This document shows, one piece after another, positions 1-64,000 of a stretch of 64,000 nt of DNA (positions are counted from its first letter, which is position 1; each line of letters opens with the position of its first letter). The notes beneath the pieces were generated by a model that saw only the letters and a list, made by a program, of their open reading frames with translations, made no database searches and was not told the DNA's origin. The stretch is taken from NCBI RefSeq assembly GCF_006345805.1, contig NC_043003.1, forward strand, positions 51,770,001 through 51,834,000, read 5' to 3'. This stretch comes from Octopus sinensis. Its lineage: Eukaryota. The position numbers and the translations under genes are program-made.

Positions 1-239
1 TGAATGAATGAAAAAAATATTTGAATGACGGGAAGCGTGTGAAAGATGGGTGTGAGAAAACGAGTACGATTTAACGTACGCACACACGCATATTTACTCG
101 GAGTTTCCACCAATTCTCTATTTTAAAAGAGAGTTACGTAACCATGTCATCTAAAGAAATGACACAAAAAACAAGCTGAGTAAATTTAACGATACAATAT
201 GTAGAATATGTTTCTTCTGGTCATTATAATTAACGCGAG

Positions 240-241
<2 letters not shown>

Positions 242-311
<70 letters not shown>
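242..311. repeat. (AT)n microsatellite
   Basis: Direct observation; one phase shift at ~281. Confidence 0.97.
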
Positions 312-314
<3 letters not shown>

Positions 315-374
315 TATATATATGTATGTATGTTTTGCTTGTGGCCATTAGGCCGACGAGGCCAGGTTACCAGA

Positions 375-727
375 TAATCGGTCACTGGACTGCGACCATC
401 GTGGAGTACTATTTTGAAGCATTTAGTCGAACAAATCGACCCCAGAACTTTTTTTTTAAAACCTGATCGGCCTCATTTGTCGAGTCTCTGTTGCAGGGAC
501 GTTAACAAACCAAAACCGGTTGTCAAGCGGCGGTGAGGGGCGGGGGCATACAGAAATAAATATACATACGGCGGTCTTCTTTCAGTCTCCGTCTATCAAA
601 TATCACTCACAAACCTTTGGTCGGCCCGGGACTATAGAAGATACTTGCCAAAGGTGCAACGTAGCAGGACTGAACCTGGAACCTTGTGGTTGGAAAACAA
701 GCTTACCACACAGCCACGCATGTGCCT
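375..727 (-). mobile_element. tRNA-derived CORE-type SINE (family A)
   Basis: Reverse complement gives a Pol III head (GGCTGTGTGGT...GGTTCAGTCC), a central CORE-like segment and the tail GGTCGATTTGTTCGACTAA. CpGs are retained. Confidence 0.85.
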
Positions 728-2340
728 ACACACACACACACACACACACACAAGTACATATATGAACAAGTGCGTACGTCTGCTAGATGTCATCTACATA
801 AGTTTAGTACCTCACCACCAACTGTGCGATTGAATAGGCCGGCCTATGATGATTAGAGGCAACAGTTTTTCTCTGAACGGTAATTATCTAATGTGCTTCC
901 CACTTTTTAAGACATTAAGGTATGGTTTGGAGAAGATTTTGGTTATTCTTTCAACGTAGACGCGCACAGAACAGCGACCCAAGAAGGGAGCCTTCATATG
1001 CTTGTCCGACCTTTCAAAAATAGCAGCCAAATTTTCATTCCGTTATTTTTTTACACATTGGATTCTGTAGTCTTGGAAAATAAAATGGCTGGGGGGTTTT
1101 GATCACAGGCCTGATAGATTAGAGCAATTTATGCTCCCTTGGATTCTAGTATAGTTTTTATTTATATTAGGAACATAGAAACTAAACCTTAGTACCTGAC
1201 CAAAATTTTACAGATTCAAGTGTTGCCAAATGAAGAGTGCAGTGATTGTTAAAGTAACTAGTGAATTACCGCAAGACCATGTCAACGAGGAGTACTGTGT
1301 AGAATGTATAATAAATGGACGAGAGAACATTTATAAATTTAATGTGTTATTTTTTTCGTTCTTTCCTTTCTTTCATCTCAACCCTTTCCCTTCAAGCGAG
1401 CCCCACTCCGCCTCGTCTTCAATTGACATTGTAAACTAAGATAGGAAAAGCGTGGTATTATAGAGAGAAACGAGGAGGGACAAGGCAGAGACAGATAGAC
1501 AGATAGATAGATAGTTAGATAGATAGATAGATAGATAAAGAGAGCGAGACAGTGACTATGTTTATTTTGTTGTAGTGATTAGACCGTGATGGAGAAGGAA
1601 ATCTTGTGTGTTCTTTCAGGGAGGTCCTGGGGCAAACTTGAAAGAGAAATCCGTTGAATATATGAAGTTTAGTATGAGAGGAGCAGAAGATGGTGGAAGC
1701 GAAGGATACGGTGGCGATGGTGGTAGCCGGCCTGCTTGATGGTTCTTAGGGCCCAATGGAAGACAGAAGATCGACTTTCAAGTCTAAGCTTACAAAATAT
1801 ATAAGAGTGAAATAGTACGCATGCCATGCGTAAATGTAGTAGTCGTAGTATTATCAGTAACGTAGTGAAAAAAAAGGTTTACTATAAAATAGCGTGCGAG
1901 TATGTACGTAGAAAGATTCTCTCTCACGTGTGTGGCGTAGCTTTTTTTTTCTTCTTTCTTTTTTTTTTTTAACCTCTCCGCCACCACTTACTACATATTC
2001 ACATTCATCTAAGTCCCTTTCCTCCTGACAGAAAACCATAAACCTTGAAAGACCTCTTCACACTGGAGTGTCAATCCGGGGCCAGTTATATATCACAGCA
2101 ACACACATTTCTACGTGTGTGTGTGTGTGTGTATTTTTGTGACTGTATAAATAGCTGCAAGCTCGCATGTCCCTCCCTGTACGTAAACACACTTTCCAAT
2201 GAGTGTGTGTTGAACAAAATGTTAATCCTTTCGTTAATTTCAATGGACCATCGTACACGGCCAGTACTTAAAACCTGAGTTGCTAATGTTTAAATGCGTA
2301 AGATAAACTTCACACCCGAATAAGACGCTAGCCTATCAAT

Positions 2341-2551
2341 CGGGCTGGCAGACTCGTTAGCACGCCGGGCGAAATGCGTAGCCGTATTTCGTCAGCTGTT
2401 ACGTTCTGAGTTCAAATTCCGCCGAGGTCGACTTTGCCTTTCATCCTTTCGGGGTCGATAAATTAAGTACTAGTTACGCCCTGGGGTCGATGTAATCGAC
2501 ATAATCCGTTTGACCCCTCTGTGTTTAGCCCCTTGTGGGCAGTAGTGAAAT
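2341..2551 (+). mobile_element. tRNA-derived SINE (family B)
   Basis: gctggcagactcgttagc A box, gagttcaaattcc B box, central gtcgactttgcctttcatcctttcggggtcgataaa (resembles the Meta-type conserved domain, from memory). Confidence 0.9.
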
Positions 2552-2974
2552 ACATCTTAACTTTTTTCCAATGTTGCATTTTTTTCCTTGTTGGCTTTGT
2601 ACAGTAAACTTTGGGTATTCAAAGACACAAGCCCACGAATTTGAAGAAAGGAATTGGTCAGGCGATCGATATGACTAGCACTTGTGCCAAAATTGGAAAC
2701 CAATATCACTAACACTAGTTATCTTATCTTTTACAAGAAAAAGGATTTGATATTCTTTATAAGGATAATCAAATCAATCCGGTACTTGACGAGTACCGGA
2801 TCGAAGATGAAATTATTTGCTTGTTAAAGACTGATTAATTAGGATTATCATTAAAGTTATTCAAGCTAGAAACGTTTTTTTGTTTCTTTTGCTAGTAGTG
2901 TTTCGAGATAGACCCTTTATTCTGTCTATCTGCCAAGGATACGTCCCAGATAACATTTAACGGAGGAGCCAAGG

Positions 2975-3205
2975 AGGGGGTTTCTACGTGGTCGCTCGAA
3001 TGTTCAGAAATTGCAACCAAATCTACCTGAAATGACACCCTGACGTCTTAAAAATATATTACAATATGTTGGATAATGTAATCCCGGATTCCATGTTTGC
3101 AGGAAGAGAAGCGACGGTGATGGGTTTCACTTGCGGAAAGCCTGTGATCACTTTAATCAGGTTTGTTCAATCAAGGCTGATCTGAGCTCTAAAGAACAAT
3201 AACCA
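2975..3205. repeat. Abundant ~230-bp interspersed repeat (family D)
   Basis: Shares the motifs gctatttctagc, gatcaaaggcattccagc and gacc(t)ggg..aaacaac with about 20 decayed copies (e.g. ~9330, 9600, 9840, 18950, 20000, 22500, 28300, 39200, 42220, 42850, 53410, 53900, 55620, 58500, 61560). Confidence 0.7.
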
Positions 3206-3548
3206 CAGCAACAAGCGATAGGCCAGCGTCATATATCATTCAAGGAGACTACAGGTCTGTGTCGGTAAGGCTTGTATCATTTGGAAAAATCGACAGCAAG
3301 CGTACAGGAAAATTGCTGCGGTGAGTGGAGTATCAAACATTTCAGAGTCCTTTAGGGTCAACATACTGATGATGTTTACATTTTCTCTCCGATTTTGGTA
3401 TGCAAAACTCAAGGATTACTTGGATTACAGGAGTAGATACTAAATATTGTTGATAGGTGATGATATCTAGATTACGTGGGAAGGTTACACTTTAGGTTAC
3501 GTCGTATCAAAGTTAAAGATTACCCGTGTAGAAAACATCTATACTTAC

Positions 3549-3735
3549 ATATCATATAACTTCACTTCGATTTTCGCAGCAGCCATCACAGCCTGTAGGT
3601 GAAGTAACATAGACTCCACACTCAATATATTTAGTCCATTTTCTGGTGTCTGGATAATGACCTCGTACGTTGTACCACTTCCTTCACCTATCGTTTTCCT
3701 TGTATAATCCCGTTCTTTGGACAGACGACCATCTT
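3549..3735 (-). CDS. ptc: Patched coding exon, equivalent to PTCH1 exon 3 (extracellular domain 1)
   Basis: Minus strand tttctctttcatttttatcaacatgcag|AAGATGGTCGT...TATGATAT|gtaagt. Joined in phase 1 to the upstream exon (C+AA = Gln) it gives QDGRLSKERDYTRKTIGEGSGTTYEVIIQTPENGLNILSVESMLLHLQAVMAAAKIEVKLYD plus 2 nt, homologous to Patched GGR...EL.YT..KIGE......Q..IQTP....N.L.....L.HL. Length 187 bp. It is not in the ORF track because it has no start codon. Confidence 0.96.
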
Positions 3736-5154
3736 CTGCATGTTGATAAAAATGAAAGAGAAATCACTTAGTTGGTAAATTATCAGAAATTACAGTAAAG
3801 ATTTCAGAATATAAAGAATAAAAATTATAAATAGCAGAGAGAAACATAGATAGATAGATACATAAAGACAGATAGACAAACAGGCATAGATAGATAGATA
3901 AAGAGATAGATAGATAGGCATATGGAGAAATGACAGACCTACTTTATAAATGTGCCAACAAGACAATCTCTGCACAATCGCCTGGCCTGCAGGAAATGTT
4001 AGCTAGAGCTAAATCTCTTTCAGATCACACCCTACAAATGTGTTCTGCCTTAAAAAAGGGACACACTACATTATGTAGTGTTGGGATGGAATGGTCATGA
4101 TAAGAACATTTTTCAGCTTAGGTCTCATGGATCAAGCCTGATAAAAGAATACCAATTCAGCAACATACACAGCAAAGATCTGGTTTATTTATGGAAATGG
4201 TGTATGTAGTCCACCTCCGCCCCCACCCACCCCGCTAAAATATGAGGATTGGGCAATGTTGCAGTCATATTAATGACATCACTCCAGCATGGCCACATCC
4301 CCCGACTGAAACTACGAAAAGAGTAAATGGTTATATATACGTTCAATCTCTGGAATGTCTTTGACTATATGATCTGCTCAACCAGGGCCAGCCTGGGGCC
4401 AAACAACAACCTAGCAAACCCTTCTATATAACAATCTAGTAGAGAAGATCTCAACAGCCATGGTATAGATTCTACTAACTTCAGGTATTAATTATTTCAC
4501 ACACACACATATTCAGGCAAACTGCTCAATCAGAGCTGATCTTAAGGCTTATACAACAACAACACATGTCTATTCATATTACTTTCTTAGTTAGTTAATC
4601 AACATTACACAGGTAATTAGTCCCAGTTGACATGTACACCAAAGACATCTCTCTCTCTCTCTCTCTGGCATGTGGTTAATGGGTTTGCTTCACAACCACA
4701 TGGTTTTGATCTCAATAACACTGCATGGTGAGTGCCCTTTACCGGAGCCAACCAAAGCTTTGAGAAAGGATTTGTAAGATGGAAGCTTACACACGCAATG
4801 TGTGTGTGTGTGTGGGGCTCTTCTTGTTGCCACTCCTCACCCATTTCCAAACAAATTTATATTCCCTGTAGCCGGACATGTTTTCACAGAAGACCAAAAA
4901 CAGAGGACGTCAATGTAAAAACCAGGAACAAAAACCACAAGGCATTTTTTGTCTGGTAATGCCAATCCCAGAACTATTGAACATGGAAACATCTCATTTC
5001 CTTTCCTTTAACATTGTAGACTTCAGTTCTAATTGGCATTGGGTGTTAAGGAGTTGAGGGTGATAGAGCAATAGCTTTTATGGTAAGACTTGCTGGCTAT
5101 CTTATTATATATTTGTATTGTACTGTTCAGCAAGATATGCAACTCTACATAATC

Positions 5155-5510
5155 TAGTTTGCTAAGAAGCTTGCTTCCCAACCACATGGTTCTAGGTTCA
5201 GGCCCACTGCATGGCACCTTGGGCAAGTGTCTTCTACTATAACCTTGAGTCAACTAAAGCCTTGTAAGTGCATTTGGTAGACAGAAACTGAAAGAAGCCC
5301 ATCATAGTGTGTGTGTGTGTGTGTGTGCATGTGTGAGAGAGAGTGTGTGTCATTCATTCCCTACCACTGTCTGACAACTAGTGTAGGGTCTAATAGAGTA
5401 AGTATCAGTCTTAAAAAAAACAAAAAACTACTAGGGTTCATGACTAAAAATTCTTCAAGGCAGTGCCCCAGCATGGCCAAAGTTTAATGACTGAAATAAG
5501 TAAAAGAAAA
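5155..5510 (+). mobile_element. Family A SINE, CpG-decayed
   Basis: aagaagcttgcttcccaacc...ccttgggcaagtgtcttc...ccagcatggcc; the family CpGs appear as TG/CA. Confidence 0.85.
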
Positions 5511-6056
5511 AAATATAAATGGTACCCCCTACTCCATAGTTGAATGGTTAACAGCAGGAAGGGTATTCAGCTTACTGAGCAAATTGCTCTAACAAACAAC
5601 CCATCCTACATATTAGTGGTGTAAGTTTAATACTCTGTTGCAAGTACTTGGACTAGACCCACCACCATTTTTCTGGCAGATGTTCAGGCTGGGTGGGCAC
5701 CAGTCACATCAATATCACTCATCAGAGTGAACCTGCTTCTCCTCTGGCTAATTTATTATAACAAATAAAAAGTAAAACAGCATGGGAGGAAAGGGCTATA
5801 AATTTAGCTATGCCTCTACAAAGCCCATTATTATTATTTTCTATTTTATATAATCTATTTTGTGTTGATTTATAGGTTTACAGTGAGTTAATCAGAGATT
5901 TTAATTGCATTTCTAATGGTCAGACTAACGAAGAAATGTCTGTGCAATACAGGCAGAATAAATATCATAAAGTATGGTTGTCTGATGCATCAATTTATGG
6001 ACAGTTTTTTTTTTCCTCACAGACATGTATATTTTTAACCAATTTATACATACATA

Positions 6057-6271
6057 GGCACAGGCGTGGCTGTGTGGTAAGAAGCTTGCTTCCCAACCAC
6101 ATGGTTTCGGGTTCAGTCCCACTGCTTGGCACTTTGGGCAAGGGTCTTCTACTATAGCCTCAGACCGACTAAAGCCTTGTGAATGGATGTGGTAGACAGA
6201 AACTGAAAGAAGCCCATCAAATTATGATGGGCTTCTTTCAGTTTCTATCTACCACATCCATTCACAAAGAT

Positions 6272-6331
<60 letters not shown>

Positions 6332-6530
6332 ATCTTTGTCCCTCCTTCAGTACCTGACAACCAGTGTTCATGTGTTTATATGTCTGTAACTTAGTGGTTC
6401 AGCAAAAGAGACCAACAGAATGACTAGTAGGCTTAAAAAAATAAGTCCTGGGGAGAAATCTGTTCAACTAAAACTTTTCAAGGCAGTACTCCAGCATGGC
6501 CACAGTCTGAAACATGTAATAAAAGGATAC
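6057..6530 (+). mobile_element. Family A SINE, full length
   Basis: ggcacaggcgtggctgtgtggtaagaagc head, internal (CA)(TA)(TG) microsatellite, family tail. Confidence 0.9.
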
Positions 6531-7844
6531 AAGCACAAACCACATATTTGTGAGTGTACAAAAGATGTAATGTACCCTCCTCTGACAACTCTAACGACTT
6601 GGTGAAATATTTTCTATGTGTGTATGCAGCTCTCAGTAAACCTATCAATTATGATCAAAAATAAACCTGCAACAGCTTCAAGCTATTACGACTACATTAT
6701 GATTACATTATTGAATATGGTTGTCTTTTTAAAGACAATAGGATGTAGTTTGAGAGAGAGAGATTTGGTTATTATTTCAGTTGACTGAATGACCACACAA
6801 GGGGAACAGAGACTTCTTTACGCTGGCATATTTTAGCCTGATATGATGTGTTTGTGTGTGTCATTAATGCATGTATTGTATGCATGAGTTTATATAGACA
6901 TATATATACACACACAATATATTCATAAACATATGTGGTTCTATGCATTTTTTCTATATATATATACTGAAAACAAAATTCTGATTAAAAAACACTCAAA
7001 CTCAAAAAATAAGCAAATATATGTACACACACACACACACACACACATGCACAGACATACAAATGAAGGTGTTTGACTAAATTACTGATTGATATCAAAG
7101 TTATTTTTAAAACAGGTAAATGCATGTATACGTGTGTGTATATGTGTATATATAATGTAGTATAGGATACTATCTTTTATGTGTGTGTGTGTATTACAAT
7201 GTGGTTTGTCATTTTGTCGTGTGTGTGTGTGTGTGTGTGTGTGCTGAACCTTGGCTTCTCTGTTTAAAATTACTTCCTGCCCTTTCCTTCCTCTCCCCAC
7301 TGCCTAGGGTAAGAGAGTTCTCCCCTATCACAGGTGGGTAGCACCCCTAAAGTGCTCAACTACCATGACTTTAATTCCCTTTGACAAGTGTGTCTTCTTG
7401 TGTGGGCCTTCTGCCACTCACCTTCCTCATAACCTCAAGTCCACCACCACCTCCCTACCATCCTGCCTTCCATTCCACAATACAATATACACACTTGTGA
7501 CACAGCCAGCCTATGGTTGTGTGTGTGTGTGTGTGCATGTGTGTGTGTGTGTGTGTGTGTGTTAGCACACAGTAGCAGCTTTCACCCTGTTGATTACACA
7601 CATTTCCTCTTAATCAAATATACCCACTAACTGTTCTAGACACACACACACACACACACACACAAACCACCACCACTACAACTACTGAATTTTTAAACCA
7701 CACAGCCATGCCTGTGCCTATCTATAATTAATATAAATATTAAATGGAGACTTTGGGTTCTTTCTCCACATCTTTTATGTAACCCCTCCCCATGTAAATT
7801 GTTGACAGCCTTTATGATGGGCTCCTCATTTATGCCCCCAAGGC

Positions 7845-8065
7845 TAATAAAAAATAATAATAATAATAATAATAATAATTGTTTCAAATTTTGCCACAAG
7901 GGCAGCAATTTTGGGGGACGAGATGAGTCATTTCATTGACTCCTGTGTCCAACTGGTACTTATTTTATCGACCCTGAAAGGATGAAAGATAAAAGGTCAA
8001 CCTTGGTAGAATTTGAACTAAAAACAGTGACAGGTGAAATATTGCTAAGCATTTCATCCAGCATG
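7845..8065 (-). mobile_element. Family B SINE, CpG-decayed, with (AAT)n at its tail
   Basis: ttttatcgaccctgaaaggatgaaag...atttgaac. Further decayed copies lie near 8640, 13300, 28700, 28950, 43100, 43900, 44200, 45350, 48880, 50400 and 57700. Confidence 0.8.
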
Positions 8066-8636
8066 CCCTGATGCAGTACCAAGCAGTGGCTCTCATGGCT
8101 TTTGATCTTAACTGATTGGAAGTGTTATCATGTACATTGTTTTGTCTTGGTATAAAAGATGGGCTAACAGCAAATATTCTGTTCAATACCGCAGATTTGC
8201 TTGTCAGCTGCATGACCGTAACCAGTTGAGCATGTCCCTTAGTGGCTGACGATATGTGCAGCTCTGATCATGAGCAGAATCAGTGGGGGGGGGGGGAGCA
8301 TCATAACCATGTGTTGAAAGGAATTCTTTGGGATTTGGATAATTCACTTTTGGAAACATACTTAAAATATCCTTAAACAACCCTTATTCAGGGACCTTTT
8401 GAGCAAGAAGGGCTACTCAATTTGAAGAAAATTCTAACTGGGCCCCCACCTGCAAGGTCTATGAGCTGTTTATCCTGATATAAACTCATTACGTCATGTA
8501 CATTTGGTTGTGATGCATGTGCCTGGTGTACTCTTATCAGACAGATAGTCATGATGGGTATACTGGGCTTCGTATATTTTACCCCAGTGTTACTTTGATG
8601 GCATGCACTGCTCTCTCACTTAATAATAATAATAAT
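8066..8636 (+). mobile_element. LINE 3'-end-like repeat with (AAT)n tail, copy 1
   Basis: About 570 bp shared with 43320-43817, ending ctctctcact(aat)n. Clade not determined. Confidence 0.7.
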
Positions 8637-10289
8637 CCTTTCTGTTATAGGTACAAGGCCTATTATAGGTACTCAGCTGGTACTTAATTTATTGACCCCA
8701 AAATGATAAAATGCAAAGTCAATAATAACCGATATCAATATGGGCAATAAACATAAAATGATAATGATGATGATGATGATGATGATGAATAATGTCAACC
8801 CCAACCCCATCTCCCCCATTGATCAGACTTGAAGTTTTAATTAGGTTTTCGTATTTGCTGTTCTTATAAGTGATCTTACTTTTCTATCTACCTTCTAGTT
8901 AAACAACTGAAGTCACATATTAGGTGGGAGTTGTGGTGGTGGTGATGGTGACAGCAAGGGTTATAAGACATTGCTAAGACGTGAGAGGGAGAGAGGCAGG
9001 TGTGTATGTGTGTGTTCCTTGCTAGCTTCCGGAGCTCTTTGTATGTGAAATAGCCTGGATATCCTTGCTAATGGAAGAGGGGTAAGAGGAGGTATGATAA
9101 GGTGGAGGCTTAGGTCAACAGTATTAAATATTGAGATGTTCCTCTTTTATACAGATCTCCAGTGAAATAAATAAGCTGACCCTTTTTTTTAAAGAAAAAA
9201 CTTGGCCAGTTCTGGGATTTATTGAGTCTTTCTTTATCTCACCTGGTCCTTATATTACCTTCATCAACAAGTAGGGCGTTCAAACTGATCTTATATATCA
9301 GCCAAATGTACATCATTATCATGAGCCATTGTGGGGAGCCTCAATGTGGTCATTTGACTTCCTAGAAATGGCAACCAGATTTCCTTTAAATCACACTGCC
9401 ATACTCAATACAGACAGAACATACTGGATAATGTAATTATGATCTGATATAACCATAAAAAAGCAAATGCATTGGTGATAAGCTAGAATGCCTTTCATCA
9501 TAGGCTGGCTTGATTAGGCCTGTCCTTGGGCAAAAAAGAAATAGACCCACCATGAATCAAGCCTAAGCAACAAGAAGGAAACACTTGTTCAACTTGGTTA
9601 GAAATAGCAGCTGAATGTCTCCAAAGTCAGTTATATCATCTCTTAAGAAAGCAGAGAAATATTTAATAATGTAGTCATATATGCACTATGTCAAGAAAAA
9701 GGTGGAGCAGCCATGGTTGGAATGTCTTATGGTTGAAAGTTAGCTTGATTAATGCTGATATGGGTAAAACACTACCACAAGTCAATAAAGTAACTATTTC
9801 CCCTCTGTTTCAAAGACATTCTACCTACTAGTGGCTAGATTTCCATCAAATTCCATTCTAATATTGTAAAAAAAGATAAGACATGTTTGATAATGTAGTC
9901 CTAGATACAAGATGTCTGGAAAGAAAGAAAGCAATGTGATGGTCATATCTGGAACTTACTTGATCACAAGGTTTCTTAGGTAAAGATCAACCTGAAGTTA
10001 AACAACATGAATCTCACCACTAGTTTGGGATTGTCAGCTTGCAAACAAATTGGTTCATTAGCTTCATTATTTTTTCTTAAAAATTAGCAGCATAATAAAG
10101 ACAAATGATAAAGATATCCCTGTTTCTTACATGGCTACACATTTTGGGAAGGATGTGATTGATGGAATTGACTTTAGTTATAACCACTACCACCACCACT
10201 ACTATCACTAATAACACAACAATACTACCACCATTACATCACTGTTTCATCACCATCACCATTACCAAGTTGAGATCAACAGAGTAATT

Positions 10290-10560
10290 CAGGTTATCAT
10301 AGTAGCTAACCTTCCTATCCTGGATAACACAGTACCAAGCAGTTATTTGTTGCTCCTGCCTGTGAAGTCTCTTCCTGGACAGAGGCACAAGTTGGTTGCA
10401 AGATTAACCACTTGCTGCTGTTGCTGCCACAGCAGGTACTCACTTTCAGCTGAATGAACAAACAGGAGCAATGTGAAGTGAAACACCTTGCTCAACAACA
10501 CAATGTGCAGCTTGATCTGGGAATCAAATCCAAAGCCTTACATTGTAACCAACACCACTG
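10290..10560 (-). mobile_element. Old CORE-like SINE
   Basis: Reverse complement ...gttgagcaaggtgtttcacttcacattgctcc...ttcagctg; degenerate B box at ~10525. Confidence 0.5.
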
Positions 10561-11272
10561 GTGTCTGGGCTGGGGCAAACAGAGATACCGACTAAGACCA
10601 ACACATACATATACACACTTTTGTCATCATGATGTCCTGCTTTCATGCCGGGATGGGTTAAACAGGTTGTTACAATTCAGGCTGGTTCTTGTTGGGAGTT
10701 ATGTTCTACATAAATGTTTTAGTTTTGGCTTTGTTTCTATAACTGGATGCTCTACCTGTCACCAACTATATTTGCACAGTAATCTGACTTCTTTTTCTAG
10801 CATGTCAAGTAACTGCGCAGAAGCTTAACTCGAAAAGAAAATGATAAGTACTGGAGCTGATTTGTTTGACTAAATAAACCCTTTAAGGTGGTGCCCCAGT
10901 ATGGCCACAGTCCAATGACTGTAACAAATAAAAGATATATGCATGTGGTCAGTTGTTTAGAACTATAAGCCTATTATAAGTACTGCAACAACTTTCCTCC
11001 TCTTAATTCAAAATAACCCCTTCCCATTCTTCCATTGCTAATGACAGAACCAGGTTTTGACCTTCAACAAATAAGAGGGAGGCTAACATCTCCAGGGGGA
11101 ACCTTCACCTCCTTCCAGTATGAATTGAATTGTGGTTGTTGATATTTCGATGAATCCTTGAGCAGAACATTCAGCTATTTCAAGGCTGTAAAAACACTTG
11201 CCATATCAACAATACGCAGATTTATCATCACATTTGGAAAAGCCGTTTCTCTCCTCCCCACTGCATTCTCTT

Positions 11273-11280
<8 letters not shown>

Positions 11281-11341
<61 letters not shown>
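11281..11341. repeat. (AT)n microsatellite, ~30 units
   Basis: Direct observation. Confidence 0.97.
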
Positions 11342-11343
<2 letters not shown>

Positions 11344-12630
11344 GTACATATGTATGTGCACATTCATACACACACACACATACACATGTATAATAAATAA
11401 ACAAATATAATGGCAGTTTGATTCTTTCCCAATGTATGTGTATATGCATGTATGCATATCTGTGTGTGTTTATTTGTTTCCCTTTTTGTTTTGCCCATTC
11501 TTGCCCATGAATACAAGCTACCACCTAACACACATGTACACAGACACAAGCAACAAAACAAACTCCATTCAAACTGCCAAGCTTTTATATACATCTTAAT
11601 GAGCAAATTGTTCAAATGCTTAAAACTGTGTGCTATATATACATACATATATATCAGCATGTGAGTCTGGCGGGGTTCTTAGATTGTAAACTTTGTTTTT
11701 CCTTTTAACATTGTTCTTCTTATTGAGGGCAGTTTGTTTTATTACCATTTAAACAGTCAGTAGTATACATTGTTTCACAACAATCACACCACACCACCAC
11801 CATGAGGCCCTCTACCTCCACCACCACCACTACATACATCTACCACCACAACCAAAACCTGTCACAATACTCAGTATTACTCCTCCTGTACTATAAACCA
11901 TCTTGATTGTTCAAGGATCTCTGCCTTGTGGTTAGCATTTTGTGGGGAGTATGAACGAAAGGGGGTGGGAATGGGGAATAAACCAGTGGAGTTGAGTTTG
12001 GTGTCATTTCATTTTCACTGAAAATATGTGTGTGTGATTTGGAAGACCTTGGTCCAAAACATTTCCCAATTGATTCAGCCACACACACATATCAGCCAGC
12101 TTATGGCATATATTCATCAATGAAAATAATTTTAAGATATTGATACTCTACTTTACTGAAAAATTACATTAGAGCTGTAATTACAGTCGAGCATGGGAAA
12201 GTGGGTTTAACACTTTCATGAATATATTATTTCTAAATATGAATAGGCTGCTTCTTTTGTGTGCTTTAATTCATTCCTAAAATACTCAAGGATTTTGAGA
12301 ACCATAGCTCTAGGCTTTATTTATTTGTATATAGGCATGGGCATAGCTGAATTGTTAAAATTTTTTGCCTCGCAACTACATGGTTCTGAGTTCTGTCCTA
12401 CTGTGTGACAGAAAACATCTTCAATCTAGCTTTAGATTGAGAGAAGCCTTAAGAAATTTGGTAGACAGAAATAAACTGTGTGAAAGCCATTCTCTTAGAT
12501 TTATATATGAATGTGTCTATAATATGAAGAACAATGGCATCATTAGTGGGTCAATAGAATGCACTTGTATTTAGTTCTGTCTTGATTATGTCCCTTTACA
12601 TTCAAGTCAATTTTGTCTTTCTGTCCCACC

Positions 12631-13045
12631 AAACACTCCAAAAAAACTGATGAAAGGGAGTCTTCTTTCATCAGGACAATGTTCCAGCACACAAAGTACT
12701 TGGTTTCAATGGCTGCTGTATGTGAGTGTGGCTTTGAACCTTTGAACTGGTTGACCACCCTTCCTATTCTTCTGACTTAGCCTCATGTGACTATCATCTG
12801 TTTCCCAACATGAAAAAACACTTGGTTGGGAACCAGTATTGCGGTGATTACATTACATCTGCTGCTGATAACGTTTTTGACCAACACGATAAAAGTTTCT
12901 TCACCAATTGGATCCAAGCACTGCAACACCAGAGGAAGACATGTGTGGACTGCAAAGGGGAACCGTGCTGAAAAATAAACTCCATTTGGTCACATTCCAT
13001 GAGAGTATCTTGGTCAGCCTATGAACTTTTCAGCCAACCCTCATA
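12631..13045 (+). mobile_element. Decayed mariner transposon, 3' end
   Basis: Frameshifted HQDNVPAH...LVDHPSYSSDLASCDYHLFPNMKKHL (mariner HDNA..H and HPPYSPDLAPSD motifs). It ends in a TIR-like aacttttcagccaaccctc-ata. Confidence 0.85.
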
Positions 13046-14084
13046 AAGAGTGGACAATTATAAGATTGATATAGTCATGCACATGTGGCTTCATGTAGTC
13101 CTGTGATTGAAACCAGTAAAAGAATATTGCACTGAAATACAACTCTCCTCATATGCAAAGTAGAACCTTCTTTCATTATAATTTTATGTCAAAATTGTTC
13201 AAGTTATAATGTTCCAAACATTAGCTTAATAAGTGTTTCAAATTTTGGCACAAGGCTATCAATTTTAGTAGAAAGGAATCAGATGCTAAACTGGTACACA
13301 TTTTATCGACCCTGAAAAGATGAAAGGCAAGTTGACCCCCGTGAAATTTTGAACTCCGATGTAAAGAACTGGAAGAAATGCCATTCAGCATTTTCTCTCA
13401 GTGTGCTAATGATTCTGTCAGCTCCCTGCCTTCAGTTTTAGGTGGCAAATTGGCAGAAGCATTAGTGGCAGACAAAACGTCTTATGCTATTTATTTCAGC
13501 TCTTTCAATTTGAATTCAATTCCTGCAAAGGTCAGAGGTAGCATTTATCTTTTAGGGGTTGATAAGTAAAGAACCAATAAAGTATCAAGCAGGATGCAAT
13601 GCATTGTGGGATTTGTTCCAGCTCTTTTTGTGTTCTGAATTCAAATCTTCCTGCAGCAAGAGTGGTAGACTTAATGACCCTCCACCCTTAACATTGCAAG
13701 ACTCTTTAGCAAAGTTCACTCTTATTAAAAATATTCTAGCTAGGTCTACAGTTTGAAGACATGTTCCTTCTTCACCACCAACCATCTTAGAGGCTCTGGA
13801 AAGGTCACTGTCCTTTCCACTTGATTAAGCAATAAACAAGCATTTTCTACTATAGCCCTGGGCTGACCACAGATTTGTGAGGGAATCTGATGGACAAAAA
13901 CTGTGTGGAAACCTACAGTGTATATATGTGCACATCTGTGTGGGTGTGTTGCTTTAGTTATGGCCCATAACTTAGCAGTTTAGCAATAGAAACCATTAGA
14001 ATAAGTATCACACTCAAAAACATAAGCACTGGGGTTTAAAAGATATGAACATTGTATTTTCTTTTTAATATATATGTCATGTAA

Positions 14085-14280
14085 TTAGAACCCATGTTGG
14101 TGGCACGTAAAAAAGTTACATTCTTGGAGTGGTTGGCATTATGAAGAGCATCCAGCCATAGAAAGCACGAGAAATCAGACTGGAACTTGGTGTAGCTGTC
14201 CGGCTTACCAGTTACAGTCAAACTGTCTAACCCATGCCAGCATGGAAAGCAGATGCTAAATGATGATGATGATGATGATT
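14085..14280 (+). mobile_element. Family C element
   Basis: gtggttggcattatgaagagcatccagcc...atgccagcatggaaagc...(gat)n. Other copies lie at ~31020-31220 (+), ~36640 and ~38450 (+), ~38850 (-), ~48615-48800 (-), ~50970 (-) and ~59290-59500 (-). Confidence 0.8.
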
Positions 14281-15529
14281 ATATGATTACAAAAGAATTA
14301 ATGCAGGTGATTTGGGGCATGTTGGTAACATGACACCAGTGGTGGTGTTAGGGACAGTAAGCAAATCATACATTTCTTGTATCTCTCTCTTAGCCCCTAC
14401 AGATCTTTTACATTGAATGTTTGTGTATCACATTTCTTGTGCATACCTTATGCAGTCTCTTTTTTTTCAAAACAAGGGAACACAAACCTCCTGTGGATCT
14501 ACAGATCTACACAACTCCCTGAAATTCTTAAAACCCCATTATTAGTCCTTCATTGATTACACCATCACAACTAGAACCACCTGCAGTAATAATTGGTAAA
14601 ATAAACTACGAGATTACAAGTGGTAAATTGTTTGAGTAATTCCCAGACTTTATTTAATGGATGCATCTCTTTTGCTATGGACTCCTTCAGCTGATGAGAA
14701 AATATAATGGACTAACAAGAGTGCCTTTGTCTGCTTCTTTTACATTCCAGAAATCTAAGAACAGAAGACAAATCTATTTCAGATCCTATGTTTCTTAAAA
14801 AGGTTCCACTGGATAAAATAGCTCTAGACATAGACAATGTAGATAATGTTTGGTGTGAAGAAGGAGAAGGAAGAAGTCAAGTCACAGCTGGACTACTTTT
14901 TATGATAGGTCATATTATTATATTTGAAGCCTTGGACCTTTACTTTTATTCATTTATTTATTTTTCATTAATTTTTCACTCATCACTCATCAGTTCTGAG
15001 AGCCCCAAATGTTAAACAAGGAAAGTTACAGCTATGCTGATGGACTTACAAGACAATTATAAAACATCAGCAGATCATCATTATATCTTGTCACTGGCGC
15101 CTTGCTGTGTCTATGGGAAAAAAACCACAGAATTCTTGTGGTTTTAACCTAAAGTCCTATATACAACAGGATTGAATCATTCACTACTGTAAGCAGCAGC
15201 AGCACTGTAAATTTGATGTGTGTTCCATTAGCTTGCAGTACCAGCTACAACTCCCTCTGTGCATATGTTTCTCCCCACCACTCAGACAAGAGGGGGGGGG
15301 GCCGGGCAAGGGCAATGGGCTTGCAATCCACTCCTGAGAAACAAACAGATGCTATACAGGAACCAAGACCTTGGATGTGTGATAGTGGAATAACAGGGGA
15401 GAAGGGAGCAATGGTAGTTCCAGTCCCAAGTTATAAGGTGTGTGTGTGTGTGTTTGGGGGAAGGGTACTGCAGGGAGAACAGAGTGTATGTTCTTTTGAA
15501 ATGAATAAAGACTGTGGGAATGGTAAGAT

Positions 15530-15950
15530 GTAGAGGTGGTGATGATGGTTAGTAACGGTGGCAGAGAGGTAGTGGTGTTGGTGGTGGTCGTAAGTGATAG
15601 CAGGAGCAGTGTTAATAATGGTGGTGGTGGTGGTAGCGGTGGTGATGGTGATATTAGTGATAGCAGGTAGTGGTGGTGATGATGGAAATGGTGGTAGTAA
15701 TGATAAGGTTAGTAGAAGTGGTGGTGGTGGTGGTGGTGCTGATGGTGTAATGATAGTAGTGTTAATGGAGTGGTGTTTGTATAACAATGTTTCTAGTGTA
15801 ACAATGGTGATATTGATAATGCTATTTATGAAGATTACAGTTGTGATGTTGGTAGTGGTGGTAGCAGTGGTGTTGACAAGAAATGGTGGTAGTGATAGTG
15901 GTAGTGTTGCTGTAATGGAAGTGGTAGTAGTGGTGGTAGTGATAGTCTAA
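15530..15950. repeat. Cryptic GGT/GAT/AGT trinucleotide mosaic
   Basis: Direct observation. Confidence 0.85.
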
Positions 15951-16072
15951 GTAACATCATGTCTGTTACTCTATATCACTGCTGTAAAAGTCTGACAGCA
16001 CTAGGGCAAAGGAAGGTTTTTAAATTAGCTTTACTTTACTGCACACGCACACCCACATATGTACACAGGCAA

Positions 16073-16073
<1 letters not shown>

Positions 16074-16132
<59 letters not shown>

Positions 16133-16598
16133 TAAACATACATACCAGCACACACACACACATGTAGACATGGCGTACACTTACAGATGTATAAACATAC
16201 ATACCGGCACACAAACACACACGTACAGACATGACATACACTGACACACAGATGTATAAATATACATACTAATGCGCATGCACACACACACACATACAGA
16301 TACACAGATACATATGTACACAAGCAAGGCATACAACCATACAAATGTATAACCATACACACACACACACTGAAAGACAAATAATCAGAACCACAAATTT
16401 AAAGGCATAAACACATGCATACATAAAGTCACATTTACATAGATTTAAACATACATTATACACACATGTACGTGCACATGTGCATATGTGAATACTTTTG
16501 CTTTAATGTGTGTGCATTTGTGTACTTGTATAGTTTTATACGTGTGTTCGTGTGCATGTGTACATATTTACACACATTCATGCACTATATAATATAAT

Positions 16599-16630
<32 letters not shown>

Positions 16631-16770
16631 ACTATACATAAAATGTTTCTAAGTATATAAAATGTATGTAATGTGTGCAAATACACACACACACACACAC
16701 ATACATACACACAGAGAAAATAACACAATTTCATACATAAACACAAATATACATACATATATACACCACA
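16074..16770. repeat. (CA)n microsatellite followed by a ~600-bp cryptic CA/TA-rich tract
   Basis: Pure (CA)n at 16074-16128, degenerate afterwards. Confidence 0.9.
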
Positions 16771-17472
16771 CTTGAAAGTCAGTCAGTCTGCTCCAAAAAA
16801 GAAAAAAAAAGAACCCCCCAGTTAGTTTTATAGACTTTCTCTACATATAACACACTGCTTGATGCCACCCAAGATGTGAAGCAGGGGGGGATAGAGTAGG
16901 GGGTGAGGGTAAAGATGGTGGGTAGAAGGAAGGAGGGGAAAGAGAGTGAAGAGGGAAGCAATATGTTAAGGAAAAAAATGAAATAAAAAAGAGAAGGGAA
17001 GAGAAAAATACTCAAAAAATAAAAAGAAAAGAAAGGAAAAAGCAAGAAGCAACTCACAAAAGAAACTTCTAAAGAGATGGGTGAAGATAAACAATATTTA
17101 TTTTTTTCATGCATATACACCTACACACTTACAGACACTGATATACATACACAATCCAATCTCTGAACTGCTTTTGTAGAAAAGAAAGGAGGCTGAGTGT
17201 AGTGAGAAGGAAGAGAACACACATCTATCACATCTCATCATCCATCTTTCAACACACATACACACACATATATACACTTGTAACCACATACACACACATT
17301 CAAAACCACACATAGATAAACAATCATTTCCTTAAGCCAATATACACTCCTTAGCCACTACCACCAACACCATAAACTCCCATTACTTTCACCATAAGTC
17401 TTGCTACCACAACCACACACACACACACACACACACAGAGCCCACCTACACAAATATAATCAATTTACCCAA

Positions 17473-18150
17473 TGATCTGGGTGCTATCACAGAACAATCA
17501 GGAGATTGGGGGCCATGAAATAAGAGCAGACTAAGGGCAGCAAGATCAGTCTTAAAGTCACTCAATACAATCTGGAAAGAGAGACAGAAACTAATAAGAA
17601 AAATATCAAATTAAAGATCCTGCAGACACTAGTTTGGCCTGTTGCACTGAATGAATGTGAAAGCTGAACCCTAAGGGCAAATGACTTTGCCAAACCCAAA
17701 TCCTTTGAAACAATGTGCTTCTGACTTTGCCAAACCAAAATCATTTGAAACAATGTGCTTCTGCAGCTGGACTCATTGATCAAATGAGATAGTAATTGAG
17801 GGAATGGGAGTTGAAAGAGAATTTTTGACAACTGTCAGGAAGAAAAAGCTACAGTATTTGGGCATGTCACAGCAGTCTCAGAACCTCAGTACCCACATCC
17901 TAGAGAGAGTCAATAGGAAACAGGAGAGACTGGGCAGATGCTGGCTGGATATCATAAAAGGATGGACTAGAAGATGTCTGGATGAATTCACATTCATGGT
18001 CAGAGGTGTTCGTGGAATCAATGTCATGAGAGATGACACATGTCCATGCTGCCTGATTCTCAGCAATGAGGATGGGAATAGGCAAGGCAAGGCCAAGGTG
18101 AAATGAGAGACTCAGTCAAGGCAAGGCCAAAGTGAAATGAGAGACTAATA
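17473..18150 (+). mobile_element. Decayed RTE/BovB-like LINE 3' fragment
   Basis: Interrupted peptide YLGA...KLKILQTLVWPVALNECES...FETMCF...VRKKKLQYLG...RCWLDIIKGWT, with a (CAAGG)n tail. Confidence 0.8.
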
Positions 18151-20430
18151 GAATATACTGAACTGCATTGTGAGATATATTTTAATACAGTGTGGTGGTA
18201 TGAGTAGATTACACAGAGCAGTATGGCTACAGTAGCCATAGTATAATGGTAGCTATATACATATATACACAGCTACATATCTTTGTATGTTTAACTATGA
18301 AGTCAAGAACTCAAATTCTGTGACCATCAAGGCACAAGTATGACTGTGATGAAGATAAAGACGTTCACCTTGCAGTCACATGGTTTCAGGTTCAGTTCAA
18401 CATGCAGCACTTTCTTTATCAACTTCAGCTATGACATTGAGGTCATTTGCATACATAAGTTTGCATAACAGTCAGTATGAAACTGATATGGCCTGGGAAA
18501 CTATAAACAGGAGAGAGGTTGAGAATCAAGCTCTGATGGACACCTACTTGTATGATAAATTCCTTACTAAATTCAATTTTCTATGAAGTTAATTCTTAGA
18601 TTCTTGAAATTATCCCTTCTAGTTGCTGTCAGATTTTTGCTTTCTTTCTCCAACTAAAATGCAAAATTCAATTCATTTTTCAATTCACTTATTATAAATG
18701 TACATCATTCAGTACATCACCACCTACCCAAAAATGAAAATACTATTAGTAAATGTACTTCAATTAATTCACTGAAGATGGTACAGGAGATGACTTCTAG
18801 GTGATACTGGTGTTAGTGTAGAGAACAACAATCTGAATGTCATGTCTGTTGTTTTAGCTCCAGATTAATACTGATCCAGAAGAACTGTATTCCATCTCAG
18901 ATCACTCAGTCTCTTTTTCTTAGATATAGTATGTGTCCTACTGTTGTTTTAACCCAAAGCTAAACTTTAGCCATTTGTTTTCACACATAGTGTATCTTGG
19001 GACTACAATATCGAGTCTGTTCTTCTTTTGAAAGACAGTAGAGTGATTTAAGAAGATCTATTTGATCTCATTGTTGCTTAGCATAAGGTCAGCCACCACT
19101 ATATAGACCAATAATCAAAGACCTTCTAGTTAAGAGAGCACAACATACTTCACATACTTCAAAGTCATTCTTTTAACCTTTTAGTATTTAAATTTCTGTC
19201 AAATGTAATGCTTATGTATTCATATTCTTTTGAATTAATCATGCATTTTATCTCAGAGCCTCAAGATCTTAAAGATTCTGGCCTGTTTCAACATAAAGCA
19301 AGGTAGAATATTTATCTGGGTTGGATATGGCTGGTTTAAATATTAAAGGGTTACATACAGTACAGTGTGTATTTGAGGTATTTTCTTTGCTGTTACTTTC
19401 AGCAGGTTGAACAACCATGTACAGACTGCTATTTGTGGTTGTTATTATTTAGTCTTACTGACTGAACAGACTTATGATTAAACATTCCAGCTGTGACAAT
19501 CCTGTCTTTTTACTTTGTGCAGGAAACCTAGAGCCACATTATCTGATGTGCTCTTTTCTGAGACAGTATGGTGTAATTTGGCTGTTGGGGTACCACCCAT
19601 GCCTTTTACAAGGTCTCCAGGTGGTGGTGGGTGGGTAGTGAGGCAGAAGAGAAAAACCCAAGACTCATGGATTACTGATATTCCAAAATACCCCTAGAAT
19701 GGAGATCTGTCCCACAATAGTCAGATAGATGGTGCTGCCAAACAGAATGACAAACAAAATCACCCATGAACAGGTAGAGGCTGAGAGGCTTCTTCACAGT
19801 TTCCACCAGATTTCGGTTGCCCAAGATGTTTGGTCAAGTTTCTCACACTGAAGGATTGAACATGAATTCTGGAAATATGTGGATGTGAAATGAACTTCTT
19901 AAACACACAACCTTGCTTGCACCTATGTTGATGTTGTTCAGTCCCAAGTCATCCCTAATCCAGATAAATAATGTATCTAGGACTACAATATTTCATGCCC
20001 TTCCTTACTCAAGAAGGAAATATGTGATTTCAGATAAATTTAGGTGCTATTTCTAGCAAGATGAGTGACTGTGTAGGGGCTCACTTGCAGATGTTAACAA
20101 AGTTGTTATTGTTAAGCCATGTCAGCCCTGTATGATTGTATCTATGAATAAAGACATTTAAGCAGTGACCACCCTGTCAGTAAGGAATCAATAACCACAT
20201 TATCCAACATGTCCTATTTTAAGATAGGAGGTTGTAATTTGAGGGCTGTTATTTCTTGGCCTGTCGACAGAATGATGTACAGTAGTAAGGATGGAGCAGT
20301 TATGATTGTGCTGGAGATAAATGTATGTATATTAAGGTAGTGACACCACTTATGATAATAGCAGTGATAATGACTGAGATGTGATGCATAGTATTCAACT
20401 GATAATAGTTGTCTTATAGCTCTGGTTTAG

Positions 20431-20652
20431 CCCTTTTGTTACAAACTTGGCTGAAACCAGCTCTGGCGCTATAGTACAAATGTCTTGTTTTCATGAGTTT
20501 TGAATTAAAATCTTCCACCAAACCTTAGTCCCAATTTATGTTCCTAACACTAGCTTAATTATAACTAAGTTATTTTACTAAATTCTTTGTTATATTTTTA
20601 AATAATTGAAAGAAACACAGAGCATCTCAAAATAAATACAGTAACGAAAGGG
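20431..20652 (+). mobile_element. piggyBac-like MITE, family 1, copy A
   Basis: TIRs cccttt(t/c)gttac...gtaacgaaaggg flanked by ttag/ttaa (TTAA target). Confidence 0.8.
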
Positions 20653-21159
20653 TTAACCTAGGATAAGCCTTGAGAGAGAAGGCTCATAATCAAAAGCATT
20701 CAAGATGTGACCATCCAGTTTTTTCAAGCATAGTTGTACTTCATCCAAGCACTATACGTAATAAGCTCATCATTATTTATATGTGGTTAACCAGTGTGAT
20801 TTGAGGACAATTTGTCTGTTACTTCTAGCATATTGAGCAATCATGTTAGAGAGCTCCACTGTTGGCTTTGGTTCAATAGTGGTAATTGGAATGATGAAAA
20901 CGGCTGTAGCAGCAATGATGCTCTAAGTGGTGGTGGTGGTGATGCTGGTGGTTGTACTGGGTGGTGTAAGGACGACAAGGAAAAGTGGTTCTTGTAGCCC
21001 AACAATTGGTTCAAGTTATTGGAATGTAAACTGATCTTTTTTACAACCCAGGAGGGAGAACGGGAGAAGAAAAATAAAGACAGAAAAGGAAAGCAAATAG
21101 AAAAACTTCCTTTTAGTATCCAGACAAATTGCATCCACCAAGAGTACAAAGACACGCAT

Positions 21160-21202
<43 letters not shown>

Positions 21203-22685
21203 CATCCAATGTGTATGCACATGTGCTTCAGTTTGTGCATGCATGTGTGTGTAGAAATATATATATATATATATATATATATACTTTTATCTGCAAAAAC
21301 ATTCACCATGGTGAGTATGTGAATATGTATATAATTTACTTCAAGTGGTTTGCTATGTAGCATAAGAATCAATTAATTAACCAATAAAATTAAGCTAATT
21401 AACAGCGACAACAACAACAAAATAAAGGGAAAGGCGGGGTGAGGTTTGGTAAAAACAGAACAAGAATATTCTTACTATAATAAACTAAGGTTTGTGGTTG
21501 GCACAACGTGGGTGGTTGGGTGCTGAGAAGGAAGAAATAAAGAATTGTTATCCAAAGAGCAGAAATGGGAGTGGTAGTGTGGAGAAAGAGGTTGGGGCTA
21601 AGTTTCCACTGTGTAGAATTTTTTTCATTTCTCTTTTTTTTATTATTTATTAATACCTAAAAAAGGTACTTTTTCGTTATCAATGGAAGAATAGATAGGG
21701 GGGATTATCAGTAGAGCTTAGAACTAAAAGACCCTGTCTGTTACTTGATTCTTGTTCTTTTTCCTTTTATGATCTGAATTGTAAATCCTCTTCCCAGAAG
21801 ATTAAGGGTATTATGAAAGGCCTGGTTGGAAGCCCAACCTTCTGAGTTCTTTTACAGGGCTTAAAAAAAAAAAACCTGGAAGACTATTGCAATAAGTGTG
21901 TGACTCTGAGAGGAGAATATGTTGAATAAAATTTTAATTAACTGATCCTCCTGTATTTTCTTTTATACAAAGCCAGGAACTCTTCAGCACCCCATCATAA
22001 TGTCCATTGTTGGAATCATATCAGGCTGTTGATCTCCACATCAGATGTCTGTTGATGTAGAGCGTGATTATTTTCTGTTCATGATATTGTGAATTTTGTT
22101 AGTTGAATGCCAACACAAGTAAAAAGTACAAATACAAGATTCAATTTAGCCATATTCCTCCACTAAAAATCTATTACCTTCTACCAATCATCATCACCAT
22201 CGCCAACAAGCCCTTGCATTCTCTCAAAACCATTGCTGCCTACATTGATAAGAATACTTAAAATGTATGACAATCTGTATACATGTTGCTGTATAACATG
22301 TCCAAGCCACAAGTCACCCTCAAATAAGATACATTCATACACTACCACAATATTGAGCCAATGAGGAGACTTTGATGTCATTGCAGATTGACATGCTAGA
22401 AGCAGTAGCCAAATTTCTCTTACTTCACAAACCACTGTCCTAAAAAGACAGTGATATAGTATGAGGGACTAGATTAACTGATGTAGTCCCACATACCCCT
22501 AAAATGATAGGATGGTCATGGTTGGAATGCCTGTAATCATACATCTGCTCAATCAAGACTATCCCAGAGCTACACTATGCCATCAACAAGAGGCATACAA
22601 GAACAAGCTGAAAGTGTAGCATGTCTAAGCTATTACACTGCCCTTCACGTAATAAACTTTCAGTGTGGTCCACAATCGAATAGAA

Positions 22686-22982
22686 CAGAAGTTCTCAAAC
22701 TTTTGGGGCCACCGCCACCTCAGTACCCCCACCCTTATTTTATGTGTGAATAAATATTTTATATTATACTAATTTATATATACTATGAGTCATTTGATAT
22801 TTAATATATCATATAATTTGTATACAATACTATAATAAATTCATAGCGTCCCTAATCCACTGCCTTCCTCCCAATGCTTCCTTTTTCTCTACCACCCCAC
22901 ACTGCCCCCTTAAGCACCAGCACCCACCTGGACTGTCTCAATGCCCACTGGGGTGTGGTAGCACCCATTTTGAGAACCTACA
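22686..22982 (+). mobile_element. hAT/Charlie-like MITE
   Basis: Ends cagaagttctcaaac...tttgagaacctaca resemble CAGTGGTTCTCAA TIRs; degenerate 8-bp TSD gaatagaa / gaattgta. Confidence 0.55.
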
Positions 22983-23500
22983 GAATTGTAAGAATACACT
23001 GTATCTGAACCACTGGATCCATGGATCATACCTAATTATTTGATTCATTACTTATATTTTGGGTAATAAATCCTTGTGTTGTTTGGTTTAATACCATCTG
23101 GTCCCTGGGTTCCTTTAAGAATCTAAGCTGTTGTGAATATTCAAGCAACCATCTATCTCAGTTTGAGGATAACTTTGTCACTTCCTTTCACATGTTCCTG
23201 AGCCTGCTGGGATCTACATCACTCTTCATTTTTCTAGGTCAATGAAATACATACCAGTCAAGTAGTGATCTTGATTTAAATAACAACACCAACAGTCAGA
23301 ACTTTATGGCATTGTATGAAAGTTAGAATCATTAATACCTTTAATCATGCATGGCTCCTACAGCTGAATGCCCTTCCTAAAGTTATTACTGTGCTTTTTT
23401 CATGGTATCAACCAACATTAGACAGGTCGCCGTGTAGTTTGCAAGACTAAAATCCCCATTGACTGGAGACAGGTTTATGCTAGGTGGTGACAAGGTGTAA

Positions 23501-23721
23501 CCCTTTTGTTACTGTATTTATTTTGAGATGTTCTGTGTTTCTTTCAATTACTTTAAATATAACAAAGAATTTAGTAAAATAACTTAGTTATCATTAAGGT
23601 AATGTTAGGAATATAAATTGGGACTAAGGTTTGGTGGAAGATTTTAATTCAAAACTTATGAAAAACAAGACATTTATACTCAGGGCCAAAGCCGGTTTCA
23701 GCCAGGTTGGTAACGAAAGGG
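23501..23721 (-). mobile_element. piggyBac-like MITE, family 1, copy B (inverted relative to A)
   Basis: Same TIRs with gtaa/ttaa flanks; about 90% identical by eye to the reverse complement of copy A. Confidence 0.8.
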
Positions 23722-24250
23722 TTAAGTAGGAAAGGAGAGTTTGGAACAGGTTTCTTGCTATACAGAAGCTACATGGCTACAAAAGAATGGAAACAATTGC
23801 TTTATAGTGTTTGATATTTTTCTTAAGCACAAAGTCACTTGACATTTTCAGTTCAAATCCTATTCAATTTGAATTTCTTTCTTTATTTCATTTGCTTCTT
23901 ACTTAAGGTGAGTACCAGTAATGGACCACAGTAAAATGAATCAATTATATGCTTTCTTAACAAATCCTCATAATTATCATCATTGTCATCCTGATAGAGA
24001 GATGATGGAGTAGGCTTTCTGTATCTACATTACTTGATGCTATACCTCATGTCATTGCTTATGATGCTATCAGTACTATACAAGACAAGCTGCTGGACAC
24101 ACCTTTCCAAATCTGCTATCTGAAAAATGCACTTCAGTGTCCCCACCACCCAAAAGGGATACCAACCTCTTTAGTTACTAATCTATACAATTCTCAGAAT
24201 GAGGGTCAGAGAATAACATGTTTTGCCAAGTTTCCTCCCACACAGATGCT

Positions 24251-24470
24251 TAACTCCTTAACATTTAAACTGGCCGTATCCAGCCAAAATATCCTGTGCC
24301 TTTTATGTTCAAACTGACCGGATCCAACATCTCACACCTACCCTAAGAATAAACAATTACATTATTGGAATCTTGAAGTCATGAGATAATGCATGATTAA
24401 GTCAAAACAATGTGAATAAATAAGCACTGCATTTGACAGAGTAATTTGAATGCTTAAGGATAAGGATTAA
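24251..24470 (+). mobile_element. piggyBac-like MITE, family 2
   Basis: ttaactccttaacatttaaactggcc...gaatgcttaaggataa; same internal sequence as the 47664-48018 copy. Confidence 0.6.
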
Positions 24471-25104
24471 ATCAACTAGTTCTAAGAGGACATTGTGAGT
24501 GAAGGGACATTGAGACCAAGTAGACTTATAGCTTTTTGAAAGCCAGCAGGATCCACATGTAGATAATCCACAGTAACCTGTTGTAAGGGTAAATCTCCAA
24601 TTAAGGAGAGAGAGAGGCAGAGACAGAGTAAACATCAACTCTAGCAGTGAAGACAGAGAAGCTAAAATAAAACTTGTCTTTCTCCAGACTCTATGATGAA
24701 CCATTAAAATCACATTGTACACTCACCTTGGACTAAAGTCTGCTCCACTCCACATAAGAGAGTTTGATTTTACTACTATGCCCCCACTACCATCTTTATC
24801 CAGAGGCCGAGAGGAAGAGCAGGTTAACCCTACATTACCAAGTCCTTTGTCCTCTCACACCAGGCCAGATTAAGTCCATCCCAATCTACATCAGTGTGCG
24901 AGCTTAGTTCTTGCAATTCCTCTCCCACCACCATTGCTGCTGCCGCCGTCACGAAGTTGGAGGGATTGGTGGTGCAGCTTCATTCCATATCACTAGGTTC
25001 TACTTGTAAGAGCTCTTGTTAAAGAACCAGTCCTCACATCAACAACTAAATCTCAGTAAAGGGCTATCAATAACATTGTTTTCTCTGCTCAAGAATTTGT
25101 ATTG

Positions 25105-25712
25105 TGGTGTGTATGTGCGTACATGTGTGTATCTGTGTGCATGTATGTGCATATATATATATGTGTGTTGTTTATATGTGTCTCTGTGTTTATTCATGGA
25201 GGTATATGTACATTTTCTGCAAGTTTATATGTACTTGTGTATGTAATGGGTGTGTGTATGCATATGCACTTATGTATGTGTTTGAATGTTTACTTGAGGT
25301 TAATGTAAGCATATGCGGTTGTGTATGTGGTTATGTGCATGAACGTGGATGTTTATATATATATATATGTATGTTTATGCATGAGGTTTTGTAAGAATGC
25401 ATTAGTACTTCTATACTTACACATATGTTTACATATGTATATGTTTTCATGTGTTCACATGTGTGCATGTGATCGTGTGTGTGTGTGTGTGCCTGTGTTT
25501 CGTTTATGTGTTTGAGCTTTATGGTGTAGATTTGCTTTCTAAACTATCAACTGAAACAGGGAAAGGAGGTGTATGTCTAGTACCGGGTGTGTATAACAGA
25601 AATGAGGGAATGGGTGAGGTGTATGTGTATGTGTGTGTGCGTGCGTGTGATCATCTGAGCAAAGGAGAGTGTGTGTTTATGAGGTCATGTATGTGTGTGT
25701 GTGTGTGTGTAC
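25105..25712. repeat. Cryptic TG/TA-rich tract
   Basis: Direct observation. Confidence 0.85.
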
Positions 25713-25799
25713 ATTATATAAGTAAATAACCATAGGTGAGGGTAGCACTAAATGTACCACCATCATCATTGTCATTGCCATCATCATCATCATCATCGT

Positions 25800-26890
25800 C
25801 ATCATCACCATCTCTTTTCCACGCGTGTATGGATTTGACAATGTGTAAATACATGCACACACACACACACGAGGTATATGGAGGATAACAGCTGAGTAAA
25901 AGAATTGCCAGGATAGCCAAATGGAAAGGAAACTGTGAAAGGGGTAAGACAAGAGTAGAGGTGGCTAAAAGCTGACCTTAGGACGTTGAACTTCATTCGG
26001 GATTGTACTCTTCTAATGGAACGAAGAGACAGACACACAATGTGTGTCTGTGGGGGTTGCAAGTGGATACAAACACAAGTGTCTGCGTTGGCTTGAAAGT
26101 AGAAAAGATCCACATACATCCATGCACTCGTACATACATATTTTTTATTTAGGTAAACTTAGGACCGTCTTAGCAAGTATTATATAGCCTCCAGAGCTGG
26201 CAGAAACGTTAGCAACGCCGGGCGAAATGCGTTGCCGTATTTCGTCTGCCGTTACGTTCCGAGTTCAAATTCCGCCGAGGTCGACTTTGCCTCTCATCCT
26301 TCCGGGATCGATAAATTAAGTACCAGTTACGCACTGGGGTCGATGTAATCGACTTAATCCGTTTGTCTGTCCTTGTTTGTCTCCGCTGTGTTTAGCCCCT
26401 TGTGGGTAGTAAAGAATTATATATATAGCCTCCACCGGCTGAGTGTGTGTGTATGTGTAAGCGCGCGCAATGTCAGTGCATTGGACCCTATAGTGTGAAT
26501 ACATTGACAGCAAGCCATAGCATAAATAGATCGGAATTAGGCCCGTATGCCCGTAGGACTGCGCGGACCCCGGACAACTGCGCAGTGTGTACCATGTGTT
26601 AAAACGGCATTGGGTAAATTTGACTGAGGGAGATGTTTGTGCGCGCGCGAGAGAGAGAGAGACAAAGGAGGAAGAAGGGTGTGAGTGTGTATGACTAAGG
26701 AAGGCCTATGGACAAACCCCTGTTCAGATGAGAATACGTTACATACATACATACGAACATCCATACGCACATGCATACATACATACTAAATTACCATTCT
26801 AGTTAGTTGAAGACTGTTTCTCCACTTCACCTCCCCGCCTCACTCTTTCACACACGATCCTATTTTAATTCAACTTCCCTGTCCAAAATT

Positions 26891-26923
<33 letters not shown>

Positions 26924-28160
26924 ATATTGATTCTTTTTTATTATTTTATTTGAATGTTAGTTTGTAAAAGAGAGAAAGAAGGGAAAGAAAGAGAGAGGTG
27001 GTGGTGGTGGAGGAGGGCGAGAACCACACCTCTGCTTCTGGGAGGTCCTTCCTGCTGGTTAGTTAGGGTAAGCAGCTAAACAACTTCACATAGCTGGAAT
27101 ACTTATATCATACCACACACAAAACGTACACATGATACATACACAACACTACTAACAGGAACACACACACACACACACACAATATACATGCCAAACACAC
27201 TCATAAACACAGCAGTACCATTACCGTACATACACAACGTCGCTACGCGCGCGCGCACACACACACACACACACGCACGCAGTCTTACGATATGCTTAGC
27301 ATCGTCATCCCCACATACGGACACACACACACACAATATATATATATACACAACTTTAACATCACCACACACAAGCAGACACACTATGATATACATACTA
27401 CCACCACCACCACTATCGCCGCCGCCGCCGTCGTCATCATCAACAGCAGCAGCTAGCAAGATAGCCAAGCCAAAACATTATAGTGTTGTTTAAAAAGTAA
27501 AGCTATATAGCACACAGCAAAACCTTGCGGTTCACATACAGAGGGGCAAAGTGAGGGTAAAGAAGAGAGATAAAGAGTGGGAGAGAGGGAAAGAAAGAGT
27601 GAATGAGCTGAGTGGGAGAAGAGACAGAGATACCTAAAAGAGTAACGATAGTGGTAGTGGTGGTGGTGGTGGTGGTGGCAGCGGTAGTGCTTAGCAATTT
27701 ACCATGTGTCCCTGTTTCAAGCTAGAGAGGTGAAGGGTTTATAGAACATATACACATACATAGAGTGTGTGTGAGTGCGTGTGTGTATGCGTATATATAT
27801 ACACACACACAAGTTAAATAAGTTTGAGTGTATGTATGCCTTGCTCCTCATCTCCTCGATCTCTCTCTTTCCATATATATGTGTGTGTGAGTATAAAATA
27901 TATACACATGTATGTATGTGTATGTACACATGCAGAGTCCAACCCATGCCAGCATAGAAAACGGTCAGTAAATGACAATATGTGTATGTATGTATATCTA
28001 TCACAAAAGGGAGAAAACAACGAGAATCCTTATCTTTTGTCTGTCCTAACGAGTAGTAAGGGGTGTGTGAAATTCTGCATCCCACAAGCTAGTAGAGATG
28101 CAATTTGTTCCTTCCCCATCAAAATCCGGCTCTTTTCCAAGCAACAGGAACTTTGCCGTT
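25800..28160. promoter_or_regulatory. Isolated intronic CpG-rich island, candidate enhancer or alternative promoter
   Basis: Dense CpG in unique sequence with (CG)n runs, GAGA tracts and the Gli variant TGGGAGGTC at 27039-27047; both flanks are CpG-depleted. Confidence 0.5.
26194..26421 (+). mobile_element. Family B SINE, near-pristine, with 13-bp TSD
   Basis: TSD tatatagcctcca at 26181-26193 and 26422-26434. Confidence 0.93.
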
Positions 28161-30407
28161 TTTCATCAAATTCCAGCTGTAGTTGGTTATAGTCAGCTGG
28201 TACTCCAGCCATGATCAACTCATCTTTTTTCTTGGCATAGTGTACTTAGGCCACATTATTCAATGAATACATTAGTAAGATACAAAATGCAATTTGTGGG
28301 AGATTTGGTTGCTATTTCCAGCAAAATGAACAACATTCCACCCACCTGTAGAGGTTCATTGGTTCTAAATTCAAGCAGTTGTTGATTAGCCCAAAGTTGG
28401 CCCTGATTTAGCAGACAGATCTATGATCAAAAGTATTCCAGCTGTGACTGTGTGGTATTATTAAGTTATTTTTCAACCATATGGCTTTGGGTTCAGTCCC
28501 ACTGTGTAGCGTCTTGGGAAAGTGTCTCTACTATAGTCCTAAGCTGACTAAAGCCACGCGAGTGGATTTGGTAGATGAAAAGTGAAAGAAGTTCATCACA
28601 CAGACACATACATACACAAGGGGGTGCTGAAAATTCTTGGCTTTAAAGGTAAAGATATCATGAAAGGTCTGCTTAGCAACACTTTGTCCATTATTATGTT
28701 ATGAGTTCAAATTCTGCCGAGATTAACTTGGTCTTTCATCCTTTTGGGGGTCAATAAAATAAGTACCAGTTACGCACTGGGGTTGATGTAATCGACTGGT
28801 CCCCTCCCCACAAAATTTCAGACCTTGTGCCTATAGTAGAAAGGATTACTACTGTAAAAAATAGTTGTATTTTGTTTGTAATTCTAGTGTGTATTATATA
28901 TTGTTAAGGCATTGAACTAGCAGAGTTGTTAGCATATAGAACAAAATGCTTTGTGGTATTTCTTTATGATTTATGTTGAGTTGAAATACTGCTGAGGTCA
29001 GCTTTTTCTTTCATCCTCTAGGGATCGATAAAATAGGTATCAGTTGAGCACTGGGGGTCTGTGTAATCAACTAACCCACCCTCTCCCACAAAATTGCAGG
29101 TTTTGTGCTTATAGTAGAAAAGCTTATATAATATTGTATATATTACTGTGTTTTATAGTGTATTACTTGTAAATATTATGATGTACATTATTGTATGTTA
29201 CAGTATATGCTTATTCCGGTATATTGTTGTGTCCACTCCTTAATGCAAGCATTCGGGTCAAGTCTCTGGTTTTCGAATATCTCCCTCCATCCATCCCACC
29301 CACTTAAAATTCCTTGACAATACAACAGGCACTGCTCTTCCAGAAAAATGAATCAAATAATTTACTGTTTATTATTTGTGAGAGATTCAACAAACAGAAA
29401 ATGCATTGAAATCATTATGATGGAAACAAAGAGTGTTCATGTGTCCAACCGGTTTCACTGTTTGAAGTTAATCATGATTTTGCAATGAAAAATGTTGGTA
29501 AAATTTCATCACAAAATGCTGTTGAGAGTAACAGTGAAAGTAATATATGAATGTTGTTAACAGAGACTGAGGAGGTAATAAATGAAACATTTACATTCTT
29601 TAACTAATAATAAACATACAGACAGCATATCTTCTTATTTGCAGAACTAAACATGCATTGTCCTGGATTTAAGGTATCAATCATATTTGGTTTGTATAGA
29701 GTAAATTTTTTATTGTACTTTGCTTCATTTTGAGATGAATTATGATGTATTTGTAAGAACACATGTTGTGTGTATTTATGTCTACATGTATGTATGTTTA
29801 TTTCTGCACAAACATATGTATGCATACATATATAATGGTACATATTTGAATGCAAAGAACCAGCCTCTGGATTCAATCATACATCGTTTCTTGTAATAAC
29901 AGTCATCATTCCCTCTCTAACCCCTCATAACTATGGTTATGTCATAGGCATACACATGCAATGAAGAAGGCAACACTAGAAGGAAACATGAACATTATGT
30001 ATATTGAAAAACCCCTTGGAATGGAAAAAGTTGAAGGCTGCTTGCAGGATTTGAACCCAATATTCTACATCCCCACCTACCCAGTTACAGACACATCCAA
30101 AACAGCACTAGACAGCTTTTGAATTTGTAACCAATTTGAGGATGAAGTACAACAACAATCTCATAGAAAGAAACAATCATACATTGCTTGCTTATTGGGT
30201 AAAACTGCTGCAGTTTAAACCAGAGGGCACCAATGAATTTCTTCTCTTGATTAAAGCTATAAAATGTTTTATCTGTAGCACTAAGGTGTTACCTTGAGAT
30301 GGAAGGAGAGATTTTATATGGAATTCAAGTTATATATGGTCAAATACAATAAGCTTGCTTAAGTAATTAATTTTATCTTGTTTATTTATGATGATTTTAG
30401 TCAAAGG

Positions 30408-30793
30408 ACTAGCAGTATCGCCCGGCGTTGCTCAGGTTTGTAAGGGAAATAACTATAAAGCATTTTTAGAGAGCTATAGCCAAAAAATAGCAAAAAAATG
30501 GAAAAAAATGATGGTAAATTTTTTTTTGAGATTTAAAAAAGGTGGAGTTGCATCCCCATGACAGTTTGTGGTTCGTGTTTCTGATTCTCGACCCCATGTC
30601 AAATTTATCGATTTTTTTCAGAACTGGGGGAACTTTTCAAAATTTTCGCTGCGTTAGTTTTGAATTATGACATTGGGCTATGTGTGTGTCAAGTTTCATC
30701 AGAATCGGTTGAAAGCCGTGGTCAGGGTGAGGGTACAAGCAAACAGACACACAGAAACACGCACAGACAAACTGCCGTTTATATATAGAGAGA
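30408..30793 (+). mobile_element. Non-autonomous Helitron/Helentron-like element
   Basis: Starts actagcagtatcgcccggcgttgct, contains aagtttcatcagaatcgg and ends cagacaaactgccgtttatatatag. This architecture resembles DINE/Lep1-type elements as I recall them. CpGs are retained. Confidence 0.55.
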
Positions 30794-32225
30794 TGAAGGT
30801 ACCTTTGTAACCCTTTTTAAGATTGTCTGAGACTATTCAAAGGAAGTTAACAGATTTTACTCAATAGCAGCAGAGTGTGCCCACCTAAAGGCAGGTGTTA
30901 CTAAAACAGGTGACAGAATAAGCCTACCACCTAAAATTACAAACCTAGGTCATTCCTGATTCTGCAAACTTATATGATCAAAGACATCCCTACTGTGACT
31001 CTTCCATTTGTTTGCATATTTATGTTTACAACTCTGGTGCTGGTGCCATGTAAAAAGTACACAGAACACTGTGTAAAGTGGTTGGCACTAGGAAGGGCAT
31101 CCAGTTGTAGAAACCATACCAAACCAGATTATGGAACTTGGAGTGGCTCCTGGTCTTGCCAGCTCCTGCCAAGCCATCCAACCTATGCCAGCATGGAAAA
31201 TGGATGTTAAATGATGATAATGAATAACCAATGTGTTCTTACAGGTTGCTGTTTTTTTTTTTTTTCAGATTATGATTCCACATTGGATCACAAAATGGTA
31301 AGGCATACACAGGTGTGAAAGGTTTGTGTTGGGATATTAGTTTTAAACTCAGTATGTCACAAATTTTAAGGTGAAAAGTGGAATTATATAGATGACATTT
31401 GATTCCATTGATTTCCAACATTGGTATTGTTTCTTTTTTATTTGTAAGCTAAGTTGACCAACCTACCAATAAAGAAAAGGTCATGAATATGTATTCATGT
31501 GTATATATTATCTATCAAAATGTATAAACATTCATATACATGCATACATGTATATCTATATATATATAAATATATACACACAGAAACATACACATGCATA
31601 CATATGCACACATGCATCCACAAATTCACACACAATCTATTGCTTTGTTAAGAAAAAAAAAAGGACAAAAAGAAAAAAGATAATTGAGATTGGAAGGGGG
31701 AAGAAGAGGAAAAAGATGAAGACACATGTGTGTTGTGTATGAAGTGGGTGAGAGGGGTAAACAGAATAAACACAAGTAAATTGATAGGAAATTACAAAAG
31801 TTGGAGAGAGAGAGAGGTGGGGTTTGTTCATCTGACAGCTATAACTTACTTCACTGGGCCCTGGGGGTGTAAGTGAGTAATGGGAGGTGGTGGTTGAGAG
31901 AGTTGGAATCTGGGTGAAGATGAAGAAGAGGAGAGGGTGGTGGAGTTGCATGGTTGGTGGTAGTGGGGAGGTGATGGGGAATCAAGTTTGTATACACATA
32001 CACAGATGTATGTGTATGTCTGTGGAGGAGGGGAACTAATTTAGTGGGTGGCCTGCTGAAGACTTACCCTGTTGGAAGTATTGGTGGCTTGTGTGTGTGT
32101 GTGTGTACATGTATCATGTATGTGTGTGTGTGAGGAGAGGGCTTGAAGAATTTTCATTCAATACCCACCACCAAGATTTTTTTTAAAGTTTTCTTTTCAA
32201 GATATATATATATATAATATATATA

Positions 32226-32269
<44 letters not shown>

Positions 32270-33170
32270 CATACATATATATATATATATTTATATATAT
32301 ATATATATTGCAACTTGCCTGTTACCCCACACAGGTCAGAATTTTGAATTTACAAAAACTGATAATAGGAAAGTAGGAAGTATAAGATCTTAAAAGAAAT
32401 CTGTAATTCCCTTGCCAAAATCCTGAAGGAAGGAAACTGAAGTTTATACACAAACACACCGATCCAATTTACTGCTTTCAAATTTTATATATATTTATTG
32501 TAAAAAGGAGACTGGATTTATCTATTTTGTGTATATATTGTATGTGTGTACAAATATATTGTGTATATATATATATGTATATCATCATTTAATGTCCATT
32601 TTCCATACATATATAATTAAATAGATATATAGATCAATTTTAATTCTCCATTTTTCTGATACATTTTTCCAATTAAAAATTATGGTCTTAATTTCATATT
32701 TGAGTTTTTAAATTCTAATTTTTGTGGGTGGGGTGAAATTTTGCTTTTCAAGCAGGTGTAAAACAAGTACATCACCTCTTATTTGTATGTTTACCTTATT
32801 CTGCCCATCCACATATGTTTATGTACCTGTCCACATTTCACTCTTATCAACCCATATTTTAAATATATAAAACAAAAATGTTAAAAAAAAAAAAAAACCA
32901 ATCCTCCTCCTAAAGGGAATTTAGGAAGTTCTCTTTCTTTTATAAATATTACAAATTTTAGGGTGCGTTTCGTGTGTGTTAGATTAGATATTCTATGGGT
33001 GGGCTATCAGATTTACAGTTTTTTTCTCTTCTTTTTATTTTAAAATATGGGTGGGTAATGGGTAGAAATGTTTATGAGTGAGCATAAGTAACTGCTGTAC
33101 CCATTAAATACATACTATTACTCACAACACATTGTGTGTGTGTGTGTGTGTATGCATTTATGTATATTCC

Positions 33171-33744
33171 TTTACTTGTTTCAGTCATTTTGACTGTGGC
33201 CATGCTGGAGTACCATCTTTAGTTGAACAAATCGACCCTAGGACTTATTCTTTGTAAGCCTAGTACTTATTCTATTGATCTCTATTACCGAACCACTAAG
33301 TTACGGGGATGTAAGCACACCAGCATCGATTGTCAGGCGATGGTGGTCGGGACAAACACAGACACACAAACATATACTGTAACCACATGTGGATCGTTGG
33401 CGATTTTTTACCTTCATCTTCCTTTCCTCTTTGCTTGAAACATAAAACTACCTTTCTTTCCTTCTCTGAGTGTCTGCTAATACTTTGCATGTACCACATC
33501 CTTGCATCGTCGTTTTTTTCTTGCACTTGTTCTTCATTTTTGGGGGATTTACTATATATATATGTATATATATATGTATATGACAGGCTTCTTTCAGTTT
33601 CCGTGTACCAAATACACTTACAAGGCTTAGGTTGGCCCAAGGCAATAGTAGAAGACACTTGCCCAAGGTTCCACACAGTGGGACCGAACCCAGACCCATG
33701 AGGTTGGGAAGCAAGCTTCTTACCACACAGCCACTCCTGTGCCT
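33171..33744 (-). mobile_element. Family A SINE, full length with internal insertion
   Basis: Tail tttacttgtttcagtcattttgactgtggcc at the left and head cacacagccactcctgtgcc at the right. Confidence 0.9.
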
Positions 33745-35773
33745 CTATGTATCTTATATATATGTGCATAATTATGGTCACTACTGAGAGGGAACTCAAT
33801 ATTTTTATAAGCAGAAAGCATCTGTATTTCCAACCACTGACTCCCCTAAGAACCATCCATATATGAATACACATACATACCTGTTACACACACATGCACA
33901 CACACTGTTACTAGTGACAGGTCACACTATGAAAAATGTTATTACTAGTTTATATGGATTTAATAAATAAGTTACATCTCTAAGTATTTAATAGCTAAAT
34001 AATTATTATTGTTATTAATAACATATATTTATTGCAACTATACAAATGAGATATTTACTTCATTTCTATTTCAATTTAAAACTGTTTTTATTTTGAAAAT
34101 TTGAATTAATTTCAAACATTTGTACAAGTAGCAAAAAATTTGGAAAAAAAATGTAAAATTTGATAATTACTGTGTGTATCTTAATCCAATATTACCCACA
34201 GTGGCAAAAGTATATTGTCAACATTATCAGTCATAAGCTCATGCCTGGGTGTTCTTCCTGACACTAACCTTTCCTGTTTTTTCAAGTGAAGTACTATAGT
34301 CCCACACATTTGCACAGTGAACTGTTAGCAGATGACTTGTTTATGGAAGACCTAAATCATGTCACTGTTGAAGCAATGCTAATATGAAGACTACCCTTAC
34401 AGTACCGCCATAAACACACATGACAAACATCCTGCAACTAAATTTCACTTACATTAACACTGATCATCTCAATGCTATAGTAGAGGACTGGCTCCCAAAC
34501 CACATGGCAAACTCATGTGTACCAAACAGCCAAATACAATGAATGGCAGAATCCCTTTTAGATTTTCTTAAATCCAGCCCAGCGTAACTTTGTTTTCATC
34601 CTTAGGACAATGAAACAACACACCAATTTGAAACCAGGTTCAACCTCACTGAACAACATCTTGAGCAAGCATTTTCTAATGCAAGTGTCCTGTGCCTAAC
34701 CAATGCTTTGTGAGTGTGTGTGTGTGTATGTGCGCATGTCTTTGTGTTTGCATTCCAACAGTCCACAGGTAATTTTATCAACTGCAGAAGTATGAAAAAT
34801 AAAATTGATCGCAGTGTGATTTGAACTTGCAAAAGGGGCTAGAATGAATACTGCAAGCATATGTTCAGCAGATGCTTTGCCTGGTCAAGGAATTGAAACT
34901 GACCTATGTCTGTTGAGTTCAAACCCAAACCAACACAAATTATATATATATATATATATATATATAGTTTAAAGAGAGAGAGGTGGGTGAACAGATAATA
35001 TAACCTTTTAAGCTAAGGGTGGGACTAGCTGGTTCCATTCACACTTTTGAGTCTTGTTCTAAGAAAAAAAAGTCATAGCTGCCACCACCACAACCATCAC
35101 CATCATTCATAGCTCTCTCTCTCTCTCTTTCTTTCTCTCTCTCTTCTTTCTATCACCAGCTTCTACCCAGTTTCAAACATTATTAGAGTGACACCACACA
35201 CATGATCAGATACTCCACTGGTGCTTTCACCACCACTGCCGGCACCATCACCATTTTACTTGAAGCTTGCTATTCTGAGTAAATAGAGTTAAAGGAGAAA
35301 GAGGGAAAGAGAGACAGAGTGAGAGAGAGAGAGAAAGAAAAAAAAAAACTAGAATGTTTGGAGGTAGGGGTGGGATAACTTAAAGTGGAGTGGTGTTATT
35401 GATTAGGGTGGGGAAGCAGCTGGAGGAAGACAGAGTATGAGGATGAGGGATGAAGAAGTAGGGGAGGGGGTGCTGGTATGTAGAAGAAAACAGAAATGAG
35501 GAGAAATGGCGGCAGTAGTGATAGTGGTAATGGTAGAGGAGGAAGTGGAAGTAGTGGATGCAATAGGGGTGGGGTGAGTACACAATGTAGAAGAGAGAGA
35601 GAGAGAGGGTGTGTATATGTGTGTGTCAGAGTAGAAGAAAAGTGGGAGCAGGGGGTCGTAGTGGGGTAGGGTAGAGAGAATGCTGGGAGAGTGCACCCAA
35701 GCAAAGGGGTGAGGGTAGTGTGAAGGAAGGAGAAAAGTGAAGGAAGGCAGCTTCCACCCACAACCAGAAAACA

Positions 35774-35782
35774 GACCACCCA
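35774..35782 (+). promoter_or_regulatory. Perfect Gli/Ci consensus site GACCACCCA (copy 1)
   Basis: Exact 9-mer inside an intron of a canonical Gli target gene; two more CACCCA cores lie within 90 bp. Function is inferred. Confidence 0.5.
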
Positions 35783-37585
35783 GCTCTGTATGTATGTGTA
35801 ACATTATATGTGTGAGCGTACATGTGTGTGTATGTGTGTGTGTGTGTGTCATATGTATATACAGTTGGAATAAACAAAGATGCTAAGAGAAATAAAACAA
35901 TAAAACTTAGATGAAATAAAGAATTTTTGGTAAATTTTATAGATATTTTTGATTTTGTTTTGAAGTTTTCTCATTTCACTATGACTAAAGAGAGAGAGAA
36001 AAGAGAGAGAAAGAAAGGGAGAGAGAGTGTGAGCCCTGTGTGGCTGAGTGTGTGAGAGAGGTGTGTGGCTGGAAGCTTACTGAGGGGGAAGCAAACATAT
36101 TGTTAATACAGCATACACCACCAACACCATTGCCACCACCACCACCACCACTACTACTACTACTAGTACAACTACTACCACTACTACTATGATCAAGACA
36201 TTCACCTAGCAAATCCTCCTTCACTTCCACCTCTGTCATCATCGTCATCATCATTGTTGCTGCCACCACCATCACTGGTTATTACACACCTCCTCTGCAA
36301 ATTTTTATCTTTCTCACAGTTGCCCCGCATGTGGTAAAGAAATTTGTTTCACAACAATGTGACCCCAGGTTTGATTCCACTGAGAAGCACCTTTGGGGTA
36401 AATATTTTCTGCCAGAGCTTTGGGTCAATTGAAGTGGAATTTGGTTGACAAGAACTGCACAGAAGAGCCTCCATATATTATGTGTTGGAACGTGTCAAAA
36501 TTGTGAGGATATTTGGTTGGAAACTGATGAGGGAGTTGGGCTTGTCTGCATCTGTTGTGTTTTTTCTCTTGTTTTTCCATAAATCCCACTGTTGTCCCCT
36601 TGTGCCATATTTCCATTATGCATGCATGATATACATACATAACTGAGAAACCATGCCAAATCAGAATGGAATCTGGTGCATCCCCTCAGCTCACCAACCC
36701 TGGTCAAACTGTCCAACTCATGCCAGCATGGGCAATGAACATTAAATGATGATGATATATATATATATATATATATATAGTTTAAAGAGAGAGAGGTGGG
36801 TGAACAGATAATATAACCTTTTAAGCTAAGGGTGGGACTAGCTGGTTCCATTCACACTTTTGAGTCTTGTTCTAAGAAAAAAAAGTCATAGCTGCCACCA
36901 CCACAACCATCACCATCATTCATAGCTCTCTCTCTCTCTCTTCTTTCTCTCTCTCTTCTTTCTATCACCAGCTTCTACCCAGTTTCAAACATTATTAGAG
37001 TGACACCACACACATGATCAGATACTCCACTGGTGCTTTCACCACCACTGCCGGCACCATCACCATTTTACTTGAAGCTTGCTATTCTGAGTAAATAGAG
37101 TTAAAGGAGAAAGAGGGAAAGAGAGACAGAGTGAGAGAGAGAGAGAAAGAAAAAAAAAAACTAGAATGTTTGGAGGTAGGGGTGGGATAAACTTAAAGTG
37201 GAGTGGTGTTATTGATTAGGGTGGGGAAGCAGCTGGAGGAAGACAGAGTATGAGGATGAGGGATGAAGAAGTAGGGGAGGGGGTGCTGGTATGTAGAAGA
37301 AAACAGAAATGAGGAGAAATGGCGGCAGTAGTGATAGTGGTAATGGTAGAGGGAGGAAGTGGAAGTAGTGGATGCAATAGGGGTGGGGTGAGTACACAAT
37401 GTAGAAGAGAGAGAGAGAGGGTGTGTATATGTGTGTGTCAGAGTAGAAGAAAAGTGGGAGCAGGGGGTCGTAGTGGGGTAGGGTAGAGAGAATGCTGGGA
37501 GAGTGCACCCAAGCAAAGGGGTGAGGGTAGTGTGAAGGAAGGAGAAAAGTGAAGGAAGGCAGCTTCCACCCACAACCAGAAAACA

Positions 37586-37594
37586 GACCACCCA
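37586..37594 (+). promoter_or_regulatory. Perfect Gli/Ci consensus site GACCACCCA (copy 2)
   Basis: Duplicate of the 35774 site. Confidence 0.5.
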
Positions 37595-38564
37595 GCTCTG
37601 TATGTATGTGTAACATTATATGTGTGAGCGTACATGTGTGTGTATGTGTGTGTGTGTGTGTCATATGTATATACAGTTGGAATAAACAAAGATGCTAAGA
37701 GAAATAAAACAATAAAACTTAGATGAAATAAAGAATTTTTGGTAAATTTTATAGATATTTTTGATTTTGTTTTGAAGTTTTCTCATTTCACTATGACTAA
37801 AGAGAGAGAGAAAAGAGAGAGAAAGAAAGGGAGAGAGAGTGTGAGCCCTGTGTGGCTGAGTGTGTGAGAGAGGTGTGTGGCTGGAAGCTTACTGAGGGGG
37901 AAGCAAACATATTGTTAATACAGCATACACCACCAACACCATTGCCACCACCACCACCACCACTACTACTACTACTAGTACAACTACTACCACTACTACT
38001 ATGATCAAGACATTCACCTAGCAAATCCTCCTTCACTTCCACCTCTGTCATCATCGTCATCATCATTGTTGCTGCCACCACCATCACTGGTTATTACACA
38101 CCTCCTCTGCAAATTTTTATCTTTCTCACAGTTGCCCCGCATGTGGTAAAGAAATTTGTTTCACAACAATGTGACTCCAGGTTTGATTCCACTGAGAAGC
38201 ACCTTTGGGGTAAATATTTTCTGCCAGAGCTTTGGGTCAATTGAAGTGGAATTTGGTTGACAAGAACTGCACAGAAGAGCCTCCATATATTATGTGTTGG
38301 AAGGTGTCAAAATTGTGAGGATATTTGGTTGGAAACTGATGAGGGAGTTGGGCTTGTCTGCATCTGTTGTGTTTTTTCTCTTGTTTTTCCATAAATCCCA
38401 CTGTTGTCCCCTTGTGCCATATTTCCATTATGCATGCATGATATACATACATAACTGAGAAACCATGCCAAATCAGAATGGAATCTGGTGCATCCCCTCA
38501 GCTCACCAACCCTGGTCAAACTGTCCAACTCATGCCAGCATGGGCAATGAACATTAAATGATGA

Positions 38565-38611
<47 letters not shown>

Positions 38612-40699
38612 GTCTGTGTTTGTGTTCATGCTGGTCTGAACAGTTGTAGACTGGAATACATATAGATGGCCAAATAAACCATACAGCCATCAACTAAAAA
38701 CTATAATGTTTACCTTAATAAACACTGTAAATTAGTCAAAATACTAGTCTGATGGTGAGTTAAGGAGAGTAGTGAGTGATTTATTAAAATTATAGCATCA
38801 TCATTATTGTTTTACTGTCCCATTTTACCATTTTCTACTGCTGCATGCCCTTCCTGTCACCAACCCTTGGCTGATTCTAAGCAAAGTAATATTTCCAATG
38901 GCCAGATATGTTTACACAGAAGACTGGAAATGAAGGACATTATATATATGACGGTGATACTCATTTACAACCATCATACAATGTAGAAACAAAGGGGCAT
39001 ATACATATACATACAGGCATACCACCCATCTCTTTTTATTGTGTAACTTTGTGCCAGTGTCAGAAAGCAATATTGTCTTAGCTGACATCAACTCTGCTCC
39101 TTATCCATCCTTCTACTCCATCTTTTCCACATTAAACAAATAACATCCATGTTCGGTATGATATCTCTCACCACTAAAGGAGCCTCCACATAGTTACTTA
39201 GCTTGCTAGTAGTAGCAGGCAAGATTTTTGAAATTTAACCTCAACTGTAGTTATATGTGAGAAATGGAATGGTCACAGCTATGTCTGGTCATAAAGCCAA
39301 CACAGTCAGATTAAATGGAAACAACTTTTAGGAGTCTTTATGAATGTAGGTCAAGACATATTTAAAAAAAAAAGGCAGGATAGTCACAATACAAAGACCT
39401 TTGATTATATGTGTTTCATTGAGTTTCTGAAAGGTTCCAAATTTCGGGGAGTGGGTGGGAGGTGAGACTCCTTAAATCTGTGTCAACCCATTGGTTGTCA
39501 TTCAAGGTGTACATGTATATTGAAGGGTGAGAGTGGTAGCTTATTCCAGCCAAGATAATTGAGGTATAATCACCTAAGCTGCTCAACAACGGCAACAACA
39601 ATAACAAAAAAATGATTTATCTGATTGTGCAACCTGCAAGAATTAGTGGTCAAATATTCCTAAAATCATATTCTACCATCTTCAAAACAGAAAGGTTGGA
39701 CACATTGGAAAATGTAATTTTAGATATACAAGGAAAATGAGATGGTCATAAATGGAATGATTATGGGTCAACTCAATTAGTAAAGAAGTGGGACTAAACA
39801 ACAACAGTAATAGCAGACAAAACGTAACCAATGCTCTCAAAGGTGAATTAGATATTTAAGCAATCAAAAGTTGACTATAACATATTAATTCAGACTACAA
39901 TCAGAGCAACAAGCATGTCACTCTAGGAACCTCCAAATAAATGTATAACCACCTGAAGTAGGAAATTAATTAATAGGTAAGGAACGAACAATATTGTAGA
40001 TTAGGTCACCATTAGTTTTTACACAAGGAGTGTATGAATAATCTACAATTGTTCATAATGACAACACATATCTGTGCATGTATGAGTATATATATATATA
40101 TATAAATGCTTAGAGAGCTCCTTAGAAGAAGTAGTTAGCTTCTGATACCTAGGTGATCTAATTAGCAGCGGAGAAGGTGTCTTTTGAAAGCTTAGTAACT
40201 TAAGAATGGAGAGGACCTCACAATGGCAATGACAATAATCCTCAAAAAGTGGTGAGACATGGAAGGAGAGATGTAAAATGATTACATGTCCATACATAGA
40301 CACTGAGTGTACTGAGTAATTGTGAGCACAGCTTGGTGTCCTGCAAGATGATCATAGCAAGCAGAGCAAAATATCCAAGTCAACTGGCATTTGTTAGTTT
40401 TAGGTAGTCGTGGCATTATTATTGTTCAGTGGTAGATTTCGTAATTGTGGTCAGTCCAGGAGACTTCTGGCATGAAAATAAATCCAATATATGAAAATTT
40501 CAATTTCCTCAGAGTTCATATACCATGCTCGTTCAGAATATGTAGGTGTAACTATATATGATGTACCATCACTCAGTTTGATCTGAGGCCGCCTTTGACT
40601 GTTTAAACATTTGTAACACTTGTTTTTATATGAGTGTAATATTATAAGGTATGTAATAATATGGAGTGCAGTATGTAGACATAAAGGTCTCTTCTTCTT

Positions 40700-41300
40700 G
40701 TCTTGAGACAGCATTCGCCCGGGGTGGGTCGAGCTGGCTTCAATCATCCTCAATGCTGCATTTCTCACAAACGCCAACCAGACCTGGCGATTTGAGGCTA
40801 ACAACCACGTGATCTCAAACCATTCCTTATTCCAGCGGCGAACGCCATAGATATGGGGGCCTAGGTTGGGCTCCGGATAAGCCTTGACTGTCATCAGCCA
40901 GGTTTTTCGTTGTCCACCACATTGCTTTCGCCAACCCTGAAGGGGAGCTGGGGCAATTGCTTCGTAGATGAATTCTCCTGGTTGACGACAGAGGGCATGA
41001 CCCAGCCAACGCAGACATCTCGTTAGGATGACTTGCCGGAGGGAGGTGATTTTGCACTGGTGTTGCATCGAATTGCTGGAGACAAGGTGATGCCATTGGA
41101 CACGAAGAATGCGGCATAGACAGAGGTGATCAAAGGATTCTAGTCGCTTAATATCTTCCACCCTCATCAGCCATGACTTGCTACCGTAAAGGAGAATCGT
41201 CCGCACTAGTGCTTAGTAGATCTACTTTGGTGGTGCATCGGATCTGAGATCTGAGACATAAAGGATCCAGTGTGGAACTCTGATTGTGGTGCATGATCCC
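40700..41300 (-). mobile_element. 5'-truncated RTE-clade LINE (post-RT C-terminal region)
   Basis: ORF 40451..41206 contains RTILLYGSKSW...FDHLCLCRIL...LRWLGHALCR...GGQRKTW, followed by a (CAAGA)-like tail. The ORF reads on beyond the element into flanking DNA. Confidence 0.88.
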
Positions 41301-43254
41301 AGTCAGCCTTGCTGAATCAGACTTATGGTATATAGCAAGTTAGTCAAACACAATAGTCTGGACATGTGTTAACTATAGAGTGACGGGTTGGATATGTTGT
41401 GCTTGTGCAGAGTGCTTTCACAGTCTGGACATGTTATGTGTTATGAAATATGTGACAACTAGGCTGTAATAACTATAAGTTGATATTATAAAACACCTGA
41501 TGGTAGATGTAGAATAGAGAGGTGGAGAGAGAGAGAGAGAGAGAGAGAGACTAAAGAATAGCTGGAATGAAGGGGCTCAATCATACCTTAATGTGTGTGT
41601 GTGTGAATTGCCATAGTTGTTTTAAGATTTCGGAGTCTATGTCTCTATATGATTACACCACCTGCTAGAAATAGTAACATGATCTCCTTAACTCACAACC
41701 CCACAACCTTAGCACAGTTAAAACAAATTGAAAAAAATGTAGTGTCAAGATTCCATGAAAAAAAAAATGATACAGACATAGCTGAGATGCCTTTCATTAC
41801 AGTTCTATTTGATCATAGTTGACAACTCCCTCCCAGAATGTAACAAAGACATGAAATTAATATTATTGAAGGAAGACAGGGTATTAATAACAACAATAAT
41901 GATGTCACATGCACCTCTGTAAAATATGAGATTCTGTTATTCAAGCAATCATACAATAAATCATGCAGGACTCTTTTCCTGTATGTAGGAATTTTTGTCA
42001 ACAGTTCAAGGAAACTATGATGATGAGGCCTAATGAATTGAAACACAAGGAGAATATCCAACATACTACTTTGTCCATTAACAGCTAGCAACAGGTGAAA
42101 AGAAAAGAACATAATTAAAAGAAACTGAATGAGGTGGGGAGAGTGAGTATGGACAAAAATATACATACATACATGCATTTTCACATAAATACATTATTGT
42201 ACGAGTTGTTTAACCCAAGGGTAGCTCTGATTGAGCAGACCTATGATCGAAAGTTTTACATTCCAAACTATTTATCCTGTCTTTCTTTCCAGGACCATGC
42301 ATTTAATAGTACATTATTGAACATTAGTGTATAATTTAAGGAAGATTTGACTGCTATTTCTTGCAGGGCCAGCAAGTGCATAGAGGTTTTATTTCTTTGT
42401 TGTTGAGCCCCCAAACTAGCCCTATTCAAAAGGCATTCCTGCTGTAACCTTACTGTTTATTTTATAAGATTATGTAGGACTTCATTATGTGTCCCTTTTT
42501 GTCCCTTAAGATGGTACAGTGTGAGTGGAGTGGAATTTGGGTTGTTATTTCAAATAAGTCAGACTATGGAAAGGCTCTTTTCTTCCCTTTGCTGTTAGTG
42601 GTGATGGTAATGGTGGGGGGTTGATAATCCATTGGATAGCTTGAGCAGGGAGTGTGGAGGTGAGATGAGCAGACACTGAAAACCACAGAGATATCTTGTG
42701 TAAAATTGCAGATGTACTAAATTAAAGTAACTAAACTAAACTACACAGCAATAATAGTTTGTATACCAAGGTTGCTGTTGCTGTTACCACTACCACCACC
42801 ACCACTTGCCAAGAGGTGAATCTTTATGTATCTGTTAGAAATAGCAGCCAAATCTCCCTCAATTCAGACTGTACCTTCCAAAAAAAACAAAAGAAAAAAA
42901 AAGGACTGGATACACAATGTCTAACAAAAAAGAACAAAAAAAGACTGGATAGCCACGGTTGGATTGCCTTTGACCACAGGGTCAATCCAATCAGTGTTGA
43001 CCTAGGATTGCTAAACAACTAATAAAATAATGCGATGCAAGGCCATGAAATTGGGACAGTACGGAGAGAATAAGCCAGATAGTTTATTTCATTAACCCTG
43101 GAAGGATGAAAGGCAAAGTTGTGCTCAGTGAGATTAAAAACTCAGAATGTGAAGCGAACTAAGTAAATACTGCAAGGCATCTTATTTGTTACTCTGCCAA
43201 ATCTGCTGCCTTAACATTGATGAGGATGATGATGATAATGTTGATCTTAGATTC

Positions 43255-43256
<2 letters not shown>

Positions 43257-43304
<48 letters not shown>

Positions 43305-43319
43305 TAATAATAATAATAA
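43257..43319. repeat. (TAA)n microsatellite
   Basis: Direct observation. Confidence 0.95.
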
Positions 43320-43817
43320 TCTTAACTGATTGGAAGTGTTATCATGTACATTGTTTTGTCTTGGTATAAAAGATGGGCTACAGCAAATATTCTGCTCAAT
43401 ACCAAAAATTTGCTTGTCAGTTGTTTGGCCATAACCAGTTGAGCATTGTTTCTTAGTGGCTGACGATATGTGCATCTCTGATCACGAGCAGAAGTAGTGG
43501 GGGAGCATCATAGCCATGTGTTGAGGGGGATTCTTTGGGGTCTGAATAATTCACCTCTGGAAACATGGGTGTTTTGTTCATCATTCTTAAACAAACCTTA
43601 TTCAGGGACCTTTTGAGTAGGATGGGCTACTCGACCTGAAGAAAAGTCTAACTGGGCCCCACCTGCAAGGTTATGTGCTGTTTATCTTGATATGAGATTA
43701 CTATGTCATGCATGTGCCTAGTGTACCCCTATCAAATGGGTATACTGGGCTTTGTAGATTTTGCCCCAGTGTCACTTTGATGGAATGCACTGCTCTTTCA
43801 CTCAATAATAATAATAA
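43320..43817 (+). mobile_element. LINE 3'-end-like repeat with (AAT)n tail, copy 2
   Basis: cttaactgattggaagtgttatcatg...ctcaataataat; preceded by a (TAA)n array. Confidence 0.7.
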
Positions 43818-44554
43818 TTATTATTATTATTATTATTTAAAATATTGGCACAAGGCCAGCAATTTCAGAGTAGTAAGTTGATTACATTGACCTCAATATT
43901 CAATGGTATTTCTTTTTTTTTTATCGATCCTGGAAGGATGACAGGCAAAGTTAACCTCAATGGAATTTGAACACAGAATGTAAAGATGAACGAAATGCCA
44001 CTAAGCATTTTGTCTGGTGTGTTACTGGTTCTGCCAGCTCACTGCCTTTTAATAATGAGTCATGAGAAATATTGCTAGGCCTTTTGTCCAATGCACTAAT
44101 GATTCTGTCTTTTAGATTCTAATAATTCTTTTTAATTTTAGCATGAGGCAAGCAATTTTGAGAGCAGGGAGGGGAGTAGGTTGATTACATGGACCCCGGT
44201 ACTTGACTGGTAGTTATTTTATTGATCCCAAAGGATGATAGGTACAGCTGACCTTGGTGGAATTGGAACTCAAGAATGTAGAGCTGAATGAAATGCTGTT
44301 TAGCATTTTACCCAATGTGCTAATGGTTCTGCCAGCTTGCTTTACATAAAAGACTTCTTTTAACTCTCTTACAGAAGTGTATCAAAGTGACTGAGGTCAT
44401 TACACTGTATGTCATTTCTTGGGCATAACAACCCTCTCTACTGCCCTAACACACACACACACACATACCGCCATACTCATTTTTCACTTAAGATAATTTT
44501 TAATTTCACTATGTTTAGATACATGCCAATTTTGAAAATAATATATATAGCCAG

Positions 44555-44950
44555 TACCGCATCGACTGGCCTCCGTGCTGTGGGCACGTAACAAGCACCA
44601 TCCGATCGTGGCCGTTTGCCAGCCTCATCTGGCACCTGTGTCGGTGGCACATAAAAACACCATCCGAGCGTGGCCGTCTGCCAGCCTCGTCTGGCACCTG
44701 TGTCGGTGGCACATAAAAAACACCATCCGCGCGTGGCCGTTTGCCAGCCTCGTCTGGCACCTGTGTCGGTGGCACATAAAATCACCCACTACACTCTCGG
44801 AGTGGTTGGCGTTAGGAAGGGCATCCAGCTGTAGAAACACTGCCAGATCTGACTGGACTGGTGCAGCTTTCGGGCTCCCCAGACCCCAGTTGAACCGTCC
44901 AACCCATGCTAGCATGGAAAGCGGACGTTAAATGATGATGATGATGATGA

Positions 44951-44951
<1 letters not shown>
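44555..44951 (+). mobile_element. SINE-like family C (ATG tail) with a triplicated internal 62-63-bp unit
   Basis: gtggttggcgttaggaagggcatccagc...catggaaagcggacgttaa(atg)n; three units at 44596, 44658 and 44721. Confidence 0.85.
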
Positions 44952-45005
<54 letters not shown>

Positions 45006-45064
45006 TATAGATATATATATAGATATAGATATATATATAGATATAGATATATATATATATATAG

Positions 45065-45095
<31 letters not shown>

Positions 45096-45105
45096 ATATA
45101 TACAC
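44952..45105. repeat. Compound (AT)n/(ATATAG) microsatellite
   Basis: Direct observation. Confidence 0.95.
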
Positions 45106-46039
45106 ACATACACACATATGCATATATGCTTACACACGCAAACATACAATACACACATATACATATGTACATGCATTTTTTACACACACACATTATATAT
45201 AATGATATAAAGAAGACAAAAAAACATTCACACACTGACACACTGAGACATACTTATGTAAAGACATATTAAATTCCTAATATCTATTTCTCATATAGGA
45301 ACAAGCTCACAAATGTACATACAGAGCAGGGGGTTAGGCAGTTGAATTGACCCCAGTATGTGTGACTGATACATATTTTATCAACAACCAAAGTGGGATT
45401 TGAACAAGGATGTAACTGAATACCATAAAGAATTTTTACCCCCACATTCTGTTGTTTCAACCACTTTACTCCTTCCCACTCAGTTTAATATAAACAACAC
45501 ATGCAATAGCTTTCTATGTCAACAGTCAGCTCATTAAAGTTTCTTATTAGAACAAACAAACAAGTCCTATAAGGAAGATACACATTCTTACTCTTGTCCT
45601 GTTACAATCTCTGCATGTCCCCACCATCATACTAAAAACACTTTCTAGGGATGTGTATGTGGTAAAGAAATTTTCCCAGCAACCATTTGTTTTCGGGGAT
45701 TTAATCCTGCTGAAGGGTAACTGTAGCAAATGTTATCAATCATATACGAGGACGAACCAATACTTTGTTGAGTGGAACTTGATAGATTAAGATTCTGTGG
45801 AACCTGTCATGGTAAACTTAGGCAGGTGTCTTCTATTATAGCCCTAAGCAACCAAAGGCATGTGCATGGAAAGTGAAGTCAATCGTATATATGTCAAACA
45901 TGTAAAACTAATCCACAGGCATTTTGCCTGGCTTTCTTCTTTTTTTGTATTTCTTTTCTTTTCTTATTTCTCCTGGACTTTCCCCTGGTGTCTAAAGAAG
46001 GATTGTATCCAAAACCTTAAAAGTTTTGTACCTTCCGAG

Positions 46040-47051
46040 CAGGCATTGTCGAAAATGCATTGCAGAGCTTGCAATAAATTTATTTCGTTGCAATGAATTT
46101 ATTGCATTTTATTTTTTTTTTTTAATAAATTAATTGCATTTTCTTTCGTCACAATAAATAATTGCAATAAATTGCAATGCTCTTCAGAAAATCCCCTTGT
46201 AAAATTTTTACGCATCCAAAAATGTCATTTTTTGCAAAAATAACTACATTCCTAATGAAAGCTCTACTTTCTTGATTTTGATTGATCTGTTTCTTTGCTG
46301 TCCAAAATATGTTTGGATCACCTACAATTTTCTAAAAATTCTTACACCGCCTGCCAGAATGGCAATATCGACCACCAAATGTGTGATATGACCTAGGATG
46401 GAAAAACATGCCTACAACGCTTCCCTTAGGGCCCATACCACCCCAATCAAGACAGAAAAAAACATATGAATGGAAAAAGGATGGTTTCATACTATTAGCA
46501 ATTAAAATGAGTATGCATTTAACAATTTACATGAGGGGATTGGATGAAACGATACGCAAAACAAGTTCATTATCCCAAAGATGGTCATTTACTCTTAAAA
46601 ACAGTTGTATCTCCAGATATATGGGTAATAATTGATGTCTTGTATCATTGAAGGCATTTGCTGCTACACTGAAGAACCTTTCATCCAAGTTAGTCGTTAG
46701 CAAAATGAAAGCTATATAACATGGTTGGCTGGCACCTATCTCGCTTCGATGCTTTTTTAGGCCATTGCAAGCGAAGTTGTTCGATTCATTGTCCAAAACC
46801 GTTTCTTGTTCTGGTGTATTGGGCAGCTTTAAGGTTACAACAGATTCCTTTTCCTCTGCAGCCAGCTCAGTGGCTTTTTGTATTTTTACCTAAGACTTCT
46901 CAAACAAAGGGAATTGGATTGCAATTAATTGCAATCTTCGCAATAAATTATTGCAATAATTGTAGCTTTGCAATAAATTATTGCAATTGAAAAGAGCTTA
47001 GCAGTAAATTAATTTATTGCAATTACTGCAATTAATTTTTGACAACTCATG
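46040..47051 (-). mobile_element. Non-autonomous hAT DNA transposon (deletion derivative) with transposase C-terminal remnant
   Basis: Perfect 8-bp TSD cttccgag (46032-46039 and 47052-47059). Imperfect TIRs caggcattgtcgaaaa / rc catgagttgtcaaaaa. Many subterminal TTGCAATAAAT motifs. The minus-strand peptide TTNLDERFFSVAANAFNDTRHQLLPIYLEIQLFLRVNDHLW fits the hAT dimerisation motif. Confidence 0.85.
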
Positions 47052-47663
47052 CTTCCGAGAGTGTCGGTCTAATAATAATATCTGTGAATGTCTCTTGTAC
47101 TTTTGTAAGGTTGTTTTGCAAGTGTTAATGTTTTTAATTTATTGCAGTCTGCAACAAAACTATTTGATAAATAAGTTATCATAAGTCTTTTCTTTGATAT
47201 TGGTTAATTAGCGATACTACTTGCCCTTCAAATATATATATACATGTTTATGTAATTTTTGCCAATGTCTTTATCAACACAATTTATGAATGAACCTGAG
47301 TGAAGAAATGAAAAATTTGTTTTAAGTCCTTTTATATATTTGATTTGCCTGTCATTACAGACACTCCCTCATCAATCTTAGAGAAATCCAGTAAACCAGT
47401 AATGCTACTGTTCACCTTTATCTGTTACTACATAAAATAAAATATGAATCCTCTTTGCCCCCAGAACTGTAAGCATCTGGAACTCCAATTCTAGTACTAT
47501 GTTTTTCCTTATAAAAAAACAATCTGCAAAGATTCAATCTGGCTATCAAGCCTCACTAACAGAGTCCTGCAAAAGACATGTGCTGTGTTCCTTTTTTTCT
47601 CCTACAAGGCTTTTGATTTTTGGCCACAAGGCGTCGTACTTAGAGTGTTTAAATGATTCTAAT

Positions 47664-48018
47664 ATTTTAAACCTTTTGGTATTTAAGCTGGCCACATCCA
47701 ACCAAAATATTCTATGTTACTTTATGTTCAAACTAGCAAGATCTGGCTTCTTACACCTACCATATAAAGTCTTTTTTATGCCTGACAACTGATGTTTATG
47801 TCCCTTTAACTTAGCTGTTTGGCAATAGAAACCAATAGAATAAGTACTAGGCTTACAAAGAATATGTCCCGGGGTCAATTTCTTCGCCTAAAACCTTTTA
47901 AAGTGGTGCTCCAGTATGGCCACAGTCAAATGACTGAAACGTGTAAAAGAGCAATAAATTCTAAACAATGTGAATAAGCATAACACTTGATATAGTAATA
48001 TGAATGTTAAAGGGTTAA
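47664..48018 (+). mobile_element. piggyBac-like MITE, family 2, interrupted by a SINE 3' tail (~47790-47950)
   Basis: tttaaaccttttggtatttaagctggcc...aatgttaaagggttaa with a family A SINE tail nested inside. Confidence 0.6.
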
Positions 48019-49624
48019 GGGTGCCTTTTGATAACAACTCCTGGAAGTAAGAAGGATTTAAAAAAAAGTTATCTCAATGGAAATTGAACTCAAAATGTGA
48101 AAAAAGCCTGTAACTAAATGCTGCAAGTAATTAGTCTTGCACTCCATTGCTTCTGCGAGTGAACCCACAGAAGCATAAAAAAAGAAAAAGAAAAAAAAGT
48201 CAAATTTAAACAGTAATTTGCTAATTAGTATGTTCAATGCTTCCTTACTTATGGGATACAGTACAATTTGTAGAGACACACACACATTTTACAGATATGC
48301 ATACACACATACAGAAAAAAGAACAAGAAAATGTGGTTTTGGTGAAGACCAACCCTACTGAAACAAATTAAGTAAGACTACCAAGTTCATTAAAAAAAAC
48401 TGCTGCTGTCACCCACAACCGCTACCATCCAACTACCACCCTTCTGAACATCACTACCACCCAGTGCCTACTACTTCCACCTGCCAACCAAGCTGGTACA
48501 AATACAACCACCAACACTGACACCATTAATGTCATATTTCTCAACTATAAAACATAGTCTCAAAAACTTTAAATATTACTTGTTAGTAAAGAGTTTTAAT
48601 TGCTGAATTTAATAATCATCATCATTTAATGTCTGTTTTCTATGCTGGCAGGGGTTGGACAGTTTGACAGGAGCTGGCCAGCCAGTGAGCCACCCGGGCT
48701 CCAATTTGTCTATTTTGGTATGGTTTCTATTGCTGGATGCCCTTTCTATTGCCAACCACTTTACAGAGTGTACTGGGAGCTTTTTATGTGGCACCAATAC
48801 CAGTAATAATAATTTTCTGTAATTTAGGCACAAGTCAATTTTGATGAGGGCTGGGGGAGTAGTCAATATCATTGACCCCAGCACTTAATTTATCAACCCT
48901 AAAAAAGATGAAGGCTGACTGTGGCAGAATTTGAATACAAAATGTTGAGTTGGAATAAATACTGCAAAACATTAATTCTATTGTTCTGATGATTCAGTCA
49001 GTTTACCATTTTAATAAAAATTTAGGAAGTCTTTGTTTAGCAAATGTTCTACATTTGATACTATAGCATGGGATTGTGGCCAGGTGTTTTCTGTAATCTT
49101 CAAATGAGGAATACCTTGTGAGTGGAATAAAGTAGTCAGAAACTTTGCAGAAGCCCTTTATGTTTGTGTGTGTATGTGGGCTGGTATTTGTGCCTGTACA
49201 TGTGGGTGCAATTGTGTGTATATTTAAAACTGATGTAAAATTTAGTGTTAACAATGTGTCTTTTTATGTCACATAACTTTATAATTGAATGATTTCACAA
49301 ATATTGATTGCTAAAATAATATCAAATTGAAATAAATAGAGGGAGTGATATGGTCGTCTAAAACTTTGAAGGTAGTGTCTCAGCACGGTTGCTGTTCAGT
49401 GATTTAAAAAGAGTACATTAAAAAGTTGCAATTACATACATGCATGCAACTGCACTGTCTTAATGCAGCTACATCATGGCACTAGTAATTGTATATTGGT
49501 GGGTTGTCATTTTCTTTATTTTAACTTTTTTTTTTTGGTTTTGCTATTTTTACATACGTGCATACATACATTATATGAATGTGTTTATTCCTGTTTCTTT
49601 GTTTTGGTATTATTCTTTTTATTC

Positions 49625-50085
49625 TTTTACTTGTTTCAGCCATTTGACTGTGGCCATGCTGGAGCACCGCCTCTAGCCGAGCAAATCAACCCCAGGACTT
49701 CTTTGTAAGCCTAGTACTTATTCTATTGGTCTCTTTTGCCAAACCACTAAGTTATAGGGACATAAACACACCAGCATCGGTTGTCAAGCGATGTTGGGGG
49801 GGGGACTAACATGGACACACAAACATATATACACACACACACACATATATATATACGACGGGCTTCTTTCAGTCTCCATCTACCAAATCCACTCACAAGC
49901 CTTTGGTCGGCCTGAGGCTATAGTAGAAAACACTTGCCCAAGTATATATATATATGACAGACTTCTTTCAGTTTCTGCCTACCAAATCCACTCACAAAGC
50001 TTTGGTTGCCCAAAGTGCCATGCAGTGGGACTGAACCTGGAACCATGTGGTTGGTAAGCAAGCTACTTGCCACACAGCCACTCCT
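49625..50085 (-). mobile_element. Family A SINE with duplicated central segment
   Basis: The segment cttctttcagt...taccaaatccactcacaa occurs twice (~49860 and ~49970). Confidence 0.85.
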
Positions 50086-51319
50086 GGAAATGAGTGGGAA
50101 CATGAGCAGAATTTTAAACAAAAATCACCATCATACAAGCAGTGTCTTCAGTTAAATCTTGTCCATCCGTTATTCTGTTTATGCTTAAAGGACAAGGGGA
50201 AATATTACCTAGTTTGAAAATAATTAAAAGCTGGCGATACGCAAAGCACTTTACCATAAAAGATCTGTCAATGAATTTCACCCGACCCAGTGAAAGTGAT
50301 GATAATGAATTAAGAATCTAGATGAGTTTCATTATACAACTAATATTTGTCATCATTAAGCTAATAGGTGGAAAGCTGGCAGAATCATTAGCATGCCAGA
50401 CAAATGTTCTGAGTTCAAATTCCGCCAAGGTTCACTTTGTATTTTATTCTTTCGGTGTCAACAAAACTGACTAGCCCGTTACCCAAAATTTCAGGCTTTG
50501 TGCCTATAATACAAACGATTATTTATTCATTAGAAAAAATGCTTTCTGATATCTAGTTATTGCTTTTTATGTTCAAAGTTTAAGCCCCTCTGAGATCAAT
50601 TTTTACCTTTCATTCTTCTTAGATTGAAAACTAAGGCACCAGCCAGTCAACTACTGGGAATGACTTAATTGACTAACTTAACACTTCTCCTCAAATCTAT
50701 GTCCCTGTGCCTATGTTAGGAATGGTTATTAAAGTGGTAGACAAAACCCTTTCTCTCTGGCCAATGCCTAACTTTTTCAATAACTATTCCAAGATGAAAG
50801 TGGTGGCTTCAAAGATTGGGAGAGGGCACATGCTTTGGTATTCCTCACAGACTATGTTTTTTGGTATGGGCGGGAGGTGGGGGTGTTCTCTGATTGGCCT
50901 TGTGCTGTCCCTCACCATTCAACACACAGACACACACACACAGATCATCATCAACAGCAGTATTATCATCATTTTTAATGTCCGTCTTACAACGCTGGCA
51001 TAAGTTGGACTGGATATTTTGAGGTAGTAGTTCATGGCCAGATACCCTTCTAGTGCCAACGGTTATCTTAAAGACAGTAAAAGATATTTGCTTAAGCAGA
51101 TTTCGCCTACTATATGGAGCAGGTCAAAGTTCACAGGCAGCAGCAAAAAACAAAAAAACCCAATCAATAACGAACACACACATTAATATATAAATGTCGC
51201 CTGATTAATATTTCAGATATGAAACCATTAGTTAGTAACGATGTGTTTATCTGCAAATTGACTTAGTCCCCACTTGTACTAAATACTCGATTTTTGTTCA
51301 TGGAGATTTGTTTACAATA

Positions 51320-51742
51320 TATTTCTTTTACTACCCACAAGGGGCTAAACACAGGGAGGACAAACAAGGACAGACAAACGGATTAAGTCGATATCGATCC
51401 CCAGTGCGTAACTGGTATTTAATTTATCGACCCCGAAAGGATGAAAGGCAAAGTCGATCTCGGCGGAATTTGAACTCAGAACGTAGCGGCAGACGAAATA
51501 CCTATTTCTTTACTACCCACAAGGGGCTAAGCTAATCACAGAGGGGACAAACAAGGACAGACACGCGGATTAAGTCGATTATATCGACCCTAGTGCGGAA
51601 CTGGTATCTAATTTATCGACCCCGAAAGGATGAAAGGCAAAGTCGACCTCGGTGGAATTTGAACTCAGAACGTAGCGGCAGACGAAATACTGCTAAGCAT
51701 TTCGCCCGGTGTGCTAACGTTTCTGCCAGCTCGCCGCCTTAA
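51320..51742 (-). mobile_element. Family B SINE head-to-tail dimer with 14-bp TSD
   Basis: TSD atttgtttacaata at 51306-51319 and 51743-51756; internal junction at ~51501. Confidence 0.92.
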
Positions 51743-54700
51743 ATTTGTTTACAATACACACACACACACACACAAACATATTTATTTATACATACATATC
51801 ACAGTAAATTAATATTTGCGCGAAGAAAAATACAGATACTCGTGAATAACTATTTTCTTTACAATAATAATTTCTTTGAATTTAATAATAATGTATAAGG
51901 AATAATTGTTGTTGACCCTGGCACGATTTGAACTCAGAACATAAAAAGACAATTAAAAAAACAATGCATTTTGCTCGTTGCTTCACTATAAATAGAATCA
52001 ACACCCTGCAAAAAGTTTTCAACAATTTCGGACTTATACTTTTCTCTATACAAAACAAATTTTAGCTTTATTGGCAGGCAGTGATTTCATTTAAAACTTA
52101 TAACAACAAAAAAATATCATACTAAAATTGAAGAGACTAAAGATTTTACATTGTTCTATCTAAATTGACAGGAGAAGAATTATGCTTTAAAATGAGATGA
52201 AATTCAATGAAAATTTTTTTTTTTTACGAAACAGCGGCGTTAAATTTCCGTGTTTTCGGAGTTTTGGAAGTTGTGTTTTCGTTAACTGAAGAGTGCTACT
52301 TCCTTTAAGACATCATTAATTTGTAATGAAACGCGAAAGATGGTTAGATAGAAGGGAGATAACTCTACAAACACAACTAGAAAGTTTCATGTTGATGTAT
52401 TCTAACTCTAGCTTGTATCCGACGGGGACAAACAGACTTATAATGGAAGAGACTAAGAGCCATGACAGAAGAAAAGTTATTTCTGAACTGTTGAGCGACT
52501 ATAGCACACATTACATATTGATAAACAAAACGGGGGATAATGATTGCACGAATAAATATTAGTATAATCATCATCACCTAAAATATTCGTATTATTTACA
52601 TTATTTAAGCGCGCGTACACACATACACAGAAACGGAATGTTGTAGAAATTTAAAAAACAAAAACAAAGAACGATGGTGGTGTTGGGGATGAGGACAATA
52701 ATTAAAGTACGCTTAACATCCAACAGATTGGAGATCTAAATCTAAAGAATGGTTGAGCTGAGAAAGTGTACTATATTATGAGAGCAGATATAAAATTTAC
52801 GCTTTATCGGAATTCTGTTGACCTCAGCACTCGACTGGTACTTTATTTAGTCAACCCCAGAAAGATCGAAGTTGATTTGAGAAAATAAATGGCCATAAAT
52901 ACCGGAAGGCACTTTTGTTCCCGCTCTCTCGTCTCTACCACTTCGCTATCTAATAAATGAGAAATATCAAAAGATGTCGCAGCAGAGAGTAGCTATGTTT
53001 CAAAATAACTAATCCAAGGATTGACCCAAAATAAGTTAACGGCTAATAAAAAGCAATGATGCTATTTATGGCTCCTAAATATTGAGGGTTTATGAAATAA
53101 CGGTGCTTTAGTTGTGCTTGGTTTCGGTTGTCTCACGCTAAAGCAGACGCGTGGATATAAAACGAATTAGTCAATCGAAAGTACATTTCTCCAACCAGAT
53201 GATTTGGTGTTTATATCATGATAGCTAAAGTATAAAGTGCTCTACACAGAAAACATATCAAAACTAATATCGAAGCTCACACGTTAGTGGGTATTTTCTT
53301 GGTGTAACGAACCCTGAAATTAACGTATAAAATGTTTAACAGTCTTTTCCAAAATTAATATTTTTAGTTCCTCTTTTACGTCCAGCATCACTATCATCGC
53401 TACTCACTGAGCATGACTGCTCGACATGCTAGAAATAACAGCTATATCCCACTCTCTTAACAAATAACGTTGATGAACTGGATACTCCTAAAAAGAGTGG
53501 ATGGCCTCGATTACAATGCATTTGGTTATAGGTCCGCTCCATTAGGAATGACCAGGAATTAAACAACAACAATAGTAACATCTATATTTATAAGTTCCCA
53601 CCTATGTAAACATTGGTTGACCTGTATCTACGAGAGGGAGCCACTATGCGGTTTTCGACCAGTAGAAAATGATAGCGAAATCCCCTCAGAATACACCCGA
53701 CTATCTTAAACCCGTGTGTCCTGTTTTTTTAAGGACTCATGAAATAATATACTCCGTGATACACTATGGTAAAAAAAAAAAAAAAAAGACGACTGGTTGC
53801 GGCTGGTACGTCTTTGATTATGACTGTTGAACCAGAGGCTGACCTGGCCAAAAAACAATGTAATAAAAGAGAAATCGAGAAGGGCTCTATGTTGTTGATC
53901 GACCTGCTAGAAATAGCAGTCGAATTTCCCTCAATTTATATCCCCCACACCACCAAGAAAAAAGAAAACTAAAAGACGAGAAAAAGCTAAGGACACATTA
54001 TGTTTAAAAAACGAAAAGGCAAGTTGGAATGCTTTTGAATTTAGATCTGTTGGATCACGGCTAACCCAGAGTTAAAACAACTACAAATCTAAATATATCT
54101 ATACCAAATGTAAACATTCAATGACCTATATTATCCAATATCAATTTTTCGTATTCAGACTTAAAATTATTTCCTCCAACATATTCACATTCTCAAGAAA
54201 GGTGTCATCTTATTTTGTTTTTTCGCCACCGTTTCTACAAAATTAGATAATAAACAGAAAATTCCACTCTACATAATAATACTAATACTGATAATAATAA
54301 AAGGTGGTTTCCATTTCAACATTCCTTCCAACCAACAACAACCTAACCAATAATATATCTCTCTTCTTGTGTTGTAGGTTAAGGACCACCAGGATGAATA
54401 GAAAACAGCTGTATTTGACAAGAATGTTAAAGCAATAAGGAATAATACCTACGATAAGTTAGTTAAGTGAGTTTATAACTATACTGTTCACATTGGTAAA
54501 ATTCTTCCCTAACCCTAAACTAAGTTTTAATTAGGCATGAAGATTTTTTTTTCCTAGGAGTGAGAGGTGGGGGTGAATGGATAGGAAAATGCTTTAAAGT
54601 ATTTTTTTTTTTCTGTTGTGGTTCAGTCAGAGGTTGTAAAGTAACAACCATGACCACTTTTTGCAGAACCTATGAATCTGAAGGTAGAAAAGTAGATAGA

Positions 54701-56599
54701 TAGACAGATATTATTATCCTTGGATCAAAGGCCTGGTTCAAATGCTTGAAACAAAGTGAACTTCACTAAATGCAGTCAAGGGTTAAATTGAATGGCCATC
54801 ATTTCTTTCCAATTAATACATTAAAACTTGCTTTAAGCAATAAGTGGAATGCAAGCCATGGTTTAATACATTGGCCACTACTTCGATTTGACCTCACACG
54901 TTGGTTTAACATAGCCGACAGCTATCCAGATCTCATTTTGTCTTACTCAAAATGCTGAGTTGGTGAAAAGTTTGTATTCAAGCAATGTGGAGAAATTGTG
55001 ATACATTGTTTATAGAAATGAGAGAGAGAGAGAGATTTCCTAAGCAATGAAAACTTTTCAGGGCTGATACGTAATTTTGGCTTCCAGATTAAGATGATAT
55101 ATTATTGCAAGTAAAATTTCCATAGTAGGACAAACTACAGGCTTCTGATTAACTGCGAGCTAAAATAAATATTATACCCTTAAGTTTGGAGTGAAGGAAC
55201 TACTATAAATTGCTAAGTCCATGCCATTACAGAAAGGAGCAAATAGAGCAGATATAAACCAATGGAAGAACCTCAACATCTGAGGTGGGAAAACCCTTGC
55301 TTCGAAGCAAAATTTTGGAAAAATTCTAATTTGAAGCCACCCACTGATAAAGTAAGTCTCTAATAACCCGTGGGGAAAAGAAATAAAACAGTTTAAACCA
55401 CAAGATCTAAATAGTAATTTAATTTTTTTAATAGTAATTTAATATAAGTAATTTAATACGTTAGTTACATACCTATAAATTAACGAAGTTAAATATCCAT
55501 TATCTCTCTTACCACAGTTGCACCCCCACAGGTTCTTATGCAATTGCCTTTTTTACTAAAAAGGGTTCCTCACCATTCCTGGTTTGCACAGTTGCTCAAA
55601 TTATTGGAAATAGCAGCCAAATCTTTCACAAATCATGCAGACTACGTCGTAAGAAAAAGACACCTTTGATCAAAGTGTTCCAACTATGACAGCCCCACCT
55701 TATTTTTAGACAATATCCAATGTGCCTTCCCGTTTTCAAGATGAGGTGTGCTTTCATGGGAATCTGGTAGCTTGTTCTGGCAGGTTGAACAACTATAGGT
55801 TTGTTAACACTAGACATTAGCTATGGTTGTCAATCTGCAGTTTGATGATGGTTCCTTATGTCGACACGAAAGGCACAAATTTGCAAGGCCTCCGCAGCAA
55901 CAAAAGATAACTTTTAATGCCAAAATGTAAAATGAAAAAAAAAATAAATAAATAAAAATAAGGTATATATTTAGCCCAGCGATCTGTCTCCTCATCTTTA
56001 TAAGCAGCAATTTTCTAAGTAGCACATTTATGCATTTCCCTAAATAGATTTATCTGATTGAAATGATGTTTACAAATACGAGGTGATCCAGCATGACCAC
56101 AGCCGAATGACTGAAACTAGTAAAAGCGAATGGCTTGCTTACATTGGAACATTTTCTATGTTGGGGATGGGGTATAGTTAATAGAACCGATTCAAGTGTA
56201 TTTATGTTATAACTGGTTACTTATTTCTATAGGGAAGTATTCGGAAATGAATAGAGGTACGACTGATTTTGGCATTCAACAAAATATTTGTAATACCAAC
56301 TTAAATCAATTTTCTTAAATGTTTTACTTAAAAAAAAAAAAGAGAAATTAAAACTGAACTGCAATAAATCACAATTAGGGAGGACAAATTAATTATGTAA
56401 AAAAAAAAAAGCTTTAAAATTTTTAAAATGAAACTAAGATATAAAATATTCCCCGTTGCTATCTTGGAAAGTTTGAAAATCGTAAAAATGTAAAAGAATA
56501 TGATGGTGGTAAGAGTAAAGAGACAAGAGTGAAGTGAAGAGATGTTTCCTTTTCTCTCCCTTCCTCTCAGATTTTATAGGATGTAGTGGTAGAGTCAGG

Positions 56600-56760
56600 C
56601 ACACACAAAAGTATGTCGGTGGAGTGACTGTGCCAAAAATACCAGACCACACACGCGTTCATTGAATTACACCATTTCTGGGTCACGGGCCAAGATGGCG
56701 GGTAGCACTTCCTTTTTTTGTTTCCAGTGACAAGCAAATAATAGTAGTGTGTGTAGGTAT
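56600..56760 (+). promoter_or_regulatory. Motif cluster: Gli variant, ACGCGT, YY1/Pho and ETS
   Basis: GACCACACA 56645-56653, ACGCGT 56653-56658, CAAGATGGCGG 56691-56701 and CACTTCC 56706-56712, all in non-repeat sequence. Confidence 0.4.
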
Positions 56761-58073
56761 GTGAGAATCTGTGTGTACGGCTATAGAAGAGTATGTGCGT
56801 GCGCCTGTGTGTGGAGTTTTGTTATGTGGATGCATATAGTGTGGACGTGTATAATGAGGGTGTGTGTTTACGAGTGTGTAAGATGCCTTTCAGAACGTGT
56901 CAGTTATATGTACATGTATATATGAGTATGTATGTGTAAGCCAAAACTAGAAAGGTCCCAACGCGCATTTCATTGAAACTTGAGGAAATTAAGATTTACT
57001 TTTTTATACTCAGTGTTTATATTTATGTTTTTGTTGTATTTTTTTATCACGTTTTATAAGGAGGGACGGTGGTGGATTTAAAGTTTTGTTTTTGTTTATG
57101 TTACGTCTAAGAAAAAAAATTTAAATGTATAAAGAATCCGTTGATTTAAAAAAAATTATTTTGTAATAATAGTAATAATGCTACTATACATTATAAAAAC
57201 CAATTTTAGGCAGAAAAGAGAAAACAGGCCGAAATTTTGTATCAAATTGGCTCTTATGTGTAATATCATTTTACGTTGAAAATCTTAGTTAATTCATTCA
57301 TAATGTGCGTGTGTGCGTCTCTCTCTATTTCACCCTCTCTTTATATGTACTATTCTTCTACTAAGAAGGTCAATTTTGTAGAGATGCGAAGAGTCCAAAG
57401 CATGTACAAGGCATCAGATTTGAATGGGTGGGAGAACAGTCAGTTGAAACGACTTCTCTACCCAGTATTCGATTTAACAGGTACTTTATTTTATCGACAC
57501 CGGAAAGTTGACTGGCAAAGCAATCTAAACGTACAAGAGATGCCGCGAAATGCTACGTTTTACCAATTCTATCATCCAGTCATTTTTTCTTTTTCTTTTT
57601 TTTTTATGCCCTAAAATATAATGCCTAATAATTCTTACTAATATTGGTATAACGCCAGCAATTTTGAGAGGAAGAAGTCGATTACTTTGACTCCAGTGGT
57701 ACGTACCTATTCTAGTGACCCCTAAAGGATGAAAGGCAAAGTCGAACTCGGCGGAATTTGCCTATAATGACTAATAGTACTTATCTGAATCGAACCTCAA
57801 ATGATAAATACAATGAAATTAAAAGCTTTAACCTCACTAGGGTCTGAACTCATCTGAGTAGGATAAACAGCTAAATTCCAAGCAAGCCGTTTATTCAAAT
57901 GCCATTTGATGCATCGATCGTAAAGGTTCTATATTTGTCAGGGTGGAAGGAATAGGAGTATGTTTACGGTTTTTTCATATTCATTAGTTTCTGATGAGCA
58001 ATAGGCCACATTTTAAAACCACTAACATATACCGGGGCGTGTGATTTATTTTTTTAATTTATTCGATACTATA

Positions 58074-58210
58074 GGCGCAGGCGTGGCTGTGTGGTAAGAA
58101 GCTTGCTTCCTAACTACATGGTTCCGGGTTCAGTCCCGCTGTGGGGCACCTCGGACGGATCAAAGCCTTGTGAGTGGATTTGGTAGACGGAAATTGAAAG
58201 AAGCCTATCG

Positions 58211-58262
<52 letters not shown>

Positions 58263-58432
58263 CGTGCGTCTCTGTGTTTGACCCCGTCTCCATCACTTGA
58301 CAACTGACGGTTGTGTGTTATGTCTCAGTAGAGACTGATAGAATAAATACTGGGGTCGATTTCTTCGACTAAAATCCTTTAAGGCGATGTTCCAGCATGG
58401 CCTCGGGCAAATGACTGAAACGCGTAAAAGAA
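58074..58432 (+). mobile_element. Family A SINE, CpG-retaining, CORE segment deleted
   Basis: ggcgcaggcgtggctgtgtggtaag head; cacctcggac joins directly to caaagcc. Confidence 0.9.
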
Positions 58433-58795
58433 CACGGTACTGGATTGCTGTATGAGAGAGGGCTGGAAAGATAAGATGAATTGTTATCAATGGTATTTAG
58501 CCACAGATCAGCTCCGACTGAACAGATTTATAATCAAAAGCAATTTAGCCAGAATCATTCCTTTGTCCTTCTCTCGAGTATTGATTATCGAGGACTAAAA
58601 TTACACAGTGTAAGCCCCTTGCTTTTAAGACAGTAATGGTGTAACTGGCCAAGGGGTGGGGTCTGCTTCCAGGCCAGGCGACCACATAGAATTATTCTTG
58701 TTGGGTATTGTAAAAAGAAAATTTGAAGGGTGTAAAATAGCAGAGACGACGGAAAAGAAGTGTTTTTATTTTTTAAGATGTATTCGGATACTTAC

Positions 58796-58988
58796 GCTCA
58801 ACCCAGAGCTGTTCAACGTTGGTTTCTAACGTGCCTGTTTTCAAACCGAAGCAAAACAAAGAGAGCAGCAGTAATCCAAGGAAAAGAACTTTGCCATAAT
58901 GAAGTTGGATAAAACAGCCAACGCTGAAAAGTTGTTTCTGTAGGTGACATCGCACCCACAGAGCACATGTGTTTCCATTAGATTTACC
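58796..58988 (-). CDS. ptc: Patched (Hedgehog receptor) internal coding exon, equivalent to PTCH1 exon 2 (TM1 and start of extracellular domain 1)
   Basis: Minus strand reads (T/C)n-cag|GGTAAATCT...TGGGTTGAGC|gtaagt. It translates GKSNGNTCALWVRCHLQKQLFSVGCFIQLHYGKVLFLGLLLLSLFCFGLKTGTLETNVEQLWVE plus 1 nt, matching the Patched GK..G...LW.R..Q..LF..GC.IQ...GK.L..GL......GLK...LETNVE.LWVE signature. Length 193 bp, phase 0 in and phase 1 out, as I recall for human PTCH1 exon 2. Confidence 0.97.
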
Positions 58989-59519
58989 CTGAAAGAAAGA
59001 AAAAAAAAAGAAAAATACTTAGAAAAATATATTATATATAAAAATTCAATTATATTTCCAAATTTTCATTGTTAACAATTTTCTAATAATAAATACAGTA
59101 TTGATTATATTTTGATAAATAAAATTAAATAAGGCTTATAAGTAAAACAAAATCCTATGTCATAGGATGTTGGAGGCTCTTCTTCCCGCCAGCCCTCACC
59201 TGTTTTCAAGCAAGGTGCTATTTCTAACATGGCTGGACATGTCTCACGGGGACGTTCATTTTGTATCTATGGCGTGATGTCAAGACAAGGAGACACACGA
59301 ATACACAAATATACGTATGTCATTCATTTCCCATATTCTGCGAAAACATGTTTGGCTGAGGGGAATTAACACCCAGCTTGGAAATGAGTGGAGGTTGACA
59401 ACAGGAAAAGCATCCGAGGCCGTAGAAAAGTTGCATCGATAAACTCTGTCCAACTCGCGCAAGCATGGAAAAGTGGACATTAAAATGATGATGATGATTT
59501 ACATATTCATTTTCCATTA

Positions 59520-59656
59520 ACCATATCTACTCTCAAGCTTTGGGCGACTCAAGGCTACAATAGAAGACACTTGTCCAAAGCGTCACACAGTGGGACTGAA
59601 CCTGAAACCACAAGGTTGGGAAGTGAAATTCTTAATCACAAAGTCATGTTTGCGTT
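59520..59656 (-). mobile_element. Family A SINE, head fragment
   Basis: gaagacacttgtccaa...gtgggactgaacctgaaacc is the reverse complement of the head/CORE region. Confidence 0.8.
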
Positions 59657-60390
59657 TATATATACCTTTCGAGTGTAGTTATGCTATTTTTAAAAAAATC
59701 AATCGTATCGACTCTAGCCTTTACTTTATCGATCTCTAATTACGCCCAACTGAATTACGTTCCTTTTGGAGACGGAAACACAACAAAGTAATACACTAGT
59801 GCACCCACACAACAATTTTACATACTGTCTACACTCAAGAGAGTTCCTTCAGCTGTCAACGAGAACATAATTTCGTCACCTTCCAACAATACCCCCGCCA
59901 CTAATGCCAAGTAGCATTGATGCTACAAGGTTATTTTGCTCCACACTGTAGTACATTTATCTACACAAGTTGGATGCAGCTGGAACAACTCCAATTAAGC
60001 AAGCAACCATTTTGTTTTATTTTTCGCTCAGGATTGTTGAGCTCCTCTGCTTATCACATGCCTCAACCATGACCATGTCGAAGCATTTTCTTCTTTCCTC
60101 TCCAATTCACGAATCAGTGTACAGGTGTTCTTAAGGCCAACGCCAGCCAGCTAAGACATAGTGAATCATTGTGTATCTGACCAGTGACATCCCACCTTTC
60201 TAGAAGCACCAAACATTTCCACCCTCGTGCCTCGCACGATCCATTAAGTCTTGTGTGTGTGTGGTGTGTGTGTGTGTGTGTGCGTTAGGCTCTTCTTTCA
60301 TGTGCCCATTCTATGGGTGGAGTCAAGTCATCAATTAAATTTCTTTTTCTTTTGTCAAATCAGACCAAGCCATAAAGCTAGGACTTTGTT

Positions 60391-60557
60391 GTTGTTTGTT
60401 CCTTCTCGAGTCACGCCTGGCTCATAAGCGCCGGTTTCCCGGTTTCCTTGGCGTATAGGTTCCCCACCTAGACGGGACGCCGGTCCGTTGCAGGTGAGCT
60501 GCATGATGCAGGAGGAAAGAGTAAGAGAAAGTTGTGGTGAAAGAGTCAACAGAAGTT
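60391..60557 (-). mobile_element. V-domain-like SINE fragment
   Basis: Reverse complement cctgcaacggaccggcgtcccgtctagg resembles the V-SINE motif CCCTGCGATGGACTGGCGTCCCGTCCAGG (from memory). Confidence 0.55.
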
Positions 60558-60768
60558 TATTCAGCTGAATACACGTCATTGATTGGTGGAAATTACCGAA
60601 ATACGACAACTTTAACACGAAATAACTTCGTATATAGAAACTTTTCTCAACAACACTAAGAGTAAAAGATGTTTTATATGACGCATTCTACCAGTGTCCG
60701 AAGTTTGAAAGTGTTTAGTTACAAAAAATTAATTTCCCCATCTGCCATTGAAAGGGGAAAAGATCCCT
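60557..60768. mobile_element. MITE-like fragment
   Basis: Ends in aagggaaaaagatccc-ta; recalled as an octopus interspersed repeat; only one end is visible. Confidence 0.35.
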
Positions 60769-60859
60769 AGCCCCTATACTCAAACTCTTCAATCTCTCCC
60801 CGCTCCCCCTCCTCTGCCTCCAGGGAACTATCCTAACTTTTAGAAACACGCAACCACAT

Positions 60860-61400
60860 ATCCTATTCCCAATGAAAGCAATCTCTCTTTGGCCTTATCA
60901 ACTATCGGCCCATTGCACTCACTTCCAATATCTCATATGTAACAGAGACAGTTATTAACCAAGACGTCCTCTCAACAACTCGAATCTTTTCCTCCCTCAT
61001 CTTAATGACCACCAGTACGATTTCAGTATAACTATAAGTCGCCTTAAATTGGAAGAATTTGGTGTAAGTAATGTTGTGGCCTATGACGTCTGGTATTCAA
61101 ATCTGCCGCATGTTGACGGAGTTTTTCTGTTGTCCCTCATTCTATCAACTCTGGCGTGTCCCATATTTATCCTCTGTCTCTTTTGCGTCCCATATTTTGC
61201 GTGTCCCATATTTATCCTCTGTCTCTTTTGCGTCTGTACATCAATAACTTACCGCTACATCCAACAATATGCTGTCGTACTCAGATAACATAATTCATTC
61301 TTATCTATATATTTTCCAGCCATGTACCAAGCCATTCGCACACACTGACTCCAAGATCAGAGACCTAGCAATCAAATCTAAAACGATAGATCAAAGTATG
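60860..61400 (+). mobile_element. Decayed CR1/Jockey-type LINE reverse-transcriptase fragment
   Basis: Frameshifted motifs in the expected order: PIP...NYRPIALTS, FGVSNVVAYD (cf. FGE..VVALD), INSGV (cf. GVPQG) and YSDN (cf. YADD). Confidence 0.7.
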
Positions 61401-62024
61401 CAATGTCTTACGAAAATTAAGCGATTGCCTACTGTGACACTCATAAGAGGAAATATCAACAGTCAGTAAATGATAAAGTGCTGTTTCGATGAACATACTC
61501 TGCATACCAACGAAAGCACCTCAGTCAATTAGAATCTCTTCGTGATGCTCACCTGTAAGAAATAGCAGCAAATTTTCCCTCCAATCAGCCTTAGTTACCA
61601 TCTTGAATAGGAAAGGCCATACTAGATAACGCAGTCCTAGGCGTATCACTTAAAAGAAAGTGTTTTTTTTATGTATTCATTTATTTATTTATATTTATTC
61701 ATTTGAATTTTAACGAATTCTTTGCCAGATTTTCAGCTCGCTACGTTCTGAGGTGAAATCTCGCAGATGCGAACTTTCTTTCAATTATGTCTTCGGGATC
61801 GATGGTATTCGACTAAAACCTCTTCTTATAAAATTGCTGGTTTTGTAGTTAAATCAGAAATCATTTAGCTATTGCAGACAGCCACTAATTCATTTGATTG
61901 TGTTTAACTCTTGCTTTCAATCCACAGAGAGATATGAACTTTAAGGTAAGTTCGTTCTGCGAGCCTACGAAATTTTAAGCTGCATGGAGCTGAGTCAGAC
62001 TTTTATAAAATAATAATAATCCTG

Positions 62025-62609
62025 TCTTATGGAGGCATAAAGCCTGAAATTTGGGGGAAGGGATTAAATCGATTACATCGACCCCAGTACTCAACTGGTA
62101 CTTATTTAATCGACTTCGAAAGGATGAAAGGCAAATCGACTTCGGCGGAATTTGAATTGAGAACGTAAAGCCGCAAAGCAGTTTGCCCGGCGTGCTAACG
62201 ATTCTGCCAGCTCGTCACCTTAATAATAATGATGATGATGATGATGATGATAATTTTTCCACAAAGGCAGCTTGGGGGAGGTGAGGATGAGTCGATTACA
62301 TCGATCCCAGTGTTCAACGGATACTTATTTTATCGACCTCGAAAGGATGAAAGGCAAAGTCGACGTCGGCGGAATTTGAATTCAAAACGGAGCGACGGGC
62401 GAAATACCTATTTCTTTACTACCCACAACGGGCTAAACACAGAGGGGACAAACAAGGACAGACAAACGGATTAAGTCGATTATATCGACCTCAGTGCGTA
62501 ACTGGTACTTATTTAATCGACCCCGGCGGAATTTGAACCCAGAACGTAGCAGCAGACGAAATACTGCTAAGCATTTAGCCCGGCGTGTTAAGGATTCTAC
62601 CAGCTCGCC

Positions 62610-62610
<1 letters not shown>
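62025..62610 (-). mobile_element. Cluster of three family B SINE units
   Basis: Units at ~62025-62222, ~62257-62407 and ~62408-62610; the last has a microhomology deletion at ~62520. Confidence 0.85.

Positions 62611-62665
<55 letters not shown>
62610..62665. repeat. (ATT)n microsatellite
   Basis: Direct observation; a similar tract lies at 63304-63360. Confidence 0.95.
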
Positions 62666-62671
<6 letters not shown>

Positions 62672-62773
62672 TGTGTGTATTTAGTTAACGAATAACAAAA
62701 GAACAGGAATTACCTAATCACCTTCATTAGCTTAAGGCATAAGTGAATTCTAACAACTGTTTATTAGTATCGC

Positions 62774-62804
<31 letters not shown>

Positions 62805-63313
62805 AAAGAGATTGAGGAGGAAGTGAAGCGAGGTGTGTGTATATGTGTGTGTAATATTCATGCTTTTTCCGAGGTTTAAGTAAGCAAAGTAAAATGACTT
62901 TGACCGACGATGAAAATCAGTCGGTACAATCTTGCTAAGTAGGTTTGCACATGATTCTGAAAACGTTTCTCCTTTGGGTCCTTTCCGTCAGCTATATTTC
63001 ATTAAGACGGTTGACTAAAGTAATTACAGTAAAATCCGGAATACGAGAAACTGATGATGGCTCTGCGTCGGCAACAATTACACCATAGGAGAGTTCATAG
63101 AAGAGTTCGGTAAGTTCATTTGCTGTGATTATACAGTAATTACGGATGCAAGTTTAGAATGAAACACATTTTCTAGAAATTAATGAGTACACGCACGCAC
63201 ATATTTACTTATACAAACACATATATAGATGACAGCACACAAACCCGCATAACGCTCCAACAGAATAAGAACATAGGAAAATGGAGACGTGGAGAAGACA
63301 CAAATTATTATTA

Positions 63314-63363
<50 letters not shown>

Positions 63364-63699
63364 GGGTGGAGTCCATATGTTTTGCTACACTTGGCTAGCA
63401 AATATATATAAAGTTACACAAAGTCACTGTTAAATGTTTGCGTTTTATAACTTTATAAAACCATTGGCAATAAATATTGTAAATTAGACATAGCAAGAGC
63501 TAAACACACACAATGAAAAAACCACCACCTAAGCACCAACTTTTAAGTCCACGCAAATATGAATAAATAATACGTGAAAATGTGTATATTTAAAAGTTAT
63601 TTTGATGCTTATATAGGGCTTAAAATATATATTTATGTACTTTATATGGTTTTAATGTATAAATCACCTTGTGATGCACGTGTGTGTGTGTGTGGGGGG

Positions 63700-64000
63700 G
63701 ATTCAGACGAACATATTCCGCTGGATGTGTAATGTCAACATGCATGAACGATGGAGCACATTTGAGATGGGGGGGAGTATAAGAGGAATCAGCTGTAGTG
63801 TGCACGAGAGAAGATTGCGCTGGTACGAACATGTGGTACGTTTGAAGGATAACAGTTGTGTAAAAAGTGTTTCAAGCAACCCAGTATAAAGGAGATTGCA
63901 GAAGAGGAAGATCGTTAAAGATGTTGGAAGGTGTGGTGAAATTTGATCTCAGGAAGGCGAAGTCAAGACTACTACGAGTGACAAGATGCTGGGAAAAAAA
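63700..64000 (+). mobile_element. RTE-clade LINE fragment
   Basis: Peptide FRWMCNV...ERRLRWYEHVVRL matches the RTE LRWMCG...ERRLRWYGHV.R motif. It runs off the window. Confidence 0.75.

Follow-up and report, generated by a model that had tools for sequence, protein, structure and literature searches.

CpG-rich and CpG-depleted domains within a Patched homologue of Octopus sinensis: a probable footprint of germline gene-body methylation

The Patched gene and its CpG domains

The window, i.e., the whole stretch of 64,000 nucleotides of Octopus sinensis DNA analysed here (NC_043003.1, positions 51,770,001 to 51,834,000), is the interior of a homologue of the Hedgehog receptor gene Patched, which is located on the minus strand. 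Exons 2 and 3 were identified, with splice sites read directly from the sequence (Table 1). Against the PDB, both exons together matched residues 82–183 of Patched-1 (PTCH1) with E = 1.4e-24; the match spans TM1 and the start of extracellular domain 1, and the exon boundaries are conserved. Identities to Mytilus Patched were 69% and 52% for exons 2 and 3, respectively, and the same length of exon 3 was found in a further contig, L001. Exon 1 was not found in H4 or within the window; together with the promoter it lies beyond the window, and exon 2 with at least 5 kb upstream is CpG-rich. Intron 2 comprises 55,060 bp, and a 47-kb CpG-depleted stretch (3727–50982; the block in the following) forms its interior part. 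An initial annotation had placed CpG-rich and CpG-depleted domains inside one gene, and in fact the block lies within the Patched transcription unit, flanked by exons 2 and 3.

Table 1. Positions of exons, CpG domains and repeated elements in the window (H, undepleted; L, depleted; o/e, observed/expected).
Feature	Position	Strand	CpG o/e (unique DNA)	Remarks
H1	1-3726 (HMM 29-3726)		0.93 (0.88)	exon 3 and at least 3.5 kb of intron 3; extends past window edge
Patched exon 3	3735-3549	-	0.95	187 nt; 7 CpG; acceptor AG 3737-3736; donor gtaagt from 3548
L1, arm	3727-25310 (HMM 3729-25310)		0.13 (0.11)	21.6 kb; TpG/CpA o/e 1.34-1.41
SINE, youngest in L1	6061-6217			3/12 CpGs kept
Mariner transposase relic	12738-12968			in L1; PDB screen
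H2, internal island	25311-27790 (HMM from 25316)		0.74 (0.59)	2.5 kb; G+C 0.43
SINE, family B	26194-26390			in H2; 12/16 CpGs kept at 14.7% non-CpG divergence
L2, arm	27791-50982 (HMM from 27802)		about 0.17-0.28 (0.25)	23.2 kb
Tandem duplication, very recent	34939-38591			in L2; 1.84 kb, 99.6% identity
Putative LINE reverse-transcriptase C-terminal ORF	40454-41212	-	0.69 (local)	253 aa open
CpG-rich patch	44558-45137			in L2
Minisatellite	44583-44781			in L2; 63-bp x 3.2, 92% matches
SINE, family B	50531-50710			L2 side of ~51-kb border; 0/14 CpGs kept
H3	50983-54058		1.04 (0.98)	distal portion of 5' domain, within intron 2
SINE, family B	51350-51502			in H3; 8/11 CpGs kept
SINE, family B	51537-51736			in H3; 11/18 CpGs kept
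L3, partly depleted patch	54059-55855 (HMM from 54061)		0.31 (0.31)	1.8 kb, within 5' domain
H4	55856-64000 (HMM 55862-63989)		0.86 (0.75)	3' part of intron 1, exon 2, start of intron 2; extends past window edge
Patched exon 2	58988-58796	-		193 nt; encodes TM1; acceptor ...ctttcag, donor gtaagt

A two-state HMM applied to the whole window yielded seven segments of alternating high and low CpG o/e, i.e., at least six switches of CpG state in 64 kb, with both states present in one gene and even in one intron. The domains, described previously from inspection by eye, were borne out by per-kb counts, by the HMM, by a likelihood ratio test (LRT = 627 in favour of seven segments over a single rate) and by the lag-1 autocorrelation of CpG-per-C in 500-bp bins (0.70 vs a permutation maximum of 0.31). 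Recounting gave exactly the earlier hand counts of 2 CpG in 18001–19000 and 31 in 53041–54000. The G+C content was 0.34–0.43 in all domains (about 0.38; 0.36–0.43 in rich and 0.34–0.38 in poor domains), and GpC o/e was normal in every domain (0.85–1.04). TpG/CpA o/e amounted to 1.3–1.4 in poor domains vs 1.0–1.1 in rich ones.

The CpG o/e did not become flat after masking of SINEs, tandem repeats and all self-repeats: in the remaining unique DNA it was 0.11–0.25 in the arms vs about 0.6–1.0 in the rich domains. TpG/CpA o/e in unique DNA was 1.33–1.34 where CpG was depleted vs 1.05–1.13 in H1, H3 and H4, and 1.22 in H2; the TpG/CpA surplus corresponds to the CpG deficit in order of magnitude.

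According to the HMM, L2 contains two short CpG-rich patches and young CpG-bearing insertions. One patch is due to the 63-bp minisatellite; the other, over the putative LINE ORF, is read as a young insertion whose decay is still to come. The LINE ORF was identified by eye, and Pfam and PDB searches gave no confirmation. When every ORF fragment of 35 aa or more from both strands of the block was compared with the PDB, with the Patched exons as positive control, the mariner relic was the only match, and no nested coding gene was found. A Pfam screen of the block had no power, since the true Patched exons were missed as well. Gli consensus sites showed no concentration in the CpG-rich domains.

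SINE copies, domain borders and Patched in other genomes

SINE copies were used as dated markers, with the consensus and its CpG sites derived from the window's own copies. Sixteen copies in rich domains had kept 110/196 ancestral CpGs (0.56, vs the 0.67 that decay of CpG at the rate of other sites would leave), and 35 copies in poor domains had kept 30/394 (0.08). The non-CpG divergence was alike (0.180 in rich vs 0.192 in poor domains; Mann-Whitney p = 0.31), and in copies matched at 13–21% divergence the CpG retention was 0.60 vs 0.07, a difference of about 8-fold. Lost ancestral sites now read TG (143) or CA (130). The age of the SINEs, previously considered a possible contributor, is therefore not the explanation: with divergence controlled, the effect of the domain on CpG retention remained (logistic LRT, chi2 = 128, p = 1e-29), and in the comparison per copy CpG loss was not set by non-CpG divergence alone. 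Copies in rich domains retained 31–50% of their CpGs even when diverged by up to 29%, and copies in poor domains had lost 45–100% at a divergence of merely 6–10%; both states are thus old as well as recent. The SINE site variants reported earlier were found again, GACGGAAA at 58186, GACAGAAA at 5280 and 6195, and GCCCATC at 5297 and 6212.

The individual domains conformed to this picture. SINEs in H1 had kept 12/17 and 7/10 ancestral CpGs, those in L1 mostly 0–9% and those in L2 0–17%, the youngest copies excepted (Table 1). At the border near 51 kb, retention in family-B copies jumps from 0/14 to 8/11, and this border is therefore less than 640 bp wide. The left transition had been placed within about 250 bp of the exon-3 acceptor and proved to be sharper: dense CpG ends at 3726, 9 bp within exon 3 (exon edge at 3735), no further CpG follows before 3979, and the 2-lnL support interval is 3711–3835. 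Support intervals of the change points generally were about 0.1–1.0 kb. The proposal that the exons as such are protected was not upheld, since they lie in wide undepleted domains of at least 3.7 kb and at least 13 kb, which include introns and SINEs.

In Patched of Mytilus galloprovincialis a 2.2-kb CpG-rich island (o/e 0.97) extends across exons 1–2; from 11038, 300 bp past exon 2 (end at 10727), the DNA is CpG-poor (about 0.21) to the end of the contig, and exon 3 is situated in depleted DNA, unlike exon 3 of the octopus. Contig L003 possesses an island over exons 1–2, is low in CpG from 10832, 600 bp past exon 2 (end at 10216), and also carries small intragenic islands. Both genomes again combine a 5' end of unmethylated type with a depleted intron 2. 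In contig L001, the DNA upstream of exon 3 has less CpG than that downstream (p = 0.003). Four further contigs with Patched exons (L004–L009) exhibited no CpG step, or no depletion whatever. The resumption of the CpG-rich state at the exon-3 acceptor is particular to the octopus locus, as is the 2.5-kb island.

Origin of the depleted block

5-Methylcytosine (5mC) deaminates to thymine, whereby methylated CpG decays to TpG/CpA; methylated CpGs are therefore lost several-fold faster than other sites. The acceleration in the poor domains, pooled, is about 6-fold. Loss of CpG together with gain of TpG/CpA, at unchanged GpC and G+C and in unique DNA as in repeats, agrees with the fossil record of germline 5mC proposed in the initial annotation, and judging from this mutational signature the mark would be 5mC. 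The poor domains would have been methylated in the germline over a very long time, and the rich domains would have stayed unmethylated, their CpGs decaying near the background rate; SINEs landing in either type of domain would record the local methylation state.

We favour, with a probability of roughly 60%, the explanation that the block reflects germline gene-body methylation of Patched itself, combined with an unmethylated 5' domain. The latter would extend from the end of intron 1 across exon 2 and 7.8 kb into intron 2, and would be followed by methylated intron; methylation would be interrupted by the 2.5-kb island and would stop at exon 3, with at least 3.7 kb unmethylated beyond. A host-gene origin is supported by the CpG pattern of Patched in Mytilus and in contigs L003 and L001, and by the PDB screen, in which no nested coding gene came to light. 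The mark may have been laid down by transcription-coupled targeting, in analogy to the H3K36me3-DNMT3 route described for other animals, and the islands could be held clear by bound regulators, H3K4 methylation or Polycomb. Gene-body methylation normally continues to the 3' end of a gene; against the favoured explanation, the CpG-rich state persists from exon 3 to the window edge (o/e 0.93 over exon 3 and the next 3.5 kb), a failure of continuation which holds within the window only, since 3.5 kb of the downstream gene are visible. It also counts against gene-body methylation that developmental signalling genes, the class to which Patched belongs, are often unmethylated in invertebrates (PMC10936051), and that four other contigs bearing Patched exons exhibited no CpG step. 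Rather tentatively, the CpG-rich stretches could be constitutively protected regulatory valleys in a methylated protostome developmental gene, unmethylated since the time of the oldest SINEs and with one border tied to the exon-3 splice acceptor.

Instead of Patched, which would then be unmethylated, one or two independent germline-active units nested in intron 2 could carry gene-body methylation of their own, an explanation that we regard as possible, though unlikely. Candidates would be a long non-coding RNA, a lineage-specific gene or a piRNA-type cluster, with the 2.5-kb island as their promoter, possibly a bidirectional one. The undepleted state of exons 2 and 3 and their surroundings would fit, as would the end of depletion at the exon-3 acceptor, beyond which it does not continue, and the near-equal arms of 21.6 and 23.2 kb (21.4 kb for the latter minus the recent duplication). 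CpG decay in right-arm SINEs is strand-biased (TG 111 vs CA 68, p = 0.0016); however, the unique DNA of both arms and the left-arm SINEs revealed no TpG/CpA strand asymmetry. The PDB screen detected no conserved exon in the block on either strand, its reach being limited to units other than non-coding or lineage-specific ones, and a lineage-specific unit would not predict that the depleted intron 2 recurs in Patched of Mytilus and of contig L003.

It appears improbable that a silenced, heterochromatic or TE-defence domain, methylated independently of transcription, accounts for the block, or that the latter is the relic of a past methylated state. Relics of TEs (mariner, hAT-like, putative LINE) and many SINEs are indeed present, and intergenic repeats of O. 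bimaculoides are reported to be slightly more methylated than repeat-free intergenic DNA (PMC9476566), but TEs of that octopus are reported as essentially unmethylated (PMC9476566), copies of these SINE families in the rich domains have the footprint of unmethylated DNA, and the unique DNA of the block has lost CpG no less strongly than its repeats. The youngest SINEs of the block are already without most of their CpGs, which argues against a methylation state that ended long ago.

A contrast due to repeat content, SINE age, base composition or recently arrived CpG-rich segments, for which the more repeat-rich right arm (47% masked) and the youth of its two small CpG-rich patches could be cited, is already refuted as far as sequence can tell, since the contrast survives in unique DNA at flat G+C and GpC, SINEs of equal divergence differ in retention, the arms share dispersed repeats only and lack terminal repeats of a giant element, and the rich domains are not young, as their most diverged SINEs keep CpGs.

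Known systems and significance

In Octopus bimaculoides, fewer than 10% of the CpGs carry methylation, located in the bodies of some of the genes; TEs are not targeted, and the pattern is identical across tissues (PMC9476566), which fits a footprint that is stable over evolutionary time. Its gene classes MP2 and MP3 lack methylation in the promoter or first third and carry it in the body beyond (PMC9476566). The view of invertebrate methylation as a whole-gene mark, adopted in the initial annotation, is out of date for this group in the light of these classes and of the 5' pattern of Patched in Mytilus and contig L003. The present locus would resemble MP2/MP3 in a presumably unmethylated 5' part, a presumably methylated body and the absence of targeting of TEs as such; unlike these classes, which are metagene averages without a return at a downstream exon or kb-scale islands, it shows both features. 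Sharp, all-or-none methylation domains are known from sperm of Ciona (PMC3827831). Those of Ciona intestinalis, a mosaic visible also in CpG o/e, are likewise long and sharply bordered and lie over transcription units; they stay the same in germline and soma, methylation is absent from promoters and 5' ends, and repeats adopt the state of the surrounding domain (PMC3827831). Genes of Ciona are, however, almost wholly methylated or wholly unmethylated (PMC3827831), whereas the Patched intron mixes both states.

Deuterostome developmental genes similarly contain unmethylated or demethylated elements within methylated bodies, and many such genes lie in hypomethylated valleys. Those elements are mostly of the size of ATAC peaks, developmentally dynamic and defined by 5mC/5hmC, whereas here a germline mutational footprint is seen, with islands of 2.5 kb to at least 13 kb. 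As in vertebrate CpG islands and DNA methylation valleys, an o/e near 1 stands out from a depleted background in the 5' part of a developmental gene; unlike in vertebrate CpG islands, G+C is not raised (0.36–0.43 vs 0.37). Undecayed CpG is the default state of invertebrate genomes, and the undepleted state is probably the default here too, and not the exception; the parallel with vertebrate hypomethylated domains drawn in the initial annotation therefore appears overstated.

Sharp mosaic domains, CpG o/e footprints and partly methylated genes have already been documented; the locus is a new instance, which at present confirms known rules and does not change them. It represents a compact natural experiment, with the same SINE families, of the same age, on either side of borders of less than 1 kb. 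It provides a direct estimate of the acceleration of CpG loss by germline methylation, at least about 6-fold, and it suggests a methylation map that was stable throughout the SINE era. If the CpG-rich stretches were indeed protected valleys, the placement of borders in invertebrates would be set by local elements or exon definition and not by the extent of transcription. If the islands are regulatory, Patched would offer a practical model in cephalopods for how regions are kept unmethylated within methylated gene bodies, and could also serve for testing the role of exon boundaries in domain borders.

Patched exons and CpG domains in the window

Two minus-strand ORF pieces resemble Patched, the Hedgehog receptor gene; when joined, they matched solved PTCH1 structures (E = 1e-24, residues 82–183). 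The exons are separated by an intron 2 of 55,060 bp. Exon 2 has 193 nt, which we take to be also the length of human PTCH1 exon 2. Exon 1 was not found by a motif search of 59–64 kb, and a screen against PDB detected no further Patched exon in 1–3545; thus, in the direction of the gene, the window runs from the last part of intron 1 to 3.5 kb into intron 3 and includes exons 2 and 3 with all of intron 2 between them. Among the contigs with Patched exons used for comparison, L001 carries an exon 3 of likewise 187 nt (2456–2642), and that of Mytilus galloprovincialis (L002) has exons at 10530–10727 and ~19120–19309, with an intron 2 of 8.3 kb versus 55 kb here. Judged from these sequences, the exon structure of Patched is conserved between the window and both contigs. 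Rfam and tRNA scans of the window yielded no matches. To judge from its tRNA-derived SINE and many microsatellites, the sequence may be that of a cephalopod; a protein search with a LINE ORF of the window, meant to test this, gave no hits.

Domains were called from CpG counts per kilobase and with a two-state HMM on "C followed by G". The contrast between CpG-rich and CpG-depleted domains described in the initial annotation was confirmed, and its hand counts of 2 and 31 CpG were reproduced exactly. G+C content is flat along the window and GpC o/e (observed/expected) is normal; TpG/CpA o/e is 1.3–1.4 in the poor domains versus about 1.0–1.1 in the rich ones. A model with seven segments fitted better than a single rate (LRT = 627), and adjacent 500-bp bins were correlated at 0.70 versus a permutation maximum of 0.31. 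The change-points have narrow support intervals (in brackets): 3726 (3711–3835), 24943 (24866–25474), 27790 (27682–28209) and 51375 (50939–51389).

The depleted block lies in the interior of intron 2 and measures 47 kb; no depletion is seen in the first 7.8 kb of this intron. The left border of the block lies 9 bp into exon 3. With six borders and four exon edges in the window, a border and an edge would come within 100 bp of each other by chance with a probability of about 7%, and the coincidence is suggestive, not compelling. Within the otherwise undepleted 5' domain, a 1.8-kb patch (54059–55855) is partly depleted (CpG o/e 0.31).

Features of the window, in window coordinates; rich and poor segments are those of the HMM
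Feature	Position	Strand	Remarks
CpG-rich segment	29–3726		o/e 0.93
CpG-poor segment	3729–25310		o/e 0.13
CpG-rich segment	25316–27790		o/e 0.74
CpG-poor segment	27802–50982		o/e ~0.17–0.28
CpG-rich segment	50983–54058		o/e 1.04
CpG-poor small patch	54061–55855		o/e 0.31
CpG-rich segment	55862–63989		o/e 0.86
Patched exon 3	3735–3549	-	187 nt; splice sites read
Patched exon 2	58988–58796	-	193 nt; splice sites read
Mariner transposase C-terminus relic	12738–12968	+	77 aa; SETMAR/Mos1 structures, E = 8e-5
Putative LINE reverse-transcriptase tail, second	17780–18103	+	by eye only
LINE reverse-transcriptase tail	40454–41212	-	253-aa ORF still open; CpG-rich; recognised by eye only
Minisatellite	44583–44781		63 bp x 3.2 copies, 92% matches; CpG-rich, surrounded by depleted DNA
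Putative hAT-like dimerisation tail	46530–46889	-	by eye only

Repeats and the record of CpG loss

Before CpG was counted again, all SINE matches (nhmmer), tandem repeats and every self-similar segment were masked, 22 kb in total. The profile did not become flat: CpG o/e in unique DNA was 0.88, 0.11, 0.59, 0.25, 0.98, 0.31 and 0.75 in the seven domains from left to right. For the SINEs, copies of three modules (the two halves of family A, plus family B) were gathered by iterated profile searches. Ancestral CpG sites were inferred from columns reading CG, TG or CA, divergence was scored per copy over all other columns, and the consensus was derived from the window's own copies, which is a caveat on the following retention values. 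In rich domains (16 copies) 110 of 196 CpG sites were kept (0.56; 0.67 would be expected if CpG decayed like other sites), versus 30 of 394 (0.08) in the 35 copies of poor domains, where the losses now read TG (143) or CA (130). Non-CpG divergence was equal (0.180 in rich versus 0.192 in poor domains), and in copies matched at 13–21% divergence retention was 0.60 and 0.07, respectively. The effect of domain in a logistic model with divergence fitted was chi2 = 128 (p = 1e-29), so that age does not explain the CpG loss. Repeat content and SINE age can therefore be ruled out as causes of the contrast, on the basis of the masked unique DNA and the divergence-controlled retention.

Copies of 28–29% divergence still have 31–50% of their CpGs in rich DNA, and copies of only 6–10% divergence have lost 45–100% of theirs in poor DNA; both states are thus long-lived as well as recent. 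Two family B copies, at 50531–50710 (0 of 14 sites kept) and 51350–51502 (8 of 11), place the border there within 640 bp.

Besides families A and B, a dispersed pair of 550 bp with 80% identity (8105–8648 and 43319–43830) and a family of about 200 bp with four copies (14072–14284, 31016–31227, 44759–44956, 48612–48810) were found, all in depleted DNA; both were left out of the retention test. The two small CpG-rich patches of the right arm are young elements, namely the LINE tail and the minisatellite, which gives rise to a local rich patch at 44558–45137. A tandem duplication of 1.84 kb (34939–36779 and 36752–38591) is very recent: its copies are 99.6% identical and differ by two substitutions and a few indels. 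With so few substitutions it is uninformative as a clock of ongoing CpG decay. Each duplicate contains the exact Gli-binding consensus GACCACCCA (35774 and 37586). The window has no other exact match; sites with at most one mismatch number 20 versus 11.4 expected. The consensus was rejected as a marker of regulatory islands, since its sites show no concentration in the rich domains and both exact ones lie in the recent duplication.

Probable gene-body methylation of Patched and alternatives

The block could represent gene-body methylation of Patched itself, from which some regions would be protected. For comparison, contigs of other animals were searched with a profile of the exon 2–3 peptide; ORFs of Patched exons were detected, and seven places were fetched. 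In M. galloprovincialis, exons 1 and 2 lie within a CpG-rich island of 2.2 kb (o/e 0.97), and CpG-poor DNA (about 0.21) extends from 300 bp past exon 2 through exon 3 to the end of the contig. L003 switches from rich to poor 600 bp past exon 2 and also contains small islands within the gene; in L001, CpG o/e is 0.26 upstream of exon 3 versus 0.50 downstream (p = 0.003). Moderate depletion without a step was seen in L004, L006 and L007. L005, L008 and L009 are CpG-rich throughout, and in these species the Patched locus would apparently carry no methylation. The latter three contigs, which carry Patched exon 2, have a CpG o/e of 1.1–1.5 across many kb, exceeding random expectation. Since the combination of an undepleted 5' end with a depleted intron 2 is found repeatedly at Patched, these sequences favour gene-body methylation of Patched itself, although the depletion here, unlike that in Mytilus, does not extend through exon 3 and further downstream.

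Alternatively, the block could be an independent transcription unit nested in intron 2. This is weakly favoured by the nearly equal arms around the 2.5-kb island (21.6 versus 23.2 kb, the latter shrinking to 21.4 kb if the recent duplication is discounted), which could be a coincidence or reflect divergent transcription, and, also weakly, by a strand bias of SINE CpG decay in the right arm (TG 111 versus CA 68 on the plus strand, p = 0.0016); decay in the left arm is unbiased (47 versus 47). However, unique DNA has no TpG/CpA strand asymmetry, and the PDB screen of both strands of the block, whose power is evident from its recovery of the Patched exons and the 77-aa mariner relic, revealed no host exon, the relic being the only match besides Patched. 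GC and AT skews were small and inconsistent as to the direction of transcription. When all of the block's ORF pieces of 35 aa or longer were screened against Pfam, no match was obtained, but this negative is void, as true Patched exons and TE relics were missed in the control too. A giant element was rejected, the arms having only dispersed repeats in common and no terminal repeats.

Relation to known methylation patterns

CpG o/e is an established record of germline methylation in Ciona, where sharp all-or-none domains extend across transcription units and are identical in sperm and soma (PMC3827831). In O. bimaculoides, a subset of genes is methylated along the gene body, TEs as such are not targeted, and tissues do not differ in this respect; the four gene patterns include MP2, with an unmethylated promoter, and MP3, with an unmethylated first third (PMC9476566). 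For sea urchin and lancelet, regulatory elements that lack methylation have been described within methylated gene bodies, as have developmental genes that are hypomethylated (PMC10936051). The present locus is consistent with these rules, although, other than in Ciona, both states occur within one gene.

The proposal of a "fossil germline methylation map" is well supported by the sequence evidence. The putative vertebrate-like protection of exons and island was partly misframed: the rich domains are not G+C-rich, in contrast to vertebrate CpG islands, and are probably the default state of the genome. Details that stand out are the return of the unmethylated state at the exon 3 acceptor, the 2.5-kb island between near-equal arms and the 1.8-kb partly depleted patch. 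As a whole, the locus follows rules which are already known, and it is another instance of an established kind of pattern.

What the first reader, a model, noticed from the sequence alone, without database searches (positions are those of the whole stretch)
34967..38592. A 1.8-kb tandem duplication in the ptc intron doubles the window's only perfect Gli/Ci site
Seen: two near-identical head-to-tail copies (about 6 differences by eye) with (AT)n tracts exactly at both borders and at the junction, which points to unequal exchange between microsatellites. Each copy holds an exact GACCACCCA (35774, 37586) with TTCCACCCA 22 bp upstream and GTGCACCCA ~80 bp upstream, inside an otherwise C-poor purine tract. 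Known: ptc/PTCH1 is the classic direct Gli/Ci target in Hedgehog negative feedback. Inference: this is a very recent, possibly polymorphic, copy-number change of a Hedgehog-response enhancer driven by microsatellites. Caveats: most differences are indels in runs, so an assembly artefact joining two haplotypes at an (AT)n tract is a real alternative. One independent perfect 9-mer in 64 kb is only mildly unexpected (rough expectation 0.1-0.2).
Basis: partly seen in the sequence, partly recalled or inferred. Interest (0 to 1): 0.75.

Follow-up and report, generated by a model that had tools for sequence, protein, structure and literature searches.

The report
Microsatellite-bounded tandem duplication in patched intron
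A 1.8-kb piece of a long intron of the Hedgehog-receptor gene patched is present as two nearly identical head-to-tail copies joined at (AT)n microsatellites; this is ordinary young structural variation, and the Gli-binding motif it doubles is no more than chance would place there.

Summary
Two copies (34967-36779 and 36780-38591) differ by 2 substitutions and 4 short indels in runs. Perfect (AT)n tracts lie at the left border, the junction and the right border. The window's only exact GACCACCCA is therefore present twice. The host gene is patched: two minus-strand exons match PTCH1 residues 58-184 (E=4e-33), and the duplication lies in the 55-kb intron between them. The junction and right-border (AT)n grow out of the (ATG)n tail of a dispersed SINE-like repeat. 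(AT)n covers only 0.86% of the window, so breakpoints in three such tracts are not a coincidence. This points to exchange or template switching between two microsatellites. The Hedgehog-enhancer reading is not supported beyond plausibility. One exact 9-mer is expected in 25-33% of comparable sequences, near-consensus sites are not enriched against permuted-motif controls, and the three-site cluster is only mildly unusual and was chosen after seeing it. No comparative, accessibility or read data could be reached. An assembly artefact remains possible (about 0.2), but no gap separates the copies and the 64 kb is gap-free. Verdict: a real-looking, very recent, most likely neutral tandem duplication. 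A functional copy-number change of a Gli element is an untested minority possibility.

The parts
34941..34966 (.). Left-border microsatellite (TA)13
   Evidence: TRF, 100% matches; sequence read.
34967..36779 (+). Copy A of the duplicated unit (1813 bp), including its terminal (AT)12.5
   Evidence: Local alignment of the two copies; direct-repeat families with spacing 1812/1813.
36755..36779 (.). Junction microsatellite (AT)12.5. It follows the (ATG)3 tail of the SINE-like repeat of copy A and runs directly into the first base of copy B.
   Evidence: As single-stranded DNA it folds into a weak hairpin, as expected for a self-complementary tract (12 of 200 shuffles fold as well).
36780..38591 (+). 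Copy B of the duplicated unit (1812 bp)
   Evidence: 2 substitutions and 4 run indels relative to copy A.
38567..38608 (.). Right-border microsatellite (AT)21
35774..35782 (+). Exact Gli/Ci consensus GACCACCCA, copy A
37586..37594 (+). Exact Gli/Ci consensus GACCACCCA, copy B (same site, duplicated)
35752..35760 (+). Degenerate Gli-like site TTCCACCCA (2 mismatches at positions 1-2). Its copy-B counterpart is at 37564-37572.
   Evidence: offset 1812.
35691..35699 (+). Degenerate Gli-like site GTGCACCCA (2 mismatches at positions 2-3). Its copy-B counterpart is at 37503-37511.
35340..35800 (+). G-rich purine tract with repeated GGGTGGG(G) boxes. It contains a canonical G-quadruplex motif at 35644-35671 (copy B: 37456-37483).
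   Evidence: Composition; CACCC/GGGTG positions; G4 regex.
36646..36754 (+). 3' part of a dispersed SINE-like repeat ending in (ATG)n (copy B: 38458-38566). Its tail seeds the junction and right-border (AT)n.
   Evidence: BLAST to 14160-14270, 31109-31221, 44833-44992, 48668-48615, 59446-59506 and 32606-32541. In the alignment, 3 of 7 copies continue into (AT)n.
36337..36507 (+). Old, diverged repeat fragment (copy B: 38149-38319). Both substitutions between the copies fall here.
   Evidence: 63% identity to 5164-5337 (E=1e-9); weaker match to 50074-49930.
58796..58988 (-). patched exon (193 nt) encoding transmembrane helix 1 and the LETNVEQLWVE motif. It forms the upstream boundary of the host intron.
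   Evidence: AG/GT splice sites read directly; PDB PTCH1 match.
3549..3735 (-). Next patched exon (187 nt) encoding the start of extracellular domain 1. It forms the downstream boundary of the host intron (intron 58795-3736, 55,060 nt).
   Evidence: The joined peptide matches PTCH1 residues 58-184, E=4e-33.

Best explanation
A 1.81-kb stretch of non-coding DNA in a 55-kb intron of the patched orthologue of a repeat-rich animal genome was duplicated in tandem very recently. The genome looks cephalopod-like, but that was not verified with a tool.

Before the event the unit was bounded by two (AT)n microsatellites. The left one is free-standing. The right one grew out of the (ATG)n tail of a SINE-like repeat. 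Either unequal exchange between these two short identical tracts, or a break or stalled fork in a hairpin-prone (AT)n followed by re-priming in the other tract, produces exactly the observed structure: (AT)n-unit-(AT)n-unit-(AT)n.

The unit is mostly low-complexity sequence and old repeat debris. It contains one exact and two degenerate Gli/Ci-type motifs. Their presence is compatible with chance, so the duplication is most likely selectively neutral and possibly still polymorphic.

Shown: the structure, the borders, the host gene and the repeat content. Inferred: the mechanism, the young age and the neutrality.
For: - Structure: two copies with 2 substitutions and 4 run indels in 1812 bp. There are exactly two copies, and this is the only long near-identical direct repeat in the 64 kb.
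- Borders: perfect (AT)n at all three boundaries. Perfect (AT)n of at least 16 bp covers only 549 bp, or 0.86% of the window, so breakpoints landing in them by accident is about a 1e-4 event.
- Origin of the tracts: the junction and right-hand tracts continue the (ATG)n tail of a dispersed repeat whose other copies also run into (AT)n. (AT)n is self-complementary; the junction tract folds into a weak hairpin.
- Host gene: verified as patched.
- Against an artefact: there is no N anywhere in the window, although it crosses 21 (AT)n tracts and many other microsatellites. This suggests a long-read contig in which a 3.6-kb structure is spanned by single reads. Ko et al. list gaps between the copies and more divergent haplotypes as hallmarks of false duplications (PMC9516828). 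Neither is seen here.
- Against function: the Gli motif statistics are compatible with chance. The unit holds no Rfam family, no tRNA and no credible ORF.
Against: - No reads, depth or second assembly could be examined, so the two-copy state is attested only by this one sequence.
- Four of the six differences are 1-2 bp run-length changes. These could be consensus errors, so true divergence may be even lower. That fits a very young duplication and a homotype false duplication equally well.
- If the source species has very low heterozygosity (0.08% is reported for O. bimaculoides, PMC9795677), 0.11% divergence is also what two haplotypes would show.
- Neutrality is an assumption. patched is the one gene where a Gli site has a high prior of mattering. 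Clusters of Ci/Gli sites at known Hedgehog targets validated in 4 of 5 cases in flies, although those were also required to be conserved and outside repeats (PMC4692483).
Confidence: 0.6

Rival explanations
1. Assembly artefact. The locus has one copy of the unit. Two haplotypes or two error-laden read groups were laid end to end because the aligner lost register in the (AT)n tracts, or a gap-closing step filled an overlap as if it were a gap.
For: - Low-complexity (AT)n at every boundary is also where assemblers and gap closers fail.
- Four of six differences are run-length indels typical of consensus errors.
- 0.11% substitution divergence is within reported octopus heterozygosity, 0.08-1.1% (PMC9795677).
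- False duplications adjacent to the original on the same scaffold are documented (PMC9516828).
Against: - No N gap lies between the copies or anywhere in the 64 kb, whereas gaps between the pair are a listed hallmark of false duplications.
- The whole structure is 3.6 kb, shorter than typical long reads, so a long-read consensus would carry the copy number seen in the reads.
- False heterotype duplications favour regions where haplotypes are more divergent than average. Here the copies are 99.9% identical in substitutions.
- No other such duplication occurs in the window.
Confidence: 0.2
2. Functional copy-number gain of a Hedgehog-response element. The cluster at 35691-35782 is a genuine Gli-bound module of patched, and the duplication doubles its dose and alters negative feedback.
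For: - patched is a direct Gli/Ci target in flies and mice, with many dispersed enhancers including intronic ones. The fly intronic module 1EH has one optimal site plus low-affinity sites (PMC4887206).
- Patched expression follows Hh in cuttlefish limb buds (PMC6581508).
- The exact site has two core-retaining degenerate sites within 83 bp. This arrangement appeared in at most 1 of 400 shuffles and at 3.6% of random positions.
- Ci/Gli clusters at known Hedgehog target loci validated in 4 of 5 cases (PMC4692483).
Against: - One exact site is expected in 25-33% of such windows.
- Near-consensus sites are not enriched against permuted motifs.
- Hexamer clusters of this kind are common in this sequence, at 21%.
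- The statistic was chosen after seeing the data.
- The motifs sit at the edge of a G-rich low-complexity tract flanked by (TG)n and (AG)n. That is the kind of repeat-associated cluster that Gurdziel et al. excluded before testing.
- Site clusters alone validated in only 23% of cases.
- Mutating the single optimal site of the fly intronic module had little effect.
- No conservation or chromatin data exist here.
Confidence: 0.13

Closest known systems
Tandem segmental duplication by unequal exchange or template switching between short direct repeats (microsatellite- or microhomology-mediated copy-number variants)
   Same: Head-to-tail copies, near identity, the same simple repeat at both outer borders and at the junction, and no extra sequence at the junction.
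   Different: The homology tracts are only 25-42 bp of (AT)n. That is much shorter than the repeats that usually support non-allelic homologous recombination. A break-and-re-prime route at fragile, hairpin-forming (AT)n is therefore at least as likely as classical unequal crossing-over (my inference from general knowledge). One of the tracts derives from a SINE tail.
Gli/Ci-responsive enhancers of patched/Ptch1 (fly ptc-prox with three optimal sites, fly intronic 1EH, mouse intronic limb module; Lorberbaum et al. 2016, PMC4887206)
   Same: The same gene, an intronic position, and an optimal GACCACCCA accompanied by weaker sites within about 90 bp.
   Different: No evidence of activity, binding, accessibility or conservation. 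There is only one high-affinity site, embedded in low-complexity sequence, and its occurrence is statistically compatible with chance.
False (heterotype or homotype) duplications in genome assemblies (Ko et al. 2022, PMC9516828)
   Same: Near-identical adjacent copies bounded by hard-to-align sequence, with differences dominated by run-length indels.
   Different: No assembly gap between the copies. The copies are very similar rather than unusually divergent. The structure is shorter than a long read. Depth and k-mer evidence could not be tested.

Membership tests
Tandem duplication bounded by microsatellites | Two or more head-to-tail copies with high identity and no intervening unique sequence | tested here: met
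   1813 and 1812 bp, 2 substitutions and 4 indels; copy B starts at the base after copy A.
Tandem duplication bounded by microsatellites | The same simple repeat at the left border, the junction and the right border | tested here: met
   (TA)13, (AT)12.5 and (AT)21. (AT)n covers only 0.86% of the window.
Tandem duplication bounded by microsatellites | The two-copy state is present in the organism's DNA (reads, depth, PCR) | not testable with these tools
   No reads or second assembly are available. The public collections searched held no matching DNA or ORFs.
patched / PTCH gene (host locus) | Exons encode a protein specifically matching Patched | tested here: met
   the 127-aa joined exon peptide matches PTCH1 residues 58-184, E=4e-33, and all 13 hits are Patched. 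The splice sites and the shared split codon were read. Only 2 exons lie in the window, so the full-length gene was not seen.
Gli/Ci-responsive enhancer | Contains Gli/Ci binding motifs | tested here: met
   One exact GACCACCCA and two 2-mismatch sites that keep the CACCCA core.
Gli/Ci-responsive enhancer | Motif occurrence or density exceeds the background expectation | tested here: inconclusive
   Exact site P=0.25-0.33. Sites with at most 1 mismatch: P=0.01 against shuffles but 0.14 against permuted motifs. Local three-core cluster: 0.05-0.11 against shuffles, 0.21 empirically. The post-hoc composite is about 0.01-0.03.
Gli/Ci-responsive enhancer | Sequence conservation of the sites in related species | not testable with these tools
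   No cephalopod or other molluscan genomic DNA was reachable.
Gli/Ci-responsive enhancer | Gli occupancy, open chromatin, and Hedgehog- and site-dependent reporter activity | not testable with these tools
   Experimental.
False assembly duplication | A gap (Ns) between the duplicated pair on the same scaffold | tested here: not met
   the window contains only A, C, G and T. The criterion comes from PMC9516828.
False assembly duplication | Half or very low read depth and haplotype-specific k-mers over each copy | not testable with these tools
   No read data.

The most novel reading that the evidence does not exclude
The duplication is real and segregating. The 35691-35782 cluster is a working Gli-bound module of a cephalopod patched gene. 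Microsatellite-driven copy-number change would then tune the strength of Hedgehog negative feedback between individuals. That would be a natural dosage allele of a signalling-feedback enhancer, created by a SINE-tail microsatellite.
Probability: 0.08. Interest if true: 0.6.

Novelty: new member of a known kind. Interest (0 to 1): 0.25.

Why it matters
As it stands, this is a clean textbook example of how microsatellites, here one seeded by a SINE tail, generate kilobase-scale tandem duplications in a repeat-rich genome. It is also a useful flag for assembly quality control at this locus.

It would matter more only if the doubled motif cluster proved to be a functional Gli element. No Hedgehog-responsive cis-element has been described in a lophotrochozoan patched gene in the papers I could search. 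A natural one-copy versus two-copy polymorphism would then be a ready-made test of enhancer dosage in Hedgehog feedback. Nothing in the sequence currently raises that above a modest prior.

Tried and rejected
1. External DNA or protein evidence all came back empty.
   - The joined patched exon peptide found nothing in the 5.8-billion-protein collection.
   - Ten ORFs from the unit, its junction and its flanks are not in the collection.
   - Two exact-pattern scans of metagenome contigs for the motif cluster and another unique part of the unit found nothing.
   - A scan of viral contigs for the SINE-like tail found nothing.
   - Conservation and independent attestation of the junction therefore could not be tested.
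2. Pfam on the 127-aa exon peptide gave no family because the peptide is too short. Identity was established against PDB PTCH1 instead.
3. The unit is not a known RNA gene, tRNA-bearing element or coding sequence. There are no Rfam hits at gathering score and no tRNAs. ORFs inside it are low-complexity translations.
4. The unit is not an LTR pair or a multi-copy element within the window. Only its last 110-135 bp and a diverged 170-bp fragment match other places in the window, and there is no internal region between the copies.
5. Apparent enrichment of Gli-like sites was rejected. There are 19 sites with at most 1 mismatch against 10.5 in shuffles (P=0.01), and five of them lie in 19591-21509 (P=0.007). 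Letter-permuted motifs on the real sequence reach the same counts in 14% and 8-9% of cases.
6. The low CpG observed/expected ratio of the unit (0.09 against 0.39 for the window) was set aside. I attribute it to Gs and Cs lying in separate strand-asymmetric blocks (my reading of the composition table, not tested).
7. Three ORFs that look to me like retrotransposon tails (40451-41206, 17804-18106, 63671-63889) gave no Pfam match.
Full report
**1. What is in the sequence**

Tandem Repeats Finder, the repeat finder and a gapped local alignment agree. Window 34967-36779 (1813 bp) is repeated head to tail at 36780-38591 (1812 bp).
- The alignment stops at the outer borders, so there are exactly two copies.
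- The copies differ by two substitutions: 36364 C / 38176 T and 36491 C / 38303 G.
- They also differ by four indels, each a length change of a short run: a T in a CT run, AA/AAA, GG/GGG and one AG unit of an (AG)n.
- The 770 bp from 35594 to 36363 are identical in both copies.
- Perfect (AT)n tracts sit at the left border ((TA)13, 34941-34966), at the junction ((AT)12.5, 36755-36779) and at the right border ((AT)21, 38567-38608).
- No other long near-identical direct repeat exists in the 64 kb.

**2. Where it is**

I then read the two exons directly on the minus strand.
- Exon 58988-58796 (193 nt) is preceded by a polypyrimidine tract and AG and followed by GTAAGT.
- Exon 3735-3549 (187 nt) runs from CAG to GTAAGT.
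- They share a split codon. The joined 127-residue peptide matches solved PTCH1 structures over residues 58-184 with E=4e-33, and all 13 hits are Patched.

The duplication therefore lies inside a 55,060-nt patched intron. In the transcript's direction it is about 20 kb downstream of the exon that encodes transmembrane helix 1. The taxon is not established by any tool. The SINE-like repeats and microsatellite load look octopus-like to me, but that is recollection, not a test.

**3. Anatomy of the unit**

Reading left to right:
- about 145 bp of unique sequence;
- a (CT)n block and an (AG)n block;
- a 450-bp G-rich purine tract (74-76% purine, 4-10% C) studded with GGGTGGG(G) boxes and one canonical G-quadruplex motif (35644-35671);
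- the three CACCCA-containing motifs at 35691, 35752 and 35774;
- a (TG)n tract, an AT-rich stretch, another (AG)n and trinucleotide low complexity.

The last third is repeat debris.
- 36337-36507 is 63% identical to a repeat at 5164-5337.
- 36646-36754 is the 3' part of a dispersed SINE-like family with at least six other copies in the window.
- The alignment of those copies shows a conserved end, …CCAACCCATGCCAGCATGGAAAA..GACATTAAATGATGATGAT. An (ATG)n tail follows and, in three of seven copies, continues into (AT)n.

So the junction and right-border (AT)n tracts are outgrowths of a SINE tail. The unit holds no Rfam family, no tRNA and no credible ORF.

**4. How it arose**

Perfect (AT)n of at least 16 bp occupies 549 bp, or 0.86% of the window. 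Two independent random breakpoints both falling in such tracts is a roughly 1e-4 event, so the tracts are part of the mechanism.

The ancestral state (AT)n-unit-(AT)n yields the observed (AT)n-unit-(AT)n-unit-(AT)n in either of two ways:
- by unequal exchange between the left tract of one chromatid and the right tract of the other;
- by a break or stalled fork in one tract followed by re-priming in the other.

(AT)n is self-complementary, and the junction tract folds into a weak hairpin. The tracts are only 25-42 bp long. I therefore consider the break-and-re-prime route at least as likely as classical crossing-over. This is inference from general knowledge of (AT)n fragility.

Divergence of 2 in 1812 (0.11%) makes the event very recent, unless gene conversion keeps the copies alike. 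Reported octopus heterozygosity ranges from 0.08% to about 1% (PMC9795677). In a species at the high end, a neutral duplication this young would probably still be polymorphic (inference).

**5. Real or artefact?**

I could not reach reads or a second assembly.

Indirect evidence favours a real duplication.
- The window has no N at all while crossing 21 (AT)n tracts and many other microsatellites. This suggests a long-read contig, in which a 3.6-kb structure would be spanned by single reads.
- Ko et al. list gaps between the copies and unusually divergent haplotypes as characteristics of false duplications (PMC9516828). Neither applies here.

Against that, low-complexity borders are where assemblers and gap closers slip, and four of the six differences look like consensus errors. 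I put the artefact at about 0.2.

**6. The Gli site**

GACCACCCA occurs only at 35774 and 37586, which is one independent site. I tested significance on a single-copy version of the window with copy B removed.
- **Exact site.** At least one exact site appears in 27-33% of dinucleotide-preserving shuffles, at three block sizes. It also appears for 24.8% of the 504 letter permutations of the motif scored on the real sequence.
- **Near-consensus sites.** Sites with at most one mismatch number 19 against 10.5 ± 3.3 in shuffles (P=0.01). However, 13.7% of permuted motifs do as well.
- **Core cluster.** Three CACCCA cores within 100 bp occur in 5-11% of shuffles. In the real sequence, 21% of equally abundant hexamers form such clusters.
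- **Composite.** A perfect site with two or more further cores within 100 bp appeared in at most 1 of 400 shuffles. It appears at 3.6% of random real positions and at 9.5% of permuted-motif hits. This gives a joint probability near 0.01-0.03, for a statistic defined after seeing the data.

Biological prior:
- patched is a direct Gli/Ci target with many dispersed enhancers, some of them intronic, in flies and mice (PMC4887206).
- Patched expression tracks Hh in cuttlefish limb buds (PMC6581508).
- In flies, Ci/Gli site clusters alone validated in 23% of cases. They validated in 80% only at known targets, after filtering for conservation and against repeats (PMC4692483).
- Mutating the single optimal site of the fly intronic module had little effect.

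Here the motifs sit at the edge of a low-complexity tract between microsatellites, and conservation is unknown. I estimate about 0.2 that the cluster is a functional Gli element.

**7. Comparison with what is known, and verdict**

The structure belongs to a familiar class: tandem copy-number variants generated at short direct repeats. Membership is met on the two sequence criteria and untestable on physical existence. It resembles patched/Ptch1 Gli enhancers only in gene, position and motif content. The defining functional features could not be tested, and the enrichment test is inconclusive. It fails the one testable hallmark of a false duplication, a gap between the copies.

The finding is a correct and well-described observation of an ordinary event. 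The attractive regulatory interpretation is not excluded but is unsupported. Interest 0.25; novelty: new member of a known kind.

Noticed in passing
window 19591-21509: Five one-mismatch Gli-like sites lie within 1.9 kb of the same patched intron: TACCACCCA, GACCACCCT, GACCATCCA, CACCACCCA(-) and AACCACCCA(-). This is rare in shuffles (P about 0.007), but 8-9% of letter-permuted motifs reach it on the real sequence, so it is not significant.
   Followed up: yes
window 35644-35671 and 37456-37483: A canonical G-quadruplex motif (GGGAGCAGGGGGTCGTAGTGGGGTAGGG) lies about 100 bp upstream of the Gli motif in each copy. Only one other such motif occurs in the whole window, at 15292-15319.
   Followed up: partly
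window 14160-14270, 31109-31221, 44833-44992, 48615-48668(-), 59446-59506, 32541-32606(-), plus 36646-36754 and 38458-38566: A dispersed SINE-like repeat family with a conserved 3' end (…CCAACCCATGCCAGCATGGAAAA..GACATTAAATGATGATGAT) and an (ATG)n tail that often continues into long (AT)n. It appears to be a source of AT microsatellites in this genome.
   Followed up: partly
window 40451-41206 (-), 17804-18106 (+), 63671-63889 (+): ORFs whose sequences (for example …RLESFDHLCLCRILRVQWHHLVS…LRWLGHALC…) look to me like the C-terminal tails of non-LTR retrotransposon ORF2 proteins. Pfam found nothing, so this rests on recollection only.
   Followed up: partly
window 58796-58988 (-) and 3549-3735 (-): The two patched exons are 193 and 187 nt long and are separated by a 55-kb intron. 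As far as I remember (not checked), these sizes are the same as, or within one codon of, the corresponding human PTCH1 exons. That would imply conserved exon boundaries despite a very large intron expansion.
   Followed up: no
window 34967-36779: The CpG observed/expected ratio of the unit is 0.09, against 0.39 for the window. This is probably a by-product of G-rich and C-rich blocks lying apart rather than a methylation signal.
   Followed up: no
window 5157-5311 / 6072-6226 and 2362-2512 / 26215-26365: Two further pairs of direct repeats of about 150 bp, at 85% and 93% identity. These are presumably other copies of dispersed short repeats. The first pair is related to the old fragment inside the unit.
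   Followed up: no
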